Assembly (NCBI GenBank): GCA_965279515.1
Contig: CBDIID010000003.1
Location: forward strand, 96,001 to 160,000
DNA length: 64,000 bases
Source of the DNA: Turneriella sp.
GTDB lineage: Bacteria; Spirochaetota; Leptospiria; Turneriellales; Turneriellaceae
Reading direction: 5' to 3'
Under the pieces are notes generated by a model. It had not been told where the DNA came from and did not search any database. It saw nothing but the letters and a program-made list of their open reading frames with translations. The position numbers and the translations under genes are program-made. Shown here piece by piece: positions 1 to 64,000 of the stretch. Positions within the stretch are counted from its first letter, which is position 1. Each line of letters starts with the position of its first letter.

Positions 1-117
1 AATTCTGGCACTTGCAATAAATAATTCAGCTTCTATTCTTACCTCGGATAAAGACTTCCAACATTATCAAAAGCATGTGCAGTTTGAGCTGCAAATGATT
101 GGCCCGTGATGTCGCCC

Positions 118-326
118 AACGTGGATTTTACGCTGACGTTTTTTGACGCTTGTGTCATTTATTCAATCTGTAAAGCCGATTTGCGTCAAAAAATGTGGTC
201 GTAGCGGCTCGCGGCGGCGCGCGAAAACACACCTCCCGGTGTGCGCGTCGTCCGCGATCTTTGCCGCGGAGACCCGAGCACGCGAGGAGCTACGGCACCG
301 CAGCGGCGCAGCGCGTAAAATTTGTT
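118..326 (-). repeat. attC-like site R1 (subtype A, ggattttacgctgacg)
   Basis: AAC...GTT, outer stem ttttacgc/gcgtaaaa, inner hairpins. Confidence 0.85.
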
Positions 327-339
327 GTCTGTCGTAAGC

Positions 340-639
340 CTAGGCAATTTTTTTCAGGCGTGGCTCGACTGTATAGCCAAGCGCGGCCAATACCTTCAGC
401 ATAAAATCAGTGCTAATATCTGATCTGCTTCGATTTAACAATGCAGTAATTCTTGTTCTTGAAGTTCCAACTCGTTTAGCCAAGGTTTCATGCGTCAGCT
501 TGGACTTACTAAATAGGCCAGCGATATCGGAGTTCAACTTTGAACGAAATACCGCGTCGGCGGCTTCATATTCAGTCAAACCAATAGCCTCAAAAAGCTC
601 TTTTGGATTCTTCGCTGTGATTACATTTAATTTAGCCAT
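340..639 (-). CDS. HigA-like XRE/HTH antitoxin
   Basis: HTH (LTHETLAKRVGTSRTRITALL), overlaps upstream RelE-like gene. Confidence 0.8.
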   Translation of the reverse strand: MAKLNVITAKNPKELFEAIGLTEYEAADAVFRSKLNSDIAGLFSKSKLTHETLAKRVGTSRTRITALLNRSRSDISTDFMLKVLAALGYTVEPRLKKIA

Positions 640-967
640 TTGTAGCCTCCAAAATTTCTCTCAATCTCTTCTTGCCGATATCTATTTCGCGTTTCAATGT
701 CTTCTCTGATTTCTTGATAAAAGTGTGAAACACTAAGACTTTGCCAGCTACTTTGAGGTAGTAAAAAGCCCTGTATTGATTCTGCGAATCCTTAACCCTC
801 AATTCGGAGACACCTGGAGCGACAGAAGGCATTGGTCGCGAATCTGGCATACTGACGCTCTCTCCCAGTTGTAAGTCGAGTATCAAATCCCCCAGTTTTG
901 CCTTGATCTCCTTGGAGTAGGACTTAATCTCGGACAATGCTGCCGGATGGAAGTCAGCATCTTTCAC
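632..967 (-). CDS. RelE/HigB (Gp49-like) toxin
   Basis: SRPMPSVAPGVSELRV...YRAFY...HTFIKKSEKT motif; toxin-first HigBA order. Confidence 0.85.
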   Translation of the reverse strand: MKDADFHPAALSEIKSYSKEIKAKLGDLILDLQLGESVSMPDSRPMPSVAPGVSELRVKDSQNQYRAFYYLKVAGKVLVFHTFIKKSEKTLKREIDIGKKRLREILEATNG

Positions 968-1028
968 TGCTTAATGTATTGAAAACAATACATGGCGTCA
1001 AGAAAAACTCGCGTGGCTTATGACAGAC

Positions 1029-1243
1029 AACGTGGAATTTACCCGAAGTCGATAGTGCGTCGCACAATAAATGCAGTCTTCACTCGAAAGCCACGACTTG
1101 ATGCACTATCGATTTGCCGAAGGTCGCCTCGTTGCGCCCGACCAAACAAACGTCCCGTTTGTCGGGCGTCAACGACTCCTGGCGACCGAGGCCGAGCACG
1201 CCCGCCAACGGAGTGCGGGCGCGCGCAGCGGGTAAATTTTGTT
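1029..1243 (-). repeat. attC-like site R2 (subtype D)
   Basis: AAC...GTT; tcgatagtgc/gcactatcga hairpin. Confidence 0.85.
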
Positions 1244-1294
1244 GTGCGAAGGTTTTGCGCCATACGGTAGATGCTTAGCAAAAAATTCCATGGC

Positions 1295-1747
1295 CTAAAT
1301 TAGAATCTTAGTTTCAATGAAATCTAGTCTTTTGCTTAACAAATCTGCCATTTGACGGGTCGGGCGGGCATCCACCGGTATCAAGTCTTCGATTGATCTC
1401 CCTTCTCGCACGGCGTCTACCCAGCGACCCATTTCATACACATAACCAGAAAGAGCCGCCGCTGGCGTTTCGTTATCAATCGCTGATATATAAGCAGATG
1501 GCAAATCACCCACGACTACCCAAAGCCAATTATCGGCCTTGCCATTTGGCAATATCTCAAAGAGGAAAACGGCCACTATACCACCAACTCCCAGGCCAAA
1601 ATGCGCATCTTTGATTTTCTTACACCAAGAGTGGCTTCTCAGATAGTCACTAGCCTCGAGATACATCTTCTTAAGCATTTTAGTGTCTGCGGCGTCTTCC
1701 CCGCGCATCTTTTTGATCGGCACAATATTCTTAAATTCAGCTTTCAT
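1295..1747 (-). CDS. Hypothetical protein, DUF4826-like
   Basis: WLWVVVGDLPSAYI motif; likely start MKAEFK at 1747 because the longer ORF starts inside the IS end. Confidence 0.55.
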   Translation of the reverse strand: MKAEFKNIVPIKKMRGEDAADTKMLKKMYLEASDYLRSHSWCKKIKDAHFGLGVGGIVAVFLFEILPNGKADNWLWVVVGDLPSAYISAIDNETPAAALSGYVYEMGRWVDAVREGRSIEDLIPVDARPTRQMADLLSKRLDFIETKILI

Positions 1748-1812
1748 ATTTATTGCAAAAGTTCCATCAAACTCCAGCAAAATACCCTTCCACGATGAAA
1801 AATAAATGCGCA

Positions 1813-3147
1813 GGTTCAATATCAGAACATCGGTAACGAAAAGTCATCACGACATCGGTAACAGTTCTGCCTCAGGCTTTGCCGTGGTTTCCTCCTGATT
1901 TGGTGTAAACAAATAATTGTTCCGATCGATGTAGCCCAATAGCAGGCCACCGAAGTAGACGTCGATGCGCATGTCGGCGATAAACCGGAGCCCGATCGGG
2001 TAGCCGTTAAAAGAATTGCCGATAAATATCCGGTGCTGCTTGTAGTTGGTGTAACCGCGGTCATTTACCATGCGTACGATGCAATCCTCAGGGTAGGCGG
2101 GTACTACGTCGCCAATATACGGAATTTCAGATGGTAGGTAGAACTCTGATGGCGTCCTCATGCCCAGGGCTTCATGCGGTCGCACATTGTTGAAGTCTTC
2201 GCGCCACTGATCAAACGAAATCTGGTGAAGCTTTAGATCACCGCGAATGCGCCCCTGCAGTTCCGTGCGGATGTCTCTGTGCATACGCTCATGGCCACCA
2301 TTCTGGGCTGGCTTTCCCGGATCAATGCGGTCCAGAGAAATTCCCAAGGACAGCCACCAGACTGACAATTTTGTCAGGCCAAAGAGTCCCCACGATGATG
2401 CGAAAGGAGTTCCGTTGTCAGAGCGAATAATTTCCGGCAGACCATAGCGTTTGAAGAGTCTGGCAAAGTGTTGTTTTACATTGGAAATATTGCCCTTTTC
2501 CAGTATCTGTATCGACAGGATGTACTTACTGTACTCATCGCGAACTGTCAGAGGTTCGCATTTCTCTGCATGTGCAGTATACCACCACCCCTTGAAATCA
2601 ACCGTCCATATGTGATTGGGATGCGTCGCCTTTTCGCGAAGCATCAGCCTCTCTCCGGTTCTGCGGCGCTTCTTTCCTCTTGGCCTTGTCAGACCAGAGC
2701 GCGCCAGAAGGCGATCGACTGTAGGAACTGAAATATCGTCTTTGCGCTCCGGGTAAAGCCTGCAGAAAACCGCATAGATCTTCTTGGCTCCCCAGCGCGG
2801 CCTGTTATTCTTTATGCGAATAATATCGCAGATTGTTTCTTCGTCAGTGCGGTTCGGATTGCCTCCTGGTTTTCGTGACAACTCCGCCAATCCAGCTAAG
2901 CCTTTTTCCAGAAACCTTGCCTTCCACTTGTACCCTGTCTTGGTGCTGATGCCAAACTCGCGGCACAGCTCTGTGAAACTCTCTACGCCCTCCAGGGCGC
3001 GAAAGACAAAAGATCTTTTCTCTTCCATTTTGGTAACCTCTTTCCACGGCATTTGAGCCCCCTGCCGAAGGCAGGCAAAAGCTCTTTGCGAAGCAAAGTG
3101 TTACCGATGTCTTGATAGAAATGTGTTACCTATGTCGTGATAGTACC
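1813..3147 (-). mobile_element. IS481-family IS, copy 1 (1335 bp)
   Basis: Ends GGTTC.../...GTACC with doubled subterminal TGTTACCGATGTC repeats; near-identical to three other copies; flanks do not form a TSD. Confidence 0.85.
1847..3052 (-). CDS. IS481-family DDE transposase
   Basis: N-terminal HTH, rve core WTVDFKG...SDNG...NGGHERMH; single ORF. Confidence 0.9.
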   Translation of the reverse strand: MPWKEVTKMEEKRSFVFRALEGVESFTELCREFGISTKTGYKWKARFLEKGLAGLAELSRKPGGNPNRTDEETICDIIRIKNNRPRWGAKKIYAVFCRLYPERKDDISVPTVDRLLARSGLTRPRGKKRRRTGERLMLREKATHPNHIWTVDFKGWWYTAHAEKCEPLTVRDEYSKYILSIQILEKGNISNVKQHFARLFKRYGLPEIIRSDNGTPFASSWGLFGLTKLSVWWLSLGISLDRIDPGKPAQNGGHERMHRDIRTELQGRIRGDLKLHQISFDQWREDFNNVRPHEALGMRTPSEFYLPSEIPYIGDVVPAYPEDCIVRMVNDRGYTNYKQHRIFIGNSFNGYPIGLRFIADMRIDVYFGGLLLGYIDRNNYLFTPNQEETTAKPEAELLPMS

Positions 3148-3162
3148 CCGCCAATGTCACAC

Positions 3163-3371
3163 AATGTGGATTTTACGCTGACGTTTTTTGACGCTTGTGT
3201 CATTAATTCAATCAGGCAAGCCGATTTGTGTCACCAAATCTGCCCGGAGCGCCTCGCGGCAAAGCACAAAACAAGCGTCCCGCTTGTGCTTTGTCCGCGA
3301 TCTTCTGGCGCGCAGGGCCGAGCACGCGAGGAGCTACGGCACCGCAGCGAGCGCAGCAGGTAAATTTTGTT
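3163..3371 (-). repeat. attC-like site R3 (chimeric A/C, core AAC mutated to AAT)
   Basis: Left arm subtype A, right arm subtype C; outer stem mismatched. Confidence 0.75.
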
Positions 3372-3425
3372 GTCTGACGTTTCTAACCCGCAATATGCCG
3401 CCGTAGCCATGGAGGGCGAAGGCGG

Positions 3426-3722
3426 TTAGTGGAAAGGCTCCTGTAGAATCCTTGCCCCATGCCAAATGATACCTATTTCAACGCGATCTTCACGCACTCT
3501 GTAAATTATGCGATAATCTTGAAAGATGACCTCTCGATAGTCTTTATCAGGAAATTCCGGGACTTTTCGGCCCATTAAGGGATGCTGTTCCAGTTGCTTA
3601 ACGCGGATGTTTATTTCCCGGGCAAGTAACTTGGCATAGGGTAATGAAAACTGTTCAATATACTGGCAAATTGCTTCGAAGCTTTGTATTGCCGGTTCTG
3701 ACCACCTTATTCGGAAAGCCAT
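3426..3722 (-). CDS. RelE/ParE-family toxin
   Basis: IRWSEPA...PLMGRKVPE...YRIIYRV...IWHGAR. Confidence 0.85.
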   Translation of the reverse strand: MAFRIRWSEPAIQSFEAICQYIEQFSLPYAKLLAREINIRVKQLEQHPLMGRKVPEFPDKDYREVIFQDYRIIYRVREDRVEIGIIWHGARILQEPFH

Positions 3723-3901
3723 TTAGCCATGCGCTTTTCCACTTCTTCGTGATCAACGCCACCATTCTTATCTAAATCACTAAAGGCAGCGTCTACCCGT
3801 GCCCTGAAGTAGAGCTTTTCCATAATATCTGATACCGTAGCAGTATCTGGCAATGAGTCTATCATTTTGACGACCTCATCTTTTACTGTAGCCTGTGCCA
3901 T
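3707..3901 (-). CDS. Antitoxin partner of ParE-like toxin
   Basis: Small acidic ORF overlapping toxin start; KDEVVKMIDSLPD...HEEVEKRMAKW. Confidence 0.75.
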   Translation of the reverse strand: MAQATVKDEVVKMIDSLPDTATVSDIMEKLYFRARVDAAFSDLDKNGGVDHEEVEKRMAKWLSE

Positions 3902-4039
3902 AAGACAGGATAGCCAAGCCATTTAGTGCAGCAAGGATTTTCCAGAAATCTCGCTCTAAGCTAAAGTAAGCTCAATCACCAGGGCTCGACCGCGGCATGG
4001 ATGCCGCGTGCATGGTATTGCGGGTTAGAAATGTCAGAC

Positions 4040-4254
4040 AACATGGAATTTACACGAGGTCGATGGTGCGCCGCACAATAATAGTGGGCTTATTTGGAAA
4101 GCCGCATATTAAGCACCATCGATCTGCCGTAGACCGCTCGTTGCGCCTGACCAAACAAACGTCCCGTTTGTCAGGCGTCAACGATCTTTGCGGTCGGAGG
4201 CCGAGCACGCGAGGAGCTACGGCACCGCAGCGAGCGCAGCAGGTAAATTTTGTT
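4040..4254 (-). repeat. attC-like site R4 (subtype D)
   Basis: AAC...GTT folded repeat. Confidence 0.85.
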
Positions 4255-4332
4255 TTCTGACGTAGCTGCCCTTGTGAACCCGGCCATGGACGGCCGGGTG
4301 AAAATTTGGAATACTGGCCCGCGGCAAAATGA

Positions 4333-5280
4333 GTGAGGTCTCATAATTGGCTTGCTGCCCAGCTGGGAAAGCAAAATAAGTTCTTTGTGAAATGCCTCGG
4401 TAAGCTGAGTTTCTTCTCCGTGCTGCTCTTAGTGGCGATACTGCCAATTGGTGCACAACTGACGGAGAAGGATTTCGATGAGCTTCTTGTGGCCGTAGAG
4501 GCGAGTAATTTTAAGAAACTCAAAACAATATTAAATAAAGAAAAGGCGAACGCGAAAGACAAGCACGGTAAACCTCTTTTACACCGAGTGAAAGATATTC
4601 GAATTGCTAGACTTTTTCTCGAAAACGGTAGCAATGTCAATGCAACGGATGGTTATTTCGAGACAACAGCATTGCATAAAGGACCAAGTATTCAGTTTGC
4701 CAAACTCTTTATTGAATTCGGGGCAGACGTAAATGCGAGAACTAGGTATAAGCAAACGCCTTTATATGGGGTTGATACAATTGAACTGGCGAAGTTACTC
4801 GTCGAAAACGGCGCAGACATAAATGCAAGAAATGATTCAGGATATACCCCCCTGCATGTGACGAATAGTATTGCAGTCGCTGCTTTTCTTATCGATAAAG
4901 GCGCAGATGTTAATGCCAGAACTGATGACGGATCGACGCCGATACATCGAGTTCAGGACGTTCGAAAGATTAATCTGCTGATTGAAAAGGGAGCCGATAT
5001 TAACGCTCAGAATAATGCAGGTGAGACCGTTTTGCACCTAGCCGCAAAAGAGGGTCAAACTATTCATGTTGATAAGATGGAAGCAGGTCATCATGCTCCA
5101 TCGCGAACGGACTGGACAGAAAACAAGAAAATTATTAGATTGCTTACTACCCACGGAATAAATGCCTTTTTGAAAAATGCAAAGGGAGAAACAGCTTTTG
5201 AAATTGCTTGGGATAAACAAGTTAAAGCCCTTCTAAAGGCTGCGGAAGAAAAATATCGGGCTCAAATAAAGAGCAAGTAA
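4333..5280 (+). CDS. Secreted ankyrin-repeat protein (inverted cassette)
   Basis: Several GADVNAR...TPLH repeats; signal-peptide-like N-terminus; start uncertain. Confidence 0.9.
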   Translation: MRSHNWLAAQLGKQNKFFVKCLGKLSFFSVLLLVAILPIGAQLTEKDFDELLVAVEASNFKKLKTILNKEKANAKDKHGKPLLHRVKDIRIARLFLENGSNVNATDGYFETTALHKGPSIQFAKLFIEFGADVNARTRYKQTPLYGVDTIELAKLLVENGADINARNDSGYTPLHVTNSIAVAAFLIDKGADVNARTDDGSTPIHRVQDVRKINLLIEKGADINAQNNAGETVLHLAAKEGQTIHVDKMEAGHHAPSRTDWTENKKIIRLLTTHGINAFLKNAKGETAFEIAWDKQVKALLKAAEEKYRAQIKSK

Positions 5281-5385
5281 ATATGCTTTTGAGGAACATA
5301 AACTGTTTGAATTCTTGATTGCCGTGTTTTGACAACCAGTGCCCGCATGGAGGCGGGCAAATAACATTGGGCAGCTATGTCAGAG

Positions 5386-5601
5386 AACGTGGAATTTACC
5401 TGAGGTCGATAGTGCGTCGCACAACAAATGCAGTCTTCATTCGAAAGCCGCGGCTTGATGCACTATCGATCTGCCGTAGGTCGCCTCGTTGCGCCCGACC
5501 AAACAAACGTCCCGTTTGTCGGGCGTCAACGAGTCTTCGCGACCGGAGGCCGAGGACGCGAGCCAACGAAGTGCGCACGCTCGCAGCGGGTAATTCTTGT
5601 T
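5386..5601 (-). repeat. attC-like site R5 (subtype D), IS1182 inserted at its GTT
   Basis: AAC...GTT; continuation gttaggcgcag resumes at 7339. Confidence 0.85.
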
Positions 5602-7338
5602 GAATCTGTAGAATAAGATTGCTTTGGCCTGAAAATTGCCGTAGTTACGTAGGTTATAATGCAACATATCGGGAGAAACCCATGCCGCGATTTAGATCAG
5701 AAAACAGAAGCCAGAATATGCTTGTGCCGGTCGATCTTTCGGATCAGATAATGAAGGGGACACTGGAAGCGACGATCAACGAAGCAATCAATCGGATGGA
5801 CATGACGCCGTTTACCCGCAGAATCAAGAACGACCTCACCGGTGCGCCGGCATATGATCCACGCTCGTTGCTCAAGGTGATTCTCTTTGCCTATTCGCGG
5901 GGGATTTTGTCTTCGCGCCGTATTGCCGATGCCTGCGAGAAGCACATTGTGTTCATGGCCTTGAGCGGTTATAGCAAGCCTAATTTTACCACAATTGCTG
6001 ATTTTATCTCTTCGATGGGGGCAGAGGTTAAGCAGGTTTTCATCCACATTCTGCGAGTCTGTGCGAAAATGGATTTAATCGGCGCGGAGCGCTTTGCGAT
6101 TGATGGGCACAAGCTTTCCTCGAGCGCCGCTAAGGAACATAGCGGTCGCTTTGCCGATTTCAAAAAGCGTATCGAAAAATACTCCGACCTGATCGGGGCT
6201 CTGGTCAGGCAGCATGCAGAAACAGATTTGAAAGAGAGAAAGGCAGCGTTGGCACAAAAGCGTAATCGGCTGACAGCGAAGAAAGAACGACTGGAGGGGT
6301 TTTTAGAATCCAACCAGGCTAAACGGGCAACGCGGAAATGCGGCAAAGAGCCGACGAGCAACGTGACGGATAACGAATCGGCCAAGATAATTTCATCGCA
6401 CGGGGTGATTCAGGGCTATAACGGTGTTGCGGCGACCGATGAGAAATGCCAGATTGTGATCGCGGCCGAAGCGCACGGTACTTCTTACGAGGGCAACCTG
6501 CTGATGCCAATGCTTGGTATAGCCGAAGAGAACATGGCGGATGTCGAAATAGATAAAACAATATCAGAGATACAGGTACTTGCGGACGCAAATTACTTCA
6601 ACGAAGCAAACCTGAAGGCTATGTCAGAGAAAGGGATCGATGCGTATATACCCGATCCGATGTTTCGCAAGCGCGATCCGCGGTTTGCGAATGCAGACGA
6701 CCACAAGGGTAAGACGCGCAGGAATGTCTATGACACGAAGAAGTCACAGGGCTTGCGCGGGTTCGGACAGGAGGATTTTATCCATGACAAGAACGGTGAT
6801 TTTTACATCTGTAAATCGAGTCACCGTCTGAACCGGTGGGCCAATCACGCGAGCAGTGGTGGCCGGGTTTACGGTATTGGAAAAATTGCGCACTGTCGGT
6901 CCTGTCCTTTGCGTAACGAGTGCATGCCCGGTGGTAATGCTCGGTCCAAGAAAATGATTACAGTCGCGAGCACAGATGCAGATAGCAGGCGCATGCCGTA
7001 TTCGACCGCGATGAAGGCTAAAATTGATTCACCAGAGGGCAAGGCGATCTATGCGAGGCGGTTGCAGATTGTGGAACCGGTGTTTGCGAACACCAGGGCG
7101 CATAAAGGGATGAATAAATTTACACTCCGCGGGAAGCGAAAAGTGAATATTCAGTGGCTGCTCTACATGTCGGTTCATAATCTTTCTAAGATTGCCAGGG
7201 CAATTCGTGCGAATCCGCAGTTACAGATAGCGTGATACGGCGTGGGAAATCAGTACTGAAGGAAAAGGCGATTTAGCGGGCAGAACAAAAGACGAACAGG
7301 CCTATTGCGCTACGAGCGGGGACTTTTTCTACAGATTC
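5602..7338 (+). mobile_element. IS1182-family IS
   Basis: Perfect 12-bp TIR GAATCTGTAGAA/TTCTACAGATTC; GTT duplicated at 5599-5601 and 7339-7341. Confidence 0.85.
5682..7235 (+). CDS. IS1182-family transposase
   Basis: GAPAYDPRSLLKVILFAY, AIDGHKL, LADANY, YARRLQIVEPVFAN motifs; RBS ggag before 5682. Confidence 0.9.
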   Translation: MPRFRSENRSQNMLVPVDLSDQIMKGTLEATINEAINRMDMTPFTRRIKNDLTGAPAYDPRSLLKVILFAYSRGILSSRRIADACEKHIVFMALSGYSKPNFTTIADFISSMGAEVKQVFIHILRVCAKMDLIGAERFAIDGHKLSSSAAKEHSGRFADFKKRIEKYSDLIGALVRQHAETDLKERKAALAQKRNRLTAKKERLEGFLESNQAKRATRKCGKEPTSNVTDNESAKIISSHGVIQGYNGVAATDEKCQIVIAAEAHGTSYEGNLLMPMLGIAEENMADVEIDKTISEIQVLADANYFNEANLKAMSEKGIDAYIPDPMFRKRDPRFANADDHKGKTRRNVYDTKKSQGLRGFGQEDFIHDKNGDFYICKSSHRLNRWANHASSGGRVYGIGKIAHCRSCPLRNECMPGGNARSKKMITVASTDADSRRMPYSTAMKAKIDSPEGKAIYARRLQIVEPVFANTRAHKGMNKFTLRGKRKVNIQWLLYMSVHNLSKIARAIRANPQLQIA

Positions 7339-7369
7339 GTTAGGCGCAGTGATTTGAGCTACGTATCAA

Positions 7370-7564
7370 TCATTGTTTCGCCAAGGAGGGCGAAACAATG
7401 CGAACACCACGATCTATGATTAGTTCTTTGAATAGAGCAGAATTGTGCACTTCTTTTGATACCTTTTCAGAATATTCAGCAAGTGAAAGATGCTTATTAT
7501 TCTCGTATTCTCTGTTCCGAATACTTCTGACCCATTCGACACAATCAAATTTCTTCTTCGTCAT
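7370..7564 (-). CDS. Small putative antitoxin downstream of PIN gene
   Basis: MTKKKFDCVEW ORF overlapping PIN gene end. Confidence 0.6.
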   Translation of the reverse strand: MTKKKFDCVEWVRSIRNREYENNKHLSLAEYSEKVSKEVHNSALFKELIIDRGVRIVSPSLAKQ

Positions 7565-8015
7565 AAACCACCTCTTTCGGACTGCGAATTTCTAAACTCC
7601 TATACCCTTCACGGATATTTATTCCATTAAAGCCCATAATTCGGCTCACGTTCACAATATGCTTAAAATTCCAACTTAGCAATAAATCAGCTCCAAAATG
7701 AGCCGCCGTTGCTATGTGCAAGGCATCAACCTGGCACCATTGTGGTACAACCTTCTCCGTAATATACATCTGTGCCAACGTTCGCACTTCTGGCGTGGTG
7801 GTAATTTCAACCTGATATTCCTCGGGTATCCCTTTCAATACATTCTTAATCTCGGTCGGTGCACCTTCAAGCTCTTTCAGAGTCGTATCTGAAATCAAAG
7901 CAATATATCTACCACTCTTAATTCGATCGATAAGCATCAGTGATTCGACCGAGAATTCCTCGTCAAAACAACCGCCAATAACCGACGTATCGAGATAAAC
8001 CTTCAGAACGCGCAT
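7545..8015 (-). CDS. PIN-domain (VapC-like) toxin
   Basis: VYLDTSV...DALHIATA...LLSWNFKHIVN. Confidence 0.85.
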   Translation of the reverse strand: MRVLKVYLDTSVIGGCFDEEFSVESLMLIDRIKSGRYIALISDTTLKELEGAPTEIKNVLKGIPEEYQVEITTTPEVRTLAQMYITEKVVPQWCQVDALHIATAAHFGADLLLSWNFKHIVNVSRIMGFNGINIREGYRSLEIRSPKEVVYDEEEI

Positions 8016-8138
8016 TTTCAGCTAAAATATGCTCTAAAGATATATAAGGTCAACGCATAAATGTCGTGGCCAAAATCGACTGATGCCCGCCACGGATGGC
8101 GGGGGCGCCTTGGAAAACCCTCTCAAATCATTGCGCCT

Positions 8139-8345
8139 AACGTGGAATTTACCTGAGGTTGAGTGACGCTTTGTTCAAGTTTGTGTTCTGTAAAGCCATT
8201 TTGCGTCACTCAATCTGCCCGGAGCGCCTTGCGGCAAAGCACAAAACAAGCGTCCCGCTTGTGCTTTGTCCGCGATCTTCTGGCGCGTAGGGCCGAGCAC
8301 GCGAGGAGCCACGGCACCGCAGCGGCGCAGCAGGTAAATTTTGTT
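8139..8345 (-). repeat. attC-like site R6 (subtype B)
   Basis: AAC...GTT; gagtgacgc/gcgtcactc hairpin. Confidence 0.85.
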
Positions 8346-8437
8346 GTACGCCGTTGCCGTTCGGATAGCCTCGATCAAGGAGGATCGAGGCGTATTTTTG
8401 TTTACGACCGACGATTAATATTTACGGCTCCTTACAG

Positions 8438-9121
8438 ATGTTCCAGAAATTTGGCCAGCTTTTGTTTCTGAGCGTCTCGATGTGTTTCTTCATAAACCCA
8501 AGCCTGATTGGAGCAAGTGATTACCCTGTCCCGGAAGGCTATTACCAAGGCCCCTGTGGAGAGTTATATACGGACAAATACATTGAGAATCTCATTAATT
8601 ATGATAGTTCAAAATCTACCCTTGTAAAGCATTTGGTACCATTACGCCATCTTAACCTACGATTAGAATTCTGGCCACAAAGTTATGGCTTTTATCTTGT
8701 TAAGACTTCACCTTCAAAGTATGAACGCTTCATGTTTTGGAAATGCAATTGTCACGGTCAGGATATGGGATTTAGCTTCAGCAAACTGAACCCCGCGGAT
8801 GACGCAAGTGTCGGCCTGTTCCTCTTAAGTGAACACTCGAGCGAATGGTCATGGAGCAAGAATTTGACGCCTGAAAGACGGTTCATTCGAAAAGAACGCC
8901 TTGAACGGAATCAGGTCTATGCCAAGGAGTTTTCTTTTGGTTTGAAGGACGGACGGGATGTTGTGCGAGCCGAACAGGCTGCTCAAGAAATAATTATTGA
9001 AAAGGAAAAAGCCTGGTCCTTTAATTTTAAGCTAATACCAATAGATTTGCGAGAAGGATTTTTTTGCCTTAAGCCCACTATTGAAGGCATTAAATCTGAT
9101 TTGTTTGAGCTTAAGAAGTGA
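8438..9121 (+). CDS. Hypothetical exported protein (inverted cassette)
   Basis: 227-aa ORF filling cassette, hydrophobic N-terminus. Confidence 0.7.
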   Translation: MFQKFGQLLFLSVSMCFFINPSLIGASDYPVPEGYYQGPCGELYTDKYIENLINYDSSKSTLVKHLVPLRHLNLRLEFWPQSYGFYLVKTSPSKYERFMFWKCNCHGQDMGFSFSKLNPADDASVGLFLLSEHSSEWSWSKNLTPERRFIRKERLERNQVYAKEFSFGLKDGRDVVRAEQAAQEIIIEKEKAWSFNFKLIPIDLREGFFCLKPTIEGIKSDLFELKK

Positions 9122-9182
9122 ACAGCGCCCGCACGATGCGGGCGAATGACCGTGAGTCATTAACCGTACAATTATTTCAGAC

Positions 9183-9395
9183 AACGTGGAAAATACCCGA
9201 CGTTGATGGTGCGTCATGCAATAAATACAGGCTTATTTGGAAAGCCGCATACGGAGCACCATCAATGTGCCCGAAGCGCCTCTCTGAGGAGCGCGAAACA
9301 AACCTCTGGGTTTGCGCGACGAAGAGATCTGTGGCGCGGAGGGCCGAGCACACGACCCAGCGCAGCGGTCGTGCGCGCAGCGGATATTTTTTGTT
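9183..9395 (-). repeat. attC-like site R7 (divergent)
   Basis: AAC...GTT folded repeat. Confidence 0.8.
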
Positions 9396-9444
9396 AGCTG
9401 CAGTTGCCGGTTCGGTAGCCGAGACCAAGGATGGTCGAGGCGAA

Positions 9445-9777
9445 TTACTTGCACCCAAGTTTATTGCAATATGTAGTTCGGATTTCTTGAGACTTAGATT
9501 CGCTTAACGCACCGACTCTGTATCGAATCAGCGACGTATGCAATGTATATATTTTGTCGCATCGGGCGAAGCTAGTCTTTGGCAATGTGCCACTTTTCAA
9601 GTCTGCCTGTTCAATTCGAATTGAATCGGGATGTCCCTGGTTTGAGGTAACAGAGAGGCAAATAAAATCGCCATTTCGGTCAGCAGGCGTCAGTACTACG
9701 ACCGGTCTCTGTTTGGAGCGAGCCAGGTCTGAGAAAGGAAAATTGACGGTTATCAGCTCAAACGGGCTTAAAGTCAT
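9445..9777 (-). CDS. PemK/MazF-family toxin
   Basis: FPFSDLARSKQRPVVVL...SFARCDKIYTL. Confidence 0.85.
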   Translation of the reverse strand: MTLSPFELITVNFPFSDLARSKQRPVVVLTPADRNGDFICLSVTSNQGHPDSIRIEQADLKSGTLPKTSFARCDKIYTLHTSLIRYRVGALSESKSQEIRTTYCNKLGCK

Positions 9778-9958
9778 TCCAGGCATCGTCCTCGGCATTA
9801 TCCCACGTTTTCGAAAGAGATTCTGACTGTGCTAACATTAGATTGGCGTCATCGATGCCGTGCTTTTGCTCTAAATACCCAATAAAATCCATGACTTCTT
9901 GCACAATTGGCTGCGGGAGCCTCTGTAGTTCTTGATATGCTAATTCCGCTAGACTCAT
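9758..9958 (-). CDS. DUF2281-like antitoxin
   Basis: LQRLPQPIVQEVMDFIGYL...WDNAEDDAWND; overlaps toxin. Confidence 0.75.
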   Translation of the reverse strand: MSLAELAYQELQRLPQPIVQEVMDFIGYLEQKHGIDDANLMLAQSESLSKTWDNAEDDAWNDFKPV

Positions 9959-10120
9959 TAGATACCTTGCGCCCTTACTTGCTAAAATATATTGAGGTGT
10001 AAACTATTATTGGCGTTGGGGACTTATGTCAGCCATTTCTTGCTCTTTTCTGAGCAAATAGCGCTAAACCCCGGCATGGATGCCGGGAGCGGACATTTTG
10101 TCTCACCGGCAATTGCAGCT

Positions 10121-10329
10121 AACGTGGATTTTACGCTGACGTTTTTTGACGCTCGTGTCATTTATTCAATTTGTAAAGCCGATTTGCGTCAAAAAATGTG
10201 GTCGTAGCGGCTCGCGGCGACGCGCGCAAACACACCTCCCGGTGTGCGCGTCGTCCGCGATCTTTGCCGCCCAGACCCGAGCACGCGAGGAGCTACGGCA
10301 CCGCAGCGGCGCAGCGCGTAAAATTTGTT
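10121..10329 (-). repeat. attC-like site R8 (A)
   Basis: AAC...GTT folded repeat. Confidence 0.85.
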
Positions 10330-10460
10330 CTCTGACGTAGTTGCGGCTGCAAGCCCGGGCAGGGATGGCCGGGCGGCCACTTTATACAAAAATTCTTGGA
10401 CATAGAATAAACAAGCTTTACACACGAAGCCTGCTGAGCATATCGAATCTTATCTGTTCA

Positions 10461-10913
10461 ATGAGGCCAACAAGGATCCATTACTTCTACGCACAAAATT
10501 GGCCGTTAAAGCTTTGGTTCTGTTTTGCAATCTTACTGACGACGATAATTGTTTTGACTCTATCGGACTTAACAATTACAGCTCTTCAGAACTGGCGAGC
10601 TGTCGCTAGATTATTTGCAATATTAGTTTTAGGACCGCTCATTGGCTTTTTTGTAGGCCTATTATTTAGCTCGTTGATTGTCAGCCCTTTATACTTCAGC
10701 CAATTAGAAAAGAATGGAGGCCCTTTTCAAATTGGAGATCAAGTAGAGATACTCGTAAAACCCCACCGCGGACGAATTGTTCGTGTATATGCGCTCGGGC
10801 AAGGTTACAGTGTTCGGGTTGAGCTTGGCGCCGCAGAAAGGGAAAAATTCAAAGATTTCTTTAGCGGTACTGCGCTGCTTTTAAAGACCAGGAATAGCGT
10901 TCTGGGATCTTGA
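10461..10913 (+). CDS. Hypothetical membrane protein with KOW-like C-terminus (inverted cassette)
   Basis: Two TM segments; FQIGDQVEILVKPHRGR. Confidence 0.6.
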   Translation: MRPTRIHYFYAQNWPLKLWFCFAILLTTIIVLTLSDLTITALQNWRAVARLFAILVLGPLIGFFVGLLFSSLIVSPLYFSQLEKNGGPFQIGDQVEILVKPHRGRIVRVYALGQGYSVRVELGAAEREKFKDFFSGTALLLKTRNSVLGS

Positions 10914-10981
10914 GTCTGTCCCAATTTTGTTAATGCGCCGACATGGATGTCGGCGGAGTACATGCCGCAACTATGTCAGAG

Positions 10982-11189
10982 AACGCGGAATTTACCTGAC
11001 ATTTGGTGACACTTATGTCATTAATTCAATCAGGAAAGCCGAATTGTGTCACCAAATGTGCCCGGAGCGCCTCGCGGCAAAGCACAAAACAAGCGTCCCG
11101 CTTGTGCTTTGTCCGCGATCTTCTGGCGCGTAGGGCCGAGCACGCGAGGAGCCACGGCACCGCAGCGAGCGCAGCAGGTAAATTTTGTT
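10982..11189 (-). repeat. attC-like site R9 (C)
   Basis: AAC...GTT; ttggtgacac/gtgtcaccaa hairpin. Confidence 0.85.
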
Positions 11190-11201
11190 GTCTGAAGTGC
11201 G

Positions 11202-11864
11202 CTATTCGGTAATGACATTTGAAGCTATTTTGCAATACCTTGTAAGCTCGGGCTGGATTCTAAGAATTTGGGTCTTTGGGGAAATATAGAATGGAGTAGG
11301 TAAGTCAAGTGATTCCCTATTGATTTTGCGATCACTCTCTTTCGTTGCCATGATTTCAGATTCGTTCTTGAAATAGATATCAAGGAATAATCTATGAGCC
11401 CGCACTGATCGTACGATACGAAATTGACAGAATTTCCAAGAGTCAACCAGGAATGAAGTTTCTTTCAGGCCTGAGATGACAGTTAAATTTCCATTTTTTT
11501 GGAAGGATATTCTCTGAAAATTATTGAGGGCTGGTAGACCGAGCAAGACGGCAAAGACCGTAAAGAACAGGCAAACCCATAGGGGTGCCCATTGATTTCC
11601 AACCTCTGCGGCCATCTCATCGAAGGATTCCGGTCGAAAAAGCCTAGTTCGGGCAAATAAGAACAAGCCCATCAAGGAGAGAAGAAAAAAGAACGCCACG
11701 GCTAACAGATGCAGAAATGTCGGTTGCGTAGTAATGATAAAGTTTTGGCCATTATCTTGAAGCATAATATCGTGCCAGAAAATGAAACAGTAGCCTATTA
11801 CAGATAAAATGAACAGGATCGAAAAAAAAGTAAAGAATCGAGTTGCAATTCGTTTCTTAGACAT
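11202..11864 (-). CDS. Hypothetical membrane protein
   Basis: 220 aa, three TM segments, fills cassette. Confidence 0.7.
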   Translation of the reverse strand: MSKKRIATRFFTFFSILFILSVIGYCFIFWHDIMLQDNGQNFIITTQPTFLHLLAVAFFFLLSLMGLFLFARTRLFRPESFDEMAAEVGNQWAPLWVCLFFTVFAVLLGLPALNNFQRISFQKNGNLTVISGLKETSFLVDSWKFCQFRIVRSVRAHRLFLDIYFKNESEIMATKESDRKINRESLDLPTPFYISPKTQILRIQPELTRYCKIASNVITE

Positions 11865-11884
11865 AACTATAGCGCATTTCAGAC

Positions 11885-12094
11885 AACGTTGGATTTTACG
11901 CTGACGTTTTTTGACGCTTGTGTCATTTATTCAATCTGTAAAGCCGATTTGCGTCAAAAAATGTGGTCGTAGCGGCTCGCGGCGACGCGCGAAAACACAC
12001 CTCCCGGTGTGCGCGTCGTCCGCGATCTTTGCCGCGGAGACCCGAGCACGCGAGGAGCTACGGCACCGCAGCGGCGCAGCGCGTAAAATTTGTT
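11885..12094 (-). repeat. attC-like site R10 (A)
   Basis: AAC...GTT folded repeat. Confidence 0.85.
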
Positions 12095-12189
12095 GGGCGC
12101 CGTTGTCGCTACGTAAAGCTCGGCCAAGGAGGGCCGAGCGTGAGCCTTTTCCCCTGATTATTCGAGAAAATGCTTTTTAGCCTGTTCAC

Positions 12190-12729
12190 ATGAAACAATT
12201 CGGAATTATGTCGCATTGGGGATGGACCATATTTCTTGTCATACTACTTGGGTGTAAAACCGCCCCGCCGGATTCGGTTGAAACGCTTAATGATGTTCAA
12301 TTAGAAGAGGACGAAGACCCCGCTGATTCAACGCGACTTATAATCAAGAAAATTGGACATACAGAGGCCAATGGCTTCAGACAATTAAGTGTACGAATCG
12401 AAATTTCTAGCTACGGCGAAGTTATGCAGTCTTTTCAAGAGCTCTTCATTACTTTTGGCTCGATTGAAAAGCTAGTCTTCGGTGAAAAGATTGCCTATTT
12501 CATTTCATGCGACAGGCAAGGGTCAACTTGGGCTGCCAAGAAAGCCATTATTGTATGGGATAAAGAAGGCATTTGGAGTATTTTGCCGCTGCATTTTGAT
12601 CGCGCCACGCTTCATAAAAATGAGAAGCGTTTCCTGATAGATGAGAAAATTGGCGTGATCGGCGAAAATCCTACTGGGAACCAGCTCTATGAGTTCAATG
12701 ATGGCTTGCTAACATTGTATAAACCCTGA
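12190..12729 (+). CDS. Putative lipoprotein (inverted cassette; same protein at 60030)
   Basis: VILLG-C lipobox-like. Confidence 0.75.
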   Translation: MKQFGIMSHWGWTIFLVILLGCKTAPPDSVETLNDVQLEEDEDPADSTRLIIKKIGHTEANGFRQLSVRIEISSYGEVMQSFQELFITFGSIEKLVFGEKIAYFISCDRQGSTWAAKKAIIVWDKEGIWSILPLHFDRATLHKNEKRFLIDEKIGVIGENPTGNQLYEFNDGLLTLYKP

Positions 12730-12811
12730 CTGACGTCATCCTGTTCAGCTTGCAAACAGGCGCGCAAGGATGCGCGCGAAATCGAAATTGATTTATGCGA
12801 CAATGGCGCCC

Positions 12812-13019
12812 AACGTGGAAAATACCCGAATTGCGCCCTCGCGGGTGTAAAGTGTAAATAATCACGGTTTATGCGACTTTCGTGGGAGCGCATTTGCCCG
12901 GAGCGCCTCGCGAGCCCGCCAATGCAGGCCCACTGGCCTGCGGGCGCAGCGATCTTTGGCGCGCAGGGCCGAGCACGCGACCCAACGTAGTGGTCGCGGC
13001 GCAGCGGGTATTTTTTGTT
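12812..13019 (-). repeat. attC-like site R11 (E)
   Basis: AAC...GTT; aaaatacccg/cgggtatttt outer stem. Confidence 0.85.
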
Positions 13020-13346
13020 CTCTGCCGTTGTTGACCGCGGTTACCTGCGCGGCCATGGCGTTTTACATGCCGACCCAACCGGGCAAGAGCGCCGTCGGTT
13101 AAACTTTATTTAATTTCAAAAGCCAAGCTTTGACTTGCTAAGTGTAGCATTCGATATAACCAAAGATTGCCTTGCAATCTTTGTCGGCAGCTTACGGCAG
13201 AAAGCAAGGCGTGTAATACGCCGTGGTCTTTGCCGCGCTTGTGCTAAACCTCTTCGCGCCAAAGTTCTTAGGGGGAGGGCAACCATTGCCCAGGTTAACG
13301 CCTTTGTCTTTTGCGCGCTCGTGGGAGCGAGGCAACAATGGCAGAG
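13020..13346. other. Gene-less cassette type B, copy 1 (candidate structured ncRNA)
   Basis: No credible ORF; many hairpins; near-identical copy at 40396-40710. Confidence 0.65.
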
Positions 13347-13553
13347 AACGTGGAATTTACCTGAGGTTGAGTGACGCTTTGTTCAGCTTTGTATTTTGTA
13401 AAGCCATATTGCGTCACTCAATCTGCCCGGAGCGCCTCGCGGCAAAGCACAAAACAAGCGGCCCGCTTGTGCTTTGTCCGCGATCTTTGGCGCGTAGGGC
13501 CGAGCACGCGAGGAGCCACGGCACCGCAGCGAGCGCAGCAGGTAAATTTTGTT
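13347..13553 (-). repeat. attC-like site R12 (B)
   Basis: AAC...GTT folded repeat. Confidence 0.85.
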
Positions 13554-13634
13554 GTCTGAAGTTGCCATGCAATTAGGTTTTTTCGACTTTGGACCACAAT
13601 CCCCTTAGGTCGGCCAATTCTTTTCGGGCAATCT

Positions 13635-14075
13635 CTACATATGGCTCAGAGTCGAGCCCATGTCCGGACTGAGTATTTCATTATTGATCTTCACCATAAT
13701 TTTACTGGGATCGACAGTAATTCGTTGAGAAATATTTGGTCGAATTCTAAGGCTTAGTATCGTATCGTCTTTGTTGTTTTCTTCTGGGAAGTAGTAGTAA
13801 GAAACTATTCCTGGCACCCAGGGAATAATAGGGAATACGGGCCCAACCCAGAATGTTTCAATTCGATCAGGTCGTATTCTCAAGCCCAAATCTACTGCTT
13901 TTGTTTCGTAATAGAAATTCAAGATCTTGAATTCTTTCAGATTTGAATACCCGCCAAAAAGAGTGGTTCTTTCCAATTCTTTTGCCGGTTTTTCTGCAGC
14001 TCGATAAATAAATTTATTATATGAGATGCAAGAAAAAAGAAGTAATGGAAAAAGGAATGGGAATAATTTACTCAT
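13635..14075 (-). CDS. Putative lipoprotein
   Basis: LLLFS-C lipobox. Confidence 0.7.
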   Translation of the reverse strand: MSKLFPFLFPLLLFSCISYNKFIYRAAEKPAKELERTTLFGGYSNLKEFKILNFYYETKAVDLGLRIRPDRIETFWVGPVFPIIPWVPGIVSYYYFPEENNKDDTILSLRIRPNISQRITVDPSKIMVKINNEILSPDMGSTLSHM

Positions 14076-14090
14076 ATGACAATTGCAGCT

Positions 14091-14298
14091 AACGTGGATT
14101 TTACGCTGACGTTTTTTGACGCCTGCGTCATTTATTCAATTTGTAAAGCCGATTTGCGTCAAAAAATGTGGTCGTAGCGGCTCGCAGTGGCGCGCAAAAG
14201 CAAGCGTCCCGCTTGCGCGACATCTGCGATCTTTGCCGCGGAGACCCGAGCACGCGAGGAGCTACTGCACCGCAGCGGCGCAGCGCGTAAAATTTGTT
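14091..14298 (-). repeat. attC-like site R13 (A variant)
   Basis: AAC...GTT folded repeat. Confidence 0.85.
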
Positions 14299-14420
14299 AG
14301 GCGACGTTGCCGCGAGCTCGGGTCGGGCAAGGAGGCCCGAACCGAATCCCGAGTAACGGCGGGGTTGCAAACTTCGTTTACATGATAAATGTTTTAAATT
14401 TTTGCGAATTTAAGATTAAT

Positions 14421-14840
14421 ATGAAAACCGGCGCTAAGATTCTTTTATGTTATGAAGCAATTATTTTGGTAGCTCTAAGTTACATTGTTACTGATTTTTT
14501 CAGGCATGATACTAGGATATCAGGTAAGGTAGTAGGGAAAACTGATACGCTGAATAAAGGGCGCTTAGCTACATACCTAGATGTGCAATACTCATTTGAA
14601 GGTTCTAAGTATACCGGGCAAGCAAACTATCCGTTTAGAAGCGACGAAAAGCGGCCATTGATTGAAGATCAGGTGGAAATTAAGCTAAATAGCAAAAAGC
14701 CAGATAGTTTCTTTTTACCTCGGTACAATCTGTATTTAAGTGGCATAATTGCCCTAACACTTCTCGGTGCATTCGGATTTGTCATAGCTTATGTCATTAA
14801 GAATATGCCGATTTCTGAAAATCGGTCTGAAGGAGAATAA
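14421..14840 (+). CDS. DUF3592-like membrane protein (inverted cassette)
   Basis: TM, GKVVG...VQYSFEGSKY beta region, TM. Confidence 0.6.
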   Translation: MKTGAKILLCYEAIILVALSYIVTDFFRHDTRISGKVVGKTDTLNKGRLATYLDVQYSFEGSKYTGQANYPFRSDEKRPLIEDQVEIKLNSKKPDSFFLPRYNLYLSGIIALTLLGAFGFVIAYVIKNMPISENRSEGE

Positions 14841-14908
14841 GTATCAAAACGAAATGCCGCGCCCGCACGGATGCGGGCGAAAAAAATGCGACGCGGCAAT
14901 GTTCGCCT

Positions 14909-15117
14909 AACGTGGAAAATACCCGAATTGCGCCCGCGCGGGTGTAAAGTGTAAATAATCACGGTTTTATGCGACTTTCGTGGGAGCGCATTTGCCCGTA
15001 GCGCCTCGCGAGCCCGCCAATGCAGGCCCACTGGCCTGCGGGCGTAGCGATCTTCGGCGCGTAGGGCCGAGCACGCGACCCAGCGTAGCGGTCGCGGCGC
15101 AGCGGGTATTTTTTGTT
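14909..15117 (-). repeat. attC-like site R14 (E)
   Basis: AAC...GTT folded repeat. Confidence 0.85.
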
Positions 15118-15305
15118 AGCCGCCGTTACCGGATTCGCGCGGCTGGCGAACAACCCGAAGGTCAGCTATATACTGTATTTCGATCTTATTAGTCACCGAG
15201 GAGTTGTCGCCAGGATCAAAGGCGTAAGCAGCGAAATCTGGCTGTATTTTCTGATAAAAAATCCTCTTTTTCTCCCCTTCGGGCGCGAAGGAGGTAATGG
15301 TGGCT
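15118..15305. other. Gene-less cassette type A, copy 1
   Basis: 188-bp ORF-less cassette, five copies in window. Confidence 0.75.
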
Positions 15306-15517
15306 AACGTGGAAAATACCCGAATTGCGCCCCCGCGGCTGTAAAGTGTAAATAATCACGGCTTTATGCGACTTTCGCGGGAGCGCATTTGCCCGTAGCG
15401 CCTCGCGAGCCTGCCAAAAGCACACCTCCCGGTGTGGCAGGCGCAGCGATCTTTGGCGCGTAGGGCCGAGCACGCCCGCCAACGAAGTGCGGGCGAGCGG
15501 AGCGGGTATTTTTTGTT
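15306..15517 (-). repeat. attC-like site R15 (E mosaic)
   Basis: AAC...GTT folded repeat. Confidence 0.85.
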
Positions 15518-15623
15518 AGGCGCCGTTTGGCGGATATCAGGGGAAAAGCTTGCCAGCCATGGAGGGCTGGCAAGAAGCCTAAAAAAAGATGACATGCAGA
15601 GGGCACTTTTATATGTTTTGCCT

Positions 15624-15836
15624 ATGTCTGTCTCTACTGATCCGAAAGTTATGGGTGGAAAGCCATGTATCACCGGCACTCGAGTAACAGTAGGTGTCAT
15701 TTTAGGTTTAATAGCAAGCGGCAGGACTAATTCGGAAATTCTCGCCGCATACCCATATTTAACAGAGAAAGGCATACGCGAAGCGATAGAGTATGCGGCT
15801 TGGCGTATGCAAGAGCAAGAAGTCGCTCTAAACTAA
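15624..15836 (+). CDS. DUF433 antitoxin
   Basis: DPKVMGGKPCITGTRVTV...ILAAYPYLT. Confidence 0.85.
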   Translation: MSVSTDPKVMGGKPCITGTRVTVGVILGLIASGRTNSEILAAYPYLTEKGIREAIEYAAWRMQEQEVALN

Positions 15837-15839
15837 CCC

Positions 15840-16208
15840 TTGAAGTTACTGATTGATATGAATTTGTCACCCGCATGGGTGAAATTCTTAGCGGATAATG
15901 GCTTTGAAGCAATTCATTGGTCGAGAATCGGCGCTGGCAATGCACCTGACGAAGACCTTATGTCCTGGGCTGTTGCCAATAAGCATATTGTTTTCACCGA
16001 AGATTTAGACTTTTCTGAGCTCATCGCTTTGACCAACGCAAAAGAACCAAGCATACTTCAAATTCGCAGTCAGGATAACCTGCCCGATGCGGCTGGTCAT
16101 TTCGTGCTCACGGCATTGAATCGATTTGGACCGGAACTCGAATCAGGTGCAATTGTTGTCCTGGATCAGAAAAAATCTCGCGCCCGCATTTTACCATTTC
16201 AAAAATAG
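15840..16208 (+). CDS. DUF5615 PIN-like toxin
   Basis: MKLLIDMNLSP...TEDLDFSEL. Confidence 0.85.
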   Translation: MKLLIDMNLSPAWVKFLADNGFEAIHWSRIGAGNAPDEDLMSWAVANKHIVFTEDLDFSELIALTNAKEPSILQIRSQDNLPDAAGHFVLTALNRFGPELESGAIVVLDQKKSRARILPFQK

Positions 16209-16261
16209 CCCGACCATGGATGGTCGGGAGATCAAATAGGAGCCACCGACAAATGGTGCCT

Positions 16262-16469
16262 AACGTGGAATTTACCTGAGGTTGAGTGACGCTTCGTTCA
16301 ACTTTGTGTTCTGTAAAGCCATTTTGCGTCACTCAATCTGCCCGAAGCGCCTCGCGGCAAAGCACAAAACAAGCGTCCCGCTTGTGCTTTGTCCGCGATC
16401 TTCTGGCGCGTAGGGCCGAGCACGCGAGGAGCCACGGCACCGCAGCGAGCGCAGCAGGTAAATTTTGTT
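16262..16469 (-). repeat. attC-like site R16 (B)
   Basis: AAC...GTT folded repeat. Confidence 0.85.
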
Positions 16470-16509
16470 GTCTGAAGTGCCGCAATTCGGATTCTTAAAG
16501 TCGCGGCCA

Positions 16510-17022
16510 TCAGGGCCCACCACCCACGGGACCAACATCCATACCATCGTAGGATGCTAACCCCATTTTTACAGCAAAATCATGTAACTCAGAGTTCCGT
16601 TTATTTAACGATTCAACGGTATGTACCTCTACTTTCTCTACATGAAGCCACCAGATTTTTGAATCATCGTCGGATTTGTGAATATTGTTAAAATGGTAAC
16701 CTTTGCTCAAAAGCGCTTTTTTAGCGCTTTCGAGTAACTTGCGATCTGCATCCGTAAAGAAATATCCCCAAAGAAGGGGTTTCTTTAGGTCTATAGAGGG
16801 TTCGCTCTTAAGCTTTGCGAACAAATCTTCCAGGATTTCGATGGAAATGTTGTTCTTCCCCGCACTCATCGTGGCTCTGCTTTTCTTAGAAGGACTTGGG
16901 GTACCATCCTGACATTGTACGTATGCAACTGCGAGGAAGATTGTCAATAATTGCCGGGTTCGGAAGACCAAGTTCATCGTTTGATTGTCATTCCCGATTT
17001 TTGGCCGCGTCGGATAAAGCAT
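16510..17022 (-). CDS. RraB-like domain protein, possibly a lipoprotein
   Basis: LLWGYFFTD...WWLHVEKVE...SYDGMDVG; start uncertain. Confidence 0.65.
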   Translation of the reverse strand: MLYPTRPKIGNDNQTMNLVFRTRQLLTIFLAVAYVQCQDGTPSPSKKSRATMSAGKNNISIEILEDLFAKLKSEPSIDLKKPLLWGYFFTDADRKLLESAKKALLSKGYHFNNIHKSDDDSKIWWLHVEKVEVHTVESLNKRNSELHDFAVKMGLASYDGMDVGPVGGGP

Positions 17023-17043
17023 ATTTATTGCGGCATTTCAGAC

Positions 17044-17252
17044 AACGTGGAAAATACCCGAATTGCGCCCGCGCGGGTGTAAAGTGTAAATAATCACGGT
17101 TTTATGCGACTTTCGTGGGAGCGCATTTGCCCGTAGCGCCTCGCGAGCCCGCCAATGCAGGCCCACTGGCCTGCGGGCGTAGCGATCTTCGGCGCGTAGG
17201 GCCGAGCACGCGACCCAGCGTAGCGGTCGCGGCGCAGCGGGTATTTTTTGTT
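17044..17252 (-). repeat. attC-like site R17 (E)
   Basis: AAC...GTT folded repeat. Confidence 0.85.
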
Positions 17253-17434
17253 AGCCGCCGTTACCGGATTCGCGCGGCTGGCGAACAACCCGAAGGTCAG
17301 CTATATACTGTATTTCGATCTTATTAGTCACCGAGGAGTTGTCGCCAGGATCAAAGGCGTAAGCAGCGAAATCTGGCTGTATTTTCTGATAAAAAATCCT
17401 CTTTTTCTCCCCTTCGGGCGCAAGTATTGCCGAC
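17253..17434. other. Gene-less cassette type A, copy 2 (right end replaced)
   Basis: Matches copy 1 until ...gggcgc, then foreign end aagtattgccgac. Confidence 0.75.
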
Positions 17435-17642
17435 AACGTGGAATTTACCTGACGTTTGGTGACACTTATGTCATTAATTCAATCAGGAAAGCCGCCTTGT
17501 GTCACCAAATGTGCCCGAAGCGCCTCGCGGCAAAGCACAAAACAAGCGTCCCGCTTGTGCTTTGTCCGCGATCTTCTGGCGCGTAGGGCCGAGCACCCGA
17601 GGAGCTACGGCACCGCAGGGAGCGCAGCAGGTAAATTTTGTT
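17435..17642 (-). repeat. attC-like site R18 (C)
   Basis: AAC...GTT folded repeat. Confidence 0.85.
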
Positions 17643-17656
17643 GGCCGCCGTTAGCG

Positions 17657-18322
17657 TCACCAAAGCCCCTTTTCTCGCTGTTTTCTTATCGTAGCAATCA
17701 TTTTTGCCCTGTACTCCCCTGGATCACCTGATAGTAGGGACTCTGCCAGATTCTTATCCTTCAAGTTTCCTGATTTAGTTTTTAGGAATTGTCGAATCTG
17801 TTTATGATTCTTGGCGTTGCTGCAAATTGACCACTGGGCAGATGCGCCGATTAAGTATTCATTTAGTGATTTCAAGTCCATGCCGCGCTCGGCTGCCATG
17901 AAAAGCTCCTGTAGGTACTTGTCATTCCCTGTTGAAAAAAATGACCCCCAAAGTGCATCATTTCGTCCCGGCGAAGGCGGGAATTCTGCAAGGAGTCTTT
18001 CGTGATCGGCTCTTAATATCACGATCAAGGCTGCTTTTGCGTTTTCTGGCGCTGAATTTATGACTTTTGAAAACCCATTCTTCAGATTTGGATTGTCTTG
18101 CAGGATTCTAGTGAAAAAGACATTTAGTGGTGCTTGACCGTTTGGGCTATCAGCGGCAAACGCAGAATATATTTTTAGAAATTTTACTGCATCTTGTGGT
18201 TTAGGCTGCATGTAATAGCTATTTATGAACTCATCGAGGTTGGATTTCTCCTCAAGCTCAGCCGAGTAAATGTGAATGCTCGTAAGTAGCAAAAAAGCCC
18301 AAACTTTGTAAGCGAATTTCAT
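17657..18322 (-). CDS. Hypothetical exported protein
   Basis: Signal peptide; DALWGSFFSTG motif. Confidence 0.7.
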   Translation of the reverse strand: MKFAYKVWAFLLLTSIHIYSAELEEKSNLDEFINSYYMQPKPQDAVKFLKIYSAFAADSPNGQAPLNVFFTRILQDNPNLKNGFSKVINSAPENAKAALIVILRADHERLLAEFPPSPGRNDALWGSFFSTGNDKYLQELFMAAERGMDLKSLNEYLIGASAQWSICSNAKNHKQIRQFLKTKSGNLKDKNLAESLLSGDPGEYRAKMIATIRKQREKGLW

Positions 18323-18351
18323 TGAGAACTCCTTGATAGCTAATGGCGGCC

Positions 18352-18559
18352 AACGTGGAATTTACCTGACGATTGGTGACACTTGTGTCATTAATTCAAT
18401 CAGGAAAGCCGAATTGTGTCACCAATTGTGCCCGGAGCGCCTCGCGGCAAAGCACAAAACAAGCGTCCCGCTTGTGCTTTGTCCGCGATCTTCTGGCGCG
18501 TAGGGCCGAGCACGCGAGGAGCTACGGCACCGCAGCGAGCGCAGCAGGTAAATTTTGTT
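18352..18559 (-). repeat. attC-like site R19 (C)
   Basis: AAC...GTT folded repeat. Confidence 0.85.
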
Positions 18560-18582
18560 GGGTGCCGTACCGCATCGGTAAA

Positions 18583-19110
18583 TTATCTCTTCTTGAATCC
18601 TGGTTCGCTCAGGCTGATAATGCGCAGCATATCACCGCGATGCGGATTCAAAATCGTCGCTTCTAGGGTTTCCTCAAGGATTTTGGCGGCTCTATCATCG
18701 ATCTTTTTTACAATGATTATGGCTGATATATATTCCAGCGGATCGGTGTCAGATGATTTTGGGTCATAGTTGAATTTGATTGTACGTTTCTTGTAGTATG
18801 CCCGCAGGTAATCTCTGTCTTTATAACCGGGAGGAATATTTGGCTCACTGCCCGCCGGACCGTCAGGCGGGAAGCCCGTACCGTGAAAAAGTTCAGTATC
18901 ATCGTTTTTTGACGTAATCGTGCGCGTCTTGGCTCGATGTGCATAGGTATGAATCTCGAAATCTTTATAATCAAGTTTCTGCAATAAATTCGTGATATCC
19001 GTTCGGGCCTTTTGGGCCTGCTGTTCTAAGTTAGATGTCTCGGGCCTACAGGCCCAAGAAAGCATCAGGGGCAGCAGTATCGTAGTCAGCTTTAGTTTAC
19101 TTTGTGGCAT
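18583..19110 (-). CDS. Putative lipoprotein
   Basis: LSWA-C lipobox-like. Confidence 0.7.
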   Translation of the reverse strand: MPQSKLKLTTILLPLMLSWACRPETSNLEQQAQKARTDITNLLQKLDYKDFEIHTYAHRAKTRTITSKNDDTELFHGTGFPPDGPAGSEPNIPPGYKDRDYLRAYYKKRTIKFNYDPKSSDTDPLEYISAIIIVKKIDDRAAKILEETLEATILNPHRGDMLRIISLSEPGFKKR

Positions 19111-19169
19111 CTTTTCATTCCTTTAAGGATAAATCTCTTAGTACAGCATGTTTTTGCGGTATGGCACCC

Positions 19170-19376
19170 AACGTGGAAAATACCCGAATTGCGCCCCCGC
19201 GGGTGTAAAGTGCAAATAATCACGGTTTATGCGACTTTCGTGGAGCGCATTTGCCCGTAGCGCCTCGCGAGCCCGCCAATGCAGGCCCACTGGCCTGCGG
19301 GCGCAGCGATCTTTGGCGCGCAGGGCCGAGCACGCGACCCAACGTAGTGGTCGCGGCGCAGCGGGTATTTTTTGTT
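19170..19376 (-). repeat. attC-like site R20 (E)
   Basis: AAC...GTT folded repeat. Confidence 0.85.
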
Positions 19377-19564
19377 AGCCGCCGTTACCGGATTCGCGCG
19401 GCTGGCGAACAACCCGAAGGTCGGCTATATACTGTAGTTCGATCTTCTTAGTCACCGAGGAGTTGTCGCCAGGATCAAAGGCGTAAGCAGCAAGAGCCGG
19501 CTGTACTCTCTGACAACAAATCCTCTTCTTCTCCCCTTCGGGCGCGAAGGAGGTAATGGTGGCT
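19377..19564. other. Gene-less cassette type A, copy 3
   Basis: Diverged copy of 15118-15305. Confidence 0.75.
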
Positions 19565-19779
19565 AACGGTGGATTTACCTGACGTTGATGGTGCGCCGCA
19601 CAATAATTACAGACTTATTCGTTAAGCGCATATCAAGCACCATCGATGTGTCGAGGCGGCTGCGTTGCGCCCGACCAAACAAACGTCCCGTTTGTCGGGC
19701 GTCAACGCATTTCATGCCGCCGAGACCGAGCACGCGAGGAGCCACGGCACCGCAGCGAGCGCAGCAGGTAAATCTTGTT
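19565..19779 (-). repeat. attC-like site R21 (divergent)
   Basis: AAC...GTT folded repeat. Confidence 0.8.
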
Positions 19780-19859
19780 CTCTGCCGTGATTTGACCGGC
19801 TAAGTTCGGCCAGCAGCTCTTGCCGTTTCGCCAAGGATGGCGAAACGGCGCAATATTCT

Positions 19860-20066
19860 TCAGGTGCCGTCTGTCTTTTTGGCGTATTCAGTGGCCAATT
19901 GGCTAATCTGATCGCCAGACATTCCCGCAAAGAGGTCTTGCCGCCACTTAGTGTAGTCGAATCGATCTCGCTGAATTAGGGAGACAAAACGCTCAGCCTC
20001 GACTAAGCCAAGATCGTTGCTCAAGGCTTTCATGCCCTTCACTTTTATTTCTGTATCTGTCATCAT
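19860..20066 (-). CDS. Small putative antitoxin
   Basis: TDTEIKVKGMKAL...LGLVEAERFVSLIQRDRFDYTKWRQ; coupled to PIN gene. Confidence 0.7.
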   Translation of the reverse strand: MMTDTEIKVKGMKALSNDLGLVEAERFVSLIQRDRFDYTKWRQDLFAGMSGDQISQLATEYAKKTDGT

Positions 20067-20503
20067 CTTACGACCTCCGGCAGTTCCAAGAAATCAATTG
20101 GATTGATTACCCTTATGCCTTGAATACGATCTTGCTTATTTATGATCCCTTTATCAACAGTGATAAAATATGCACATTTACTAGCTATCGCACAGGAAAT
20201 ATGAAGGGCATCAAGCGATTTTATCCCTTTGGATTCAAGATCGCGCATTTCTTCAAGGATTTCAGGCGTTTGGGCCACATCGACTTTGGCAATGCCACGC
20301 CAATGCCGTATTTCTTCGCGGCGCTCTTCATGTGGATTTTGACCATTTTCAAAGGTAAGGATATACGACCAAACAAGGTCAAATTCGCCTTCTCTGATTC
20401 TATTTTGGATTTCAAGCTTCACCTCAGTTTCAAGCCGAACCCGTAATGAATCCTGGTCGTCATACGGCCGATTAAAGCAGCAGTTATCGAGATAGATTTT
20501 CAT
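20063..20503 (-). CDS. PIN-domain toxin
   Basis: IYLDNCCFNRPYDD...LDALHISCA...FITVD. Confidence 0.85.
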   Translation of the reverse strand: MKIYLDNCCFNRPYDDQDSLRVRLETEVKLEIQNRIREGEFDLVWSYILTFENGQNPHEERREEIRHWRGIAKVDVAQTPEILEEMRDLESKGIKSLDALHISCAIASKCAYFITVDKGIINKQDRIQGIRVINPIDFLELPEVVR

Positions 20504-20638
20504 GCTTTTTGTCCAAGTACCCTAGAAAATGTCGGAAAGCTGTCCGGTCAACCGCCTTTCCATTCGGAATGTCTTGAGCAACACGGCCGACATGGAGGTC
20601 GGCCGCCAAAACTCTTGGCCGGGCAAGTCATGGCAGAG

Positions 20639-20824
20639 AACGCGGATTTTACAAGACGTTTTGACTTGGAGCGTCTTCGCTTCAAGTCAAAATGTGCCCG
20701 GAGCCACTCGCGGCAAAGCGCAAAACAAGCGTCCCGCTTGCGCTTTGTCCGCGATCTTCGTGGCGGAGCGGCCGAGCACCCGAGGAGCTACGGCACCGCA
20801 GGGGCGCAGCTTGTAAAATTTGTT
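20639..20824 (-). repeat. attC-like site R22 (short variant)
   Basis: AAC...GTT; ttttgacttg/caagtcaaaa hairpin. Confidence 0.8.
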
Positions 20825-20883
20825 GTCTGAAGTTTCGCGACCATGGGGGAAATATCGCCGCTGCCAAGGATGGCAAGGCGATG

Positions 20884-21282
20884 TTAATGTTTTCGGGTAA
20901 TCTCTAGTAGGAAGGTTGCGGGAGACACGATTCTTATAGGGAAATCTGAAATAGATAATATATCCTTATCACCACTTATGAGATAATCGGCTCCTGACGC
21001 CAAGCCTAAAGCCAAGATGAAATTGTCATCAGGGTCCCGGCAAATATCGACTGTTTGTGTAACGGATACGAATGTCGCCTTTTTAATCAAAGTATCCTGC
21101 CAGTGCAAACCTAATTGCGGATTTTTTGAAAGTCGCTCGATTACCTCAACATACTCAGCAAGCAGCCCTGCTGACAGTATGAGCTCAAATTCACCACTAA
21201 GCCATTTGGATACTATCTGAGCAGGTTTCCCAGACCAAATAATACCCGAAACAAAGACGTTCGTATCTATAATGACTTTCAT
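20884..21282 (-). CDS. PIN-domain toxin (PIN_3-like)
   Basis: MKVIIDTNVFVSG...CRDPDDNFIL...LISGDKDIL. Confidence 0.85.
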   Translation of the reverse strand: MKVIIDTNVFVSGIIWSGKPAQIVSKWLSGEFELILSAGLLAEYVEVIERLSKNPQLGLHWQDTLIKKATFVSVTQTVDICRDPDDNFILALGLASGADYLISGDKDILSISDFPIRIVSPATFLLEITRKH

Positions 21283-21548
21283 CGAGCGCGTTTAGCGCGT
21301 GAGGCTTTGATTGCCTTCTGTAAGTCCTTTGGTGTCACTTTACGGCTTTTCATAACTTCTCGGGTGCGGCGTATCAGTGCATCAAACTCAGCCTTATCTG
21401 GCTCATTAATTTTTTTAAGGAGTAGATTGCTGCCATCTGCTATCACAATGAATTTTGTACCCTCACCGATTGACAATTGAGACCTTATGCTCTTGGGAAT
21501 TACAACCTGGCCTTTAGAGGACACGCTCGTGATTTCTATAGTTTCCAT
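21279..21548 (-). CDS. AbrB/MazE/SpoVT-family antitoxin
   Basis: TSVSSKGQVVIPKSIRSQL. Confidence 0.85.
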   Translation of the reverse strand: METIEITSVSSKGQVVIPKSIRSQLSIGEGTKFIVIADGSNLLLKKINEPDKAEFDALIRRTREVMKSRKVTPKDLQKAIKASRAKRAR

Positions 21549-21678
21549 ACCCCCCCTCGTAAGAATTTCTTACTAAGGACAAAATACAATATTAGCCATA
21601 ACCCGGCAAGATATTATGAGAAGTTTTGAATCGGCCAAGGATGGCCGAAAGCACAACAAACCAAGCGAAATTTCAGAC

Positions 21679-21893
21679 AACGTTGGATTTACGAGAAGTT
21701 GATGACGCGCCGCACAATGAATACAGACTTATTAGGAAAGCCGCATACCAAGCGTCATCAATTTGCCGAACCCACAGCGTTGCGCCGCACCGAATGCACG
21801 TCACGTGCGTGCGGCGTCAACGCTTCTTTGTGGGTGAGGCCGAGCACCCGAGGAGCTACGGCACCGCAGGGAGCGCAGCTCGTAAATCTTGTT
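21679..21893 (-). repeat. attC-like site R23 (divergent)
   Basis: AAC...GTT; ttgatgacgc/gcgtcatcaa hairpin. Confidence 0.8.
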
Positions 21894-21948
21894 CTCTGCC
21901 GTTGCCGATTCGGCCTAAATCACTGGGCATGGAGGCCCAGTGATGCTG

Positions 21949-22530
21949 CTAAAATCCCTTCGGAAAGAATGGCCACTTGGCATCAGCCATGTGCCCGATT
22001 TTCTCGACCAAGTTGAGTATATTCAAAGCACTTTCCTTTGCACTAGAGTCTTCTAATTGTGTGTTCTTGAGGGAGTCGTAGGACGCACCGTAAATGCCAA
22101 ATTTCGAGCATCTGAATGTCCAACAGATTTTCCCGAAAAAGACCGATCCGTCGTTCATGTCGACTTCATTGAATATGTCGACCGTAGGCGAAATCGAGTC
22201 CATAGTGCCTGCTAAGATCTCCTTCTGTTCTGATAAAATCGGAAAATAACGAATATCGGGTTGCTCCATTTTGCGCCGAATCACCATTCGCTGACTGGAT
22301 AAATTTATAGTGATGACAGCATATGGGGTAGAATCGGCGGTAGAACTCATTGCCAAGATTACGCAGTTTCTTTGACACTTGAGTTCATTTTGAATGCTTT
22401 CCAGTTCCGCAGTAAACCGTGAAAAACCAATTCTATCAGGGCCTATGTGCACACTTTTTTTGCACGACAGCAAGGCCGCAATAGTCAGCGCGATGAAGGC
22501 TTTGTGTCGGATCTTACCCAAATGGCTCAT
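21949..22530 (-). CDS. Putative lipoprotein
   Basis: AALLS-C lipobox; start MSHLGK. Confidence 0.7.
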   Translation of the reverse strand: MSHLGKIRHKAFIALTIAALLSCKKSVHIGPDRIGFSRFTAELESIQNELKCQRNCVILAMSSTADSTPYAVITINLSSQRMVIRRKMEQPDIRYFPILSEQKEILAGTMDSISPTVDIFNEVDMNDGSVFFGKICWTFRCSKFGIYGASYDSLKNTQLEDSSAKESALNILNLVEKIGHMADAKWPFFPKGF

Positions 22531-22595
22531 ATAGCAAACAGTGCACGCACGGAGGCGTGCAAAGAAGAAAACAATTTCTTTCGGCAATGGCAGAG

Positions 22596-22801
22596 AACGT
22601 GGAATTTACCTGAGGTTGAGTGACGCCTCGTTCAACTTTGCATTTTGTAAAACCATTTTGCGTCACTCAATCTGCCCGGAGCGCCTCGCGGCAAAGCACA
22701 AAACAAGCGTCCCGCTTGTGCTTTGCCCGCGATCTTTGGCGCATAGGGCCGAGCACGCGAGGAGCTACGGCACCGCAGCGGCGCAGCAGGTAAATTTTGT
22801 T
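22596..22801 (-). repeat. attC-like site R24 (B)
   Basis: AAC...GTT folded repeat. Confidence 0.85.
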
Positions 22802-22820
22802 AGCTGAAGTAGTCACGCAA

Positions 22821-23252
22821 TTAGGTTGCGCCCTTTTTTTCAATCGTTTTGAGAAATTCATTGGGGGTCATGATAATAGCAGAATTTTTCGGATAATCTT
22901 TGGTATTCCGCGAAATGAATATATCTACTTTACCCTTTTTGAAAGCAAAATACTGCACGGAATCTTCAAAATCACGCATGTTTGAGGCCAATGCCGAGTC
23001 TATTGTTTCCTCTGTTACGGGGAGTATATGCACCAATTTTCTAAATTTCTGCAGAATCGACCTTGCTTGAGTCGCCCCAACATTTTTGCTCAGCAAATAA
23101 TACAAGTTCCAGACGATCAACGATGAAACAAAGCCTTGGATTTGCCTATTTTCAAGCAGATTGATAATTTTTACAGCAGCCGCATCGTGAGGCTGACGTT
23201 GCGCCAAATAATCTAAAATAACGTCTGAGTCTAAATATACCTTCTGCGTCAC
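22821..23252 (-). CDS. PIN-domain toxin
   Basis: VYLDSDVILDYL...DFEDSVQY...ISRNTKDY. Confidence 0.85.
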   Translation of the reverse strand: MTQKVYLDSDVILDYLAQRQPHDAAAVKIINLLENRQIQGFVSSLIVWNLYYLLSKNVGATQARSILQKFRKLVHILPVTEETIDSALASNMRDFEDSVQYFAFKKGKVDIFISRNTKDYPKNSAIIMTPNEFLKTIEKKGAT

Positions 23253-23513
23253 TTATTTATACTTCTTCTCGATATAGTCTGCAATATCTAATTTGTAATC
23301 GAGAGAGAGTTTCCCTTTGAGGACGCCATGAAGTTCCTGGGTTATAGGCCCAAGTGCATTCGTACTAGTCTTAGAGTCATTTTTTGAAATAGTGGAAAGA
23401 TAGTCTTGGACTATCTTTGAAATGCTCTTACCCCTTTTTTGGGCATATTTCTCGGCACTTTCAATGGTTTTCTTATCTAAGGACAATGTTAGTTTTGCAC
23501 TGGACGAATGCAT
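23253..23513 (-). CDS. DUF6364-like RHH antitoxin
   Basis: KLTLSLDKKTIESAEKYAQKRGKSISKIVQDYL...EKKYK. Confidence 0.8.
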   Translation of the reverse strand: MHSSSAKLTLSLDKKTIESAEKYAQKRGKSISKIVQDYLSTISKNDSKTSTNALGPITQELHGVLKGKLSLDYKLDIADYIEKKYK

Positions 23514-23574
23514 ACGTACATTTTAATAAAAATACTTACGTACGACAAGTTTTTCTTGCGTGACTATTTCAGCT

Positions 23575-23782
23575 AACGTGGAATTTACCTGAGGTTGAGT
23601 GACGCTTCGTTCAACTTTGTATTTTGTAAAGCCATTTTGCGTCACTCAATCTGCCCGGAGCGCCTCGCGGCAAAGCACAAAACAAGCGTCCCGCTTGTGC
23701 TTTGTCCGCGATCTTCTGGCGCGTAGGGCCGAGCACGCGAGGAGCCACGGCACCGCAGCGAGCGCAGCAGGTAAATTTTGTT
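23575..23782 (-). repeat. attC-like site R25 (B)
   Basis: AAC...GTT folded repeat. Confidence 0.85.
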
Positions 23783-24627
23783 GTGCGCCGATTGCGCTTC
23801 TTTCATAGACCGCTTCTAAGCTGCTCCATGATGCTAGGAGTTGACAGTTCTGCATACGTTAATTCTCGAGTTTCCTTAATCTCAATAGCCCGGCAAGGCC
23901 CGGTACTTTCGTTATCATGGCCTGATCTTAGATTTTTTTCCACAGCTGTATAAATGATAATTTTACCACGTGGTTTGTTAGAATAAGCTATAAAGCTAAA
24001 AGGTTGATTACGATAAAATCGGACTGAAAACTTGCCTTGAACTTCAATGCCTGAGAAATAGGTTTTTTTCTCTCTATGTATTAAAAACGGGTAGAAATCT
24101 ACCGCTTTTTCAGGTACTTTGCCTTCGACGCAACTCATCGGTTCCGGATAAGGCCAACTTGGGCCATGTTCATAGCCAGCCATGAGGGCCGTCTCTGTTT
24201 GTTTATCAGGAATTGATTCAGAAATCATGACGACATAAATATCATCCATGACATGGAGATCTGCTTCCATTTTGAGAGTGCGTTCGTTAATGAACTTAAA
24301 TGCTCTGCCACGACTGCGTTGTCCGTAACTGCCGATAGATATGGCACAGCCCCCGGGGTAGTCGAAGTCAAACTGCCCAAGTTTGTCCGTAGGCCAAACT
24401 TTTAGGGTAGTTCGATCGATAATTGGGAAAAATCTAGCAGGTGAACCGTTATTAAAAATAATTCTCCCTTTCAAGCGACGCTTAATTGAAGGGTCGCAGT
24501 TTATATAAACTGGGGGGCCTGGAATTTCCTGGCGCCAGCCAGCGCCGGTGAGATCGTATTTCAGGATAGTCCGCGTAGGCGCGTCTATCGTTATTTGGTG
24601 TAACTGGTTATGTTCCGCCGCTCCTAG

Positions 24628-25868
24628 CAGGGTGTTGAAAAACGCATAGAATCGGGTATCCGTTCAAACCATAAATACGATTGGACGGGCACGTATTTTG
24701 CGCCTTGCCACCTTCGCTTCTGGGCGCAACGGGCTCATAGCTTGCCAGCCAAAATAACCAGATTGGCTGCCGCCATCGTGAATATGAAATGAAAGCCAAC
24801 CTTAGCTTTGCCGCAGTAGCGTGTTTTACGGATACCACCGATGGTTTTGCCCCAGCCAAATAATTCTTCAATCCGTTTGCGAACGCGTTGGCTGATTGCA
24901 TAGCCGGTACTTCGCGCCGTTCGGCGATCAAGGCCTGGTGTTTTTCGTGTTTCAATCATGGCGATGTGCGGTTTTATCTTCAATGACCTGAGCGATGCTA
25001 CCATGTCTTTCGTATGGTAGCCTTTGTCTGCACCCAATGTTCGCGGCTTGATTTTGCGCTTGCGGAGATTCTTTAATAGAGCAAGCAAGCCACGGCGTTC
25101 TGCTTTGCCATCAGCAGCCTCCAGGTTTGCCGCAACACAAAGACCGGTACGATTTTCCATGACGACATTACCGCAGTAAGACAGCTTTGCTTCTTTGCCG
25201 GGGCCCTTGCGTGCAAGCATGGATTCGGGATCAGTAGTACTGGCATGTGTTTCATTGCTGCGTTTTTCATCGTGAAAATTCACGATCGGATTGCGACTGG
25301 TGTCTATTGGCTTTTCGCGTTTTACGTCTGCATCTTTTTGTTTCGGCTTAAAGCTTTTAAGCGATGCCCATGCTTCGATCAATGTGCCGTCAGCGGTGAA
25401 GTGTTCATCAGAGACCAGATTCTTGCTTTGCGCAAAACGAACGACCTGCGCCAGAAAGCTATTTGCGATTTCCTGATTGAGGAGGCGTTCGCGGTTTTTG
25501 GCAAAAGTACTGTGATTCGGAACAGGATCATTCGGCATCAGATCAAGAAACCAGCGGAAGAGAAAATTGTAGCTGAGTTGTTCACAAAGCTGGCGCTCCG
25601 AACGAATCGAATAAAAAGCGATCAGAAGCGATGCCTTCAGCAAAAACTCCGGCGGTATCGAGGGTCTGCCAGCATCGGCGTACATCTTATCAAGTGCTCC
25701 ATCCAGTTTGCCGAGCACGTCATCGGCCATAGTCTTGATTTTACGCAATGGATGCGACGGCGGAATCAGATCTTCCGCAGAGAAATTGTAGAGAAAATTC
25801 ATCTGAGCTTTTTGGTCACCGCGCATTGGCTCAATATAATCAAAATTAAGGACTTCTTCAACACCCTG
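24628..25868 (-). mobile_element. IS5-family IS
   Basis: TIR CAGGGTGTTGAA/TTCAACACCCTG; CTAG TSD at 24624-24627 and 25869-25872. Confidence 0.9.
24735..25826 (-). CDS. IS5-family transposase
   Basis: GRPSIPPE...FTADGTLIEAWAS...LGADKGY...RKRIEELFGWGKT. Confidence 0.9.
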   Translation of the reverse strand: MRGDQKAQMNFLYNFSAEDLIPPSHPLRKIKTMADDVLGKLDGALDKMYADAGRPSIPPEFLLKASLLIAFYSIRSERQLCEQLSYNFLFRWFLDLMPNDPVPNHSTFAKNRERLLNQEIANSFLAQVVRFAQSKNLVSDEHFTADGTLIEAWASLKSFKPKQKDADVKREKPIDTSRNPIVNFHDEKRSNETHASTTDPESMLARKGPGKEAKLSYCGNVVMENRTGLCVAANLEAADGKAERRGLLALLKNLRKRKIKPRTLGADKGYHTKDMVASLRSLKIKPHIAMIETRKTPGLDRRTARSTGYAISQRVRKRIEELFGWGKTIGGIRKTRYCGKAKVGFHFIFTMAAANLVILAGKL

Positions 25869-25974
25869 CTAGATGCCATAATGTTAGGCTTAAAAATAAT
25901 AAATTTCTGAAAATTGAAATTTTATTCTTCTGGTTAAATTTCATTGAAGTGCTCTGAGTTATGACATTTCAGAC

Positions 25975-26182
25975 AACGCGGAATTTACCTGACGTTTGGT
26001 GACGCTTGTGTCATTATTTCAACCTGTAAAGCCTATTTGCGTCACCAAATGTGCCCGAAGCGCCTGCCCGAGCCCGGCAAAACCAAGCTCCCGCTTGGCC
26101 GGGCGCAGGGCATCTTTGGCGCGTAGGGCCGAGCACCCGAGGAGCCACGGCACCGCAGGGAGCGCAGCAGGTAAATTTTGTT
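25975..26182 (-). repeat. attC-like site R26 (C variant)
   Basis: AAC...GTT folded repeat. Confidence 0.85.
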
Positions 26183-26205
26183 GTGCGCAGTAAAGTCACT
26201 ATCGG

Positions 26206-26850
26206 TTAGCTTTGCTTGATTGTTACTCGAAGCTGACCCAGAAGTTTTCGAATCAGTTCAATGTAGTAGCCAATCAGATCCTTTTGCACCAATAGCTGAC
26301 CGTGCTTAACCAATAGATATTTTGAATTATTAAGCGTCTTAGGTAATTTGTCTATTTTTTCAACAGTTGTTTCGCCATTGTCGTGTACAATGATTTGTCG
26401 GATTCTTTGCATTGCGTCAATCTCAAACCACAGGGCTCCGGTGTCTGGGAATGGCAATTTCAAGACTTTCTTAAAATAAACTTTTGCTCGATCTAGCGGT
26501 TTTCCGTTCAGGTCGCCCATGCTCAATGCTAGGTTATGTTTTTGTTGGGCGGTTTTACAGTAATCACTCAAACTTTTCTCTAAAAAACTGCTCAGTGAAA
26601 CGATCATCGAATTGCGAACCATTTCAGGAAAAGTCTCTGATAAATCCGTAAAACGCTCGGAATGAAAATCGTAGTGACTATCGAGAGCTTCTTCATCTTT
26701 TATCTTCGCCGCTTGTTTATCAACCCACAGCCGGAAGCTGGAAAGCGAATCTACTAGCATTGATTCAGTTAAATCATGCAACTCAGAATACTTCTGCAAT
26801 TCGTAATCGGAAAAATCTAATGGAACCAAAAATAAGTCATCTAGTGTCAT
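26206..26850 (-). CDS. Hypothetical protein with HEPN-like RxxxxH motif
   Basis: SFLE helix plus RQIIVH. Confidence 0.55.
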   Translation of the reverse strand: MTLDDLFLVPLDFSDYELQKYSELHDLTESMLVDSLSSFRLWVDKQAAKIKDEEALDSHYDFHSERFTDLSETFPEMVRNSMIVSLSSFLEKSLSDYCKTAQQKHNLALSMGDLNGKPLDRAKVYFKKVLKLPFPDTGALWFEIDAMQRIRQIIVHDNGETTVEKIDKLPKTLNNSKYLLVKHGQLLVQKDLIGYYIELIRKLLGQLRVTIKQS

Positions 26851-26879
26851 ATTATTATTCCTGTGACTTTATTGCGCAC

Positions 26880-27096
26880 AACGTGGAATTTACCTGAGGT
26901 CGATAGTGCATCGCACAATAAATGCAGTCTTTATTCGAAAGCCGCGTATTGATGCACTATCGATCTGCCGTAGGTCGCCTCGTTGCGCCGCACCGAATGC
27001 ACGTCCCGTGCGTGCGGCGTCAACGACTCTTAGGCGACCGGAGGCCGAGGACGCGAGCCAACGAAGTGCTCGCGCCCGCAGCAGGTAAATTTTGTT
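26880..27096 (-). repeat. attC-like site R27 (D)
   Basis: AAC...GTT folded repeat. Confidence 0.85.
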
Positions 27097-27143
27097 GTGC
27101 GTAGTTACGGTGGACAAAGTAGCAAGGGATTTAGCTTTGTATT

Positions 27144-27740
27144 ATGCGAGTTTCTAGTCTGCTTTCTCTGGCATTAATGGTTTCTGGATGTATTTCTGAA
27201 AGGAGTTTCATATCACCAGAAGGGAAGCTTGAATTTGAAATAGTTGGCAGGTTCTTTAACGATGAAAGGGCGAAATCTTGGCAGGGCCCTGTGCAGAGAG
27301 TCCAAGTAGAAATCAGCAAAAAAGACGGCAAGTACACAGGTACCATAGATCGGAAAATTGTCCACCTAAGGGATGATAAGATTTTTATGGTCCATTATAA
27401 GGCTGAATTGTACGGGGCTCGGCATTCAGCGCATGAAATAAATTTCAGAGATCGCATAATTTTATCGTGTGGCTATTATCTAAAGGATGGGATCAAGAAG
27501 CCTATTCTGGATTTGGTGCTTGAGGATTTCAAAGGTCCAGACTGCAGATCTAAAGAGAATCTCGAGCAATATCAGGCTAGAGAGGAAAAAGAGGAATTTG
27601 GCTCAATATACTTCAACATAAAAAACAATTCAGAGATCTGGTGGAGTCCGAAGGAGGACATGAGGTCAATAAAGTTAGTTCGGCAAATGGACCCATTCAA
27701 AACAGAATCTGAATTAGCGGGAAAAATTTTCCCACCGTAA
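27144..27740 (+). CDS. Putative lipoprotein (inverted cassette, lacks ANGGA hairpins)
   Basis: LMVSG-C lipobox; stop codon lies inside the cassette terminal repeat. Confidence 0.75.
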   Translation: MRVSSLLSLALMVSGCISERSFISPEGKLEFEIVGRFFNDERAKSWQGPVQRVQVEISKKDGKYTGTIDRKIVHLRDDKIFMVHYKAELYGARHSAHEINFRDRIILSCGYYLKDGIKKPILDLVLEDFKGPDCRSKENLEQYQAREEKEEFGSIYFNIKNNSEIWWSPKEDMRSIKLVRQMDPFKTESELAGKIFPP

Positions 27741-27748
27741 TTACGCAC

Positions 27749-27955
27749 AACGTGGATTTTACGCTGACGTTTTTTGACGCTCGTGTCATTTATTCAATCT
27801 GTAAAGCCGATTCGCGTCAAAAAATGTGGTCGTAGCGGCTCGCGGCGAGGCGCGAAAACACACCTCCCGGTGTGCGCGTCGTCCGCGATCTTTGCCGCGG
27901 AGACCCGAGCACGCGACCCAACGGAGTGGTCGCGGCGCAGCGCGTAAAATTTGTT
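27749..27955 (-). repeat. attC-like site R28 (A/E mosaic)
   Basis: AAC...GTT folded repeat. Confidence 0.85.
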
Positions 27956-27993
27956 GGCCGCCGTAACGGGTTGGGTTAAAGCATGCTAGGACA

Positions 27994-28359
27994 TTATCGG
28001 AGATAATACAAATACACGGCGTACCCAATCATTCCCGCCAATTCGCTTTTCTTAAGTTTTGAGAATTTTTCTTTGAAATGTCTAATTAAAGCATTATGAT
28101 CAAAATCAGCCATTTCGGCATATTTTGAATCTGACGCTTTTCGATAGAATTTAGATTTGTGATATTTTCTGATTTCAGCGTATAAAGCCTTCTGAAAACT
28201 ACGGATATAGGTTAACCGTTCAAGGTCAATTTTACCGAACTTGTAATATGCTAGGCTCCGTTTGATTTTACTCTCTGTATTTGATTCCGTCCCATCAAAT
28301 TCCCAGATCAATTTGCTAAAGTAGATAAAATCGGCAGAAGGTGGGGTCGATTTCGGCAT
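27994..28359 (-). CDS. Hypothetical protein
   Basis: 121-aa ORF filling cassette. Confidence 0.65.
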   Translation of the reverse strand: MPKSTPPSADFIYFSKLIWEFDGTESNTESKIKRSLAYYKFGKIDLERLTYIRSFQKALYAEIRKYHKSKFYRKASDSKYAEMADFDHNALIRHFKEKFSKLKKSELAGMIGYAVYLYYLR

Positions 28360-28459
28360 GTTAAACCACTCTAGTAAATCAGTCTGTCGCTCAGCTTAAA
28401 TGCTCTTTCTTGTAAAATAAAATTATTTGAAGTGAGTTTTTCATCCCGTTATGGCGGCC

Positions 28460-28666
28460 AACGTGGAATTTACCTGAGGTTGAGTGACGCTTCGTTCAAC
28501 TTTGTGTTCTGTAAAGTCATTTTGCGTCACTCAATCTGCCCGGAGCGCCTCGCGGCAAAGCACAAAACAAGCGTCCCGCTTGTGCTTTGTCCGCGATCTT
28601 CGGCGCGCAGGGCCGAGCACGCGAGGAGCTACGGCACCGCAGCGAGCGCAGCAGGTAAATTTTGTT
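28460..28666 (-). repeat. attC-like site R29 (B)
   Basis: AAC...GTT folded repeat. Confidence 0.85.
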
Positions 28667-28684
28667 GTCTGAAGTGGTCGCCAT

Positions 28685-29074
28685 TCAGTGGCCTTCTCGA
28701 TCTGATAACTCGATAATGGGAGCCTGGGCGGAAACTAAGTCGAATACTAAACCACCTTCTAAATGAATATGGTGTAGTGGCATTGGGGGAGCTTCTCCGC
28801 CAATAAAACCGTACTCTAGTCCCCTAGATCGCATAAAAGCCATGCTCTCGTGAATAGTGTATGTAATATCTGCCAAAAACCAAGCATCAGGGTCTTCAAT
28901 CGTAAGTGAAGTCTTGAATAATAGCACCGCTTTACAAATAAGCCGGTACTTTTGGTCATCTTCAGGTGCATGAATTTCTATTGAAGCCGTCTGATTGCTT
29001 GCTGCAAAGGCGACGTCTAAAATATCCAGCATTGGGTCTTTTTCCCATTTCTGTAGTAAATCAAGTGTATTCAT
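28685..29074 (-). CDS. Hypothetical protein
   Basis: 129-aa acidic ORF filling cassette. Confidence 0.65.
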   Translation of the reverse strand: MNTLDLLQKWEKDPMLDILDVAFAASNQTASIEIHAPEDDQKYRLICKAVLLFKTSLTIEDPDAWFLADITYTIHESMAFMRSRGLEYGFIGGEAPPMPLHHIHLEGGLVFDLVSAQAPIIELSDREGH

Positions 29075-29140
29075 AAGTGTTTAAATGCTTAGCAGAGGTT
29101 CATTGTATTTGTGTGAAATAATCTGGCGACCATTTCAGAC

Positions 29141-29351
29141 AACGTGGAAAATACCCGAATTGCGCCCCCGCGGGTGTAAAGTGCAAATAATCACGGCCTT
29201 ATGCGACTTTCGTGGGAGCGCATTTGCCCGGAGCGCCTCGCGAGCCTGCCAAAACACACCTCCCGGTGTGGCAGGCGCAGCGATCTTTGGCGCGTAGGGC
29301 CGAGGACGCGACCCAACGTAGTGGTCGCGCCCGCAGCGGGTATTTTTTGTT
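29141..29351 (-). repeat. attC-like site R30 (E mosaic)
   Basis: AAC...GTT folded repeat. Confidence 0.85.
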
Positions 29352-29426
29352 GTGCGATGAATCTGCAAGGCATTACAAATGCCCCCGGCCAAGCATGGAG
29401 GCTTGGCCGGAGATTACTACAAATAT

Positions 29427-29455
29427 TTGACCTTGTGTTTCAATTGATATACATT
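29427..29455 (+). promoter_or_regulatory. Putative sigma70 promoter of DinJ-YafQ cassette
   Basis: TTGACC-17 nt-TACATT just upstream of ATG 29462. Confidence 0.5.
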
Positions 29456-29461
29456 GTCTGC

Positions 29462-29722
29462 ATGGCCAAAGACGCAATTATAAATGCCCGGGTTGAAAGC
29501 CGACTTAAGACTAAGGTCGATCAGATTTTCAATGTTCTGGGATTGTCTCAAACCGAAGCCATAACGCTTTTTTATAAACAAGTTGAGCTTAACCAAGGGT
29601 TACCCTTTGACGTCAAAGTACCAAATAAGCTCACTAAAAAAACTCTTAAGGATTCGAGAATCGGGAAGAATATCAAGAAGTTTAAGTCAAAAACTGACCT
29701 CTACGCTGACTTGGGTATTTAG
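29462..29722 (+). CDS. dinJ: RelB/DinJ antitoxin
   Basis: INARVESRLK...LGLSQTEAITLFYKQV...GLPFDVKVPN. Confidence 0.85.
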   Translation: MAKDAIINARVESRLKTKVDQIFNVLGLSQTEAITLFYKQVELNQGLPFDVKVPNKLTKKTLKDSRIGKNIKKFKSKTDLYADLGI

Positions 29723-29991
29723 TGCTCGATATCGAGCGTAGCAATCAATTCAAGAAAGATCTAAAGCGATCTCTCAAGAGAGGCAAGGATCCAGAAAAAT
29801 TGAAGGTTCTTATTGAACTGTTAGTTCAACAGAAAGCTTTACCCGCTAAGAATAGAGATCACAAACTGGCGGGTGACTACATCGATTGCAGAGAATGCCA
29901 TATCGAGCCAGATTGGCTTCTGATCTATACAGCAAATGAGACGGTGCTGCGCCTAGAGCGGACAGGCTCACATGCAGATTTATTTGAATAG
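29722..29991 (+). CDS. yafQ: YafQ mRNA interferase toxin
   Basis: FKKDLKR...DHKLAG...RECHIEPDWLLIY...RTGSHADLF. Confidence 0.9.
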   Translation: MLDIERSNQFKKDLKRSLKRGKDPEKLKVLIELLVQQKALPAKNRDHKLAGDYIDCRECHIEPDWLLIYTANETVLRLERTGSHADLFE

Positions 29992-30050
29992 CGATTTATA
30001 GCGCTGACAGGATGTCAGCGAGGCTCAGGCGACTTGCAGATTTTTCGCAC

Positions 30051-30258
30051 AACGTGGAATTTACCTGACGATTGGTGACACTTGTGTCATTAATTTAATC
30101 AGGAAAGCCAAATCGTGTCACCAATTGTGCCCGGAGCGCCTCGCGGCAAAGCACAAAACAAGCGTCCCGCTTGTGCTTTGTCCGCGATCTTCTGGCGCGT
30201 AGGGCCGAGCACGCGAGGAGCCACGGCACCGCAGCGAGCGCAGCAGGTAAATTTTGTT
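30051..30258 (-). repeat. attC-like site R31 (C)
   Basis: AAC...GTT folded repeat. Confidence 0.85.
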
Positions 30259-30267
30259 GTGCGATGG

Positions 30268-31188
30268 TCAATATGGCTTCGGTTTAACTGGCATGCGCGC
30301 CTTCATCATTTTGATGATAGAGGCTTTTGTTTCTTGCTTCGGAATATAGCCAAGAATAGCTGATATCGCGGTATCATTGTACTTGGTACCTTCATAGACA
30401 CTGATTATCTGGATTTTGATATTTTGGGTTTTTTCTGGAAATATTATGGAGGAAAACTTTATCTCATCTTTAAAATCATGTAGTATCTCAAATTTGTCCG
30501 CAACTATTTTGATCTGTTTTAAACGGTTGTTTTGAGCAAAAAGGTACGGTCTATATATGTCTACATATCCGTTCAAAATTGTCATTCCGTCAGTTTTTCG
30601 GGTAAAAGTAACATTAATTTCCTCGGTTGAGCCAAAATCGGCTTCACCTTCTACCCAAGGCGGTACTAATTCGTCATAGTTAAAATCATGACAGGAGCAC
30701 CCTCGATAGAATTTTCGTTTCAACCAATCGGATTTGTAATCAATCTTCCGGCCGAAGATTGATTCAGAATAGAAAGATTTTGTGGAGATACTCTTAAGAT
30801 TAATATCAGATGGCTTAAACACGACGGAATTATTAGACCGAACACCGTAGTTACCCACATAATGTTCAGACATGCTCTCTTTACTCGGTAAATAGAATGC
30901 CTGATTAAAGGAATCACCTGGGATAAGGATGTATTTTCGATCACGAAGCTTAAACTGAATGAAGCTATTTTCTGTCTCAAAAACTATTTTCTTTGTAACA
31001 TCATCAAAAGCAGACTTCAATGAATCTTGCTCGTATTGAAATACTTTACGGCCATCAATTATCAAGCCGCCATTATCCATTAAGGGTAAAGGTATTACAT
31101 CCTCTGATTTTGGATAATCTATGCCACCGAGCTGGCCAAGGGTTATCAGTGATAGAAGTAAGGCGCGCATATAAGTTTTATTTGCCAT
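30268..31188 (-). CDS. Exported protein with NADase-type glycan-binding/discoidin-like C-terminal domain
   Basis: PWVEG...ILNGY...NNRLKQI...VYEGTKYNDTAIS motif. Confidence 0.65.
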   Translation of the reverse strand: MANKTYMRALLLSLITLGQLGGIDYPKSEDVIPLPLMDNGGLIIDGRKVFQYEQDSLKSAFDDVTKKIVFETENSFIQFKLRDRKYILIPGDSFNQAFYLPSKESMSEHYVGNYGVRSNNSVVFKPSDINLKSISTKSFYSESIFGRKIDYKSDWLKRKFYRGCSCHDFNYDELVPPWVEGEADFGSTEEINVTFTRKTDGMTILNGYVDIYRPYLFAQNNRLKQIKIVADKFEILHDFKDEIKFSSIIFPEKTQNIKIQIISVYEGTKYNDTAISAILGYIPKQETKASIIKMMKARMPVKPKPY

Positions 31189-31202
31189 ATTGACTTTCGC
31201 AC

Positions 31203-31417
31203 AACGTGGAATTTACACGAGGTCGATGGTGCGTTGCACAAAAACAGCAGGCTTATTTAGAAAACCGCGTATTAAGCACCATCGATCTGCCGTAGACCGC
31301 TCGTTGCGCCTGACCAAACAAACGTCCCGTTTGTCAGGCGTCAACGATCTTTGCGGTCGGAGGCCGAGCACGCGAGGAGCCACGGCACCGCAGCGAGCGC
31401 AGCGTGTAAATTTTGTT
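31203..31417 (-). repeat. attC-like site R32 (D)
   Basis: AAC...GTT folded repeat. Confidence 0.85.
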
Positions 31418-31445
31418 GTGTGCCGTTTTGCATCGTTGCCATAAT

Positions 31446-31961
31446 CTATGGAACGATTCTGATTTTTAGTGTCAGAAACGTCTTATCTCTGTATATATGT
31501 AGTTCCGCTTCGGAGCCAGGTAGCTCATTTCGGTTATTCGCCAATTCTTGCAATTTTGATGAAATCTTGCGAAATTCTTTTTCCCAACAAGGATTCGGCG
31601 TTTGATCAAAGTCAGTCGGACAGGATCTGACTAAGTTGAAATCTTGCACCTGGCAGATTATATCACCATCCTTGAATAGGCGGCCACGGAATAGTTGAGT
31701 CCTTGCAATCTTATACCCATCGATTCGGCCATCCAGCGCCCGTGGGCCAAATTGACTAGAAGGCGGTTCTTTGTGATGAACATACACCAAATCAAAATAC
31801 TCATTCACTTCAGTTAAATTTAGGTCGGCATATATCGTTTTTCCTTGCTGCCAATTCCAACATGATTCTGGTGAAGTATTTGCTGGCTTCTCTGTGCGAG
31901 CTTTACTGCACAACAGTAGCAATGTAATCAGTAAGAGTGCATTGCTTGGGTAAAATTTCAT
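31446..31961 (-). CDS. Putative lipoprotein
   Basis: LLLL-C after hydrophobic leader. Confidence 0.65.
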   Translation of the reverse strand: MKFYPSNALLLITLLLLCSKARTEKPANTSPESCWNWQQGKTIYADLNLTEVNEYFDLVYVHHKEPPSSQFGPRALDGRIDGYKIARTQLFRGRLFKDGDIICQVQDFNLVRSCPTDFDQTPNPCWEKEFRKISSKLQELANNRNELPGSEAELHIYRDKTFLTLKIRIVP

Positions 31962-31978
31962 CTTGCAAAATGGCACAC

Positions 31979-32180
31979 AACGTTGGAATTTCGCGAGGTG
32001 ATTGACGCGTCAATAAAACTGGTTTTACACGAAGTAGCTTCGCGTCAATCATCTGCCCGAAGCGCTTCGCGAGCCTGCGAAAAACACACCTCCCGGTTTG
32101 GCAGGCGTAGCGATCTTTGGCGCGTAGGGCCGAGCACGCGACCCAACGGAGTGGTCGCGGCGCAGCGCGAAATTCTTGTT
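31979..32180 (-). repeat. attC-like site R33 (BrnTA-linked variant)
   Basis: AAC...GTT; tgattgacgcg/cgcgtcaatca; same variant precedes second BrnTA copy. Confidence 0.85.
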
Positions 32181-32308
32181 CTCTGCAGTGTTTAGCTACG
32201 TCAGCCGCGTGCGACATGGAGGTCGCACGCGGACGGCTTTGTCAAAACTAAGGGCTATTTAGCGGCTTTTTCTGGGCAAGTTGTATTTCTGTATGTACAT
32301 TGTACATA

Positions 32309-32599
32309 ATGAAGTTGGCCTTTGTATGGGATGAAGCCAAGAATCTTGAGAATATCAAGAAGCACGGAGTCTCTTTCGAAGAAGCCAGCACGATCTTTAG
32401 CCGTATACCTTATGAGATTTACAATGATCCAGATCATTCAGAAAAGGAACACCGATATCTGGCGATCGGCTTCAGCGACAAGGCTCGTGCCTTACTAGTG
32501 AGCCATACTGAAAATGCCACAGGAACAGAGATCAGAATCATATCAGCTCGCAAAATGACAAAACAAGAACGCGCCGATGCGTTTGGAGGCAAACTATGA
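32309..32599 (+). CDS. brnT: BrnT toxin
   Basis: FVWDEAKNLENIKKHGVSFEEA...IRIISARK. Confidence 0.9.
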   Translation: MKLAFVWDEAKNLENIKKHGVSFEEASTIFSRIPYEIYNDPDHSEKEHRYLAIGFSDKARALLVSHTENATGTEIRIISARKMTKQERADAFGGKL

Positions 32600-32826
32600 G
32601 AAAGGAATACGATTTAACCAAGTTGACGAAGGCTTCGCCTAAATACCTGAAGCATATTAAGAAGCCTGTGACGATTCGGCTTGAGCCACAAATAATTGCA
32701 TATTTTAAGAGCTTGGCAGAAACTACTGGATTGCCTTACCAATCGTTGCTGAATTTTGTTTTACGCGACTATGCAAACGAGAACAGAAAACCCAATGCGA
32801 ATTGGGGCAAAGTAGCTTCGCGTTAA
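32596..32826 (+). CDS. brnA: BrnA antitoxin
   Basis: MRKEYD...KKPVTIRL...GLPYQSLLN. Confidence 0.85.
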   Translation: MRKEYDLTKLTKASPKYLKHIKKPVTIRLEPQIIAYFKSLAETTGLPYQSLLNFVLRDYANENRKPNANWGKVASR

Positions 32827-32878
32827 GGCGGCCGGCAGGGATGCCGGACGCTCTTATCTCTTGCTAAACATTGCAGAG

Positions 32879-33095
32879 AACGTGGAATTTACCTGAAGTT
32901 TATGGTGCGTCGCACAATGGCGGCTGTCTTCTCTCGAAAGCCGCGTTTTGACGCACCATAAATTTGCCCGGAGCGCCTCGCGGCAAAGCACAAAACAAGC
33001 GTCCCGCTTGTGCTTTGTCCGCGATCTTCTGGCGCGTAGGGCCGAGCACGCGAGGAGCCACGGCACCGCAGCGAGCGCAGCAGGTAAATTTTGTT
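32879..33095 (-). repeat. attC-like site R34
   Basis: AAC...GTT; tttatggtgcgtc/gacgcaccataaa. Confidence 0.85.
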
Positions 33096-33120
33096 GTGCG
33101 ATGCCGAGAACGCCGCGGAA

Positions 33121-33786
33121 CTAGTCATAGTAAAGCTCTTCTTCTCTAATATTCATTTCATCTTTGAAGTCTTCCCACGCTGACATTGGTGGCAGATATC
33201 CTTTTGGCCTATGTGCTTTGTATAGGCAATTATGCACTTCAAGCTGTAATATACGATACTTAGACTTTAGATCAGCCACTTTATGAAAAATATCCAGTTC
33301 CTTTCTACATTGGATAGCCGGATTAATGTCAAGAATCAAATTGTTTTCAATAGATTTCTCGCCTTGCAGAAGCCGAAGCTTCAATAGGGTAAGAGCGTGT
33401 CGGAAACGAATCTCCCGCTTTGCGTATTCGTGCAACGGCTTCAGAGTTTTGGGTATTTTTAGATTATCAATTTCCATGATGCCTTTCTTGCCTATTGATA
33501 AATTTATCTCAGCATTATGAAAGAAATTTAGAGACTCAACATCATACTTGCCGCATGGTTTGTATGGAGGATTGTCTCGGCATTGAGTTAAATCAGGAAC
33601 TCGTTCTGCAAACCCGAAATGATATTGTGGATGAATTTGCATGATTTCATCAAGCTCGTTCGGAGATATCTTCGTTTTGTCAAAATGCAGCTTTATCGCT
33701 ATGCCATACAGTTGATACTTGCGAGTGGCAGCGAAGGCCTGACTCGAAACAAGAATCAGCAAAAGAAAAATAATGTATTTACGCAT
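33121..33786 (-). CDS. Hypothetical exported protein
   Basis: Signal peptide MRKYIIFLLLILVSSQAFA. Confidence 0.7.
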   Translation of the reverse strand: MRKYIIFLLLILVSSQAFAATRKYQLYGIAIKLHFDKTKISPNELDEIMQIHPQYHFGFAERVPDLTQCRDNPPYKPCGKYDVESLNFFHNAEINLSIGKKGIMEIDNLKIPKTLKPLHEYAKREIRFRHALTLLKLRLLQGEKSIENNLILDINPAIQCRKELDIFHKVADLKSKYRILQLEVHNCLYKAHRPKGYLPPMSAWEDFKDEMNIREEELYYD

Positions 33787-33814
33787 ATTGATGTCGTCGT
33801 TCTCGGTTTCGCAC

Positions 33815-34029
33815 AACGTGGAATTTACACGAGGTCGATGGTGCGACGCACAATAAAAGCAGGCTTATTGCGAAAGCCGCGTATTGAGCACCATCGATCT
33901 GCCGTAGACCGCTCGTTGCGCCTGACCAAACAAACGTCCCGTTTGTCAGGCGTCAACGATCTTTGCGGTCGGAGGCCGAGCACGCGAGGAGCCACGGCAC
34001 CGCAGCGAGCGCAGCGTGTAAATTTTGTT
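33815..34029 (-). repeat. attC-like site R35 (D)
   Basis: AAC...GTT folded repeat. Confidence 0.85.
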
Positions 34030-34085
34030 GTGCGATGGGGCATGCCCTCAGTAATAGCGTACTCGAAACATTGAGCTTGCTGGTT

Positions 34086-34538
34086 TTACGCATATCTTAC
34101 GAGCCAAGCCAAATAACCTATTATAGCTTGCTTTTGGCCTCTCGCAATATAAGTACCAACGACGGCAACAGATGCCACCATACTAAGGATAATGGCAATG
34201 AACCAAATACTTGATGTATCGCCCCTGGATACAGGGATCAAGCCAAAAATGCAAATTGCCAAGATGCCCAACATTACAGGCAATGGCCATGCGAAAAATC
34301 CTATTATTCTGGGCCCATCGGGCGCGTTGCTGATCAAACCGAAGAAGACAGGTTGAAAAGAGTTCATATACCCGAGAAAAACACGAGCCGTAAAAAAGGG
34401 ACCGATTTTATAACCAGAAATACCAGGATATGGTTCTGTTTTCGGTTGCCTAAATAATTCAAACCAACGGAGATTTGCTGCAGCCCTCTCGTAAATAATT
34501 TGAATTGGAATCTTTGTCGGTATTTTCAGAAAAAACAT
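34086..34538 (-). CDS. Hypothetical membrane protein
   Basis: C-terminal TM segments. Confidence 0.65.
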   Translation of the reverse strand: MFFLKIPTKIPIQIIYERAAANLRWFELFRQPKTEPYPGISGYKIGPFFTARVFLGYMNSFQPVFFGLISNAPDGPRIIGFFAWPLPVMLGILAICIFGLIPVSRGDTSSIWFIAIILSMVASVAVVGTYIARGQKQAIIGYLAWLVRYA

Positions 34539-34558
34539 ACTGGCATGCCCTTTCGCAC

Positions 34559-34767
34559 AACGTGGAAAATACCCGAATTGCGCCCCCGCGGCTGTAAAGT
34601 GTAAATAATCGCGGCTTTATGCGACTTTCGCGGGAGCGCATTTGCCCGTAGCGCCTCGCGAGCCCGCCAATGCAGGCCCACTGGCCTGCGGGCGCAGCGA
34701 TCTTCGGCGCGTAGGGCCGAGCACGCGACCCAGCGTAGCGGTCGCGGCGCAGCGGGTATTTTTTGTT
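34559..34767 (-). repeat. attC-like site R36 (E)
   Basis: AAC...GTT folded repeat. Confidence 0.85.
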
Positions 34768-34875
34768 GTCGGCAGTTGTTGGTTGATCGCTTGGGCACGG
34801 ATGCCCAAGCAGATGCTGGCTTCTCTAAGTCTTTCTTATGGATTTACCTGTCGTTCTGAGAATTCAGAATAATCA

Positions 34876-35301
34876 ATGATCGGTAGTTGCCTATGCGGCG
34901 AAATTGAGTTCAAATTAGAGAATAAGCAGTATAAGCTATACCAGTGCCATTGCTCACTATGCAGAAAGCAAAGTGGCGGCCCAGCCAATGCAGCAACTTT
35001 GGTGCTTGAGAATAAGTTCTCCTGGCAAAAAGGGAAAGAACACATTCGGTCTTATGTCAAAGCAACAGGCTTTAGATCTGATTTCTGTTCTAAGTGCGGC
35101 TCACCAGTTCCAAATAGGATCGGAAATACCGACTATATGTGGATACCTGCTGGGCTGCTGAAAACCTCTGATAAATTTGAAATTGTTGCCCATTTATTTA
35201 TCGGGTCAAAGGCGGCATGGGACTCGGCGCCCACTCATGGAGAAATCTTTGAGACTGGTCCAGGAGTTGAAGGTCTATTCAGGTTACTCGAAGGAGTGTA
35301 A
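34876..35301 (+). CDS. GFA (CENP-V/Mss4-like) family protein (inverted cassette)
   Basis: GSCLCG, CHCSLCRK, FCSKCGS zinc motifs. Confidence 0.9.
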   Translation: MIGSCLCGEIEFKLENKQYKLYQCHCSLCRKQSGGPANAATLVLENKFSWQKGKEHIRSYVKATGFRSDFCSKCGSPVPNRIGNTDYMWIPAGLLKTSDKFEIVAHLFIGSKAAWDSAPTHGEIFETGPGVEGLFRLLEGV

Positions 35302-35365
35302 TCTGCGATGTATGCACCGCCATGGATGGCGGTGGAGGAACACCTGCTTTCCAACAATTGCCGAC

Positions 35366-35574
35366 AACGTGGATTTTACGCTGACGTTTTTTGACGCTCG
35401 TGTCATTTATTCAATTTGTAAAGCCGATTCGCGTCAAAAAATGTGGTCGTAGCGGCTCGCGGCGACGCGCGAAAACACACCTCCCGGTGTGCGCGTCGTC
35501 CGCGATCTTTGCCGCGAAGACCCGAGCACGCGAGGAGCTACGGCACCGCAGCGGCGCAGCGCGTAAAATTTGTT
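35366..35574 (-). repeat. attC-like site R37 (A)
   Basis: AAC...GTT folded repeat. Confidence 0.85.
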
Positions 35575-35738
35575 CTCTGCCGTTGTTGGGCTTGTGAGCT
35601 CGGCCACGGATGGCCGAGCGACTAGAATTGAATCATATATGTCTTCGCTATTCATTGATTTCCTAAAAGAGATTCAGATACTTCTAACCTCGGCTTAATT
35701 AGCAATTGACGTTCGGATCAAGGTATGAATCAAATACG

Positions 35739-36062
35739 ATGTACATGAATGAAAAGGAAACAGCACCTATTTGGCTTTTGTATGGCCTACCAAGTGTTCT
35801 ATTGCTATCTGGTCTAATTTCAGTAATTACACGGACTTTCTGGATGGCCGGCGGTGCGCGCGGCGGTACCAGCAAATTAATCGGAATGCCTGCCGTATAT
35901 TTCGGTATTGGTCTAATGTGTTTAGGTATCTTTTTTTACAGTTTCGTAACTATACGACTGACGATGCGGGCCAATCAGCTTATTCGGATCGTTGCCTGGG
36001 TCTCGGGTTTCCTTACTTTAGCCAGCTGGGCTTTACTGGGAATCGTATTAGGTAATCGATAA
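35739..36062 (+). CDS. Small membrane protein (inverted cassette)
   Basis: Three TM segments. Confidence 0.65.
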   Translation: MYMNEKETAPIWLLYGLPSVLLLSGLISVITRTFWMAGGARGGTSKLIGMPAVYFGIGLMCLGIFFYSFVTIRLTMRANQLIRIVAWVSGFLTLASWALLGIVLGNR

Positions 36063-36159
36063 ATTTCCCGATGCGCAAGTCCGTTGGCAGCTGATAAGCT
36101 GCCTTTGAATGAGCATCGGCAAGGATGCCGATGAATATCAGAGCCTAACAATGGCAGAG

Positions 36160-36345
36160 AACGCGGGTTTTACCTTGACGTTTTTGCTTGTGGCGTCTTC
36201 GACACAAGCAAAAATGTGCCCGGAGCGCCTGCCCGAGCCCGCCAATGCAGGCCCACAGGCCGGCGGGCGCAGGGCATCTTTGGCGCGGAGTGGCCGAGCA
36301 CACGACCCAACGAAGTGGTCGTGCGCGCAGCAGGTAAAACTTGTT
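36160..36345 (-). repeat. attC-like site R38 (short variant)
   Basis: AAC...GTT; gttttacct/aggtaaaac outer stem. Confidence 0.8.
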
Positions 36346-36479
36346 GTGCGACGTTTTTGCGGCTGCACCGGCGGCCACGGATGGCCGCGGGTGCTTTTGA
36401 CAAATTTGTTCTATTCATGAGATTCGGGGGACATTTCAGCATATGGTTGACAAACGCCTTCCGCTATATATTGTTACGC

Positions 36480-36701
36480 ATGGCTAAGTACGCCCTAAAC
36501 ATACGGGACGAAGCAAAAGGAAAGAACCTAGTGCTTTTCCTCAAAACCCTGGATTTTGTTAAGGTTTCAGACGTTCATACCCCTAAAAAATCTAAAAAAC
36601 GCCATCCAAAAGATTTTTTCGCAGCCCAAGGGGTCTGGAAAGAGCATAACATTACTGGAAAAGAGCTTCGAGAATTGGCTTGGAATCGTGGTAATCGTTG
36701 A
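36480..36701 (+). CDS. VapB-like antitoxin
   Basis: MAKYALNIRD...GVWKEHNITGKELRELAW; TTGACA upstream; overlaps VapC. Confidence 0.7.
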   Translation: MAKYALNIRDEAKGKNLVLFLKTLDFVKVSDVHTPKKSKKRHPKDFFAAQGVWKEHNITGKELRELAWNRGNR

Positions 36702-37062
36702 TACCGATGTCATCGTAGAGTTCCTTCGGGGTTCTCCTGATGCGGCCAAAGCACTAAAGGCAATTAAGCCAGAAAATCTAGCTATTTCTGCTGTTACGAG
36801 AATGGAACTTCTTGTTGGTGCATGGAACAATGCAGAGCTACGAAAAATTGAAAAATCTCTGGATGCCATTCAAGAAATAAGTATTTCTGAGGATATTTCG
36901 GCGAAAGCCGTGGATCTAATACGAAACTACGCCAAAAGCCACGGTCTCAAAATACCAGATGCGATAATTGCCGCAACTGCAATTGACCAATCCGTTCATC
37001 TCTTCACTTACAATATTCGGGATTTCAAATTCATTAAAGGCCTAACTCTGTATTCTGTTTAG
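36688..37062 (+). CDS. vapC: VapC PIN toxin
   Basis: IVDTDVIVEFL...IPDAIIAATA...TYNIRDF. Confidence 0.9.
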   Translation: MVIVDTDVIVEFLRGSPDAAKALKAIKPENLAISAVTRMELLVGAWNNAELRKIEKSLDAIQEISISEDISAKAVDLIRNYAKSHGLKIPDAIIAATAIDQSVHLFTYNIRDFKFIKGLTLYSV

Positions 37063-37117
37063 CGTTGAAGCGTCGGCAAGGATGCCGACGAGGCAAAGGC
37101 CGCAAAAATGTTCGCAC

Positions 37118-37325
37118 AACGTGGAATTTACCTGAGGTTGAGTGACGCTTTGTTCAACTTTGTATTCTGTAAAGCCATTTTGCGTCACTCAATCTGCCCG
37201 GAGCGCCTCGCGGCAAAGCACAAAACAAGCGTCCCGCTTGTGCTTTGTCCGCGATTTTCTGGCGCGTAGGGCCGAGCACCCGAGGAGCCACGGCACCGCA
37301 GGGAGCGCAGCAGGTAAATTTTGTT
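37118..37325 (-). repeat. attC-like site R39 (B)
   Basis: AAC...GTT folded repeat. Confidence 0.85.
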
Positions 37326-37346
37326 GTCTGCAGTAAGCGCTTCGAA

Positions 37347-37790
37347 TCAAAGCGCTTTGAGTAAGGCAATGTACCTTATTAAGCATATCAGGTAGCCACC
37401 GCCGATATAGATACTCGCCAAAGTTATGGGAATGTCTTTGGGTATAGAGAGACTCGGGCTAACATTCATAAACGATATAAGGATGAACGGCAGGAATATC
37501 ATAGACAGAGAAAGTAGCGGCAGGAACGAAATGCGATATTTCAATAATATGTCGCTATTGCGTTTTTCCACGGAAATCGAGCAACTTGTCAAAATGCCGA
37601 TAACGGATGTTCCATGGATATTGCCCAGTTTACTCAGTTTTAATGAGCCTGTCAGATCAATCGTATTTCCCCGAATATCAAGTTCAAGCCCTCGGTGCCT
37701 AATCGTTCTAGCTAGTTGTTCTGTGTAATCTTTGGCATCAAGCTCCTCATCGGTCTTAAGCTTAGTGCCATTAAGTGTAAATGGGAGCAT
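37347..37790 (-). CDS. Hypothetical membrane protein
   Basis: Two C-terminal TM segments. Confidence 0.65.
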   Translation of the reverse strand: MLPFTLNGTKLKTDEELDAKDYTEQLARTIRHRGLELDIRGNTIDLTGSLKLSKLGNIHGTSVIGILTSCSISVEKRNSDILLKYRISFLPLLSLSMIFLPFILISFMNVSPSLSIPKDIPITLASIYIGGGYLICLIRYIALLKAL

Positions 37791-37875
37791 TTCTCTGTGC
37801 CTTACGGGCTTTTTTCTTTTTTTGTTTTCTTATGCCGATGCATAGTCATAAATTATTTCAGCGCTTATTGCAGAC

Positions 37876-38084
37876 AACGTGGATTTTACGCTGACGTTTT
37901 TTGACGCCTGTGTCATTTAATCAATTTGTAAAGCCGATTTGCGTCAAAAAATGTGGTCGTAGCGGCTCGCGGCGACGCGCGAAAACACACCTCCCGGTGT
38001 GCGCGTCGTCCGCGATCTTTGCCGCGGAGACCCGAGCACGCGAGGAGCTACGGCACCGCAGCGGCGCAGCGCGTAAAATTTGTT
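37876..38084 (-). repeat. attC-like site R40 (A)
   Basis: AAC...GTT folded repeat. Confidence 0.85.
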
Positions 38085-38118
38085 GTCTGAAGTGCCGGTT
38101 CGGAAATTGCTTTTTTAA

Positions 38119-38820
38119 CTAAACTACTGATGCTCTCAAGCATTCGGCTACAGCCTGAGGTTCACAGCCATTCAAACCGGCCCCCCAGGTCGCGTTTGCC
38201 TCAAGAAAGCACCATGTATTGTCCTTCAAGAGGCCAATATCTATCACCAAAGTTTGTGGTAGAACTAACGTTGGCTCAGCTAAAACCTGGTTAATAAACA
38301 GTGTGGCGTCTTCTAGGGTTCCGGTGCCTTCATAGATAGAAATCGTGAGCAATTTGCCTTGCAATATGAAACATCGCGCTTCAGCGACGAATGTCACGGT
38401 TTCACTAGCTATTATGCGTGTATCCGGCTCAAGGCCTCGCGTTTCGGCTTGAAGTGCATCGAAAGAAGGGTATACTTTTGAAGTAAATTGCTTGGGTATC
38501 AGCGACTTCAAAAAAATCGGGTAGCTGAGAGCACCTGCCTCAGCAAGAGATATATGCTCAATTTTGCGATGAAGATACTTTGGTGGAACAGAAAAGATAA
38601 GATCATCTGCCGGCGTTACAAGGTTAAGATTGAGCTTCTGAGCCAATACCAGACAAAATGTATCATTGCCATAGACCCGTGCTGTCGCCGAATTCAGGAT
38701 TGGCGGCTCCCAGAATCGACCAAGTCGTAAGACTTCGCCGCCATCTGCTTGCCAGATTTGAGCCACTTGGTCTCGCTCAGAATCTGTTTTCTCTGGAACT
38801 ATTAGGGTCAGCTTATTCAT
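38119..38820 (-). CDS. ATP-grasp domain protein (DUF4343/R2K-like)
   Basis: PIFLKS...KQF, EARCFILQG, VIDIG, LEANATWGAGLNG. Confidence 0.75.
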   Translation of the reverse strand: MNKLTLIVPEKTDSERDQVAQIWQADGGEVLRLGRFWEPPILNSATARVYGNDTFCLVLAQKLNLNLVTPADDLIFSVPPKYLHRKIEHISLAEAGALSYPIFLKSLIPKQFTSKVYPSFDALQAETRGLEPDTRIIASETVTFVAEARCFILQGKLLTISIYEGTGTLEDATLFINQVLAEPTLVLPQTLVIDIGLLKDNTWCFLEANATWGAGLNGCEPQAVAECLRASVV

Positions 38821-38870
38821 CTTGAATCATTGAGCTTTGTGCAAAGTTTTGCTTTCCCGGCATTTCAGAC

Positions 38871-39083
38871 AACGTTGGATTTACAAGAAGTTGATGACGC
38901 GCCGCACAATAAAGGCGGGCTTATCAGGAAAGCCGCATATTGAGCGTCATCAATTTGCCGAGCCCACAGCGTTGCGCCGCACCGAATGCACGTCACGTGC
39001 GTGCGGCGTCAACGCCTCTTTGTGGGCGAGGCCGAGCACGCGAGCCAACGAAGTGCTCGCGCGCGCAGCTTGTAAATCTTGTT
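38871..39083 (-). repeat. attC-like site R41
   Basis: AAC...GTT folded repeat. Confidence 0.8.
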
Positions 39084-39169
39084 CTCTGCCGTGATCGCGC
39101 TTGTGAGCCCGGGCAAGGAGGCCCGGGCGATCTTTTCGATTAAAGTCTAAGATTCGTTTACAGAATACT

Positions 39170-40135
39170 TTGCCGAAACTTATGAGCCTATACATGAAAC
39201 TGATAAAGGCTTTTATGGGCATAAACTTCATTATAGCCATTTTTACCTCTACCTCTATTAGCTCGGCCGATTGGCCCAGTGATATATACTTACATAAAAG
39301 CACTCAGACAGCGTTTGTTTCTTCCTCTAGAGGAAAGGTTTTTTCCATAAACTTGAAAACAAATGAATCAAAGCTGATTTTCTCTGAAAAGTTTGGTATC
39401 ACGGCGCTAGCTCCTCTCGACGGCCAAAATCAGAGACTGATTTTCGGAGGTTCAGCCGGAGTACGTATCATAGATCTAAACGGCAATTTGTTGCGAAAGA
39501 CGGATGTTAGGGAACTATGGTTTGAGTCATTAAGCCCCTTAGCGGGAACGGAAACATTTGCGGTCTCAACGCTCAGCTCGGTTAGAGTTTATGGCCACGC
39601 TGAGTTAGATGTGGCTTCCTTTGATACGCACACGAACCTAATTGGGAGCATTGCCTTCCTCTCGAAAGAAAAGATTATTGGCAAAGCCGAGAAGGCAATA
39701 CTCATTATGTCGCCTCTTACCAAGACATTTGAAGTTTATACGACTGGCGTAAGCCCCAGGGAAGTAATGTTAGAGCACTGCGGCGGCGAAGAAGTCTTAT
39801 CATACGGTTTCGGAACCAAATTTTCCCTTTATCAAATGCAAGACAAGGCAATTAAGGCAGAAGTTTTACAAGTACCTGAAGCCGGTGTCGACATCGATGG
39901 GGTAGGTTGTGATAGAGATTGGGTTGTCATCGGAAGCACTAAAGGCATGCTTTATGTTTTCGATAGAAATACAAAGAGATGGTCGAATTTCAAGGGTCAC
40001 AACGGCAATATTATCAAGGTCAAGATTTTCGGTGATTCATTTTACACCATCTCGACTGATGGTTTTTTTAAAATTTGGACAAAAGAAAAGAAACTGGTTC
40101 GGGAAATTGGCGTTATGCCCCCTGTAGCAAAATGA
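39170..40135 (+). CDS. Exported WD40/beta-propeller protein (inverted cassette)
   Basis: FKGHNGNIIKV...STDGFFKIW WD repeat; start uncertain. Confidence 0.75.
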   Translation: MPKLMSLYMKLIKAFMGINFIIAIFTSTSISSADWPSDIYLHKSTQTAFVSSSRGKVFSINLKTNESKLIFSEKFGITALAPLDGQNQRLIFGGSAGVRIIDLNGNLLRKTDVRELWFESLSPLAGTETFAVSTLSSVRVYGHAELDVASFDTHTNLIGSIAFLSKEKIIGKAEKAILIMSPLTKTFEVYTTGVSPREVMLEHCGGEEVLSYGFGTKFSLYQMQDKAIKAEVLQVPEAGVDIDGVGCDRDWVVIGSTKGMLYVFDRNTKRWSNFKGHNGNIIKVKIFGDSFYTISTDGFFKIWTKEKKLVREIGVMPPVAK

Positions 40136-40188
40136 AAGAAAGCGCCAGCATGGATGCTGGCGAACAACGTCGCGCGATCATGGCAGAG

Positions 40189-40395
40189 AACGTGGAAAAT
40201 ACCCGAGGGGCGCGTTTGCGGGTGTAAAGCCGTTTTACTTGGGTTAATGAGACTTTCGCGTAGCGCCTCTGCCGAACCGGCTCGCTGTGGCGCGCCAAAT
40301 GCAGCTCAAGGAGCTGCGCGCCGCAGCGATCTTTGCCGGTGAGGCCGAGCACGCGACCCAACGTAGTGGTCGCGGCGCAGCGGGTATTTTTTGTT
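40189..40395 (-). repeat. attC-like site R42 (E-related divergent)
   Basis: AAC...GTT folded repeat. Confidence 0.8.
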
Positions 40396-40710
40396 CTCTG
40401 CCGTTGTTGTCCGCGGTTACCTGCGCGGCCATGGCGTTTTACATGCCGACTCAACTGGGCAAGAGCGCCGTCGGTTAAACTTTATTTTATTTCAAAAGCC
40501 AAGCTTTGACTTGCTAAGTGTAGCATTCGATATAACCAAAGATTGCCTTGCAATCTTTGTCGGCAGCTTACGGCAGAAAGTAAGGCGTGTAATACGCCGT
40601 GGTCTTTGCCGCGCTTGCGCTAAACCTCTTCGCGCCAAAGTTCTTAGGGGTAGGGCAACCATTGCCCAGGTTAATCACCTTTCTCTTTGCGCGCTCGTGG
40701 GAGCGAGGCA
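40396..40710. other. Gene-less cassette type B, copy 2 (IS481 inserted at right end)
   Basis: Near-identical to 13020-13334. Confidence 0.7.
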
Positions 40711-42045
40711 GGTACAATATCAGAACATCGGTAACGAAAAGTCATCACGACATCGGTAACAGTTCTGCCTCAGGCTTTGCCGTGGTTTCCTCCTGATTTG
40801 GTGTAAACAAATAATTGTTCCGATCGATGTAGCCCAATAGCAGGCTACCGAAGTAGACGTCGATGCGCATGTCGGCGATAAACCGGAGCCCGATCGGGTA
40901 GCCGTTAAAAGAATTGCCGATAAATATCCGGTGCTGCTTGTAGTTGGTGTAACCGCGGTCATTTACGATGCGTACGATGCAATCCTCAGGGTAGGCGGGT
41001 AGTACGTCGCCAGTATACGGAATTTCAGATGGTAGGTAGAACTCTGATGGCGTCCTCATGCCCAGGGCTTCATGCGGTCGCACATTGTTGAAGTCTTCGC
41101 GCCACTGATCAAACGAAATCTGGTGAAGCTTTAGATCACCGCGAATGCGCCCCTGCAGTTCCGTGCGGATGTCTCTGTGCATACGCTCATGTCCGCCATT
41201 CTGCGCTGGCTTTCCCGGATCAATGCGGTCCAGAGAAATTCCCAAGGACAGCCACCAGACTGACAATTTTGTCAGGCCAAAGAGGCCCCACGATGATGCG
41301 AAAGGAGTTCCGTTGTCAGAGCGAATAATTTCCGGCAGACCATAGCGTTTGAAGAGTCTGGCAAAGTGTTGTTTTACATTGGAAATATTGCCCTTTTCCA
41401 GTATCTGTATCGACAGGATGTACTTACTGTACTCATCGCGAACTGTCAGAGGTTCGCATTTCTCTGCATGTGCAGTATACCACCACCCCTTGAAATCAAC
41501 CGTCCATATGTGATTGGGATGCGTCGCCTTTTCGCGAAGCATCAGCCTCTCTCCGGTTCTGCGGCGCTTCTTTCCTCTTGGCCTTGTCAGACCAGAGCGC
41601 GCCAGAAGGCGATCGACTGTAGGCACTGAAATATCGCCTTTGCGCTCGGGGTAAAGCCTGCAGAAGACCGCATAGATCTTCTTGGCTCCCCAGCGAGGCC
41701 TGTTATTCTTTATGCGAATAATGTCGCAGATTGTTTCTTCGTCAGTGCGGTTCGGATTGCCTCCTGGTTTTCGTGACAACTCCGCCAATCCAGCTAAGCC
41801 TTTTTCCAGAAACCTTGCCTTCCACTTGTACCCTGTCTTGGTGCTGATACCAAACTCGCGGCACAGCTCTGTGAAACTCTCTACGCCCTCCAGGGCGCGA
41901 AAGACAAAAGATCTTTTCTCTTCCATTTTGGTAACCTCTTTCCACGGCATTTGAGCCCCCTGCCGAAGGCAGGCAAAAGCCCGTTGCGAAGCAAAGTGTT
42001 ACCGATGTCTTGATAGAAATGTGTTACCTATGTCGTGATAGTACC
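40711..42045 (-). mobile_element. IS481-family IS, copy 2
   Basis: GGTAC...GTACC; flanks GGCA vs TAAT do not match. Confidence 0.9.
40745..41950 (-). CDS. IS481-family transposase
   Basis: Near-identical to copy 1. Confidence 0.9.
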   Translation of the reverse strand: MPWKEVTKMEEKRSFVFRALEGVESFTELCREFGISTKTGYKWKARFLEKGLAGLAELSRKPGGNPNRTDEETICDIIRIKNNRPRWGAKKIYAVFCRLYPERKGDISVPTVDRLLARSGLTRPRGKKRRRTGERLMLREKATHPNHIWTVDFKGWWYTAHAEKCEPLTVRDEYSKYILSIQILEKGNISNVKQHFARLFKRYGLPEIIRSDNGTPFASSWGLFGLTKLSVWWLSLGISLDRIDPGKPAQNGGHERMHRDIRTELQGRIRGDLKLHQISFDQWREDFNNVRPHEALGMRTPSEFYLPSEIPYTGDVLPAYPEDCIVRIVNDRGYTNYKQHRIFIGNSFNGYPIGLRFIADMRIDVYFGSLLLGYIDRNNYLFTPNQEETTAKPEAELLPMS

Positions 42046-42061
42046 TAATGCAATGTCACAC

Positions 42062-42270
42062 AACGTGGATTTTACGCTGACGTTTTTTGACGCTTGTGTC
42101 ATTTATTCAGTTTGTAAAGCCGATTTGCGTCAAAAAATGTGGTCGTAGCGGCTCGCGGCGACGCGCGAAAACACACCTCCCGGTGTGCGCGTCGTCCGCG
42201 ATCTTAGCCGCGGAGACCCGAGCACGCGAGGAGCTACGGCACCGCAGCGGCGCAGCGCGTAAAATTTGTT
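42062..42270 (-). repeat. attC-like site R43 (A)
   Basis: AAC...GTT folded repeat. Confidence 0.85.
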
Positions 42271-42483
42271 GTCTGAAGTAATTGCGCCTGTGAGCCCGGC
42301 TAGGAGGGCCGGGCGACAACGGCTAAGGCTTCACTGGAAAATTTAAAAAGATACTTAACTCAAAAGTTCTCACAGCCTGCCATTCTGTCGCCTCGCAAAA
42401 CAGGCTTTACGCCTAAGACTTACTGGATTCCGAATGTCTTAGTAAGGAGTAAGTTCCTAGTATTTAATATAGGGGGAAGACCA

Positions 42484-42771
42484 ATGACAGCCTGGTGGAA
42501 TCTATTTAATAAAAGCGAAAGGTATTTCGGGTCATCACCGCTTGCACAACCTGAATGGGCGCAACCTTTGTTAGCTATCGGTACTTTAGTTAGAATTACG
42601 TCCAAGCCTGAAAAAATACGCGAGGTAATTGAAATAGAATGGCATTGGCATCGGCACGAATTTGTGTATGTTATTGAAACTAGCGCATTAAATTTGTCCC
42701 CGCCGTTTAAACCCTACTGGTTTTTAAGTCAATTGGTCTCACATCAAGATAAATCCCTTCGGGCAATATAG
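42484..42771 (+). CDS. Hypothetical protein (inverted cassette)
   Basis: 95-aa ORF with purine-rich RBS. Confidence 0.55.
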   Translation: MTAWWNLFNKSERYFGSSPLAQPEWAQPLLAIGTLVRITSKPEKIREVIEIEWHWHRHEFVYVIETSALNLSPPFKPYWFLSQLVSHQDKSLRAI

Positions 42772-42906
42772 AAAATCTTTTCTTACATTCATTTCTAAAA
42801 TAAAGCCCTTTAATGCTATAACTGCCCATAGCTGGTTAGTCTGTCGGTGGAAGTTCGCCGCGCCGACAGGAGGTCGGCGGAGAACAAAGGCGCAATTATT
42901 TCAGAC

Positions 42907-43113
42907 AACGTGGAATTTACCTGAGGTTGAGTGACGCCTCGTTCAACTTTGTGTTCTGTAAAGCCATATTGCGTCACTCAATCTGCCCGGAGCGCCTCGC
43001 GGCAAAGCACAAAACAAGCGTCCCGCTTGTGCTTTGTCCGCGATCTTCGGCGCGTAGGGCCGAGCACGCGAGGAGCTACGGCGCCGCAGCGAGCGCAGCA
43101 GGTAAATTTTGTT
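42907..43113 (-). repeat. attC-like site R44 (B)
   Basis: AAC...GTT folded repeat. Confidence 0.85.
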
Positions 43114-43171
43114 AGGCGAAGAAGCTGGTACGGTAGAGCGGCAAAACATGGAGGTTTTGCCGGTTAAGCGC

Positions 43172-43747
43172 TTACAGGGAAATTGCCCGAACATGGCTAA
43201 AAGCCGGCTGATTAAATGGACGAATTTTCTCGACTGTGCCAATGTTTTCGAGCCATTTAGGATTTTGTTTCTTAACATAGTCGTAAAAGCCTTGTTTTTC
43301 GATCTCATCTTTCGACGCCTCAAATTCCGTAAACTTATGGGTAATTTTACGGAACCCGGTCGAAACATCAAGAGCGTAGCTGCCAGCATAATAGATTTTT
43401 TTAGAAACGACTTTGAACGGTTGGCACTCTTCAATGCATACGAATGTGCTACCACCTAAGCAAATCGTGGCGATTTGATAGGTGCCAGCAGGCACAGCAA
43501 TTGTTGTATATGGATCTGTATTTCTAGTTGAAGAGCCGCTTAAAGCATTTGAGAGATATTCTACGTTTGAGTCAATATTGATAACCGAAAAATTCTCGGA
43601 CATTCGCCCGATCTTACCAATGCCGTCTCGATCGACGAAGATGCCCACTAAGCTCTGACCTTCATGGTAATCAGGAAAGCTCTTACATTGGTTGATCATT
43701 AAGCTACCAAGTACACCTATGATCGATATTATCTTATTGATCTTCAT
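43172..43747 (-). CDS. Putative lipoprotein
   Basis: MKINKIISIIGVLGSLMINQ-C spirochaete-type lipobox. Confidence 0.65.
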   Translation of the reverse strand: MKINKIISIIGVLGSLMINQCKSFPDYHEGQSLVGIFVDRDGIGKIGRMSENFSVINIDSNVEYLSNALSGSSTRNTDPYTTIAVPAGTYQIATICLGGSTFVCIEECQPFKVVSKKIYYAGSYALDVSTGFRKITHKFTEFEASKDEIEKQGFYDYVKKQNPKWLENIGTVEKIRPFNQPAFSHVRAISL

Positions 43748-43897
43748 TCTTGTATGATTTACCCGACTTGCGTTGGTATGCCGTTGTAAATCAATATTCA
43801 AAAAGTCTATTCTTGAACAGCGTCAGAGAGAGACGTGCATGTGCCGACAGGAGGTCGGCATTGGGAAGTCTTGAAATCGTTTCCAGCTTTTTCGCCT

Positions 43898-44113
43898 AAC
43901 GTGGAATTTACACGAGGTCGATGGTGCGCCGCACAATAAAAAGCAGACTTATTTAGAAAGCCGCATATTAAGCACCATCGATCTGCCGTAGACCGCTCGT
44001 TGCGCCTGACCAAACAAACGTCCCGTTTGTCAGGCGTCAACGATCTTTGCGGTCGGAGGCCGAGCACGCGAGGAGCCACGGCACCGCAGCGAGCGCAGCG
44101 TGTAAATTTTGTT
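43898..44113 (-). repeat. attC-like site R45 (D)
   Basis: AAC...GTT folded repeat. Confidence 0.85.
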
Positions 44114-44156
44114 GTCGGACGTCGCAAATTGGAAAGTTTAGCGTTTCACGAAGGCA

Positions 44157-44546
44157 TTATTTATCTTTCATTCGAAAGAAGTGCACACATAGCCATGCAC
44201 CGCCAATTTCGAAGGCAATATAAGCATAGGTAAAAAATATTCTTTCCGAAGGAACTAAAGCCCTGAGAATTATGTACATTGGCAGCCCAAACGCTAATAG
44301 ATAAACCAAAGCAAATCTCAGATATGTTTTAAGGGTTCTCGGTTGAATCAGTTTGAATGCGTAAATTATGCCGACTAATAATAATGTCGCTAAAAATCTT
44401 ACTGGCAAATAGAAAAATAGACCTAGGATAAAGGCTTCTCCTTCTGATAAACCGTGACCATAAATAGACTGTGGCATTATAAAAAAGAAGCAAATCAAAA
44501 GAGTCGATAGCTTTAAGCGGTTTTGAGTAATATTATTCGAGAACAA
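44157..44546 (-). CDS. Hypothetical membrane protein
   Basis: Multiple TM segments. Confidence 0.65.
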   Translation of the reverse strand: MFSNNITQNRLKLSTLLICFFFIMPQSIYGHGLSEGEAFILGLFFYLPVRFLATLLLVGIIYAFKLIQPRTLKTYLRFALVYLLAFGLPMYIILRALVPSERIFFTYAYIAFEIGGAWLCVHFFRMKDK

Positions 44547-44569
44547 TTTAATCCTTTGCGATGTCAGAC

Positions 44570-44779
44570 AACGTGGATTTTACGCTGACGTTTTTTGACG
44601 CTTGTGTCATTTATTCAATTTGTAAAGCCGATTTGCGTCAAAAAATGTGGTCGTAGCGGCTCGCGGCGACGCGCGAAAACACACCTCCCGGTGTGCGCGT
44701 CGTCCGCGATCTCTGGCCGCGGAGACCCGAGCACGCGAGGAGCTACGGCACCGCAGCGGCGCAGCGCGTAAAATTTGTT
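44570..44779 (-). repeat. attC-like site R46 (A)
   Basis: AAC...GTT folded repeat. Confidence 0.85.
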
Positions 44780-44796
44780 GGGCGACGTATGCTGTT

Positions 44797-45561
44797 CTAT
44801 CGCCAAATCGTATCGGTTCTTTCGAATAGGTTGGTCTTACAGTTGAACTCATATTTTTCAACTTCAAGTTTTGGGCAATCCCAATAATGATTAATTCGTT
44901 CTGCTCGAAATTCTTTGCAAGTACCCAAGCTGGGCTGAGGCAACACAGTATGGGAATATTGCTGTCCTGGGCATTTTGAAGGGTTTACGGAAGCAGGTTT
45001 GCCTATCGGGTGTAGTGTTCCTGTCAGTTCCGTCGAGGTGAATTTTGGCCCCTTCGGTGTCACTACCCGAAGGCAACCGAGACGGCCATTTAGATGGTCA
45101 AAATGATATAATACTAATGACGGAGGGCTTTCTGGGTTAATGGCCTCAATAATATAGCTATTAAATCCAGAACAAGTTCCAGTATACGGTTTATCATTTG
45201 GGACAACTACTGCCTCAGTCATTGATTTCATATATACGATACTTATTGTCGGTTCTGTTTGTGAGGCTCCGCCAGTTTGGCGAAAAACGGACTTATTATG
45301 AACTTCAAGCAAAATATAAGGCGGATTTACGCGATATAAGCGAATCTCTATGTCCGAATGTTCAATTCGTTTTCCAAGTTGAAATTCTACTGTTACTGAT
45401 TTTTCGAATTTATTAATTTCCTCAGCGGAAAGCTCTGGCGCCATATCACTCTTTAAGACGGCCACGACACTTTTCTTAAAAATCTTGAGCGGCAGCTCCT
45501 TCGGTTCCATGAAGTTACCGGACCAATTGCTTGTCAGGAGGGTGAGTAATATTAGCAGCAT
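44797..45561 (-). CDS. Hypothetical exported protein
   Basis: 254 aa, hydrophobic leader, Cys pairs. Confidence 0.65.
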   Translation of the reverse strand: MLLILLTLLTSNWSGNFMEPKELPLKIFKKSVVAVLKSDMAPELSAEEINKFEKSVTVEFQLGKRIEHSDIEIRLYRVNPPYILLEVHNKSVFRQTGGASQTEPTISIVYMKSMTEAVVVPNDKPYTGTCSGFNSYIIEAINPESPPSLVLYHFDHLNGRLGCLRVVTPKGPKFTSTELTGTLHPIGKPASVNPSKCPGQQYSHTVLPQPSLGTCKEFRAERINHYWDCPKLEVEKYEFNCKTNLFERTDTIWR

Positions 45562-45570
45562 ATGTCGCCC

Positions 45571-45787
45571 AACGTTGGAATTACCTGACGTCGATGGTGC
45601 GCCGCACCATAAATGCGGTTTTCTTACAAGAGCCGCTCTTGGCGCGCCATCGATGTGCCGCAGGTGGCTGCGTTGCGCCCGCCAATTAAGCTCGATAGAG
45701 CGCGGGCGTCAACGCATTTCAGGCCACCGGAGGCCGAGCACGCGAGGACCCACGGGACCGCAGCGAGCGCAGCAGGTAATTCTTGTT
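45571..45787 (-). repeat. attC-like site R47 (divergent)
   Basis: AAC...GTT folded repeat. Confidence 0.8.
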
Positions 45788-46017
45788 GTCTGAAGTAATT
45801 GCGCCTGTGAGCCCGGGCAGGGAGGCTCGGGCGACGACGAACCAAGTCCCAGAATGATCCAAAATGCTGACTTTTAGTGTCATAACTAGTCATTTTGTCA
45901 CCCTGTAGAAGAGGCTTTACACCTGAGGGATCAGGTGGTCGCGTCGCCTTTGGTGGGGATTAATTTCCTAAATGTTAAGTACTTGCCGTCACATGCGGCA
46001 CCAAATATATTAAGTGC

Positions 46018-46254
46018 ATGAGCGTTGAGACATTGGAGAAAGCACAAGAATTCGCTGCAAATCTGACAACAGAGGAAAAAACGCAGTTGCTTGATTTTCT
46101 ATTGGTAGACCTGCAAAATGAAAATGTCGAGATCAGTCCGGCATGGATTAAGCAAATAGAAGAAAGTGAAGCAGAGATGCTCTCAGGCCGCGATCCCGGT
46201 GTGCCTTGGGCAGAAGTGCAAACGAATATGCGTCGAATCATCGGTGGCTCTTGA
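46018..46254 (+). CDS. Addiction-module antitoxin (TIGR02574-like)
   Basis: LTTEEKTQLLDFLL...AWIKQIE...GVPWAEV. Confidence 0.8.
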   Translation: MSVETLEKAQEFAANLTTEEKTQLLDFLLVDLQNENVEISPAWIKQIEESEAEMLSGRDPGVPWAEVQTNMRRIIGGS

Positions 46255-46538
46255 AGCCAGTCATTTTTAGCCGCCGCGCAAACGCACACACCGACTCGAT
46301 CACGAAAGCTTACAGGGATGTTTCGGTATCTGCCGCAACGAAATTTGAGAAGGCCATCAATGTCGCCGTCGGTCATATCACTCTGCAGCCGAAAGCGTGG
46401 GCAAATTTTCATACGCACTATCGGAAATTCATTTTGAAACCGTTTCCTTACGCCATTGTGTATCGGGAGCTAAATGATATTATTCGTGTTCTTGAGATTG
46501 TAGATTTGCGCCGCGAACCGGGTTACTGGCTGAAATAG
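46251..46538 (+). CDS. RelE/ParE toxin
   Basis: YRKFILKPFPYAIVYR...RREPGYW; TTG start coupled to antitoxin stop. Confidence 0.85.
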   Translation: MKPVIFSRRANAHTDSITKAYRDVSVSAATKFEKAINVAVGHITLQPKAWANFHTHYRKFILKPFPYAIVYRELNDIIRVLEIVDLRREPGYWLK

Positions 46539-46704
46539 ACCTGAAACCGACTTGCCGCCATTCTGAATGACAAACTTTTCGCCTGAAAGTTTGGGGACGG
46601 CCACCAGATCTATTGAGGAATCATGTTCTTAAATGCTTATTCCATACCGGACCAACTGCGTCGGCACGAGGCCGACGAAGTACAAAGGCGCAATTATTTC
46701 AGAC

Positions 46705-46912
46705 AACGTGGAAAATACCCGAATTGCGCCCTCGCGGGTGTAAAGTGCAAATAAACACGGTTTATGTGACTTTCGCGGGAGCGCATTTGCCCGTAGCGCC
46801 TCGCGAGCCCGCCAATGCAGGCCCAGTGGCCTGCGGGCGTAGCGATCTTCGGCGCGTAGGGCCGAGCACGCGACCCAACGTAGTGGTCGCGGCGCAGCGG
46901 GTATTTTTTGTT
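46705..46912 (-). repeat. attC-like site R48 (E)
   Basis: AAC...GTT folded repeat. Confidence 0.85.
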
Positions 46913-47088
46913 AGCCGCCGTTACCGGATTCGCGCGGCTGGCGAGCAACCCGAAGGTCGGCGATATGCTGTAGTTCGATATTATTAGTAACCGAGGAGTT
47001 GTCGCCAGGATCAAAGGCGTAAGCAGCGAAATCTGGCTGTACTCTCTGATAACAAATCCTCTTTTTCTCCCCTTCGGGCGCGAAGGAG
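46913..47088. other. Gene-less cassette type A, copy 4 (IS481 inserted; remainder 48424-48439)
   Basis: Copy of 15118-15305 split by IS with GGAG TSD. Confidence 0.75.
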
Positions 47089-48423
47089 GGTACAATATCA
47101 GAACATCGGTAACGAAAAGTCATCACGACATCGGTAACAGTTCTGCCTCAGGCTTTGCCGTGGTTTCCTCCTGATTTGGTGTAAACAAATAATTGTTCCG
47201 ATCGATGTAGCCCAATAGCAGGCTACCGAAGTAGACGTCGATGCGCATGTCGGCGATAAACCGGAGCCCGATCGGGTAGCCGTTAAAAGAATTGCCGATA
47301 AATATCCGGTGCTGCTTGTAGTTGGTGTAACCGCGGTCATTTACGATGCGTACGATGCAATCCTCAGGGTAGGCGGGTAGTACGTCGCCAGTATACGGAA
47401 TTTCAGATGGTAGGTAGAACTCTGATGGCGTCCTCATGCCCAGGGCTTCATGCGGTCGCACATTGTTGAAGTCTTCGCGCCACTGATCAAACGAAATCTG
47501 GTGAAGCTTTAGATCACCGCGAATGCGCCCCTGCAGTTCCGTGCGGATGTCTCTGTGCATACGCTCATGGCCACCATTCTGGGCTGGCTTTCCCGGATCA
47601 ATGCGGTCCAGAGAAATTCCCAAGGACAGCCACCAGACTGACAATTTTGTCAGGCCAAAGAGGCCCCACGATGATGCGAAAGGAGTTCCGTTGTCAGAGC
47701 GAATAATTTCCGGCAGACCATAGCGTTTGAAGAGTCTGGCAAAGTGTTGTTTTACATTGGAAATATTGCCCTTTTCCAGTATCTGTATCGACAGGATGTA
47801 CTTACTGTACTCATCGCGAACTGTCAGAGGTTCGCATTTCTCTGCATGTGCAGTATACCACCACCCCTTGAAATCAACCGTCCATATGTGATTGGGATGC
47901 GTCGCCTTTTCGCGAAGCATCAGCCTCTCTCCGGTTCTGCGGCGCTTCTTTCCTCTTGGCCTTGTCAGACCAGAGCGCGCCAGAAGGCGATCGACTGTAG
48001 GCACTGAAATATCGCCTTTGCGCTCGGGGTAAAGCCTGCAGAAGACCGCATAGATCTTCTTGGCTCCCCAGCGAGGCCTGTTATTCTTTATGCGAATAAT
48101 GTCGCAGATTGTTTCTTCGTCAGTGCGGTTCGGATTGCCTCCTGGTTTTCGTGACAACTCCGCCAATCCAGCTAAGCCTTTTTCCAGAAACCTTGCCTTC
48201 CACTTGTACCCTGTCTTGGTGCTGATGCCAAACTCGCGGCACAGCTCTGTGAAACTCTCTACGCCCTCCAGGGCGCGAAAGACAAAAGATCTTTTCTCTT
48301 CCATTTTGGTAACCTCTTTCCACGGCATTTGAGCCCCCTGCCGAAGGCAGGCAAAAGCTCTTTGCGAAGCAAAGTGTTACCGATGTCTTGATAGAAATGT
48401 GTTACCTATGTCGTGATAGTACC
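47089..48423 (-). mobile_element. IS481-family IS, copy 3
   Basis: 4-bp TSD GGAG (47085-47088, 48424-48427) confirmed against empty copies. Confidence 0.92.
47123..48328 (-). CDS. IS481-family transposase
   Basis: Same protein as copy 2. Confidence 0.9.
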   Translation of the reverse strand: MPWKEVTKMEEKRSFVFRALEGVESFTELCREFGISTKTGYKWKARFLEKGLAGLAELSRKPGGNPNRTDEETICDIIRIKNNRPRWGAKKIYAVFCRLYPERKGDISVPTVDRLLARSGLTRPRGKKRRRTGERLMLREKATHPNHIWTVDFKGWWYTAHAEKCEPLTVRDEYSKYILSIQILEKGNISNVKQHFARLFKRYGLPEIIRSDNGTPFASSWGLFGLTKLSVWWLSLGISLDRIDPGKPAQNGGHERMHRDIRTELQGRIRGDLKLHQISFDQWREDFNNVRPHEALGMRTPSEFYLPSEIPYTGDVLPAYPEDCIVRIVNDRGYTNYKQHRIFIGNSFNGYPIGLRFIADMRIDVYFGSLLLGYIDRNNYLFTPNQEETTAKPEAELLPMS

Positions 48424-48439
48424 GGAGGTAATGGTGGCT

Positions 48440-48646
48440 AACGTGGAATTTACCTGACGTTTGGTGACACTTGTGTCATTAATTCAATCAGGAAAGCCGA
48501 TTTGTGTCACCAAATGTGCCCGGAGCGCCTCGCGGCAAAGCACAAAACAAGCGTCCCGCTTGTGCTTTGTCCGCGATCTTGGGCGCGCAGGGCCGAGCAC
48601 GCGAGGAGCTACGGCACCGCAGCGAGCGCAGCAGGTAAATTTTGTT
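48440..48646 (-). repeat. attC-like site R49 (C)
   Basis: AAC...GTT folded repeat. Confidence 0.85.
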
Positions 48647-48669
48647 GGGCGATGTGCGCGATGGATTAG

Positions 48670-48975
48670 TTAGTCAGCAACAACTCTTAAGGATGTCTCC
48701 ATCTGGATGGCCATTTGGCTCAACTCTATTAAAGACGACAAGCAGGAATCGGTAGACTCATTAATTCCCTTAAGTGAAAGGCACTCTGCCTTGAAGGCCT
48801 CAAGCTCGGCAAACACTATAACAGAATCGGCCCAATAATCGGCAAGTCTCTGAAAAATCTGGCAGGATTTCTCTATGGCCTTCAGTCGTAATGCCTCATG
48901 ATCGCCAAGTCCCATGGAGACAAACTTTATGTCGTCACCTGGCACTGAGCCTGCTATATGAAAATCTAAGCCCAT
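48670..48975 (-). CDS. Hypothetical acidic protein (second gene of two-gene cassette)
   Basis: MGLDFH... 101 aa. Confidence 0.6.
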   Translation of the reverse strand: MGLDFHIAGSVPGDDIKFVSMGLGDHEALRLKAIEKSCQIFQRLADYWADSVIVFAELEAFKAECLSLKGINESTDSCLSSLIELSQMAIQMETSLRVVAD

Positions 48976-48978
48976 AGT

Positions 48979-49623
48979 TCAAATGGAGTTAATGTAATTA
49001 ATTATCATCGCCGTGTTTTCCATGTTTATCTCTGAAATTTGGGTAAAATATATCATCCAGTCGCGATAAGATCTTTCATCAGTGACCTCGCCAACAGATG
49101 ACCGAGACACATCTGTAACATAAGAGGCTCCTTTTTGGTGCATTTCCATTAGGGCATTTTTCGCTTTTCTGCGAAATGCAGAGGTTCTTATCAAATAGTA
49201 CAGAAGGTTTCGCTGATTCTTAATGCGAGTCAGGGCGGCGGCGGCCTTAGAATATTCTGAAATAAGTTCCTTATTGTTATCTGCAATGGCGGCTTGGTTA
49301 AGGATCGGATTCTTAAGTAGCTCGGATTGTCTATGTCGGAGTCCCGAAATATTCTCCAGAGCTTCCTTTTCATTAGATTGCAGAATCAATAGCTCCTGCA
49401 CCGCATTTATAAGTAAGTCCTTTTGGTTTCTTAATATCGAAAATCTCTTGTTGTAAGCGATCGTGACAAAGCAGACGATAACTATATTCAGAAAAAGATT
49501 GGCTACGGCAATTAGATCAACCGTTTGATTGATTTTGAATCCAGTCAGCAGATGTCGGAAACTATATGCAACTGCAAAAAAGGCCGAAATTAAGAGAAAA
49601 GTAATCAGGACCCGAGTCTTCAT
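48979..49623 (-). CDS. Hypothetical membrane-anchored coiled-coil protein
   Basis: Two N-terminal TMs then helical domain. Confidence 0.65.
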   Translation of the reverse strand: MKTRVLITFLLISAFFAVAYSFRHLLTGFKINQTVDLIAVANLFLNIVIVCFVTIAYNKRFSILRNQKDLLINAVQELLILQSNEKEALENISGLRHRQSELLKNPILNQAAIADNNKELISEYSKAAAALTRIKNQRNLLYYLIRTSAFRRKAKNALMEMHQKGASYVTDVSRSSVGEVTDERSYRDWMIYFTQISEINMENTAMIINYINSI

Positions 49624-49644
49624 ATTTCTTCGCGCATTTCGCCC

Positions 49645-49854
49645 AACGTGGATTTTACGCTGACGTTTTTTGACGCTTGTGTCATTTATTCAGTCTGTAA
49701 AGCCGATTTGCGTCAAAAAATGTGGTCGTAGCGGCTCGCGGCGACGCGCGAAAACACACCTCCCGGTGTGCGCGTCGTCCGCGATCTTTTGCCGCGGAGA
49801 CCCGAGCACGCGAGGAGCTACGGCACCGCAGCGGCGCAGCGCGTAAAATTTGTT
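49645..49854 (-). repeat. attC-like site R50 (A)
   Basis: AAC...GTT folded repeat. Confidence 0.85.
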
Positions 49855-49870
49855 GGCTGCCGTAGCGAAG

Positions 49871-50323
49871 CTACATGCCCATTAGAGTAATTAAGCCTGA
49901 TTTCCTTTCTTCCAACCATTTCATTAACTCTGAAATTGTCTGTACTAGTGTAACTTTGTTTTTGTGCCAATTTGGCATCAATATATTCTCAGCGTAATCA
50001 TCTTGCATCACATTAGAAAGCGGCAAATCTGAGAAGCTTGAATTCTCGGCCTCGAGCTTCTTTTTTAGGATTTCCAAATCCTTAATAATCTGAGTCGTTT
50101 CTGCTTCCCTCATCTCCATGAAAGCATAGTGGTCATAATTTCTAATTGCATTCTGAAAAATCTTTTCTATCGTAATTATTGCTTCTTCACTTAGGAAAAC
50201 GGAAGTTGCATTCCAGCATTTATCTTGATATTTGCCAGGGTAAAACTCAAAATAACAGGTTCCTTCCAATTCAGAAACCTCGGTTATTAATCTTAAATCG
50301 GGCTCAAATTCTTCTGGATTCAT
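49871..50323 (-). CDS. Hypothetical acidic protein
   Basis: LEGTCYFEFYPG...CWNATSVFL; fills cassette. Confidence 0.7.
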   Translation of the reverse strand: MNPEEFEPDLRLITEVSELEGTCYFEFYPGKYQDKCWNATSVFLSEEAIITIEKIFQNAIRNYDHYAFMEMREAETTQIIKDLEILKKKLEAENSSFSDLPLSNVMQDDYAENILMPNWHKNKVTLVQTISELMKWLEERKSGLITLMGM

Positions 50324-50346
50324 ATTGATTCTTCGCTATGGCAGCC

Positions 50347-50556
50347 AACGTTGGATTTTACGCTGACGTTTTTTGACGCTTGTGTCATTTATTCAATTTG
50401 TAAAGCCGATTTGCGTCAAAAAATGTGGTCGTAGCGGCTCGCGGCGACGCGCGAAAACACACCTCCCGGTGTGCGCGTCGTCCGCGATCTTTGCCGCGGA
50501 GACCCGAGCACGCGAGGAGCTACGGCACCGCAGCGGCGCAGCGCGTAAAATTTGTT
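50347..50556 (-). repeat. attC-like site R51 (A)
   Basis: AAC...GTT folded repeat. Confidence 0.85.
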
Positions 50557-50714
50557 CTCTGACGTAGTTGCGCATGCGAGCCCGGGCATGGAGGGCCGGG
50601 CGACAAGTAGACCAGGCTCCTCGCCCTTTAGCGTTTTAAAATGAAAATCTGTGTTGCCGCTCTATGTTTGGCCAGAAAAAAATCCATTACTGATACAGAA
50701 TTTAAGAACTATTT

Positions 50715-51206
50715 ATGAATTATTTGCTTCTCCTGTTTCTGCTCCTTGCATATCCAATAGAATTATTCACCATGCAACCTTGTAGGTCTAATGAGATTAA
50801 AACGGAACACATCGGACTTGCGCCCATTAGCCTCAATGCCGGCTACCCGCAGATTTTATCAGTGCGAAGCGGATTCCTTTTTGATTTTTTGGAAAATCCA
50901 TGTGAGAGATTCGCCCTGGATATTTATGTTGAGCCTGGAATTACTGGTGCCAAGGGCATATTTGCAGTGAGTTTGGAAGGTTATTACTCAGGTATTTACG
51001 TCGGCTTAGGCTACTTGTATAATTATCTGCTCTTAACAAGCAGTATGAAGCAACAATATCTGGGCGGTGAGTTTGGGTTGCGCGTATTTAATCTTAATTT
51101 AAATGCGGGTTTGTACTTTAGCCAGCCACTTTTAACTGAAACCTCAGATTTGGTGCTAAATCTACAAATAGGGTATACGTTTTTGAATACGTTGAGACTG
51201 CAATAA
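50715..51206 (+). CDS. Exported protein, possible small outer-membrane beta-barrel (inverted cassette)
   Basis: Signal peptide; alternating beta pattern ending LQIGYTF. Confidence 0.55.
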   Translation: MNYLLLLFLLLAYPIELFTMQPCRSNEIKTEHIGLAPISLNAGYPQILSVRSGFLFDFLENPCERFALDIYVEPGITGAKGIFAVSLEGYYSGIYVGLGYLYNYLLLTSSMKQQYLGGEFGLRVFNLNLNAGLYFSQPLLTETSDLVLNLQIGYTFLNTLRLQ

Positions 51207-51298
51207 CGTACAATAGGCCAAGTTTAGCAAAACTCTTCAGATACAGGTCGAGCACCGCCATGGATGGCGGTGAAGCACAACCCGCAACTATGTCAGAG

Positions 51299-51505
51299 AA
51301 CGCGGAATTTACCTGACGATTGGTGACGCTAGTGTCATTAATTTAATCAGGAAAGCCGATTTGTGTCACCAATTGTGCCCGAAGCGCCTCGCGGCAAAGC
51401 ACAAAACAAGCGTCCCGCTTGTGCTTTGTCCGCGATCTTCGGCGCGTAGGGCCGAGCACGCGAGGAGCCACAGCACCGCAGCGAGCGCAGCAGGTAAATT
51501 TTGTT
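51299..51505 (-). repeat. attC-like site R52 (C)
   Basis: AAC...GTT folded repeat. Confidence 0.85.
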
Positions 51506-51522
51506 GTATGACGTTGCGTTTG

Positions 51523-51912
51523 TTAAGGATAGTTTTTATTGCAACCGGGGCAAGAATATCGCCCTAAAACGCCAGCAACCCGAACATTATTAGCTGTTAG
51601 TCGAACTTTCCTTTTATCTTGCTCGAAGCATGTGGCACAAAAAGGCCCGTCATTTTCTTTAGTGTAGTAATAACCTTCTCGAAAATCCAAATCAATAGCG
51701 GGTTCTGTCTTTTGCTTTAAAGCTGTATTTTCGGCCTTAAGGTCGCTGTTTTGCGTCATCAAATCAGCGATTTTTACTTTCATTTCAGCCAGTTGCAATT
51801 CAAGATTTGCAAATAAAGTGGCAAATTCAGCGTCTTTTATCTTTTCATTTGCCGTACGTAATGTTTTTAGAATATTTATAGAAGCAGTTATCGAAGAAAT
51901 TATCTCGGTCAT
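51523..51912 (-). CDS. Coiled-coil plus C-terminal Zn-ribbon protein
   Basis: GPFCATC...CPGC. Confidence 0.7.
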   Translation of the reverse strand: MTEIISSITASINILKTLRTANEKIKDAEFATLFANLELQLAEMKVKIADLMTQNSDLKAENTALKQKTEPAIDLDFREGYYYTKENDGPFCATCFEQDKRKVRLTANNVRVAGVLGRYSCPGCNKNYP

Positions 51913-51999
51913 AGCACCTACTTAATACGGTTTAACAGTCTTCTGTCTGTTCTTTTTCTGCATTTGTGTCATGTCAAATTATTTCACGCAATGTCATAC

Positions 52000-52207
52000 A
52001 ACGTTGGATTTTACGCTGACGTTTTTTGACGCTTGTGTCATTTATTCAATTTGTAAAGCCGATTTGCGTCAAAAAATGTGGTCGTAGCGGCTCGCGGCGA
52101 CGCGCAAAAGCACACCTCCCGGTGTGCGCGTCGTCCGCGATCTTTGCCGCGGAGACCCGAGCACGCGACCCAACGAAGTGGTCGCGGCGCAGCGCGTAAA
52201 ATTTGTT
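52000..52207 (-). repeat. attC-like site R53 (A/E mosaic)
   Basis: AAC...GTT folded repeat. Confidence 0.85.
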
Positions 52208-52269
52208 GGGTGCCGTGTTTCAATCGGTGTAAGTCAGCGAAGCTGAGAACGACAACAAGAGCCTGCTAT

Positions 52270-52740
52270 TTATTCTTCAAATTCTTCAGCAGGCCTGAGG
52301 CCGAGAATGAACGCCTTGAACGTCGGCGCAATCTGAATATCTTCCTTACATTCAACATCTATCCACGAAATACAGGGTTCCTTGCCATTACGGTAATCTA
52401 AAGTGATCCACCAATGTCCGTCACCTGTAAGTAGTACTTGCGCAGGAGGAAGGCCCCATTCTTCGATCATATAGGTAGAATGCATAATATTTTGCCCCGT
52501 CTTCATATCTGGATCAGGTTCAATCCCGAAAAGTTCGTCTAAGGGGATGTGATTCGGTGCCCAGGTTGTGCGTTCCTTTGTCGGGTATGCGAATCTTTTC
52601 GTGTAACCACCATTTTGACGTTGTAGTAATGATAGATATTCGGCCGGAAGTGTTACGCGAAGCGTTCTTTCTGCATGCTCTATCTTGTCCCGAGTTAGCG
52701 GCGGATGCGCCGGGTGGTCAGTATCCCAAAATGGTTCCAT
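52270..52740 (-). CDS. SMI1/KNR4 (SUKH) immunity-family protein
   Basis: IEHAERTLRVTLPAEYLSLL...NGG...GDGHWWITLDYR. Confidence 0.88.
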   Translation of the reverse strand: MEPFWDTDHPAHPPLTRDKIEHAERTLRVTLPAEYLSLLQRQNGGYTKRFAYPTKERTTWAPNHIPLDELFGIEPDPDMKTGQNIMHSTYMIEEWGLPPAQVLLTGDGHWWITLDYRNGKEPCISWIDVECKEDIQIAPTFKAFILGLRPAEEFEE

Positions 52741-52831
52741 ACTTTCGATAGAGATGAAGCCTGTCCGTATCAGGGCTTTGTAAGCGCAATTAGAATGCCC
52801 GGGCCGAAATAATTACTGAAACATGGCACCC

Positions 52832-53017
52832 AACGCGGGTTTTACCTTGACGTTTTGGCTTGTGGCGTCTTCGCCGCAAGCCAAAATGTGCCCGAAGCGC
52901 CTGCCCGAGCCCGCCAATGCAGGCCCACAGGCGGGCGGGCGCAGGGCATCTTTGGCGCGGAGTGGCCGAGCACACGACCCAACGAAGTGGTCGTGCGCGC
53001 AGCAGGTAAAACTTGTT
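52832..53017 (-). repeat. attC-like site R54 (short variant like R38)
   Basis: AAC...GTT folded repeat. Confidence 0.8.
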
Positions 53018-53123
53018 CTCTGACGTAGGTGCGCCTGTGAGCCCGGCAAGGAGGCCGGGCGACTTCGATGCAAGCCCATGTTTGAGGGAAGTGCGCCACT
53101 CGCTATTGATAATTTAGTATCAT

Positions 53124-53828
53124 TTGCAAATGTACTTTACGCAAGACAGACACGGCAATATAATGCATTTCATGGACAGCGAATCCTCTGAGATAAACGA
53201 GCGGCCAGAGATCTGGGAAACAGTTTTCGCAGAAAAGCAAACAATATGGGGATTCGAGCCGACGCTGTCGGCCATTTTTGCAAAGGATTACTTTGTTCGA
53301 TTGGGTATCAAGAATGTTCTCATACCTGGTGTCGGTTACGGTAGGAACGCGAAACCGTTTATAGAACACGGCATGTCCGTAACAGGAATTGAAATATCTA
53401 AAACAGCGATTTCTCTGGCTCGTTCGCAGCTAAAGCTAGAGATACCCATTCACCACGGTTCCGTGTCAAATATGCCGTTCGACACTCACCAATACGAAGG
53501 TATTTTCTGCTATGGACTAATCTACCTGCTGGATGCTGCCGGGCGGACAAAGCTCATCAGAAATTGCTGGGACCAATTGGCATCTGGCGGTGCCATGATC
53601 TTTACTGTCATCTCAAAAGAAGCGCCGATGTATGGGCAAGGCCCCCGGCTCGGAGACGACTGGTATGAAATTCATCCCGGTATGAAAATGTATTTCTACG
53701 ATGCCGATTCAGCCAAGCAGGAGTTCGGTGCTTATGGGCTTCTCGAACAATTCAAAATTGATGAACCACTACATACCGGCAGCTCATTTCCATTCATCAA
53801 TGTAGTATGCAGGAAGAACAAAGCGTAG
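53124..53828 (+). CDS. Class I SAM-dependent methyltransferase (inverted cassette)
   Basis: VLIPGVGYGRNA, VTGIEIS motif; start uncertain. Confidence 0.85.
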   Translation: MQMYFTQDRHGNIMHFMDSESSEINERPEIWETVFAEKQTIWGFEPTLSAIFAKDYFVRLGIKNVLIPGVGYGRNAKPFIEHGMSVTGIEISKTAISLARSQLKLEIPIHHGSVSNMPFDTHQYEGIFCYGLIYLLDAAGRTKLIRNCWDQLASGGAMIFTVISKEAPMYGQGPRLGDDWYEIHPGMKMYFYDADSAKQEFGAYGLLEQFKIDEPLHTGSSFPFINVVCRKNKA

Positions 53829-53951
53829 ATCGCTAAGACCAAAATTTATCGTAAACCAAGGGGTGGTGAATTAATAAGCGCTCGATTAGATACCTCAAAA
53901 ATTGCGCCGCCATGGACGGCGGCGAAAAACAAAGGCGCACCTATGTCAGAG

Positions 53952-54158
53952 AACGTGGAATTTACCTGAGGTTGAGTGACGCTTCGTTCAACTTTGTATT
54001 CTGTAAAGCCATTTTGCGTCACTCAATCTGCCCGGAGCGCCTCGCGGCAAAGCACAAAACAAGCGTCCCGCTTGTGCTTTGTCCGCGATCTTTGGCGCGT
54101 AGGGCCGAGCACCCGAGGAGCTACGGCACCGCAGGGAGCGCAGCAGGTAAATTTTGTT
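53952..54158 (-). repeat. attC-like site R55 (B)
   Basis: AAC...GTT folded repeat. Confidence 0.85.
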
Positions 54159-54169
54159 GTGCGACGGAG

Positions 54170-54859
54170 TCAAAATTGCCGGTTTCTTGCTTGCGGGAAA
54201 AAACTGGAAAAAGATCGCTGAGCAAAATTTTCAATAAGATTTCGAGTAGATTTCTTCATTTTCGCATCTTTCGATGCGCTATATTCAGCGAGTTTTTGAG
54301 CCAAAAACTCGAAGCAGGCTGGGTTCATCTCAAGGACATAATCACTCAGAGAGGCCTGCTTTTTCTTTAGAACGGCTTTCTCGAATAACTGGATCAAATC
54401 AGGAATGCCATCAAAGGAAATATCACCATAATGACTTATTACCCCTATTTTTCGATAGGCCTCAGTATAAAGTGTGTCTTTCACAGGGAACCAAAACAGA
54501 AATGCGTATCGAGCAAGGTCTTCATCACTTAGCTTTTTAAGCCAATCGACTGGTGAACTGGAACTAGTTTGGCCAACTTGATTTTGTCTGATATTTTCTT
54601 TTTCAGCAAGCCTTCTTGAAAGTATGCGACTGCGAACCCAAAAGACACAAGCTAAAATCAGCGCGACGACTGCCAATACTTGCCAGCCATATAGGATAAT
54701 GAAATTTTGAAGCATCTTTAAGAAATCCAATATCAACTGTAGTAAGTTGCCAAGCCAGAGCCACAACGCAGCTACCGCTGCTAATATTCCAGTTGCAATT
54801 ACTTTTGACCAAACTGGGTCTTTCCAAATTTTAGCAAGCAAGCTCATAAAATGCCTCAT
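54170..54859 (-). CDS. Hypothetical membrane protein
   Basis: KIWKDPVWSKVIA N-terminal TM region. Confidence 0.7.
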   Translation of the reverse strand: MRHFMSLLAKIWKDPVWSKVIATGILAAVAALWLWLGNLLQLILDFLKMLQNFIILYGWQVLAVVALILACVFWVRSRILSRRLAEKENIRQNQVGQTSSSSPVDWLKKLSDEDLARYAFLFWFPVKDTLYTEAYRKIGVISHYGDISFDGIPDLIQLFEKAVLKKKQASLSDYVLEMNPACFEFLAQKLAEYSASKDAKMKKSTRNLIENFAQRSFSSFFPQARNRQF

Positions 54860-54873
54860 TGACTCTGTCGCAC

Positions 54874-55076
54874 AACGTTGGAATTTCGCGAGGTGATTGA
54901 CGCGTCAATAAAACTGGTCTTATATGAAGCAGCTTCGCGTCAATCATCTGCCCGGAGCGCTTCGCGAGCCTGCCAAAAACACACCTCCCGGTGTGGCAGG
55001 CGCAGCGATCTTTAGCGCGTAGGGCCGAGCACGCGACCCAACGGAGTGGTCGCGGGCGCAGCGCGAAATTCTTGTT
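54874..55076 (-). repeat. attC-like site R56 (BrnTA-linked variant)
   Basis: Same variant as R33. Confidence 0.85.
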
Positions 55077-55193
55077 CTCTGCAGTGTTTAGCTACGTTAG
55101 CCGCGGGCGACATGGAGGTCGCTCGCGGACGGCTTTGCCAGAATTAAGAGCTTTTTCTGGGCAAATTTATACACTGTATGTACATTGTACATA

Positions 55194-55484
55194 GTGAAGC
55201 TGGCTTTTGTATGGGATGAAGCCAAGAATCTCGAGAATATTAGGAAGCATGGAGTCTCTTTCAAGGAAGCCAGCACGATCTTTGGCCGTATACCGTATGA
55301 GATTTACGATGATCCAGATCATTCAGAAAAGGAGCATCGGTATCTGGCAATCGGCTTCAGCGATAAGGCTCGCGCCTTACTGGTAAGCCATACTGAAAAT
55401 GCGACTGGCACAGAGATTAGAATTATATCTGCTCGCAAAATGACGAAACAAGAACGGGCAGACGCGTTTGGAGGCAAACTATGA
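55194..55484 (+). CDS. brnT: BrnT toxin, copy 2
   Basis: Close paralog of 32309..32599. Confidence 0.88.
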   Translation: MKLAFVWDEAKNLENIRKHGVSFKEASTIFGRIPYEIYDDPDHSEKEHRYLAIGFSDKARALLVSHTENATGTEIRIISARKMTKQERADAFGGKL

Positions 55485-55711
55485 GAAAGGAATATGATCT
55501 AACCAAACTGACGAAGGCTTCGCCTAAATACTTGAAACACATAAAGAAGCCGGTGACGATTCGGCTTGAGCCACAGATAATTGCATATTTTAAGGGCCTG
55601 GCAGAAACTACCGGATTGCCTTACCAATCGTTACTGAATTTTGTTCTACGCGACTATGCTAACGAGAACAGGAAACCCAATGCGAATTGGGGAAAAGTAG
55701 CTTCGCGCTAA
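55481..55711 (+). CDS. brnA: BrnA antitoxin, copy 2
   Basis: One aa different from 32596..32826. Confidence 0.85.
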   Translation: MRKEYDLTKLTKASPKYLKHIKKPVTIRLEPQIIAYFKGLAETTGLPYQSLLNFVLRDYANENRKPNANWGKVASR

Positions 55712-55763
55712 GGCGGCCGGCAAGGATGCCGGACGCTCTTCTCTATTGCTAAACATTGCAGAG

Positions 55764-55972
55764 AACGTGGATTTTACGCTGACGTTTTTTGACGCTTGTG
55801 TCATTTAATCAAATTGTAAAGCCGATTTGCGTCAAAAAATGTGGTCGTAGCGGCTCGCGGCGACGCGCGAAAATACACCTCCCGGTGTGCGCGTCGTCCG
55901 CGATCTTTGCCGCGTAGGGCCGAGCACGCGAGGAGCTACGGCACCGCAGCGGCGCAGCGCGTAAAATTTGTT
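55764..55972 (-). repeat. attC-like site R57 (A)
   Basis: AAC...GTT folded repeat. Confidence 0.85.
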
Positions 55973-56069
55973 CTCTGACGTAGTTGCGCGTGACCACCCG
56001 ACCAAGGATGGGCGGGTGGGCATTCGAATAAGAGTCTTGCCTGGAATAATGATTAGTTGACCTTGTATC

Positions 56070-56696
56070 TTGCGATCAATTATGCTTTTTATGGCTGGCT
56101 CTTCCCAAATGTTGAATTTTCGACTTGGACTCATCAGTACCATTCCTATACTGATATTTGTTCAATGTAACGTATTGAGTGTCTCTTATAAACGACGCAG
56201 TGATTTAAGAGAGCCTGAAATTTGCCCGCAAAGTAAGCGAACAGCGCCAGTTGGCTATAATTTATTCTCGACTAATCGGTTTCAAATACAAACTGATCTC
56301 AAAGTTAGCTGGGAAGCCCATCGGTATTGGGCTCTTGCTTCAATCATACCAACCCTTGGTTTCTTGCGAACTGTCGCTATGAACTCTATCGAATTAAAGG
56401 TTACTAACAACAGGCCGTTACCAATAATATTTTCTCAATGTGATGTACTTTTTTTTGATACGAATAATATTTCTACAAAAATAGGAGTTAGTGTTCCAAA
56501 CTGTGAGCAATTACCTAAGTACACAGTTTTACCACAAAAGACCGTTCAAATCGATGTCGAACAAGAAGAAATGACTGTCGCTAGTTTAAAGACTATCAAG
56601 ATAAATTTCAGGTCTGCGAGCCAGACCGATTTGTTGTCACAGGACATTAACATCGAAGAAGATTGGAGCCTCTGCTTTTCGGCAATAAACCGTTAG
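56070..56696 (+). CDS. Putative lipoprotein (inverted cassette)
   Basis: ILIFVQ-C lipobox-like; start probably downstream. Confidence 0.6.
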   Translation: MRSIMLFMAGSSQMLNFRLGLISTIPILIFVQCNVLSVSYKRRSDLREPEICPQSKRTAPVGYNLFSTNRFQIQTDLKVSWEAHRYWALASIIPTLGFLRTVAMNSIELKVTNNRPLPIIFSQCDVLFFDTNNISTKIGVSVPNCEQLPKYTVLPQKTVQIDVEQEEMTVASLKTIKINFRSASQTDLLSQDINIEEDWSLCFSAINR

Positions 56697-56759
56697 AATT
56701 GCAAGAAACTCTGCGCCGCCACGGATGGCGGCGAAGTAAAGCGCGCAACTATGTCAGAG

Positions 56760-56974
56760 AACGTGGAATTTACACGAGGTCGATGGTGCGTCGCACAATG
56801 AAGACTGGCTTATTTGGAAAGCCGCGTATCAAGCACCATCGATCTGCCGTAGACCGCTCGTTGCGCCTGACCAAACAAACGTCCCGTTTGTCAGGCGTCA
56901 ACGATCTTTGCGGTCGGAGGCCGAGCACGCGAGGAGCTACGGCACCGCAGCGAGCGCAGCGTGTAAATTTTGTT
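56760..56974 (-). repeat. attC-like site R58 (D)
   Basis: AAC...GTT folded repeat. Confidence 0.85.
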
Positions 56975-57025
56975 GTACGCAGTTGCCGATCGAATACAAC
57001 CTGTCTTTGATGAGATTTTGGTAAA

Positions 57026-57469
57026 TTATGTAATTTCACCGACCATGCCGTCCCAATACAAGGTTTCACTCTCAAGCTTAGAAAAGCGTCTAAGCAATCG
57101 CCCTAGATTGTTTATGCCAGCCGGTTCGCATGGAATCGAAAAATCAGTAAGAGCCCGAATTGGATGATCCAAATTGTTGGCAAATCTAAGGTTAATCGCC
57201 GCATGGCCGCTTGAATCTATTAAATAAACCCGGAATCTAAAGAAGAAGGCAAATCTAGCTTTTGGGTCTTCGGAGCCTAATTCCCAAAGAAAATTGTCCT
57301 TATTATTCTTAGGAAATTCTTCTAAGGCATTGGCGCATAAAATAAGTGATTCTGCATTATCATAAATTTCTAGTTCACCAGCTTGGTGACCATTCGAAGC
57401 CTCAATAACTAAATTTATGTGATAAGGCTCTTCGTACGGAATTCTCACTAATTTCAATGAATTCTTCAT
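57026..57469 (-). CDS. Hypothetical protein
   Basis: 147-aa ORF filling cassette. Confidence 0.7.
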   Translation of the reverse strand: MKNSLKLVRIPYEEPYHINLVIEASNGHQAGELEIYDNAESLILCANALEEFPKNNKDNFLWELGSEDPKARFAFFFRFRVYLIDSSGHAAINLRFANNLDHPIRALTDFSIPCEPAGINNLGRLLRRFSKLESETLYWDGMVGEIT

Positions 57470-57497
57470 GTGTAATTATCTCTCGGCAATTGCGTAC

Positions 57498-57705
57498 AAC
57501 GCGGAATTTACCTGACGTTTGGTGACACCTGTGTCATTAATTTAGATGGAAAAGCCGCCTTGTGTCACCAAATGTGCCCGGAGCGCCTCGCGGCAAAGCA
57601 CAAAACAAGCGTCCCGCTTGTGCTTTGTCCGCGATCTTCTGGCGCGCAGGGCCGAGCACGCGAGGAGCCACGGCACCGCAGCGAGCGCAGCAGGTAAATT
57701 TTGTT
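57498..57705 (-). repeat. attC-like site R59 (C)
   Basis: AAC...GTT folded repeat. Confidence 0.85.
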
Positions 57706-57738
57706 GTGCGTCGTAGTTAAACTGGCAAAAATGTTTGT

Positions 57739-59253
57739 TTACTCCTGTGCTCCAAGTAAGTATCCAGAGGTAAGACCTTTGGACTTTAGCCAATCTTTAA
57801 CGGCGGTTTTATTGCCTGCAATAACGCTATCAATTTCGCTATCTTTCGGAAGGGACCAAAACTGAATACCTATTAGCCTGGAGAAAATATTGCGGATTTT
57901 GTCAAAATCTGTATCCGTCAATTCTCTATAGAATGGCCGCGCTCGCTCATCACTATCAGTAATTTCAAGTTTTGCACAGACTGCATCGCGAAATAATTCC
58001 GACCATGCCATGATGCTCTTTGAAGCGAAAATGCGTTCTAACTTGATTTGTTCCGTTTTTGTAGGGGAAGAATCTTTGTTCCAGTTAAAGAGAGCCAAAT
58101 CAAACAAAATATTCAATAACTGTATATTGTTTGAAAACTCAAGTTCACGTTTGTAACTATCGCTGGCCATATTGTCCGCAACCGGCTCAGTGTTCAAGAA
58201 GCACGAAAAAATAGATTTTGAGAGCATATCGACGGTAATTGGCTCCTCCATTGAGCCACGATTGCTGCTAGAAATAAGAGATTTCATCTTATTCGTTGGG
58301 TCATTCAGAACTGAATCGTACAGGTAGCTGCGAAACCTTTTGTTCCTTTCTGCACGCGTCATTGTTGTATCTTGAATCCTTTCTAAATATTCCAAGAAGC
58401 CAATTTCTGATTTGACTTGGCCGTCTTCGATGTTCTTGTATGCTTCGAAATCTTTGCCAAACTGTTGACCTAATTTTTGAATCAGGACTGGTGAAAAAAA
58501 TCTGGTTTGAGCAAACCTGTCATGGGCTGCAATGTTTGTTTGGTTTAGAATTCGTATTTCTGGGTTAACGTAGATTTTGCATTCTAGAATTTTCCGGCCA
58601 TTCCACAACAGAGCGGCGGCCTTATGCTGCCCATCAAACAGTAGTATTTTATCGCCTTTCACCCTGCCGATTGATGGCTGCAAAACCGGATAAATCTGAA
58701 AATGTCGGTATAATTCAAAAACTTTGTCAAAAATTAGATATCGAGGCTGCAAGCCAATAGATTGATCATCTTCATCATCGCTGTTGAGAATATCGATTGG
58801 CAAATTACCGTAAAAATATTTCCATTTCGTCAGAGGACACACATGCAGGTCAAAAGCATTATTAAACGAATGATTTTCTGCACTGATGATCTTGCCGCTT
58901 TCCTTAAGCGATACAGATTGGCCAAAATCTGTAATTAGCTTCTTTGTCTTAAAGAATTCAAGCAGGTGCTTTAATGTTTGTTTTTCACCGTTCTCGAAAA
59001 ATTCTTCGATTTGCAACTTAATTCGGAAGTCTTCAAGAGGCAGCATACCCTTTGCTTTGTTGTGAAATTCGCACATTGGTGCAATATTGTCCAGTTCGCT
59101 TTGACCACCAAGGGCATGGGCTCTAATGTGATCAAAATGGAGTTTGTCACTTTCGGGAATGTCATGATTATTGGCGAAGCATTTGCGACCAAATCTGGTA
59201 AGAATGGTCTTCTTCTCTTCTTCGTTTAGTTGTCTTTTTAAAGTTATAGCCAT
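57739..59253 (-). CDS. HNH endonuclease fused to ParB/DGQHR-like domain
   Basis: HFDHIRAHALGG...NIAPMCEFHNKAKG; LQPR; LLFDGQHKAAA. Confidence 0.8.
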   Translation of the reverse strand: MAITLKRQLNEEEKKTILTRFGRKCFANNHDIPESDKLHFDHIRAHALGGQSELDNIAPMCEFHNKAKGMLPLEDFRIKLQIEEFFENGEKQTLKHLLEFFKTKKLITDFGQSVSLKESGKIISAENHSFNNAFDLHVCPLTKWKYFYGNLPIDILNSDDEDDQSIGLQPRYLIFDKVFELYRHFQIYPVLQPSIGRVKGDKILLFDGQHKAAALLWNGRKILECKIYVNPEIRILNQTNIAAHDRFAQTRFFSPVLIQKLGQQFGKDFEAYKNIEDGQVKSEIGFLEYLERIQDTTMTRAERNKRFRSYLYDSVLNDPTNKMKSLISSSNRGSMEEPITVDMLSKSIFSCFLNTEPVADNMASDSYKRELEFSNNIQLLNILFDLALFNWNKDSSPTKTEQIKLERIFASKSIMAWSELFRDAVCAKLEITDSDERARPFYRELTDTDFDKIRNIFSRLIGIQFWSLPKDSEIDSVIAGNKTAVKDWLKSKGLTSGYLLGAQE

Positions 59254-59324
59254 TTAGAATTTCCTATTGGGACTTGTTCTTATTCTCTCGTGAAAAGATA
59301 TATTATTTTTTAACTATGACGCAC

Positions 59325-59535
59325 AACGTGGAAAATACCCGAATTGCGCCCCCGCGGGTGTAAAGTGTAAATAATCACGGCTTTATGTGACTTTCGCGGG
59401 AGCGCATTTGCCCGAAGCGCCTCGCGGCAAAGCACAGAACAAGCGTCCCGCTTGTGCTTTGTCCGCGATCTTTGGCGCGCAGGGCCGAGCACGCGAGCCA
59501 ACGAAGTGCTCGCGGCGCAGCGGGTATTTTTTGTT
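59325..59535 (-). repeat. attC-like site R60 (E/B mosaic)
   Basis: AAC...GTT folded repeat. Confidence 0.85.
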
Positions 59536-59724
59536 AGCCGCCGTTACCGGATTCGCGCGGCTGGCGAGCAACCCGAAGGTCAGCGAGATACTGTAGTTCG
59601 ATATTATTAGTAACCGAGGAGTTGTCGCCAGGATCAAAGGCGTAAGCAGCGAAATCTGGTTGTACTCTCTGATAACAAATCCTCTTTTTCTCCCCTTCGG
59701 GGCGCGAAGGAGGTAATGGTGGCT
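59536..59724. other. Gene-less cassette type A, copy 5
   Basis: Copy of 15118-15305. Confidence 0.75.
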
Positions 59725-59934
59725 AACGTTGGATTTTACGCTGACGTTTTTTGACGCTTGTGTCATTTATTCAATCTGTAAAGCCGATTTGCGTCAAAAA
59801 ATGTGGTCGTAGCGGCTCGCGGCGACGCGCGAAAACACACCTCCCGGTGTGCGCGTCGTCCGCGATCTTTGCCGCGGAGACCCGAGCACGCGAGGAGCTA
59901 CGGCACCGCAGCGGCGCAGCGCGTAAAATTTGTT
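59725..59934 (-). repeat. attC-like site R61 (A; same as R10)
   Basis: AAC...GTT folded repeat. Confidence 0.85.
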
Positions 59935-60029
59935 GGGCGCCGTTGTCGCTACGTAAAGCTCGGCCAAGGAGGGCCGAGCGTGAGCCTTTTCCCCTGATTA
60001 TTCGAGAAAATGCTTTTTAGCCTGTTCAC

Positions 60030-60569
60030 ATGAAACAATTCGGAATTATGTCGCATTGGGGATGGACCATATTTCTTGTCATACTACTTGGGTGTAAAAC
60101 CGCCCCGCCGGATTCGGTTGAAACGCTTAATGATGTTCAATTAGAAGAGGACGAAGACCCCGCTGATTCAACGCGACTTATAATCAAGAAAATTGGACAT
60201 ACAGAGGCCAATGGCTTCAGACAATTAAGTGTACGAATCGAAATTTCTAGCTACGGCGAAGTTATGCAGTCTTTTCAAGAGCTCTTCATTACTTTTGGCT
60301 CGATTGAAAAGCTAGTCTTCGGTGAAAAGATTGCCTATTTCATTTCATGCGACAGGCAAGGGTCAACTTGGGCTGCCAAGAAAGCCATTATTGTATGGGA
60401 TAAAGAAGGCATTTGGAGTATTTTGCCGCTGCATTTTGATCGCGCCACGCTTCATAAAAATGAGAAGCGTTTCCTGATAGATGAGAAAATTGGCGTGATC
60501 GGCGAAAATCCTACTGGGAACCAGCTCTATGAGTTCAATGATGGCTTGCTAACATTGTATAAACCCTGA
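60030..60569 (+). CDS. Putative lipoprotein, duplicate of 12190..12729
   Basis: Identical translation. Confidence 0.75.
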   Translation: MKQFGIMSHWGWTIFLVILLGCKTAPPDSVETLNDVQLEEDEDPADSTRLIIKKIGHTEANGFRQLSVRIEISSYGEVMQSFQELFITFGSIEKLVFGEKIAYFISCDRQGSTWAAKKAIIVWDKEGIWSILPLHFDRATLHKNEKRFLIDEKIGVIGENPTGNQLYEFNDGLLTLYKP

Positions 60570-60639
60570 CTGACGTCATCCTGTTCAGCTTGCAAACAGG
60601 CGCGCAAGGATGCGCGCGAAATCGAAATTGATTTATGCG

Positions 60640-61974
60640 GGTACAATATCAGAACATCGGTAACGAAAAGTCATCACGACATCGGTAACAGTTCTGCCTC
60701 AGGCTTTGCCGTGGTTTCCTCCTGATTTGGTGTAAACAAATAATTGTTCCGATCGATGTAGCCCAATAGCAGGCTACCGAAGTAGACGTCGATGCGCATG
60801 TCGGCGATAAACCGGAGCCCGATCGGGTAGCCGTTAAAAGAATTGCCGATAAATATCCGGTGCTGCTTGTAGTTGGTGTAACCGCGGTCATTTACGATGC
60901 GTACGATGCAATCCTCAGGGTAGGCGGGTAGTACGTCGCCAGTATACGGAATTTCAGATGGTAGGTAGAACTCTGATGGCGTCCTCATGCCCAGGGCTTC
61001 ATGCGGTCGCACATTGTTGAAGTCTTCGCGCCACTGATCAAACGAAATCTGGTGAAGCTTTAGATCACCGCGAATGCGCCCCTGCAGTTCCGTGCGGATG
61101 TCTCTGTGCATACGCTCATGTCCGCCATTCTGCGCTGGCTTTCCCGGATCAATGCGGTCCAGAGAAATTCCCAAGGACAGCCACCAGACTGACAATTTTG
61201 TCAGGCCAAAGAGGCCCCACGATGATGCGAAAGGAGTTCCGTTGTCAGAGCGAATAATTTCCGGCAGACCATAGCGTTTGAAGAGTCTGGCAAAGTGTTG
61301 TTTTACATTGGAAATATTGCCCTTTTCCAGTATCTGTATCGACAGGATGTACTTACTGTACTCATCGCGAACTGTCAGAGGTTCGCATTTCTCTGCATGT
61401 GCAGTATACCACCACCCCTTGAAATCAACCGTCCATATGTGATTGGGATGCGTCGCCTTTTCGCGAAGCATCAGCCTCTCTCCGGTTCTGCGGCGCTTCT
61501 TTCCTCTTGGCCTTGTCAGACCAGAGCGCGCCAGAAGGCGATCGACTGTAGGCACTGAAATATCGCCTTTGCGCTCGGGGTAAAGCCTGCAGAAGACCGC
61601 ATAGATCTTCTTGGCTCCCCAGCGAGGCCTGTTATTCTTTATGCGAATAATGTCGCAGATTGTTTCTTCGTCAGTGCGGTTCGGATTGCCTCCTGGTTTT
61701 CGTGACAACTCCGCCAATCCAGCTAAGCCTTTTTCCAGAAACCTTGCCTTCCACTTGTACCCTGTCTTGGTGCTGATACCAAACTCGCGGCACAGCTCTG
61801 TGAAACTCTCTACGCCCTCCAGGGCGCGAAAGACAAAAGATCTTTTCTCTTCCATTTTGGTAACCTCTTTCCACGGCATTTGAGCCCCCTGCCGAAGGCA
61901 GGCAAAAGCCCGTTGCGAAGCAAAGTGTTACCGATGTCTTGATAGAAATGTGTTACCTATGTCGTGATAGTACC
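60640..61974 (-). mobile_element. IS481-family IS, copy 4
   Basis: 4-bp TSD TGCG (60636-60639, 61975-61978) confirmed against empty copy near 12796. Confidence 0.92.
60674..61879 (-). CDS. IS481-family transposase
   Basis: Same protein as copy 2. Confidence 0.9.
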   Translation of the reverse strand: MPWKEVTKMEEKRSFVFRALEGVESFTELCREFGISTKTGYKWKARFLEKGLAGLAELSRKPGGNPNRTDEETICDIIRIKNNRPRWGAKKIYAVFCRLYPERKGDISVPTVDRLLARSGLTRPRGKKRRRTGERLMLREKATHPNHIWTVDFKGWWYTAHAEKCEPLTVRDEYSKYILSIQILEKGNISNVKQHFARLFKRYGLPEIIRSDNGTPFASSWGLFGLTKLSVWWLSLGISLDRIDPGKPAQNGGHERMHRDIRTELQGRIRGDLKLHQISFDQWREDFNNVRPHEALGMRTPSEFYLPSEIPYTGDVLPAYPEDCIVRIVNDRGYTNYKQHRIFIGNSFNGYPIGLRFIADMRIDVYFGSLLLGYIDRNNYLFTPNQEETTAKPEAELLPMS

Positions 61975-61990
61975 TGCGACAATGGCGCCC

Positions 61991-62198
61991 AACGTGGAAT
62001 TTACCTGACGTTTGGTGACACTTGTGTCATTAATTTAATAAGGAAAGCCAAATTGTGTCACCAAATGTGCCCGGAGCGCCTCGCGGCAAAGCACAAAACA
62101 AGCGTCCCGCTTGTGCTTTGTCCGCGATCTTCTGGCGCGTAGGGCCGAGCACGCGAGGAGCCACGGCACCGCAGCGAGCGCAGCAGGTAAATTTTGTT
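61991..62198 (-). repeat. attC-like site R62 (C)
   Basis: AAC...GTT folded repeat. Confidence 0.85.
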
Positions 62199-62221
62199 GT
62201 ACGTCGTGTTTGGGGATCAAT

Positions 62222-63226
62222 TTAGTAAGGTGTTCTCTTTATCCAGTTAAGGTATTCTGGGCTTCGTTGACTTCCGTAGTTTGTAAGGGCTTCATTAAGC
62301 CAATCTTTGGGGTTTGGCTTTGCTTGAATATTAAACTTCGGATCATCCATACATTCCGCGAAGTAATATACTATTTTACCCTTATGACCGAAAATGGTGA
62401 CGATAGTTCTGGTTAGTTCGCCCCGTTCATTTGGGTGATGTTTTTTGTAGCTTTCAAGGTAAACAAAATACTCTAAGAGTTTATCGTATTGTATCGGCGC
62501 AGCTTTACCGACGAAGATTTTTTGGGGTTTCAAGAAAGATAGGTTTCGCCTCGCTTTACTTTCAAAATATTTATCAATCGCAGCTATGTTGTCAGACATT
62601 AGGTGTTTCTTTATATTTTCAAAGCTATGAATATCATTCGAGTAGTGGTATATTACCTGTTGGGATTGACTTGTGTCAAAACTAAAAAAATTACTGTCCG
62701 GAAAAACGGGCTTCAGTATGTAGGTTTGAGTTTTCTTATTGGGATCGAAGAGTTGAGTTAAAATTTTCTCAGATTCTTGTTCTGTTACTGTAGGACCATC
62801 ATCCTTCGGAAAAAAGATGCGCACTAAACTGTATATTTTTGGGGCTTCGTACAAAATGTAGGCAACATATGTTATTTTGAACTGAGGATCATCTTTGCTC
62901 TTTAAGACGGCCGAAAGTCGCGTTTTGCCAATTAAAGTACTAATCTTAATTTCACTCACATGCGGCTCGGCCTTAGATAACCATTCTTTTCTCCGCTGTT
63001 CTAAATCATCGATGTGAAAGCCGCCATATTCTACCTCCACTAATGGCATTGAAAATTTAGCTTTATCGGTCATGCCTGCGCTGAGCTCAATGGCCTTTAG
63101 GTCATTTTCTGTTGCGAAATAACTGGCTACTCTCCTGTTCGGAAAATTCGGGACAAATTTATATTCAGCAATATCTTCAGACCACAAGGGAATCGAAGCT
63201 AAAAAAACAAGGACTATTGCTTTCAT
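62222..63226 (-). CDS. Hypothetical exported protein
   Basis: 334 aa, signal peptide MKAIVLVFLASIPLWS. Confidence 0.7.
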   Translation of the reverse strand: MKAIVLVFLASIPLWSEDIAEYKFVPNFPNRRVASYFATENDLKAIELSAGMTDKAKFSMPLVEVEYGGFHIDDLEQRRKEWLSKAEPHVSEIKISTLIGKTRLSAVLKSKDDPQFKITYVAYILYEAPKIYSLVRIFFPKDDGPTVTEQESEKILTQLFDPNKKTQTYILKPVFPDSNFFSFDTSQSQQVIYHYSNDIHSFENIKKHLMSDNIAAIDKYFESKARRNLSFLKPQKIFVGKAAPIQYDKLLEYFVYLESYKKHHPNERGELTRTIVTIFGHKGKIVYYFAECMDDPKFNIQAKPNPKDWLNEALTNYGSQRSPEYLNWIKRTPY

Positions 63227-63282
63227 ATTCGGTTAATAGATTTTAGAAAGCCTATGGTGAAAAGTAAAATAGTCAAGCCACG

Positions 63283-63299
63283 TATGTCGTGATAGTACC
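63283..63299 (-). mobile_element. IS481 terminal remnant (17 bp)
   Basis: TATGTCGTGATAGTACC equals the IS end, at the same offset from attC as full copies. Confidence 0.7.
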
Positions 63300-63315
63300 C
63301 CCAAACATGACGTAC

Positions 63316-63524
63316 AACGTGGATTTTACGCTGACGTTTTTTGACGCTTGTGTCATTTAATCAATTTGTAAAGCCGATTTGCGTCAAAAAATGTGGTCGT
63401 AGCGGCTCGCGGCGACGCGCGAAAACACACCTCCCGGTGCGCGCGTCGTCCGCGATCTTTGCCGCGAAGACCCGAGCACGCGAGGAGCTACGGCACCGCA
63501 GCGGCGCAGCGCGTAAAATTTGTT
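63316..63524 (-). repeat. attC-like site R63 (A)
   Basis: AAC...GTT folded repeat. Confidence 0.85.
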
Positions 63525-63532
63525 GTGTGAAG

Positions 63533-64000
63533 TTAGCCAACGGGAGAATAGCCTTCTGCGACCAGAATTGAATAATCTATTTTGCGGAAGTTATGCTTTT
63601 CCTTTCCATCCGGTTTCGCATAGAGAAGATAATCTCCATTTACCTTAAAGCAAATACCGTGCAGCTCATATTGGTACATAATGCCCGGATTTTGGGGTAG
63701 GGTTTGGTATTCGTGGAGAATTCGATACTTTATGAGTATATCCTCAATTTGGCCAGCCTTGAGCAGGGCAGCTATTGATAAGTCGATTTCGCTGTATTCA
63801 TTAGCATTCAAAATATTTGTTGCATTGGGCTCTTCATGAAGCCATACTCCTAATTCGCCCAAAATATCGTCTGATTCCAAATAAGGCAACTCGTAGCCGA
63901 TAAATAACACAGGAGAATCTTGTATCTTAAGCGCTATGTCTTGATACCTATCGAAATCGTTGAATCGATATTCAGTAGAATAGATCTTCTGAATCTTTTT
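63533..64000 (-). CDS. Hypothetical protein, 5' end beyond window
   Basis: Frame of ORF 63533..63910 stays open to the window edge. Confidence 0.6.
   Translation of the reverse strand, partial: KKIQKIYSTEYRFNDFDRYQDIALKIQDSPVLFIGYELPYLESDDILGELGVWLHEEPNATNILNANEYSEIDLSIAALLKAGQIEDILIKYRILHEYQTLPQNPGIMYQYELHGICFKVNGDYLLYAKPDGKEKHNFRKIDYSILVAEGYSPVG

What the first reader, a model, noticed from the sequence alone, without database searches (positions are those of the whole stretch)
324..63318. Cassettes have their own extended terminal inverted repeats with a near-invariant G:T wobble at position 11
Seen: the sequence after each GTT is the reverse complement of the sequence before the next AAC for about 15-27 bp, well beyond the 7-bp R box, and is cassette-specific. 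Left end vs reverse complement of right end: GTTGTCTGTC-G-TAAGCC vs -A- (324/1031); GTTGTCTGAC-G-TTTCTAACCCGCAATA vs -A- (3369/4042); GTTAGGCGCA-G-TGATTTGAG vs -A- (7339/8141); GTTAGCTGCA-G-TTGCCGG vs -A- (9393/10123); GTTGGGCGCC-G-TTGTCGC vs -A- (12092/12814); GTTGTGCGTA-G-TTACGGTGG vs -A- (27094/27751). The mismatch is a G:T wobble on the + strand and C:A on the - strand, a built-in strand asymmetry outside the R box. Some repeats overlap the gene's stop or start codon (27738-27740, 45559-45561). Inference: one end may be templated from the other during cassette birth, a footprint of the still unknown cassette-creation mechanism, or the wobble is an extra strand-selection determinant.
Basis: partly seen in the sequence, partly recalled or inferred. 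Interest (0 to 1): 0.8.

Follow-up and report, generated by a model that had tools for sequence, protein, structure and literature searches.

The report
Wobble-marked stems close integron-like cassettes
In this bacterium's long array of swappable gene cassettes, the two ends of nearly every cassette match each other over about 18 bases with one fixed G-T mispair, a design not seen in the classical integrons compared, which probably lets a simpler recombinase recognise the right folded DNA strand.

Summary
In 54 of 62 window cassettes the ends match at ≥5 of positions 12-17, against 3 of 62 for neighbouring ends. Position 11 never matches in 127 own or 257 related cassettes and is G/A in 96-97%. 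None of 355 cassettes beside classical IntI shows the extension; published pairing is 9-11 nt (PMC2727003).

This is not a classical integron: no IntI passes the cut-off, and relatives carry a tyrosine recombinase lacking the IntI insertion beside the attI-like site.

The + strand is the inferred recombining strand, so the mispair is G-T there. Other internal wobbles lean the same way, 18 to 2, and related cassettes change both ends together. So the stem is maintained, not a frozen birth scar.

Best reading: positions 1-12 are a recombinase arm, position 11 marks the strand cut, and positions 13-18 clamp the stem. No activity was shown. The scan has noted this pattern before in other genomes.

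The parts
118..63524 (-). Part of an integron-like cassette array (75 repeats over G000:C3:93004-169916). Cassettes read mostly on the - strand; the attI-like site lies outside the window at C3:170673.
118..326 (+). Example attC-like body (AAC...GTT, mostly 200-217 bp). It belongs to the cassette on its right and folds more stably on the + strand.
324..340 (+). Left (attC-side, R''-like) arm of cassette 324-1031, G at position 11 (334)
1015..1031 (+). Right (attI-side, R'-like) arm of cassette 324-1031, T at position 11 (1021); crossover inferred at the terminal AAC
3369..3395 (+). Left arm of cassette 3369-4042, the longest stem found (27 bp)
4016..4042 (+). Right arm of cassette 3369-4042
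7339..8141 (.). Cassette with intact 20-bp paired ends, separated from its attC-like body by a transposase insertion
9393..10123 (.). Cassette with 19-bp paired ends; PemK/MazF-like cargo; homologues in G007 and G016
12092..12814 (.). Cassette with 18-bp paired ends; second copy at 59932-61993 has the same left body but a different right body
27094..27751 (.). Cassette with 20-bp paired ends; stop codon of a + strand gene at 27738-27740 inside the right arm
30256..31205 (.). Cassette whose 22-bp stem overlaps both the start and the stop codon of its ORF; T-T at position 10
42268..42909 (.). Example of the reusable end frame (22-bp stem plus a small hairpin inside each end) shared by 27 cassettes with different cargo; also 45785-46707
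1813..3147 (-). IS481-like element inserted 18 nt inside a cassette's right end
40711..42045 (-). IS481-like element, 19 nt inside a cassette's right end
47089..48423 (-). IS481-like element, 19 nt inside a right end, 4-bp target duplication at stem positions 16-19
60640..61974 (-). IS481-like element, 19 nt inside a right end, 4-bp target duplication
62196..63318 (.). Last complete cassette of the finding; a lone IS end sits 19 nt inside its right end (ends at 63299)

Best explanation
The terminal repeat is the outer stem of the recombination hairpin as it exists in the excised single-stranded cassette circle, in an integron-like system run by a tyrosine recombinase that lacks the IntI insertion. 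SHOWN: each cassette travels with the body on its left and enters at an attI-like site on its right, so the + strand is the equivalent of the bottom strand. The stem has a 12-base consensus part and a 5-10-base sequence-free part, and it is maintained after birth. INFERRED: positions 1-12 are the recombinase-binding arm. T at position 11 on the AAC-bearing strand marks the one arm that is cut. The partner G keeps that position paired as a wobble on the + strand, makes a C-A mismatch on the - strand, and keeps the cassette's other end from being a perfect arm. Positions 13-18 clamp the helix so that 11-12 stay paired and the fold mimics duplex DNA, which an enzyme without the bulge-reading insertion needs. 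Because a cassette's own ends pair far better than neighbouring ends, the clamp also favours release of the circle and its use for insertion.
For: Direction: left body ≥90% identical in 70 of 98 near-identical cassette pairs, right body in 3 of 98, random 11% (pairs not independent); attI-like sites at the right ends of both arrays; lead cassettes keep their own stems in 5 of 5 arrays. Enzyme: no IntI over cut-off; a 366-aa recombinase with intact catalytic residues lacks 29+9 alignment columns of IntI; an attI-like motif lies beside its homologue in 7 of 14 relative loci. Selection on the + fold: internal wobbles 18 on + vs 2 on - (p=0.0004); circle fold more stable on + in 114 of 114, and more stable than the array form in 110 of 114, by 14.8 kcal/mol on average; own-end duplex -21.4 vs neighbour -7.7 kcal/mol. 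Arm rule: G at position 8 in cassette ends, 317 of 324 inner arms and the attI-like inner arms; position 11 is G in 315 of 324 inner arms and 126 of 127 left ends, A only in right ends. Maintenance: 14 two-ended changes, 16 one-sided, 2 other in 15 families. Class link: 0 of 355 classical cassettes extended vs 278 of 300 here under the same filter; 9 of 11 stems found beside insertion-less recombinases in metagenome and viral contigs have the same G/A pair, A always on the recombinase-proximal end.
Against: No recombination was observed; contigs laid on the window gave no usable joint. In this genome the recombinase lies far from both arrays (C3:2926094-2927194), so its role rests on relatives. 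The wobble alone is worth only about 1.6 kcal/mol between strands, and the - strand still folds its outer stem in the model, so selection must involve protein reading, which is untested. One-sided changes (16) are as common as concerted ones, and 41 of 61 internal mismatches are not wobbles, 25 of them T-T at position 10. Only 7 of 49 insertion-less loci showed a stem with the strict finder, and 3 hits came from IntI loci, none G/A. The model does not say how 197 distinct position 12-18 words became complementary in the first place.
Confidence: 0.58

Rival explanations
1. Birth footprint: positions 13-18 are made when a cassette is created, by one end being copied from the other (fold-back or template switch), and need no later function.
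For: 197 distinct position 12-18 words in 346 cassettes and about 290 cargo families are hard to reach by point mutation alone. Stop codons overlap the left arm in 42 of 180 ORFs and ATGs the right arm in 20 of 180, both in 11. The right arm is GC-richer (0.54-0.63 at 14-18) than the leader beyond it (0.23-0.38 at 21-29).
Against: Cannot give a position that never matches (0 of 384). 14 concerted two-ended changes after birth, an 18:2 strand bias of wobbles, and one frame reused by 27 cargo families. The native-end test found one homologue for two cargo proteins.
Confidence: 0.17
2. Junction pre-assembly: on exposed single-stranded DNA a cassette's own ends pair before any cut, building a four-way junction with the two flanking hairpin bodies. 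Excision is then Holliday-junction resolution, an ordinary Xer-type step, and the long stem replaces the IntI insertion as the synapsis aid.
For: In minimum-energy folds of two-site segments the own ends pair (16-18 of 18 positions) in 11 of 14 cassettes on the + strand. Long stems go with insertion-less enzymes and short ones with IntI. Both arrays expose the + strand as lagging-strand template by GC skew.
Against: Equilibrium folds of 0.8-1 kb ignore kinetics and single-strand binding protein. The fourth arm (outer neighbours) formed in only 2 of 14. Own ends also pair on the - strand in 12 of 14. Cassettes of several kb would need very long-range pairing.
Confidence: 0.15
3. Duplex recombination: the enzyme cuts double-stranded sites, A versus G at position 11 only tells active from inactive arms, and the extension is kept by hairpin-guided repair or conversion without a role.
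For: The enzyme is closest to XerA-type profiles. The attI-like site has inverted arms 4 nt apart. A/G at 11 can be read as plain sequence.
Against: After AAC the body has a 6-nt spacer where attI has 4, and the 4-nt geometry is restored only by the far arm in the folded strand. The strand-biased wobbles are not expected for duplex sites.
Confidence: 0.07
4. Another host tyrosine recombinase (such as the 311- or 312-aa ones) serves these arrays, and the stem mimics its duplex site as in CTX phage.
For: Three other tyrosine recombinase genes exist in the genome and none lies beside the arrays.
Against: The 366-aa enzyme's homologues sit at the attI-like site in 7 of 14 relative loci. By genus and family its presence tracks the repeat (15 vs 14 of 20 genomes).
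Confidence: 0.03

Closest known systems
Classical integrons (IntI, attI, attC), especially sedentary chromosomal integrons; R'/R'' self-pairing of 9-11 nt (Bouvier 2009, PMC2727003, passages read)
   Same: Array of mostly co-oriented cassettes bounded by GTT and AAC, a head site like attI, a palindromic site that belongs to the upstream gene, own-end complementarity, toxin-antitoxin and unknown cargo. Best fold match of the enzyme is VchIntIA, 2a3v.
   Different: No IntI insertion; bodies mostly 200-217 bp vs 57-141 (PMC5027507, passage); 4-nt attI spacer; a 2-nt bulge in the spacer instead of the single extrahelical G in the inner arm; stems of about 18 with a fixed G-T, found in 0 of 355 classical cassettes. 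In 16 Vibrio gene-less cassettes read by eye, several near-identical, pairing ended at about 9-12 (PMC11014356 supplement part 2 of 4).
CTX phage attP and other elements exploiting Xer (PMC4792948, PMC7790495, passages)
   Same: A folded single strand that mimics duplex DNA, without extrahelical bases, recombined by an enzyme that lacks the I2 helix.
   Different: Here the enzyme appears dedicated and heads an array; there is no phage and no dif site was identified. A role of wobble pairs at CTX attP is recalled only; the search for it found nothing.
Strand selection at attC by extrahelical bases, unpaired spacer and terminal structure (PMC5027507, PMC2727003, passages)
   Same: Asymmetry between the two folded strands picks the one recombined.
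   Different: The candidate determinant lies at the outer end of the R arm and is a G-T pair; the word 'wobble' occurs in none of PMC5027507, PMC2727003, PMC7439510.
ISAba32 subgroup of IS1202, inserting 5-6 bp from Xer sites (bioRxiv 10.1101/2022.12.17.520857, passages)
   Same: An insertion sequence placed in one orientation at a fixed distance outside a recombinase arm.
   Different: Here the element is IS481-like (209.8 bits, cut-off 224; 33 bits to the ISNCY model), with a 4-bp duplication at stem positions 16-19.

Membership tests
Classical integron (IntI) | Integrase with the IntI-specific insertion (I2) | tested here: not met
   No match over the TIGR02249 cut-off in the genome; candidate enzyme scores 161 of 265 bits and lacks 29+9 columns
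Classical integron (IntI) | Recombinase gene next to attI | tested here: inconclusive
   Not in this genome; attI-like motif beside the homologue in 7 of 14 relative loci
Classical integron (IntI) | attI-like head site where cassettes enter at GTT/AAC | tested here: met
   Conserved non-palindromic site after the last AAC of both arrays; lead cassettes keep their stems in 5 of 5 arrays
Classical integron (IntI) | attC bounded by AAC and GTT that folds better on one strand | tested here: met
   126 of 127 right ends and 127 of 127 left ends keep the triplet; + fold more stable in 114 of 114
Classical integron (IntI) | attC of 57-141 bp with a conserved extrahelical G in the inner arm | tested here: not met
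   Bodies 160-217 bp in this genome; 6 versus 4 nt spacer and no single bulged G at that place in the four folds viewed
Classical integron (IntI) | Own-end pairing limited to about 9-11 nt | tested here: not met
   Mode 18; 278 of 300 extended here vs 0 of 355 classical
Classical integron (IntI) | Single-strand, bottom-strand-specific recombination | not testable with these tools
   Needs an assay; contigs gave no usable joints
Element exploiting host XerCD (CTX type) | Integration at chromosomal dif by host XerC/D | tested here: inconclusive
   A search with a recalled dif arm motif gave only chance-level hits; a dedicated recombinase is linked in relatives
Transposon with terminal inverted repeats | Shared terminal repeats across copies, target duplications, own transposase | tested here: not met
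   Ends are private from position 13, cassettes alternate strictly with the bodies and most carry no transposase
IS1202 family, ISAba32 subgroup (for the inserted element) | TGT ends, 5-6 bp duplication abutting the Xer arm | tested here: not met
   Ends start GGT, duplication 3-4 bp, IS481-like profile

The most novel reading that the evidence does not exclude
A second, possibly ancestral, integron chemistry: instead of a protein insertion that reads bulged bases, each cassette carries its own clamp. The private stem pre-builds a four-way junction that a Xer-like enzyme resolves, one G-T pair tells it which strand to cut, and new cassettes arise by swapping cargo inside reusable end frames such as the one that holds 27 different cargo families here.
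Probability: 0.2. Interest if true: 0.86.

Novelty: new variant of a known kind. Interest (0 to 1): 0.62.

Why it matters
The I2 insertion is held to be what lets integron integrases use folded single strands (PMC4792948, PMC7790495, passages). Arrays of 50-200 cassettes served by an enzyme without it need another way to choose a strand and avoid cutting the wrong arm. This finding names a one-base candidate and a stem that can be mutated directly. It also bears on how cassettes are made: position 11 is not a birth scar, but the private stem and the reusable frames are concrete handles on that open question. An insertion sequence that lands at the stem's outer edge offers an independent probe of the site.

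Tried and rejected
Classical IntI in the genome: none over cut-off. The DDE genes at the array's left end are insertion-sequence transposases, not the cassette enzyme. Native-end test: two homologue searches gave one outside homologue (55% identical, ends one residue shorter) and none, so inconclusive. Sequencing runs: no RNA holder listed; only contigs, broken at the repeats, so no evidence on circles either way. dif search with a recalled motif: chance hits only. A class-wide search for the recombinase used the wrong part of the protein and is uninformative. Plasmid searches gave unrelated integrases and class 1/2 integrons, not analysed further. No Vibrio array was identified among the fetched loci; Vibrio was judged only by eye from a supplement, parts 1, 3 and 4 unread. 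A long repeat type in L309 gave no extended stems. Arms as part of a body module: association of positions 4-10 with the own body is weak (0.067, shuffle maximum 0.047) and related cassettes often have different bodies, so rejected as the main source of concerted change. GC skew around the arrays of G007 and G016 changes sign, so their orientation to replication is unresolved. Literature: nine searches showed no paper on stems beyond 11 nt with a fixed wobble, or on insertion-less cassette arrays; most subscription papers, including the two that Bouvier cites for the 9-11 nt figure, were not searchable.
Full report
OBSERVATION. The six quoted end pairs are present as written. A profile built from 44 window repeats found 143 hits in the genome; those in two arrays, C3:93004-169916 (75 repeats, holding the window) and C3:3734382-3804588 (52), define 127 cassettes with the two lead cassettes. 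Left end against reverse-complemented right end: identity 0.87-0.96 at positions 4-10, zero at 11, 0.92-0.97 at 12-16, 0.83 and 0.78 at 17-18, about 0.5 at 19-22, background from about 26. Position 11 is G at the left in 126 and A at the right in 124 of 127. In the window, 54 of 62 cassettes match at ≥5 of positions 12-17, against 3 of 62 neighbour ends and 217 of 3782 cross pairs. Nine window cassettes fail a stricter test and are transposase-bearing, offset by one base, or mismatched. In five genomes of the same genus, 257 cassettes give the same profile, with 0 matches at 11 and 96% G/A; 42 of 201 repeats in G007 and 5 others had no left boundary and their cassettes were dropped.

ANATOMY. 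Among 263 distinct well-matched end pairs, position 11 is G/A in all. Information is at least 0.56 bit up to position 12 and at most 0.18 bit at 13-20. So there is a 12-base consensus arm and a private extension. Modal stem length is 18 and there are 197 distinct words at 12-18 in 346 cassettes. Main ORFs lie on the - strand in 222 of 303 cassettes. Near-identical cassettes share the left body in 70 of 98 pairs and the right body in 3 (many pairs come from multi-copy families). Each array ends on the right in a conserved non-palindromic site after an AAC. Hence the crossover is at the right-hand AAC, the + strand plays the bottom strand, and the mispair is G-T on that strand. In the circle the two ends flank the cassette's own body, so the 'terminal repeat' is the outer stem of that hairpin.

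THE ENZYME. No integron integrase passes the family cut-off in this 99.99% complete genome. A 366-aa tyrosine recombinase at C3:2926094-2927194 keeps the catalytic residues and lacks the IntI insertion. Its best profile is XerA-like and its best fold matches are VchIntIA and XerA. It is unlinked here, but an attI-like motif lies beside its homologue in 7 of 14 loci from relatives, and enzyme and repeat occur in 15 and 14 of 20 family genomes. That it serves these arrays is inferred.

IS IT GENERAL? Bouvier 2009 states that own-end pairing extends to 9-11 nt in most cassettes (PMC2727003, passage), so extension past 7 bp is known. I detected classical attC sites by their inner geometry beside bona fide IntI genes, keeping loci with at least two cassettes, removing duplicates and keeping ends with ≥3 of 4 matches at 4-7: 76 of 78 from the same phylum, 233 of 240 from the family of a Luteimonas genome, 36 of 41 other Gammaproteobacteria, 10 of 10 mixed. 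Pairing ends at about 8, 12, 9-12 and 9-11, and 0 of 355 have ≥5 of 6 at 12-17; position 11 shows no G/A bias. The same filter gives 278 of 300 here. Vibrio was seen only by eye in 16 gene-less cassettes of a supplement, with pairing to about 9-12. A finder blind to position 11, run on 160 metagenome and viral loci, found 11 stems in 7 of 49 loci with insertion-less recombinases, 9 with the G/A pair and A on the recombinase-proximal end; 3 in 72 IntI loci, none G/A; 6 in 39 unclassified loci, one G/A; 2 in shuffles. The pattern therefore goes with the insertion-less class.

FUNCTION OR SCAR? Other internal mismatches that can wobble do so on + in 18 cases and on - in 2 (p=0.0004); 41 are not wobbles, 25 of them T-T at position 10. 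In 15 families of related cassettes, 14 changes affect both ends and keep the pair, 16 affect one end, 2 both without pairing; two edges with unrelated ends were skipped. A decaying scar would rarely give two-ended changes. Circle-form sites fold more stably on + than on - in 114 of 114, and more stably than the array form in 110 of 114; own ends pair at -21.4 kcal/mol against -7.7 for neighbours; the wobble alone separates the strands by about 1.6. G at position 8 recurs in all four arm types, while position 11 is G in left ends and in 315 of 324 inner arms, C or T in the attI-like inner arms, and A only in right ends. So only the arm that is cut carries T at 11 on its AAC strand. The likeness of this 12-base arm to Xer arms is recalled, not tested.

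MECHANISM. Most likely (0.58): a duplex-mimicking hairpin for an enzyme that cannot read bulges, with position 11 as arm and strand mark and 13-18 as clamp, which also makes circle release downhill. Steps shown: geometry, direction, maintenance, class link. Steps inferred: single-strand recombination, protein reading of position 11, role of the clamp. A bolder form has own ends pairing before the cut to give a four-way junction; own ends pair in 11 of 14 two-site folds on +, but also in 12 of 14 on -, and the fourth arm forms in 2 of 14. The closest published logic is CTX phage, whose folded strand mimics duplex DNA for Xer enzymes without I2 (PMC4792948, PMC7790495, passages).

BIRTH. Position 11 is not a copying scar. 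For 13-18 the question is open: stop codons overlap the left arm in 42 and ATGs the right arm in 20 of 180 ORFs, and homologue searches could not tell which end is native. One frame, a 22-bp stem with a small hairpin inside each end, occurs in 27 cassettes that fall in 27 cargo families by my homology cut-offs, which suggests that some cassettes arise by cargo replacement within old ends; very distant cargo homology was not excluded.

AN INDEPENDENT PROBE. Of 10 copies of one end of an IS481-like element, 9 lie 18-19 nt inside a cassette's right end in one orientation, with a 3-4 bp duplication where both flanks match (4 of 6 with both ends found); one more copy lies at 19 nt in G014. This parallels elements that insert 5-6 bp from Xer sites (bioRxiv 10.1101/2022.12.17.520857, passages).

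NOVELTY. It works like an integron and is not a member of the IntI family by three tested features. Nine literature searches showed no description, within a library that lacks most subscription papers. The scan has noted both the insertion-less enzyme and the position-11 wobble in other genomes; those notes are unchecked and are not counted as support. Verdict: real, new variant of a known kind, interest 0.62.

Noticed in passing
window 1813-3147, 40711-42045, 47089-48423, 60640-61974, lone end at 63299: An IS481-like element inserts 18-19 nt inside the cassettes' right ends in 9 of 10 copies, in one orientation, with a 3-4 bp duplication.
   Followed up: partly
window 5602-7338: A transposase element (DUF772 plus DDE domains) sits exactly at a left-end GTT, which is duplicated, separating cassette 7339-8141 from its body.
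   Followed up: partly
window 39081, 42268, 45785, 50554, 53015, 55970 and both arrays: A reusable end frame with small hairpins (core GGA[GT]GG) inside both ends; 27 of 127 own cassettes have the core at both ends, and such hairpins lie mostly on the + strand of the arrays (133 vs 2).
   Followed up: partly
window 15115-15308, 19374-19567, 59533-59727 and array 2: A 194-bp near-empty cassette recurs about ten times with a second G-T wobble at position 8.
   Followed up: no
G000:C3:170673 and C3:3805399: Two separate arrays each have their own attI-like site with no recombinase beside it; a TTGACA hexamer lies about 35 bases upstream on the - strand in both.
   Followed up: partly
both arrays of G000: GC skew puts the inferred bottom strand on the lagging-strand template, opposite to what is reported for large sedentary integrons (PMC8946536, passage).
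   Followed up: partly
G000 array 1; G007:C1:3.45-3.67 Mb; G016:C1:1.32-1.37 Mb: These arrays lie near where GC skew turns from positive to negative, the likely replication terminus.
   Followed up: no
G000:C3, e.g. 1909101, 2805276, 3496552-3497420, 3630609-3634200, 4812270: About 16 solitary, partly decayed repeats lie outside the arrays, some flanking a cassette with paired ends.
   Followed up: no
left ends such as window 29349, 30256, 33093, 34027: When left position 10 is T the partner is T (T-T beside the wobble) and position 12 is free instead of T.
   Followed up: no
window cargo, e.g. 9448-9798, 20887-21282, 22824-23252, 36556-37059, 52273-52740: Cargo includes PemK/MazF, PIN, RelB, SMI1/KNR4, ankyrin and methyltransferase domains; 34 of 50 proteins scanned had no Pfam hit.
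   Followed up: no
L316 (viral contig): An insertion-less recombinase with a co-oriented array shows the same wobble in mirror orientation.
   Followed up: partly

Follow-up and report, generated by a model that had tools for sequence, protein, structure and literature searches.

We think it likely that genes in a Turneriella genome (G000) are captured by a sedentary, integron-like system whose tyrosine recombinase lacks the I2 insertion of IntI and acts on folded single strands. The architecture is evident in the genomes; the chemistry we infer. The system is integron-like in its working yet falls outside the definitions of IntI and attC, and it suggests that gene capture can be run in more than one way. 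A search of the literature found no description of such a system.

Cassettes and their boundaries

The window, a stretch of 64,000 nucleotides, lies within one of two arrays, which together hold 126 sites:

118..63524, - strand: the part of the array inside the window, with 63 sites and the 62 cassettes that they separate
G000:C3:93004-169916: whole array, 75 full sites, extending past the window on both sides
C3:3734382-3804588: second array, 51 sites

The initial annotation had described 63 repeats of ~185-215 bp. A profile built from 50 window copies recovered 63 full repeats of 186-217 bp from AAC to GTT; over both arrays the length was 186-218 bp. As had been stated, this exceeds the established attC range of 57-141 bp (given in an excerpt of PMC5027507). 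The window sites (AAC to GTT, fold strand +) are:

Sites 1-7: 118-326, 1029-1243, 3163-3371, 4040-4254, 5386-5601, 8139-8345, 9183-9395
Sites 8-14: 10121-10329, 10982-11189, 11885-12094, 12812-13019, 13347-13553, 14091-14298, 14909-15117
Sites 15-21: 15306-15517, 16262-16469, 17044-17252, 17435-17642, 18352-18559, 19170-19376, 19565-19779
Sites 22-28: 20639-20824, 21679-21893, 22596-22801, 23575-23782, 25975-26182, 26880-27096, 27749-27955
Sites 29-35: 28460-28666, 29141-29351, 30051-30258, 31203-31417, 31979-32180, 32879-33095, 33815-34029
Sites 36-42: 34559-34767, 35366-35574, 36160-36345, 37118-37325, 37876-38084, 38871-39083, 40189-40395
Sites 43-49: 42062-42270, 42907-43113, 43898-44113, 44570-44779, 45571-45787, 46705-46912, 48440-48646
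Sites 50-56: 49645-49854, 50347-50556, 51299-51505, 52000-52207, 52832-53017, 53952-54158, 54874-55076
Sites 57-63: 55764-55972, 56760-56974, 57498-57705, 59325-59535, 59725-59934, 61991-62198, 63316-63524

All the outer-stem variants quoted in the annotation were present (15, 20 and 10 of the 63 copies), as were its arm-1 variants (15, 9, 7, 5 and 2 copies). Arm 2 was capped by TCCC in 49/63 copies, and the block called nearly invariant, [GC]CCGAGCAC, was found in 59/63. The flanks indeed break the attC consensus: RYYYAAC fits 10/63 window sites and GTTRRRY 11/63, and the counts over both arrays are 18/126 and 19/126. Both in size and in the RYYYAAC/GTTRRRY consensus, the repeats lie outside the attC definition. 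The statement that only AAC/GTT is conserved was too narrow: outside GTT, G at +5 and G at +8 each occur in 125/126 sites, and the flanks are complementary across the cassette.

We compared the 7 bases outside AAC and GTT. They were complementary across the cassette in 91/124 cases and across the same repeat in 6/126. The mean cross-cassette complementarity was 6.48, against 3.89±0.12 in 5000 shuffles (maximum 4.37), and a G·T pair followed at position 8 in 120/124. As in canonical cassettes, AAC and GTT thus bound units with R''/R' complementarity inside each cassette. At the level of sequence, this pattern confirms that the repeats bound mobile cassettes, as the annotation's attC-like reading had it. 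Individual cassettes, and an insertion element, lie at these positions:

327..1028, - strand: cassette with a RelE/Gp49-like toxin and an HTH antitoxin; its ends pair over 7 nt, followed by G·T and 2 nt more
1810..3150, - strand: IS481-like element with a 401-aa rve transposase (1847-3052)
11885..12811, + strand: duplicated cassette; second copy from 59725, IS-interrupted
15118..15305, no strand: 188-bp cassette without a convincing ORF, 13 copies over both arrays
34559..35365, + strand: shared cassette; its body of 598 bp and its left repeat match the second-array copy at C3:3760205 with 100% identity

The copies at 11885 and 59725 have an identical body and left-hand repeat, but their outer flank and next repeat differ; the pattern therefore marks the mobile unit and places the crossover at the left AAC. 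Duplicated cassettes moved in this way with one repeat, the left one, while the outer flank changed, also between arrays. The mobile unit is thus the cassette from one site's AAC to the next site's AAC. The cassette that is identical in both arrays indicates recent traffic between them. Other window copies of the 188-bp cassette start at 17253, 19377, 46913 (with an IS) and 59536. Further IS481-like copies lie at ~40708, 47086 and 60637, and all stop ~15 bp from the next AAC. No Pfam match was found for 39 of the 70 proteins tested, and PADLOC returned 2 generic matches among 62 proteins. In four contig sets (depth ~3-6), no excision joint at attI was present among the joints listed, which are explicable by the repeats, and no circular cassettes were seen.

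A predicted four-way junction

The repeats fold beyond chance: with 20 of the 63 copies set against 30 shuffles apiece, the mean z was -5.9. The claim that the inner arms covary was borne out: 33/46 pairs vary on both sides with 93% of cells paired, a level reached in 0/500 shuffles (slid controls, 30-48%), although the count leans toward the structure because the structure was derived from the same alignment. The tip of arm 1 was left out of the count because it aligns poorly past its first 6 pairs. A third arm, the CCGAGC...GCGCAGC block, is present, and the fold is therefore a four-way junction.

The annotation had left open a branched ssDNA or RNA fold. The + strand was more stable in 123/124 circular forms, with folding energies of -66.8 versus -62.7 kcal/mol and AAC:GTT pairing probabilities of 0.68 versus 0.50. 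This folding ("bottom") strand lies opposite most cassette genes, the cassette "top" strand being -; we therefore favour ssDNA over RNA. Two observations count against the proposed single-strand system: the strand difference is modest in a region where the + strand is G-rich anyway, and about one third of the cassettes (20/63 by longest ORF) face the other way. We predict that the strand opposite most genes forms a covarying four-way junction when it folds. Other families of the order keep this junction: their sites, 230-239 bp long, have the same core and the G·T, with neighbouring pairs swapped.

The modelled fold would rebuild two arms of 11 bp, and in both of them position 10 would be a G·T pair. 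In the L arm this pair is G·T in 100/119 copies and T·T in 18 (7 copies were unparsed), and one extra L-arm base occurs in 34/119. Several features set these sites apart from chromosomal-integron attC: they are 186-239 bp long rather than 57-141; R pairing extends 10 nt past the triplet with a fixed G·T; and the centre is paired through G·T with a 2-nt bulge. The classical unpaired central spacer and extrahelical L-box bases are absent, and a conserved, covarying four-way junction within the L arm stands in their place. Branching by itself, which the annotation took to point to a distinct integron class, is not new, because branched terminal structures have already been reported for chromosomal attC (in excerpts of PMC5027507 and PMC5371416). 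By GC skew, the bottom strand here is the lagging-strand template, a call to be read with dnaA lying off the skew minimum and a weak gene-strand bias; in large chromosomal integrons it is usually on the leading template (PMC5371416, in the excerpt cited), and this contrast counts against our reading.

The recombinase, attI-like sites and a probable SOS box

The annotation had called for an IntI-type recombinase at the array end and had taken the lack of one in the genome, together with a lack of excised circles, to favour a MITE/REP-like or other mechanism. Among the genes listed at the ends of the two arrays there was no recombinase. The complete genome encodes no IntI: its best TIGR02249 score is 161 of 265, none of its four tyrosine recombinases has the IntI insertion, and 0/41 genomes (its own and 40 relatives) exceed the cut-off. 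This absence does not favour a MITE/REP-like mechanism here. The arrays are associated with a tyrosine recombinase from which the insertion is missing; the loci concerned are:

C3:2926093-2927193, - strand: insertion-less tyrosine recombinase, 366 aa, far from both arrays
C3:2927215, - strand: GTTC-N7-GTTC box upstream of the recombinase
C3:170663: attI-like 11-6-11 site, head of the window array
C3:3805389: attI-like 11-6-11 site, head of the second array
C3:2781225: second orphan recombinase, 301 aa

The 366-aa enzyme is ~39 residues shorter than an IntI at I2 and has an N-terminal extension instead, in which neither a Pfam match nor a HARP domain was found and for which Atlas scores did not exceed 0.78. 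Its catalytic residues R225, K250, H316, R319, H342 and Y351 are invariant in 24 orthologues. The first catalytic Arg motif and HxxR are 93 residues apart, versus 133 in IntI and 97-100 in Xer. The enzyme is not a XerA, XerC or XerD either: it scores 196 bits with NF040815, under the 220 cut-off, and stands outside the Xer clade. In a quick tree, which leaves the order of IntI and insertion-less groups unsettled and has seven mislabelled IntI rows, its clade lies outside IntI and Xer and follows host taxonomy (SH-aLRT 97). The best Foldseek match is VchIntIA (2a3v).

We looked for the same arrangement in relatives. In G002 the array next to the orthologue spans 40 kb with 40 sites; arrays also adjoin it in G003 (where the orthologue is split over two frames), G005, G007, G011, G012 and G013. 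Among 33 genomes of the order, which are kin and not independent, 17 have site and orthologue, 11 neither, 3 the orthologue only and 2 the site only. The attI-like pattern, expected by chance 0.06 times per 850 bp, occurs upstream of the orthologue in 8/12 congeners and also in G028, G029 and G031, ~100-350 bp from the divergently transcribed insertion-less gene. Through these congeners, an attI beside the recombinase at the array head is found as in canonical integrons. Its spacers differ from the attC central regions. Against this reading, the recombinase of G000 and of its sister G001 is unlinked to the array and has no attI beside it, the attI-like sites of G000 being at both array heads; and no attI pattern was found in G005, despite its adjacent array. 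A promoter (Pc) scan near attI gave 1 weak match versus 0.8 expected by chance.

Among class-level relatives (family f8), distant orthologues occur in 4/7 and a site match in 0/7; the flanking sequence examined in three had no repeat match, and G039 has one cassette-end signature. Of 80 distant loci only a minority carry a cassette signature, and alphaproteobacterial ones next to none; absence of I2 therefore does not imply an array.

The GTTC-N7-GTTC box is common to the upstream regions of the recombinase gene, lexA, recA and PA0069, and is present in 10/13 genus genomes that have the recombinase gene. The recombinase is thus probably under SOS (LexA) control. Canonical intI has the gamma/beta-proteobacterial LexA box, which an excerpt of PMC3108266 names as the only one reported at intI; the box here is different.

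Proposed mechanism, alternatives and implications

The system resembles sedentary chromosomal integrons such as the V. cholerae superintegron: its cassettes, with one gene or a toxin-antitoxin pair, form a long array, and it has AAC/GTT triplets, complementary cassette ends, a better-folding bottom strand, attI at the head, a divergent recombinase, an SOS box and vertical inheritance. Chromosomal cassette arrays in a spirochaete are also described for Treponema, called the sole integron-bearing spirochaete clade in an excerpt of PMC3607928; by the same excerpt, Treponema differs in having IntI, a co-oriented integrase and attC sites of the typical R/L-box kind, from which a G protrudes.

We propose that DNA damage would lead to cleavage of LexA and synthesis of the recombinase. 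The bottom strand, when single-stranded on the lagging-strand template, would fold into a two-arm site: an R arm AA-N7-T·G, a centre of 8 versus 6 nt (the 2-nt bulge) and an L arm TT-N7-G·T. Starting in the outer stem, this L arm would cross the junction and continue into arm 1, and the partner strand would extrude arms 2 and 3. A cut at AA|C by the monomer on the R arm would be followed by the exchange of one strand. Since AAC(GT) is all that partner sites share, without a 6-bp overlap in common, replication would resolve the junction. Strand choice and the prevention of a second exchange, which in integrons depend on extrahelical bases and I2, would here probably fall to the bulge and the extruded arms. 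In G000, a rearrangement may have split the recombinase from the two attI-headed arrays, on which it would act in trans. The reported necessity of I2 for cassette capture (PMC7790495, in the excerpt cited) counts against this scheme.

The same recombinase and cassettes could instead use conventional double-strand recombination, on duplex or cruciform, with the fold serving, say, cassette genesis or RNA processing. The Xer-like spacing of 93 residues, the plain 11-6-11 duplex of attI and the small energy preference between strands fit this idea, which we nevertheless consider unlikely. The duplex site has a single AAC-adjacent arm with the partner geometry, and the 6-nt centre and second arm appear only upon folding. 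Double exchange by tyrosine recombinases requires identical overlaps, but partner sites do not agree in their central regions, of which the 126 attC-like sites have 13 variants, and the attI spacers differ again. The two arms, moreover, have their G·T pairs at equivalent positions and on a single strand. A MITE/REP-like element or a structured non-coding RNA repeated between genes is barely credible, even with a strong conserved fold, degenerate copies scattered elsewhere in the genome and many subfamilies with mixed arms. It is largely refuted by the pairing of each repeat's flank with that of the next repeat, where duplicated targets would be expected. Full copies in both arrays have a single orientation, one per cassette; the arrays end in an attI-like site; and the repeats show neither target-site duplication nor dispersed insertion nor a match in an Rfam search.

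Host XerC/XerD, as for single-stranded phage DNA, or the 301-aa recombinase might recombine the folded sites, a possibility that we rate as highly improbable. The genome encodes XerD and a XerC-like protein, dif geometry resembles the 11-6-11 geometry, and the 366-aa enzyme shares a core without I2 with XerA/XerCD-dif and single-strand Xer hijackers (CTX phage). The arms of dif, however, do not vary freely as those of the array sites do. A simple pattern found no dif-like site in the genome. Xer proteins can use folded single strands (excerpts of PMC5027507 and PMC7790495), but sites are missing in 11/13 order genomes with only Xer-level matches, and the 366-aa enzyme forms a separate clade, with >100 sites in arrays, in a genome that has its own Xer proteins. 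In G002 and G011 the 301-aa gene lies well away from the arrays; it carries a stop in G002 and was not found with the own-genome query in array-bearing G005 and G013; we rejected it as the array enzyme. It is also very unlikely that a canonical integron left these arrays as orphans (CALIN), with an IntI that has disappeared or that visits on mobile DNA, and that the insertion-less recombinase is a bystander. Neither array in G000 adjoins a recombinase, and CALINs of up to 114 sites are described (10.1101/030866, in the excerpt cited). Yet no related genome has a TIGR02249 match above the cut-off, relatives have the insertion-less gene at the attI end, the identical cassettes imply recent movement, and the sites are too long for attC and have no classical unpaired spacer. 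Unlike CALINs, both arrays retain an attI-like site at the head, and an intact cognate enzyme is encoded at another locus, although it would not score as IntI.

Taken together, these results favour a distinct integron-like class, as the annotation had proposed, though not one defined by branching alone or by an IntI-type enzyme. The broader proposition seems to us evenly balanced: a second, widespread integron class in which an I2-less recombinase works on folded single strands, the four-way junction in the L arm, the 2-nt bulge and mirrored G·T supply asymmetry, and arrays reach superintegron size (126 sites) under their own LexA control. I2 is treated as the defining, necessary innovation of the integrase (excerpts of PMC7790495 and PMC9668308), and integron surveys require it; if the proposition is true, these arrays are a cassette pool missed by IntI-based searches. 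Should I2 have arisen only after this clade split off, cassette recombination on single strands would be older than I2. The origin of single-strand recombination, approached in PMC7790495 (in the excerpt cited) by back-evolving IntI1, would become testable with a natural enzyme from a platform of superintegron size. The system would add a structured ssDNA substrate, the four-way junction, to site-specific recombination, and would open a large uncounted cassette reservoir, of which the many proteins here without a Pfam match are part.

Cassettes of two arrays

The window holds 63 full repeats, 186–217 bp from AAC to GTT, for which Rfam gave no match. All the stems quoted in the initial annotation, which had proposed a giant cassette array with oversized, branched and covarying attC-like sites, are present in them. 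The window corresponds to C3:96001–160000 of the Turneriella sp. genome (G000; 4.9 Mb, rated 99.99% complete). A search of this genome with a profile built from 50 window repeats placed these copies within one of two arrays on contig C3, and found degenerate copies scattered outside both.

C3:93004–169916: array 1, 75 full sites including the window's 63
C3:3734382–3804588: array 2, 51 sites, same orientation as array 1

The repeats bound cassettes. In 91 of the 124 cassettes of both arrays (41/62 in the window alone), the 7 nt following GTT are the perfect complement of those that precede the AAC of the next repeat, versus 6/126 for the repeat's own left flank (window 1/63). Cross-cassette matches average 6.48, compared to 3.89±0.12 in 5000 shuffles (maximum 4.37). 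On the + strand, position 8 of this pairing is G·T in 120/124 cassettes, and positions 9–10 pair again in 96–97%. Duplicated cassettes keep their left-hand repeat; their outer flanks and following repeats are different. This places the crossover at the left-hand AAC and matches integrons if + is taken as the bottom strand of these sites.

Window 11885 and 59725: duplicated cassette
Window 34768 and array 2 C3:3760205: duplicated cassette, 598 bp, 100% identity
C3:3761010 and 3780677: duplicated cassette

By longest ORF, 41 of 63 units read on −, 20 on + and 2 contain no ORF. Pfam was run on 70 of the 78 called ORFs (the other 8 lay in repeats, extended past the window or were spurious): 11 window cassettes carry toxin-antitoxin domains, and 39/70 proteins belong to no Pfam family. 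Five other domain types were also seen. The most copied unit, a 188-bp cassette with no convincing ORF (13 copies, 91–100% identical), may serve as a promoter or small-RNA cassette.

Window 30268–31188, 52270–52740, 38119–38820, 57739–59253 and 4333–5280: cassettes with NADase-translocation-like, SMI1/KNR4, R2K ATP-grasp, HNH and ankyrin-repeat domains
Window 15118–15305, 17253–17434, 19377–19564, 46913 and 59536–59724, plus 8 copies in array 2: 188-bp cassette

Fold of the site

With DNA parameters, + is the more stable strand in 123/124 circular forms (−66.8 versus −62.7 kcal/mol) and 113/124 linear forms, and the folding z-score averages −5.9 (20 of the 63 copies). We aligned 36 sites. A pool of 152 (63 window, 89 relatives) left 36 below 88% identity, and 35 of these were used, window 17435 standing in for window 3163. 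In the consensus, an outer stem and three arms meet at a four-way junction that leaves 0, 0, 1 and 2 bases unpaired. Thirty-three of the 46 pairs change on both sides and 93% of cells pair, counts that relatedness inflates and that come from a structure derived from the same alignment with four pairs added by hand. None of 500 shuffles reached the observed level, and slid controls gave 30–48%.

The AAC is followed by a G·T pair (124/126), a 2-nt bulge and a second G·T (126/126). Three pairs further on lie the 11 bases of the L arm, TT(or AT)-AC-NN-GA-N-G-T, which cross the junction into arm 1; their tenth position is G·T in 100/119 and T·T in 18 (7 copies were not parsed; GA served as the anchor). 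In the R arm, positions 7 and 10 are G (125/126 each). From these two patterns, the folded strand is predicted to show a pair of similar 11-bp arms flanking a centre in which 8 nt face 6.

The repeat arms come in interchangeable types; because these mix in 28 combinations among the 63 window sites, their sequences suggest recombination or conversion between sites. IS481-like elements end 15–16 bp from the cassette-start AAC in 7/7 cases, which suggests that they target the R arm. One more copy disrupts a site at the far end of the array, and two other DDE transposases interrupt cassettes.

Window 1810–3150, 40708–42045, 47086–48420 and 60637–61972; C3 near 3741.8, 3750.3 and 3766.3 kb: IS481-like element inside cassettes
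C3:89395–90770: extra IS481-like copy
Window 5619–7235 and 24735–25826: DUF772-type transposases

Both arrays belong to the replichore with a G-rich + strand, and flanks in congeners agree on the G-rich strand (G002 3/4, G011 3/4, G005 2/2). The folding strand would thus be the lagging template, with the caveat that genes show only a weak strand bias and that dnaA (C3:4282729–4284039) sits in the middle of a replichore, 1.4 Mb away from the minimum of GC skew. This is opposite to large chromosomal integrons, whose folding strand is mostly not on the lagging template (25/30) and whose lagging-oriented members hold at most 22 cassettes (PMC5371416).

Recombinase, attI-like sites and a candidate SOS box

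G000 encodes four tyrosine recombinases: XerD, a XerC-like protein, a 301-aa orphan (C3:2781225–2782127; conserved in 7/13 congeners, with no link to arrays) and a 366-aa protein. None, here or in 40 relatives, reached the IntI cut-off. The 366-aa protein has the full set of catalytic residues, and its alignment with VchIntIA and another IntI leaves a gap of ∼39 residues at the IntI-specific insertion. Its predicted structure (pLDDT 84.5) best matches VchIntIA and adds a helical N-terminal extension that matches no known family. A quick tree built from 108 proteins, which does not settle the branching order of IntI and the insertion-less groups, puts its orthologues in a clade that mirrors the taxonomy of the hosts (SH-aLRT 97) and is separate both from IntI (98) and from the Xer side.

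Each array terminates in an 11-6-11 site at the end that most genes read away from, and the last cassette is completed by the left arm of this site.

C3:170663: attI-like site, array 1
C3:3805389: attI-like site, array 2
C3:2926093–2927193: 366-aa recombinase gene, far from both arrays

The recombinase has orthologues in 12/13 congeners. An 11-6-11 site (chance expectation 0.06 per 850 bp) lies just upstream in eight (G002, G003, G004, G006, G007, G011, G012, G013) and also in the further relatives G028, G029 and G031; it is absent upstream of the recombinase in G001 and G005, and G008 and G010 offer little or no upstream sequence. A match in another relative, G034, looks like chance. Arrays adjoin the orthologue directly and divergently, as in G002 (40 sites in 40 kb). 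Within the order (33 genomes), site and orthologue (E below 1e-38) occur together in 17; 11 lack both, 3 have just the orthologue and 2, both 83% complete, just the site.

A GTTC-N7-GTTC box just precedes the recombinase start in 10 of the 13 genus genomes having the gene. In G000, the identical 15-mer stands before recA, before a radical SAM gene of the PA0069 family and before lexA (a full-length TIGR00498 match that scores under the cut-off); relaxing the pattern yields one more site.

C3:4316038, 2600652, 4249241, 2927215 and 3524939: GTTC-N7-GTTC boxes

This looks like the SOS box of the genus and is a candidate LexA operator. Direct-repeat boxes of this kind are known from Alphaproteobacteria. 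The Leptospira box (PMC3789691) is different from the one seen here, as is the sole box reported at intI (PMC3108266).

Away from the arrays there are small clusters of decayed sites, which may be off-target insertions; one of them is found 2 kb away from the recombinase, beside a likely DNA methyltransferase gene.

C3 2805–2808, 2881–2885, 3059–3061, 3630–3634, 4810–4812, 1909 and 2929 kb: decayed-site clusters

Relatives and standing of the system

A covariance model of the site matches 20/41 genomes. G029 has 48 such sites, most of 230–238 bp; of 13 such sites that were folded, 11 retain the junction together with its CCGAGC/GCGCAGC core and the G·T of the L arm, in some cases with flanking pairs swapped, and two fold differently. 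Most of 80 distant loci show no array. Some Bacteroidota relatives (L080, L081, L091) carry co-oriented arrays of 110–227-bp sites downstream, and L081 and L091 share the position-8 signature. In another spirochaete, a 90-bp site (L072:12756–12845) beside an insertion-less recombinase has its L arm and its CGCAG junction motif in common with the 209-bp sites, of which it is possibly a minimal form.

Branching is shared with chromosomal attC (PMC5027507, PMC5371416); the present sites differ in size, conserved junction and absence of an unpaired spacer. The proposed array is real, and is a new version of the integron design. The cassette unit, fold covariation, attI-like site, linkage in relatives and shared box are demonstrated here, and no cassette circles were seen; strand exchange would occur on single strands and be resolved by replication, the four-way junction may have a role in recombination, and the recombinase would act in trans on distant arrays. 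The system works like a sedentary integron yet fails the IntI and attC definitions, and we therefore do not count it as an integron member. No description of such a system was found by full-text searches, which leave subscription journals largely outside, and a genome table in a supplement could list these arrays; the papers compared also included PMC8618304, PMC7790495, PMC3607928, PMC2426708, 10.1101/030866, PMC9668308 and 10.1101/2024.07.02.601686. The class is not unique to the window, and G000 offers an example of it that is very large, complete and amenable to experiment, with a defined substrate anatomy.

Follow-up and report, generated by a model that had tools for sequence, protein, structure and literature searches.

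An IS481-like DDE insertion sequence located at a fixed distance from attC-like sites in a Turneriella cassette array

A single-gene, IS481-like DDE insertion sequence lies at a nearly constant distance from attC-like sites, and in one orientation, in the 64,000-nucleotide stretch of Turneriella sp. DNA analysed here (the window). Its position, its orientation, the short duplication of target sequence, the same habit across a clade of related elements and a motif bias among the targeted sites are all direct observations. We consider it probable that the element's choice of target depends on the primary sequence of double-stranded DNA at some distance from the insertion point.

The element is 1,335 bp long and carries one gene, encoding a 401-aa transposase, with 95 nt of non-coding DNA ahead of the reading frame and 34 nt after it. 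The transposase matches the Pfam models rve, rve_3, HTH_32 and LZ_Tnp_IS481 above their cut-offs, and its catalytic residues D152, D212 and E255 are invariant. The best family model is NF033577 (IS481 family; E 1e-61), with 209 bits against a curated cut-off of 224, whereas the ISNCY model reaches merely 32.6 bits. The closest RefSeq plasmid proteins (39–41%) are annotated as IS481 family and have an internal end motif in common with the element. In the predicted structure, the fold most closely resembles TnsB and IstA, and the modelled chain stops after the beta-barrel. The domains and the catalytic residues bear out the IS481-family assignment of the original prediction in the sense of an IS481-like DDE enzyme, and the GGTAC...GTACC termini, in place of the TGT...ACA expected of IS481, are as it had described them. 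Copy 1 and one copy outside the window have GGTTC instead at their plus-strand left end. The target duplications are 3–4 bp long and unrelated to one another in sequence, within the 2–15 bp range but not at the majority length (6 bp) that PMC10045372 gives for IS481. Alternative ends, one base shorter and with a 5-bp duplication, fit three of the five intact copies and were rejected, as they fail for the copies flanked by TGCG and CGCA. By approximate end calls, the left inverted repeat (IRL) starts with GG in 32/51 clade members and with TG in 16/51, and the right one (IRR) ends with CC in 46/52.

The window as a whole (1..64000) is a cassette array with 63 complete attC-like repeats of about 208 bp and cassettes on the minus strand, and no integrase lies nearby. 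Duplicated cassettes have their left attC in common from AAC onward (100% versus about 65% identity in exact duplicates), which identifies the targeted core as R' (G|TT). Cassettes are thus exchanged at G|TT, each with its own attC, and their ends are complementary. In minimum-energy folds no clear bulge interrupts the L stem at the L box, and one position, 8 nt outside the core, never pairs. For the IntI-specific insertion, the best TIGR02249 scores in this genome are 149 and 161 against a cut-off of 265, with a gap of 30–40 positions at the insertion, and the recombinases that adjoin arrays in relatives are just as short at this point. With no integrase carrying the IntI insertion, the array is best described as an attC-like CALIN, not as a proven integron.

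Four copies of the element, 98.7–100% identical to copy 1, are located on the minus strand of the window, so that the transposase 5' end (IRL) faces the repeat to the right. Copy 1 (1813..3147; transposase 1847–3052) targets the R' end of the attC-like site at 3163..3371, its IRL lying at 15 nt from the core, which is mutated here to AAT. Copy 2 (40711..42045; transposase 40745–41950) targets the site at 42062..42270, and its flanks, GGCA and TAAT, are unmatched but both in the 4+12 register. Copy 3 (47089..48423; transposase 47123–48328) is flanked by the duplication GGAG (47085–88/48424–27), targets the site at 48440..48646 and sits in a gene-less 188-bp cassette, empty versions of which recur about ten times. 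Copy 4 (60640..61974; transposase 60674–61879), with the duplication TGCG (60636–39/61975–78), targets the site at 61991..62198; an empty version of its site is present at 12796..12814 in the same cassette, with an identical own attC at 11885. A 17-bp IRL remnant (63283..63299), 16 nt from the core, adjoins a further attC-like site at 63316..63524. All of these sites and the remnant are likewise on the minus strand. Copies 2, 3 and 4 and the scar have 16 nt between the element end and AAC (4+12, or 4+15 counting AAC), and copy 1 has 15 nt. For copies 1 and 2, the lost ends would lie in the same register, as judged from an empty homologue or from the terminal inverted repeat of the cassette itself. 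The original prediction had reported these four copies and the scar, their fixed offset and single orientation, the 4-bp duplications GGAG and TGCG, the right side of copy 1 being shorter by one base pair and the register of the two reconstructed left junctions; the coordinates and distances agree with it throughout.

Genome-wide mapping, which the original prediction had called for, extends this pattern instead of scattering the copies away from attC. Outside the window there are three further full copies (duplications TAAG, CGCA and the 3-bp GAG) and a second scar, with gaps of 15–16 nt. One older truncated copy, 94% identical (C3:89513-90770), directly adjoins the interior of a broken attC. 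Altogether, nine of ten IRL junctions (eight copies and two scars) are separated by 15–16 nt from an attC-like core and have one orientation; both arrays lie on one replichore, so that orientation relative to attC and to the fork is inseparable in this genome, which has its dif next to the GC-skew maximum, at C3:304403. Five copies have intact, unrelated duplications, and the attC-proximal cut is constantly 12 nt past GTT. By simple arithmetic, about 130–150 sites with two positions each, over two strands of 4.9 Mb, correspond to a chance of roughly 3e-5 per insertion.

The same habit is found in relatives from other spirochaete genomes and metagenomes. The clade (support 0.984 in FastTree, 188 rows) was recovered alike by a quick IQ-TREE run (53 rows). 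Outside this genome, C[GA]TT[AG] stands 15–18 nt from IRL in 34 of the 37 readable clade flanks, compared with 2/98 outside the clade, the clade loci being partly dependent on one another (five from one MAG, several from Leptospira, two with a common flank). One long-read MAG has all five of its copies at the offset, and an independent moss metagenome adds two junctions in the 4+12+AAC register. The offset is common to transposases merely 49–69% identical to the query. Exceptions within the main clade are three loci where IRR faces attC (L102, L178 and L190) and one with no site (L183). ACGTC is absent from 9/34 clade sites, including that of a 90%-identical relative (L165). Other branches differ in their targets: one lies beside dif, 17–18 bp from dif-like sites, the G021 branch keeps a constant spacing from a GACATA half-site that lacks a second arm, and short tandem repeats also serve as neighbours. 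The beta-barrel residue R332 is present in 100% of clade rows and in 8% of rows outside. Such clade-specific residues may reflect mere ancestry.

The targeted attCs are set apart by their sequence. GACGTT occurs in 9/9 of them versus 57/127 overall (hypergeometric p 5e-4), a motif found post hoc whose permutation-corrected family-wise p over all k-mers is about 0.004. The bias is located in the neighbour's attC (9/9), not in the cassette's own (2/5). A matrix of about 25 bits, built from 32 sites of other genomes, places 87 of its 97 best hits in this genome inside attC and scores the targeted attCs above the untargeted ones (p=0.0035), whereas fold energy and core pairing are similar in the two groups. 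The distance ruler tracks GTT and not ACGTC, as the offset is the same with a spacing of 13 or 14. A sister element (G024), 51% identical to the main element, has the opposite end facing the site and another offset, with AAC 22–24 nt from IRR at 10 array sites. Its three off-array copies have intact 4-bp duplications and no attC body, and their sites resemble the motif at the G024 offset (p 0.0018, 0.035 and 0.22, the last not significant; combined 0.001). The 'sequence-independent' targeting of the original prediction is therefore not upheld by the GACGTT counts, the similar folding and the foreign matrix, and a primary-sequence consensus, which it had named as evidence against its own reading, largely explains the sites. 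In the main clade attC sequence and hairpin always occur together, which leaves room there for a role of the fold or of a bound recombinase.

Structure-guided targeting, one of the two routes offered by the original prediction, would mean recognition of an extruded attC hairpin or cruciform with insertion at the stem base. In keeping with this, strong folding is seen in each of the 22 attCs sampled (z -4.6 to -10.5 versus base shuffles), AAC pairs with GTT in the minimum-energy bottom-strand hairpin of 99/127, attC bodies differ greatly from genome to genome, and the cut falls where the cassette-end inverted repeat fades (pairing is at least 0.87 at all but one of the first 13 positions and has dropped to 0.48 at position 16). 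Yet targeted and untargeted sites are equal in fold and unequal in sequence, and the bias resides in the neighbour's attC, which is unable to form the long outer stem (5.5/12 versus 10.3/12 complementarity). The sister's off-array insertions without an attC body, and two loci with the half-site alone (L185 and L237, where the other arm was possibly lost later), also argue against it, and we regard this reading as quite improbable.

Recruitment of the transposase by a tyrosine recombinase bound to L'–R', with insertion immediately beyond the area it covers (the proposal made for ISAjo2/ISAba32 at XerC arms), is unlikely in our assessment, although it deserves more credit than a structural signal. 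It agrees with a cut about 3 bp beyond an 11-bp, Xer-like arm, with the preference for sites having the best consensus arm, with the branch near dif-like sites and with the IntI-like recombinases that adjoin arrays in relatives. Against it, the off-array insertions of the sister match chiefly the spacer and the start of L', two of the three being without the AAC core, and the G021 branch uses lone half-sites. No canonical IntI was detected at E<=1e-30 in this genome and 19 other family genomes, in a weak search whose controls were silent too. A predicted complex of transposase residues 140–390 with an IntI-like recombinase scored 0.00 and is counted neither way. An untargeted origin, in which selection filtered random insertions or a single ancestral insertion was multiplied through duplicated cassettes or gene conversion, has a negligible probability: the arrays are DNA that the cell can do without, and the flanks of some copies have recombined, but five distinct duplications in distinct cassettes at an offset constant within 1 bp, and an offset held across such divergent transposases, are contrary to it, as is the placement of an internal control, an IS5 element with four of five copies outside arrays and the remaining one in mid-cassette at CTAG. 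Pseudo-end targeting of the IS30/IS911 kind was rejected by inspection, since no end-like motif stands in register with the junction.

Returning to primary-sequence recognition, the transposase complex would recognise the L'-spacer-R' end of an attC-type site, with a consensus of about AAACGTC-N13-15-CGTTRYGCNNAT on the cassette strand. The right end of the element would be joined at a point 12 nt beyond GTT, and its left end after another 3–4 nt, which would duplicate 3–4 bp of unrelated sequence and usually turn IRL towards attC. The transposase itself probably reads the motif, and its C-terminal beta-barrel may be the reader. A copy-out-paste-in circle route would be expected of the family; no circle junction was seen among the contigs of four runs, which are unable to show absence. 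Because insertion is just outside the recombinase-binding arm, at the end of a terminal inverted repeat of about 15 nt, attC survives and so, usually, does the gene. The safe site of the original prediction holds in this form, attC being left intact and the gene mostly spared (first ATG more than 16 nt from GTT in 42/51 forward cassettes). Its proposal that the element rides excised cassettes is anatomically possible, but such movement was not observed: no IS-bearing cassette occurs in duplicate, the motif bias sits in the attC of the neighbour, and the genome has no IntI scoring above cut-off. All copies are direct repeats, and deletions between them would thus remove cassette blocks and leave hybrids with unmatched flanks; copy 1, whose flanks are unmatched, is probably such a hybrid.

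A broader reading, which we put forward tentatively and at somewhat less than even chances, is that this GG/CC-ended IS481 lineage carries a re-aimable reading module within a single transposase (candidate, the C-terminal beta-barrel, with N330-R332-G333 in the attC clade). It would read DNA one to three helical turns off, without RNA or helpers, and would have been aimed in turn at attC ends, dif and short tandem repeats. If so, attC would have its first specialised DDE insertion sequence, and the element would mark a spirochaete class of arrays served by a tyrosine recombinase without the IntI insertion. The lineage addresses how helper-less DDE elements locate recombination sites, and its related transposases with differing targets, offsets and orientations allow a direct test by domain swaps. 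With 401 aa, and with insertion beyond the recognition site in a single orientation, the enzyme is also a possible compact targeting tool. For integron biology, the element is a DDE parasite of attC, one that would wear arrays down by direct-repeat deletions, and large cassette arrays without canonical IntI are flagged in Leptospirales and other spirochaetes.

Our literature search, which did not cover ISfinder, found no DDE insertion sequence aimed at attC. The IS1111-attC group (ISKpn4, ISPst6), as presented in the accessible text of PMC11187229, is likewise specialised on gene-cassette attC. It uses a DEDD recombinase with a seekRNA from a long non-coding region and inserts at one attC end, whereas the present element has a DDE enzyme and little non-coding DNA, lies outside attC and makes a duplication. 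Group IIC-attC introns (PMC3001079, in part) are also mobile attC parasites, but are retroelements differing in chemistry and position. IS30 and IS911, in the consulted portion of PMC9333248, are DDE elements inserting at a set distance from a transposase-bound sequence, as here, but in their case that sequence is the inverted repeat of the element itself, with a few bases between the joined ends. With the IS481 family (NF033577) the element shares domain order and sequence, and departs from its norm in its GG/CC termini, its shorter duplication and a target chosen at a distance. IS1202 is nested inside IS481 in one phylogeny, according to the part of PMC10045372 available. The closest precedent, which the original prediction had overlooked, is provided by the IS1202 family elements at Xer sites, of the ISAba32/ISAjo2 subgroup (PMC10132070; bioRxiv 10.1101/2022.12.17.520857), for which both papers treat the way of finding recombination sites as speculation. 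Like the present element, these have a single DDE transposase with two HTH domains, an RNase H fold and a beta-barrel, and two binding sites per end, and they insert in one orientation with IRL beside a tyrosine-recombinase site, duplicating unrelated sequence. They differ in abutting an arm of Xer dif/pdif with a 5–6 bp duplication, compared with attC R' and 3 bp plus a 3–4 bp duplication beyond the arm, and in having TGT...ACA ends and 441–457 aa with an extra helical C-terminal domain, compared with GG...CC and 401 aa. The element thus works like the ISAba32 subgroup, yet is no member of it.

The Turneriella sp. genome contains the element as seven full copies, a truncated one of older date and two scars of the left end; each of these lies in one of two arrays of ~208-bp attC-like repeats on contig C3 (86–170 kb and 3,734–3,805 kb). 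A repeat HMM gave 149 hits genome-wide, with 127 complete ones within the arrays. By comparison, an IS5 element used as an untargeted control has four of its five copies outside the arrays; its near-identical copies include one at 24628–25868 of the window, with the duplication CTAG. The 1,335-bp element contains a single 401-aa ORF, preceded by 95 nt and followed by 34 nt of non-coding DNA, and each end carries the motif GACAT.GGTAAC twice. Genome-wide, nine of ten junctions of the left end (IRL) lie 15 or 16 nt from an AAC core, whereas the tenth abuts the interior of a broken repeat. Target duplications are intact in five copies (GGAG, TGCG, TAAG, CGCA and GAG). Comparison of GGAG with GAG, which occur in the same cassette type, shows a fixed attC-proximal cut and a shift of one base in the other. 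Deletions between direct repeats may account for the scars and for the mismatched flanks that copies 1 and 2 (at 1813 and 40711) have. The coordinates, duplications and spacings of the original prediction are all present in the sequence.

We take R', L' and RYYYAAC to be the labels for parts of the array repeats. The definition of attC cores by AAC/GTT follows passages of PMC3607928. Exact cassette duplicates share their left repeat from AAC onward (100% identity, against about 65% for the right repeat), and each cassette has ends complementary over about 15 nt, which places the cassettes on the minus strand and makes the core beside the element R', cut at G|TT. The element occupies the opening bases of the following cassette, after GTT+12, immediately outside an 11-bp arm and where the terminal inverted repeat ends. 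Of 51 forward cassettes, 42 have their first ATG beyond this insertion point; 18 others run in reverse, and by the cut used 40 contain no long ORF. In the window, the 8th position of the ~15-nt inverted repeat is unpaired in every cassette scored. A gene-less ~188-bp cassette with its own attC type occurs about a dozen times over both arrays (for example at 15118–15305, 17253–17434, 19377–19564, 46913–47088 and 59536–59724) and has received the element twice. Cassette proteins at 4333–5280, 30268–31188, 39170–40135 and 57739–59253 carry domains of several kinds: ankyrin repeats, an NADase-type glycan-binding domain, a weak beta-propeller and an HNH domain.

Related loci were gathered from 20 family genomes, 80 genome loci, 5 genomes and 80 metagenome loci; the tree set comprised 188 rows, leaving out 24 repeat fetches and rows with fewer than 150 aligned residues. 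The element falls in a clade of 64 loci (support 0.984), whose named members are spirochaetes except for one flankless contig binned elsewhere. Outside the Turneriella genome, C[GA]TT[AG] lies 15–18 nt from IRL in 34 of 37 readable clade flanks, which represent non-independent loci (32 distinct sites, five from one MAG), as compared with 2 of 98 outside the clade; the distance ruler, anchored on the end motif, gives values about one base too high in Leptospira elements. Of the remaining three flanks, two have the motif at the right end (IRR) and one has none, and an additional locus with no IRL flank has it at IRR. An independent moss metagenome supplied two further junctions in register, in a count that omits runs X1–X4, a possible source. 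Targeting beside attC, as originally proposed, is real, non-random and clade-wide. A 51%-identical sister element in another genome faces attC with IRR, at 22–24 nt. At one locus (L237), the element has targeted a half attC, and upstream of this half site is a 366-aa ORF resembling, by eye, an IS110-type transposase.

The proposal that targeting is independent of sequence is probably wrong. GACGTT is found in 9/9 targeted attCs versus 57/127 (family-wise p about 0.004). A motif matrix built from other genomes only places 87 of its 97 top Turneriella-genome matches within attC and scores targeted attCs above non-targets (p=0.0035). In addition, the sister element has three copies outside arrays that keep intact duplications and lack an attC body; at the same offset, their sites are similar to the motif of the arrays (combined p 0.001; one of three not significant). 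These observations point to target choice by primary sequence, and we moderately favor direct read-out, although ACGTC is absent in 9 of 34 clade sites, sequence and fold are inseparable in the main clade, and the off-array test uses a sister with 51% identity. The motif bias could likewise stem from a bound recombinase that guides the element, but we consider this unlikely. Guidance by the attC hairpin appears more doubtful still: array repeats have strong predicted folding, yet the predicted fold does not differ between targeted and other attCs in the Turneriella arrays. A structure model of the transposase (pLDDT 73) contains two HTH domains, a DDE core and a beta-barrel with no extra domain, a composition like that of TnsB and IstA; of the 12 residues specific to the clade, four map to the barrel, which is only suggestive of a target reader there. 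The idea that the element rides excised cassettes also probably fails: it is the neighbour's attC that shows the bias (9/9), while that of the cassette itself does not (2/5), indicating insertion within the array with no cassette reshuffling since, so that riding is not seen.

No integrase of the genome scored above the IntI cut-off, and the two best matches lack the IntI-specific insertion, as do recombinases beside arrays in relatives. According to Cury et al. (PMC4889954), recombinases of this kind are not IntI, and we therefore call the sites attC-like. IntI-like tyrosine recombinases without the insertion adjoin or lie near arrays of relatives at L137 (divergent from a cassette), L138, L140, L141 and L151, and one is encoded in the Turneriella genome at C3:2926093–2927214 (L003). 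They are candidates for the enzyme that recombines cassettes in a hitherto unrecognised integron-like class.

A second DDE element, of the IS1182 family and above the NCBIfam cut-off (5602–7338; transposase 5619–7235, plus strand), sits precisely at the opposite (R'') end of its attC, with the GTT/AAC core duplicated. In a 251-genome phylum search, the triplet flanks both sides in 16/16 IS1182-type loci, four after a one-base end shift and some from the same genome or with common flanks (loci listed: L245–L260, L030, L032 and L071). Most flanks look attC-like, as an unscored impression.

Other branches of the lineage have habits of their own. Outside the clade, IRR flanks adjoin 5–8-mer tandem repeats in 41/94, versus 1/67 for a control at 320 nt; such relatives belong to Verrucomicrobiota, Planctomycetota, Acidobacteriota and Myxococcota (L050–L105, L187–L244). 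Another branch (L112–L134, genome G021) has many copies 20–22 bp from a lone GACATA half-site, a motif that resembles a dif arm and also the element's own end motif. In a branch 35–47% identical, IRR lies about 17–18 bp from dif-like sites (L006–L008, L010, L012, L013, L021). The dif of the Turneriella genome is at C3:304403, near the GC-skew maximum, and its 38-kb contig C1 has a pair of identical dif-like sites separated by about 23.5 kb.

Group IIC introns reportedly target attC (PMC3001079), and Tetu and Holmes 2008 and Post and Hall 2009 are references cited in this literature. IS1111 elements target attC via seekRNA, according to PMC11187229; further background comes from PMC10045372, PMC12444791, PMC3971601, PMC8618304 and PMC9333248. 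In the literature searched (few subscription papers, no supplements), we found no publication about DDE elements that target attC, though a curated note could exist, about an IS1182-family element at the R'' end, or about such arrays outside Treponema. The element is best filed as IS481-like with atypical ends. Its nearest precedent is the ISAba32/ISAjo2 subgroup of IS1202, found at Xer sites (PMC10132070; bioRxiv 2022.12.17.520857). The dif-adjoining branch parallels IS1202 in habit but differs in geometry, while the element itself works in a similar mode to these Xer-site hunters, with attC as its target instead.

What the first reader, a model, noticed from the sequence alone, without database searches (positions are those of the whole stretch)
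3400..60620. Paired, strand-fixed C-ANGGAN-G hairpins (CsrA/RsmE-type motif) bracket a distinct class of cassettes, including almost all inverted genes
Seen: 26 cassettes carry two short hairpins, one tens of bp after the left GTT and one tens of bp before the right AAC. Stems differ freely but stay paired, and the loop is conserved as ANGGA(T/G/C) closed by C-G (a few are 5-nt variants). Examples: ccggccATGGACggccgg ~4281, gcccgcATGGAGgcgggc 5341, ctcggccAAGGAGggccgag ~12119, cccgaccATGGATggtcggg ~16209, cactgggcATGGAGgcccagtg 21921, ggccaagcATGGAGgcttggcc ~29387, caccgccATGGATggcggtg ~35315 and ~51253, cggcaaaacATGGAGgttttgccg ~43139, cgccgccACGGATggcggcg ~56714. The motif is always on the + strand (the predicted attC bottom strand) whichever way the gene reads. 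By eye it is in 19 of 20 cassettes with + strand genes (exception 27144) and in 7 minus-strand cassettes (5 TA, 2 lipoprotein), and absent from about 29 other minus-strand cassettes. Established: CANGGANG in a hairpin loop is the CsrA/RsmE binding consensus. Inference: in an excised circle the two hairpins flank the attC as one ~300-nt unit. They could mark a second, orientation-independent cassette-creation route, a CsrA-controlled layer on antisense transcripts, or ssDNA sites for an unknown protein. I know of no description of this in integrons.
Basis: partly seen in the sequence, partly recalled or inferred. Interest (0 to 1): 0.9.

Follow-up and report, generated by a model that had tools for sequence, protein, structure and literature searches.

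The report
CsrA-type hairpins framing self-expressed integron cassettes
A subset of gene cassettes in a giant integron-like array is bracketed by two small GC-rich hairpins whose loop matches the binding site of the RNA regulator CsrA and always lies on one strand, a layout not described for integrons.

Summary
An exact scan (stem of 5 bp or more, ANGGAN hexaloop) finds 40 hairpins on + and 0 on - in the window, against 0.46 expected in shuffles. The genome's two arrays hold 75:0; the rest of the main contig holds 35:39. Five relatives give 110:0 relative to repeat orientation. The loop is invariantly C-A-N-G-G-A-N-G (142 of 142).

Hairpins sit at both ends of the same cassette, at fixed offsets from the attC-like repeat. 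They mark cassettes whose cargo looks self-expressed: genes on the inverted strand, and toxin-antitoxin pairs in either orientation (Fisher 4e-21).

The host has a fliW-csrA operon. All four flagellin leaders examined carry the same kind of hairpin, so the CsrA reading is well founded as a binding-site match.

What the hairpins do is open. Loop identity argues for CsrA on + sense RNA. Fixed geometry relative to attC, whatever the gene orientation, argues for a role on the folded bottom strand. No RNA data exist for this organism. I found no description of this in print. The platform is also unusual: 207-nt four-way-junction attC sites and an integrase lacking the IntI extra domain.

The parts
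3991..4008 (+). hp2 of ParE TA cassette 3372-4039 (genes on -)
4278..4299 (+). hp1 of ankyrin cassette 4255-5385
5340..5359 (+). hp2 of cassette 4255-5385
7371..7400 (+). hp1 of cassette 5602-8138, displaced by an IS insertion (5619-7235)
8086..8103 (+). hp2 of cassette 5602-8138
8368..8391 (+). hp1 of cassette 8346-9182
9126..9144 (+). hp2 of cassette 8346-9182, 5-nt loop ACGAT
10070..10087 (+). hp2 of MazF cassette 9396-10120 (gene on -)
10353..10374 (+). hp1 of cassette 10330-10981, one mismatch
10936..10955 (+). hp2 of cassette 10330-10981
12118..12139 (+). hp1 of cassette 12095-12811
12760..12777 (+). hp2 of cassette 12095-12811
14323..14340 (+). hp1 of cassette 14299-14908
14860..14879 (+). 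hp2 of cassette 14299-14908
15549..15574 (+). hp1 of DUF433/DUF5615 cassette 15518-16261
16209..16228 (+). hp2 of cassette 15518-16261
19822..19849 (+). hp1 of PIN cassette 19780-20638 (gene on -)
20584..20605 (+). hp2 of cassette 19780-20638
21631..21648 (+). hp2 of PIN/MazE cassette 20825-21678 (genes on -)
21919..21944 (+). hp1 of cassette 21894-22595 (ORF on -)
22542..22561 (+). hp2 of cassette 21894-22595
29385..29410 (+). hp1 of RelB/YafQ cassette 29352-30050
30002..30020 (+). hp2 of cassette 29352-30050, 5-nt loop AGGAT
32205..32232 (+). hp1 of BrnT/BrnA cassette 32181-32878
32832..32847 (+). hp2 of cassette 32181-32878
34789..34810 (+). hp1 of GFA cassette 34768-35365
35315..35334 (+). 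hp2 of cassette 34768-35365
35598..35619 (+). hp1 of cassette 35575-36199
36114..36133 (+). hp2 of cassette 35575-36199
36371..36388 (+). hp1 of PIN cassette 36346-37117
37071..37090 (+). hp2 of cassette 36346-37117
39107..39128 (+). hp1 of cassette 39084-40188
40143..40162 (+). hp2 of cassette 39084-40188
42294..42314 (+). hp1 of cassette 42271-42906, loop TAGGAGG
42861..42879 (+). hp2 of cassette 42271-42906, loop AGGAG
43139..43162 (+). hp1 of cassette 43114-43897 (ORF on -)
43842..43860 (+). hp2 of cassette 43114-43897
45811..45832 (+). hp1 of cassette 45788-46704
46655..46681 (+). hp2 of cassette 45788-46704, loop ACGAG (no GGA)
50580..50601 (+). hp1 of cassette 50557-51298
51253..51272 (+). 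hp2 of cassette 50557-51298
53041..53060 (+). hp1 of methyltransferase cassette 53018-53951
53905..53924 (+). hp2 of cassette 53018-53951
55101..55128 (+). hp1 of BrnT/BrnA cassette 55077-55763
55717..55732 (+). hp2 of cassette 55077-55763
55994..56019 (+). hp1 of cassette 55973-56759
56714..56733 (+). hp2 of cassette 55973-56759
59958..59979 (+). hp1 of cassette 59935-61990 (copy of 12095-12811, IS481-like insertion behind hp2)
60600..60617 (+). hp2 of cassette 59935-61990
4040..4254 (+). example of the ~207-nt attC-like unit (63 in the window, all +): AAC, closing stem, three internal hairpins, GTT

Best explanation
The hairpins are binding sites of the CsrA type, read on the + sense single strand. 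They form part of a conserved cassette 'frame': arm, hp1, cargo, hp2, arm. This frame is used by cassettes whose cargo appears to have its own promoter, in either orientation. Most likely they act in + sense RNA, which is antisense to the array's normal reading direction. There they would be sense-specific boundary elements. CsrA bound at hp2 and hp1 would act on transcripts that leave or enter such a cassette in the + direction, for example to limit read-through across the neighbouring attC towards the integrase end. Transcripts in the normal - direction would carry only the complementary loop and would not be recognised.

Shown here: the motif, its strand, its geometry, its link to cassette class, the presence of CsrA and FliW, and the same hairpin type in flagellin leaders. 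Inferred, not shown: that + sense RNA covers these sites, that CsrA binds them, and what binding does.
For: Loop conservation is exactly the ANGGAN pattern. With only GGA at loop positions 3-5 and a stem of 5 bp or more imposed, the closing C-G pair and A1 are present in 142 of 142, while N2 and N6 vary. This matches the RsmZ hairpin-2 AAGGAU hexaloop, in which A, G, G and A are the bases read (passages of PMC3791407), and the E. coli consensus RUACARGGAUGU quoted in PMC8668096 (passages).

The host has a fliW-csrA operon. All 4 of 4 flagellin leaders examined have a GC-stem hairpin with a C-A(A/G)GGA(A/T)-G loop plus a GGA at the ribosome site.

The + strand is the folded strand. Internal stem mismatches are purine-purine 30, G.T 10, A.C 3 and pyrimidine-pyrimidine 3.

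The loop is specific to the arrays and is not a generic terminator or REP type. The hairpins lie outside ORFs and go with cargo that looks self-expressed.
Against: Position is fixed relative to the attC ends, not to genes. hp1 starts 23 nt after GTT in 51 of 81 cassettes and hp2 ends 24-27 nt before AAC in 53 of 81. The distance from hp1 to the start codon ranges from about 34 to over 300 nt.

The strand does not follow cargo orientation. Twenty-one cassettes with both hairpins have their longest ORF on -, so those hairpins are not in the cargo's own mRNA in GGA sense.

In one frame family a -35-like GGCTTTACA lies 50-110 nt downstream of hp1. If that is the promoter, hp1 is upstream of it; this is inference only.

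Twenty hp2 loops (ACGAG 13, ACGAT 5, ACGAA 2) lack GGA. Two TA cassettes in the window have no hairpins. No promoter for + sense RNA upstream of hp1 was found; the consensus scan was at chance level, 12 found against 10.9 expected.
Confidence: 0.35

Rival explanations
1. The hairpins are accessory structures of an extended attC on the bottom-strand ssDNA. In the excised or folded cassette they flank the long arm helix and the four-way-junction unit. A protein reads them there, either the atypical integrase, which has an N-terminal extension of about 95 aa, or a host factor. This would tune folding, recombination or processing of that cassette class.
For: The strand always equals the attC bottom strand, whatever the cargo orientation. 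Offsets from GTT/AAC are fixed, with median gaps of 4 and 7 nt from the end of the paired arms. The two hairpins co-occur in one cassette (88 both, 38 one, 208 none), with no effect across a unit in the array (30 observed against 30.8 in permutations). The cassette's own unit type differs between the classes (p=1.5e-5). The arms carry a fixed T.G on + in 255 of 273 cassettes.
Against: An exact match to the CsrA consensus, shared with the flagellin leaders, would then be coincidence or mimicry. Recombination itself should not depend on cargo orientation or promoters, yet the class link is strong. Most cassettes lack the hairpins and still appear mobile. Hairpin cassettes are duplicated at least as often as the others: 7 of 81 clusters against 7 of 152. 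No ssDNA loop-binding protein is known here.
Confidence: 0.3
2. The hairpins are protein-independent structural insulators. As strong GC hairpins they stop or pause transcription, or stabilise RNA ends, on both sides of a self-expressed cargo. The loop is then constrained for some structural reason.
For: They bracket the whole expression module and lie outside ORFs: margins are 63-150 nt, against 19 and 30 nt in compact cassettes. Stems are GC-rich (29 of 30 GC-rich array hexaloop hairpins).
Against: There is no T tract after most of them on either strand. This does not explain an invariant, strand-fixed C-A-N-G-G-A-N-G loop.
Confidence: 0.1
3. The hairpins are marks of a separate route of cassette creation. 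Cargo with its own promoter was placed, in either orientation, into a pre-existing frame (arm-hp1 ... hp2-arm plus unit). The hairpins persist mainly by descent.
For: Frames are homologous across different cargos: the same 23-nt left arm and linker occurs in 51 of 81, and one family shares a leader of about 150 nt. Compact cassettes have diverse, cassette-specific arms. Among cassettes with both hairpins, orientation is relaxed (53 +, 21 -), whereas hairpin-free ones are 13 + and 147 -.
Against: Stems turn over with pairing kept while the loop stays invariant, which needs ongoing selection on the loop. No empty frame was found; the smallest cassette with both hairpins is 534 nt. Solitary units mostly lack both hairpins.
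Confidence: 0.1

Closest known systems
CsrA/RsmA-RsmE binding hairpins (ANGGAN hexaloop closed by C-G), as in RsmZ/RsmY stem-loops and flagellin (hag/flaB) leaders
   Same: Same loop, same invariant and variable positions, and GC-rich stem. The host has CsrA-FliW, and its own flagellin leaders carry the same hairpin type.
   Different: Not placed at a ribosome site or clustered in an sRNA. They are paired at cassette ends, at fixed distance from attC, and strand-fixed to the attC bottom strand even when the cargo reads the other way. Binding was not tested.
Integron attC sites and sedentary chromosomal integron arrays (for example Vibrio VCR arrays, with TA and inverted cassettes that carry own promoters)
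   Same: Same-strand repeats separate cassettes. AAC/GTT ends, R-box-like pairing and an unpaired spacer are present. The cassette travels with one flanking repeat, and a tyrosine recombinase diverges from the array in relatives.
   Different: Units are about 207 nt and form a four-way junction, with 15-19-nt cassette-specific arms and a fixed T.G. The recombinase scores below the IntI cut-off and lacks the IntI extra domain. Flanking GGA hairpins were at background level in 77 other IntI-like loci (10 +, 7 - in 896 kb).
DUF1874 motif (Weinberg et al. 2017), a multistem motif in consecutive intergenic regions suggested to be an unusual attC
   Same: A complex multistem structure repeated between ORFs, without an adjacent integrase (passages of PMC5737381).
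   Different: No Rfam family matched the window at gathering scores. At E<=1 on 42000-47000 the only match was one weak hit to lysM-Actino RNA (RF03090, 16.6 bits against a gathering score of 153.8, E=0.83). That motif has no described flanking GGA hairpins.
IS200/IS605 subterminal hairpins (same-strand hairpins at both ends, ssDNA transposition)
   Same: Two hairpins on the same strand at both ends of a mobile segment; strand-specific logic (recalled knowledge).
   Different: Here stems vary freely and only the loop is constant. Cargo is diverse. The genome has one Y1 transposase gene, far from the arrays.

Membership tests
CsrA/RsmE binding site | GGA in an A(N)GGA(N) loop of a short hairpin, ideally closed by C-G | tested here: met
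   142 of 142 have C-A-N-G-G-A-N-G when only GGA and the stem are imposed. Consensus taken from passages.
CsrA/RsmE binding site | Host encodes CsrA | tested here: met
   PF02599 82 bits, next to FliW PF02623 105 bits.
CsrA/RsmE binding site | Site is present in an RNA in the GGA sense | not testable with these tools
   No RNA run was listed for this organism.
CsrA/RsmE binding site | CsrA binds and GGA is required | not testable with these tools
   Needs EMSA or CLIP.
CsrA/RsmE binding site | Usual placement at or near the ribosome site or within an sRNA sponge | tested here: not met
   Fixed to the attC ends; variable distance to start codons; strand independent of cargo.
Integron (attC cassette array) | Same-strand imperfect-palindrome sites with RYYYAAC...GTTRRRY-type ends between cassettes | tested here: met
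   321 of 334 cassettes are bounded by GTT...AAC; units all lie on one strand.
Integron (attC cassette array) | Cassette is a gene plus its own attC, with crossover at one end | tested here: met
   Duplicated cassettes share the left unit (118 pairs against 27). Unit type is linked to class on the left side only.
Integron (attC cassette array) | IntI integrase with the IntI-specific extra domain, adjacent to attI | tested here: not met
   Best TIGR02249 score is 161 bits for the whole protein, against a cut-off of 265. About 40 aa are missing relative to 2a3v. In G000 the gene is far from both arrays; in relatives it lies 1-38 kb from the array.
REP/BIME-like dispersed repeat | Scattered genome-wide in intergenic regions on both strands | tested here: not met
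   75:0 in the arrays against 35:39 in the other 4.68 Mb.

The most novel reading that the evidence does not exclude
The hairpins are a strand-specific accessory module of an integron recombination site. A loop-reading protein, CsrA itself or the atypical integrase, acts on the folded bottom strand or on its RNA copy. This gives cassettes that carry their own promoter a different recombination or expression regime from promoterless ones. It would be a first link between a global post-transcriptional regulator motif and integron cassette architecture, possibly marking a second route of cassette creation.
Probability: 0.3. Interest if true: 0.9.

Novelty: new variant of a known kind. Interest (0 to 1): 0.75.

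Why it matters
Integron cassettes are thought of as a promoterless gene plus an attC. How cassettes are made, and how those with their own promoters coexist with the array, are open questions. This genus offers a clean natural contrast. Compact, oriented, hairpin-free cassettes sit next to framed, orientation-relaxed cassettes that carry two copies of a motif matching a known regulator site. That makes both questions testable with simple binding, RNA-seq and recombination assays. If CsrA binds, the arrays would hold on the order of 100 candidate sites in this genome, and cassette biology would be tied to the flagellin-FliW-CsrA circuit.

Tried and rejected
- **RNA evidence:** no RNA holder was listed for the stretch, so expression could not be examined.
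- **Rfam:** nothing at gathering scores in the window. At E<=1 on 42000-47000 there was one weak, irrelevant hit.
- **Promoter scan on 8000-17000:** at chance level, 12 found against 10.9 expected.
- **A roughly 330-nt mobile unit 'hp2-unit-hp1':** rejected. Solitary units mostly lack both hairpins, and there is no adjacency effect.
- **hp1 as Shine-Dalgarno or start site of the cargo:** rejected, because distances are variable and long.
- **Anti-excision lock:** weakly disfavoured. Hairpin cassettes are duplicated across arrays and genomes at least as often as others.
- **IS200/IS605-type ends:** only one Y1 transposase gene, far away.
- **General integron feature:** rejected for the 77 IntI-like loci scanned.
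- **Earlier notes of this scan:** none for this genome.
- **Literature:** searches, and passages read, gave no description of GGA or CsrA hairpins at cassette ends. One search used a genus name that I only guessed and found 0 papers. Supplements were not consulted.
Full report
**Observation.** An exact scan for a stem of 5 bp or more around an ANGGAN hexaloop finds 40 hairpins on the + strand of the window and none on the - strand. Shuffles of the window give a mean of 0.46. In the whole genome such hairpins concentrate in two regions of contig C3. There are 75 on + and 0 on - in 159 kb, against 35 + and 39 - in the remaining 4.68 Mb. Among perfect hexaloop hairpins with stems of 7 bp or more, 35 of 48 in the arrays carry ANGGAN, against 4 of 333 elsewhere. 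The motif is therefore real, strand-fixed and local. It is not a dispersed REP-like repeat.

**Context.** The two regions are arrays of a roughly 207-nt repeat, all on one strand. nhmmer finds 77 hits in C3:85.7-170 kb and about 50 in C3:3.734-3.805 Mb, and the window holds 63.

The unit runs from AAC to GTT. It folds into a closing stem plus three hairpins, with 28 of 59 pairs showing compensatory changes and G.U pairs on the + strand.

Each cassette has its own inverted-repeat arms. Positions 1-15 beyond GTT/AAC are Watson-Crick paired in about 78-94% of 273 non-redundant cassettes. Position 8 is T.G on + in 255 of 273 and never Watson-Crick.

Duplicated cassettes share the unit on their left far more often than the one on their right: 118 pairs against 27. 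Only the left unit's subtype is linked to cassette class (p=1.5e-5 against 0.35).

No integron integrase reaches the TIGR02249 cut-off in this genome or in the five relatives searched with that model, and the array flanks hold none. In relatives a 367-411-aa tyrosine recombinase lies to the right of the array on the unit strand, the classical divergent layout. Its orthologue here (C3:2926093-2927193) scores 161 bits against a cut-off of 265. It lacks about 40 residues where VchIntIA (2a3v) has the IntI extra domain, but ends in SPL as that protein does.

**Anatomy of the hairpins.** I collected 334 cassettes from six genomes of the genus. In the five relatives the hairpins are always on the unit strand, 110 to 0.

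When only GGA at loop positions 3-5 and a stem of 5 bp or more are imposed, the closing pair is C-G and loop position 1 is A in 142 of 142. N2 is A, T or C, with G in only 3 of 142. N6 is mostly G in hp1 and T in hp2. Variants exist: TAGGAGG and AGGAG loops, and 20 hp2 loops (ACGAG, ACGAT, ACGAA) that lack GGA.

hp1 starts 23 nt after GTT in 51 of 81 non-redundant double-hairpin cassettes. hp2 ends 24-27 nt before AAC in 53 of 81. The median gaps to the end of the paired arms are 4 and 7 nt.

The two hairpins co-occur in the same cassette: 88 have both, 38 have one and 208 have none. There is no excess of units flanked on both sides, 30 observed against 30.8 in permutations.

Internal stem mismatches on + are mainly purine-purine (30) and G.T (10), against A.C (3) and pyrimidine-pyrimidine (3). 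This points to + as the folded strand, although related copies inflate the counts.

**Link to cargo.** Orientation was taken from the longest ORF, with a ratio of at least 1.5 and at least 60 aa.

| Set | ORF strand | Any hairpin | No hairpin |
|---|---|---|---|
| All 334 cassettes | + | 64 | 13 |
| All 334 cassettes | - | 39 | 147 |
| One per sequence cluster | + | 58 | 9 |
| One per sequence cluster | - | 35 | 132 |

Fisher's test gives 4e-21 for all cassettes; 71 ambiguous cassettes were set aside. Cassettes are related to one another, so the p-values overstate the evidence.

Hairpin-free - cassettes are compact, with median margins of 19 and 30 nt. Hairpin cassettes have margins of 63-150 nt.

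Pfam shows that hairpin cassettes include TA pairs on both strands (ParE, MazF, PIN and PIN/MazE on -; DUF433/DUF5615, RelB/YafQ, BrnT/BrnA and PIN on +). They also include ankyrin, GFA, methyltransferase and unknown proteins on +. Two TA cassettes in the window lack hairpins.

The class is thus better described as cargo that looks self-expressed, in either orientation, inside a conserved frame. Many frames share the same arm and linker. One family shares a leader of about 150 nt with a -35-like GGCTTTACA downstream of hp1, which is an inferred promoter only.

**Who reads the loop.** The pattern equals the ANGGAN site of CsrA/RsmA/RsmN. The RsmZ hairpin 2 has a G-rich stem and an AAGGAU hexaloop in which the A, G, G and A are read (passages of PMC3791407). 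The E. coli consensus is RUACARGGAUGU, and Leptospira CsrA binds flaB leaders with a GGA hexaloop (passages of PMC8668096).

This genome has a fliW-csrA operon. All four flagellin leaders I examined carry a GC-stem hairpin with a C-A(A/G)GGA(A/T)-G loop and a second GGA at the ribosome site. The cassette hairpins therefore look like this organism's own presumptive CsrA sites.

**Weighing.** Loop identity favours CsrA on + sense RNA. Three things favour a role tied to the folded bottom strand or to the frame itself:
- geometry fixed to attC;
- independence from cargo orientation;
- co-occurrence within a cassette.

I commit to CsrA-type, sense-specific boundary elements in + sense RNA at 0.35, with an ssDNA accessory role at 0.30. 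The remainder goes to structure-only insulation, a creation-route relic, or something else. No RNA data were available.

**Novelty.** The hairpins were at background level in 77 IntI-like loci from other phyla: 10 + and 7 - in 896 kb. Full-text searches found no description of them.

Noticed in passing
window, 63 units, e.g. 4040-4254, 8139-8345, 16262-16469: The attC-like unit is about 207 nt and folds as a four-way junction, with 28 compensatory pairs and G.U pairs on +. This is far more complex than usual attC hairpins. On the - strand its central hairpin is followed by a T-rich run and looks like an intrinsic terminator.
   Followed up: partly
G000:C3:2926093-2927193 (L004:1219-2319:-); relatives L044-L048: The array-associated tyrosine recombinase has an N-terminal extension of about 95 aa and lacks about 40 aa of the IntI extra domain, but ends in SPL like VchIntIA. 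In G000 it lies far from both arrays, with only a partial unit about 2 kb away. Both arrays are thus clusters of attC sites without an adjacent integrase.
   Followed up: partly
all cassettes, position 8 beyond GTT/AAC: There is a fixed T.G wobble on the + strand in 255 of 273 cassettes and never a Watson-Crick pair. This may be a strand-selection mark in place of extrahelical bases.
   Followed up: partly
window 15118-15305, 17253-17434, 19377-19565, 59536-59729 and array 2: A cassette of about 188 nt without an ORF is present in 11 copies in this genome. Its GGCG-loop hairpin is followed by AAGGAGG-N-ATG reading into the next unit. Function unknown.
   Followed up: no
window 42271-42906, 45788-46704; array 2 cassettes: A conserved leader of about 150 nt follows hp1 in one frame family (CTCATAAC, GTCATTTTGTCAC, GGCTTTACA, GGGAGCAAKTTCYTATAT) in front of unrelated ORFs. 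No relevant Rfam match.
   Followed up: partly
window 1847-3052, 40745-41950, 47123-48328, 60674-61879; 5619-7235; 24735-25826: Four copies of a 401-aa IS481-like transposase gene and two DDE (DUF772) transposase genes are inserted inside cassettes. Two of them split hairpin cassettes.
   Followed up: partly
G000:C2 at about 3284, 9910 and 16536: Contig C2 (19.8 kb) carries the same hairpin (loop AAGGAG, 8-bp AT-rich stem) three times, 6626 bp apart. This suggests a tandem triplication or an assembly artefact of a small replicon.
   Followed up: no
L042 (G043), L043 (G049): Single copies of the unit occur in two genomes of another family of the same class, without hairpin enrichment. This hints at horizontal transfer of cassettes.
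   Followed up: no
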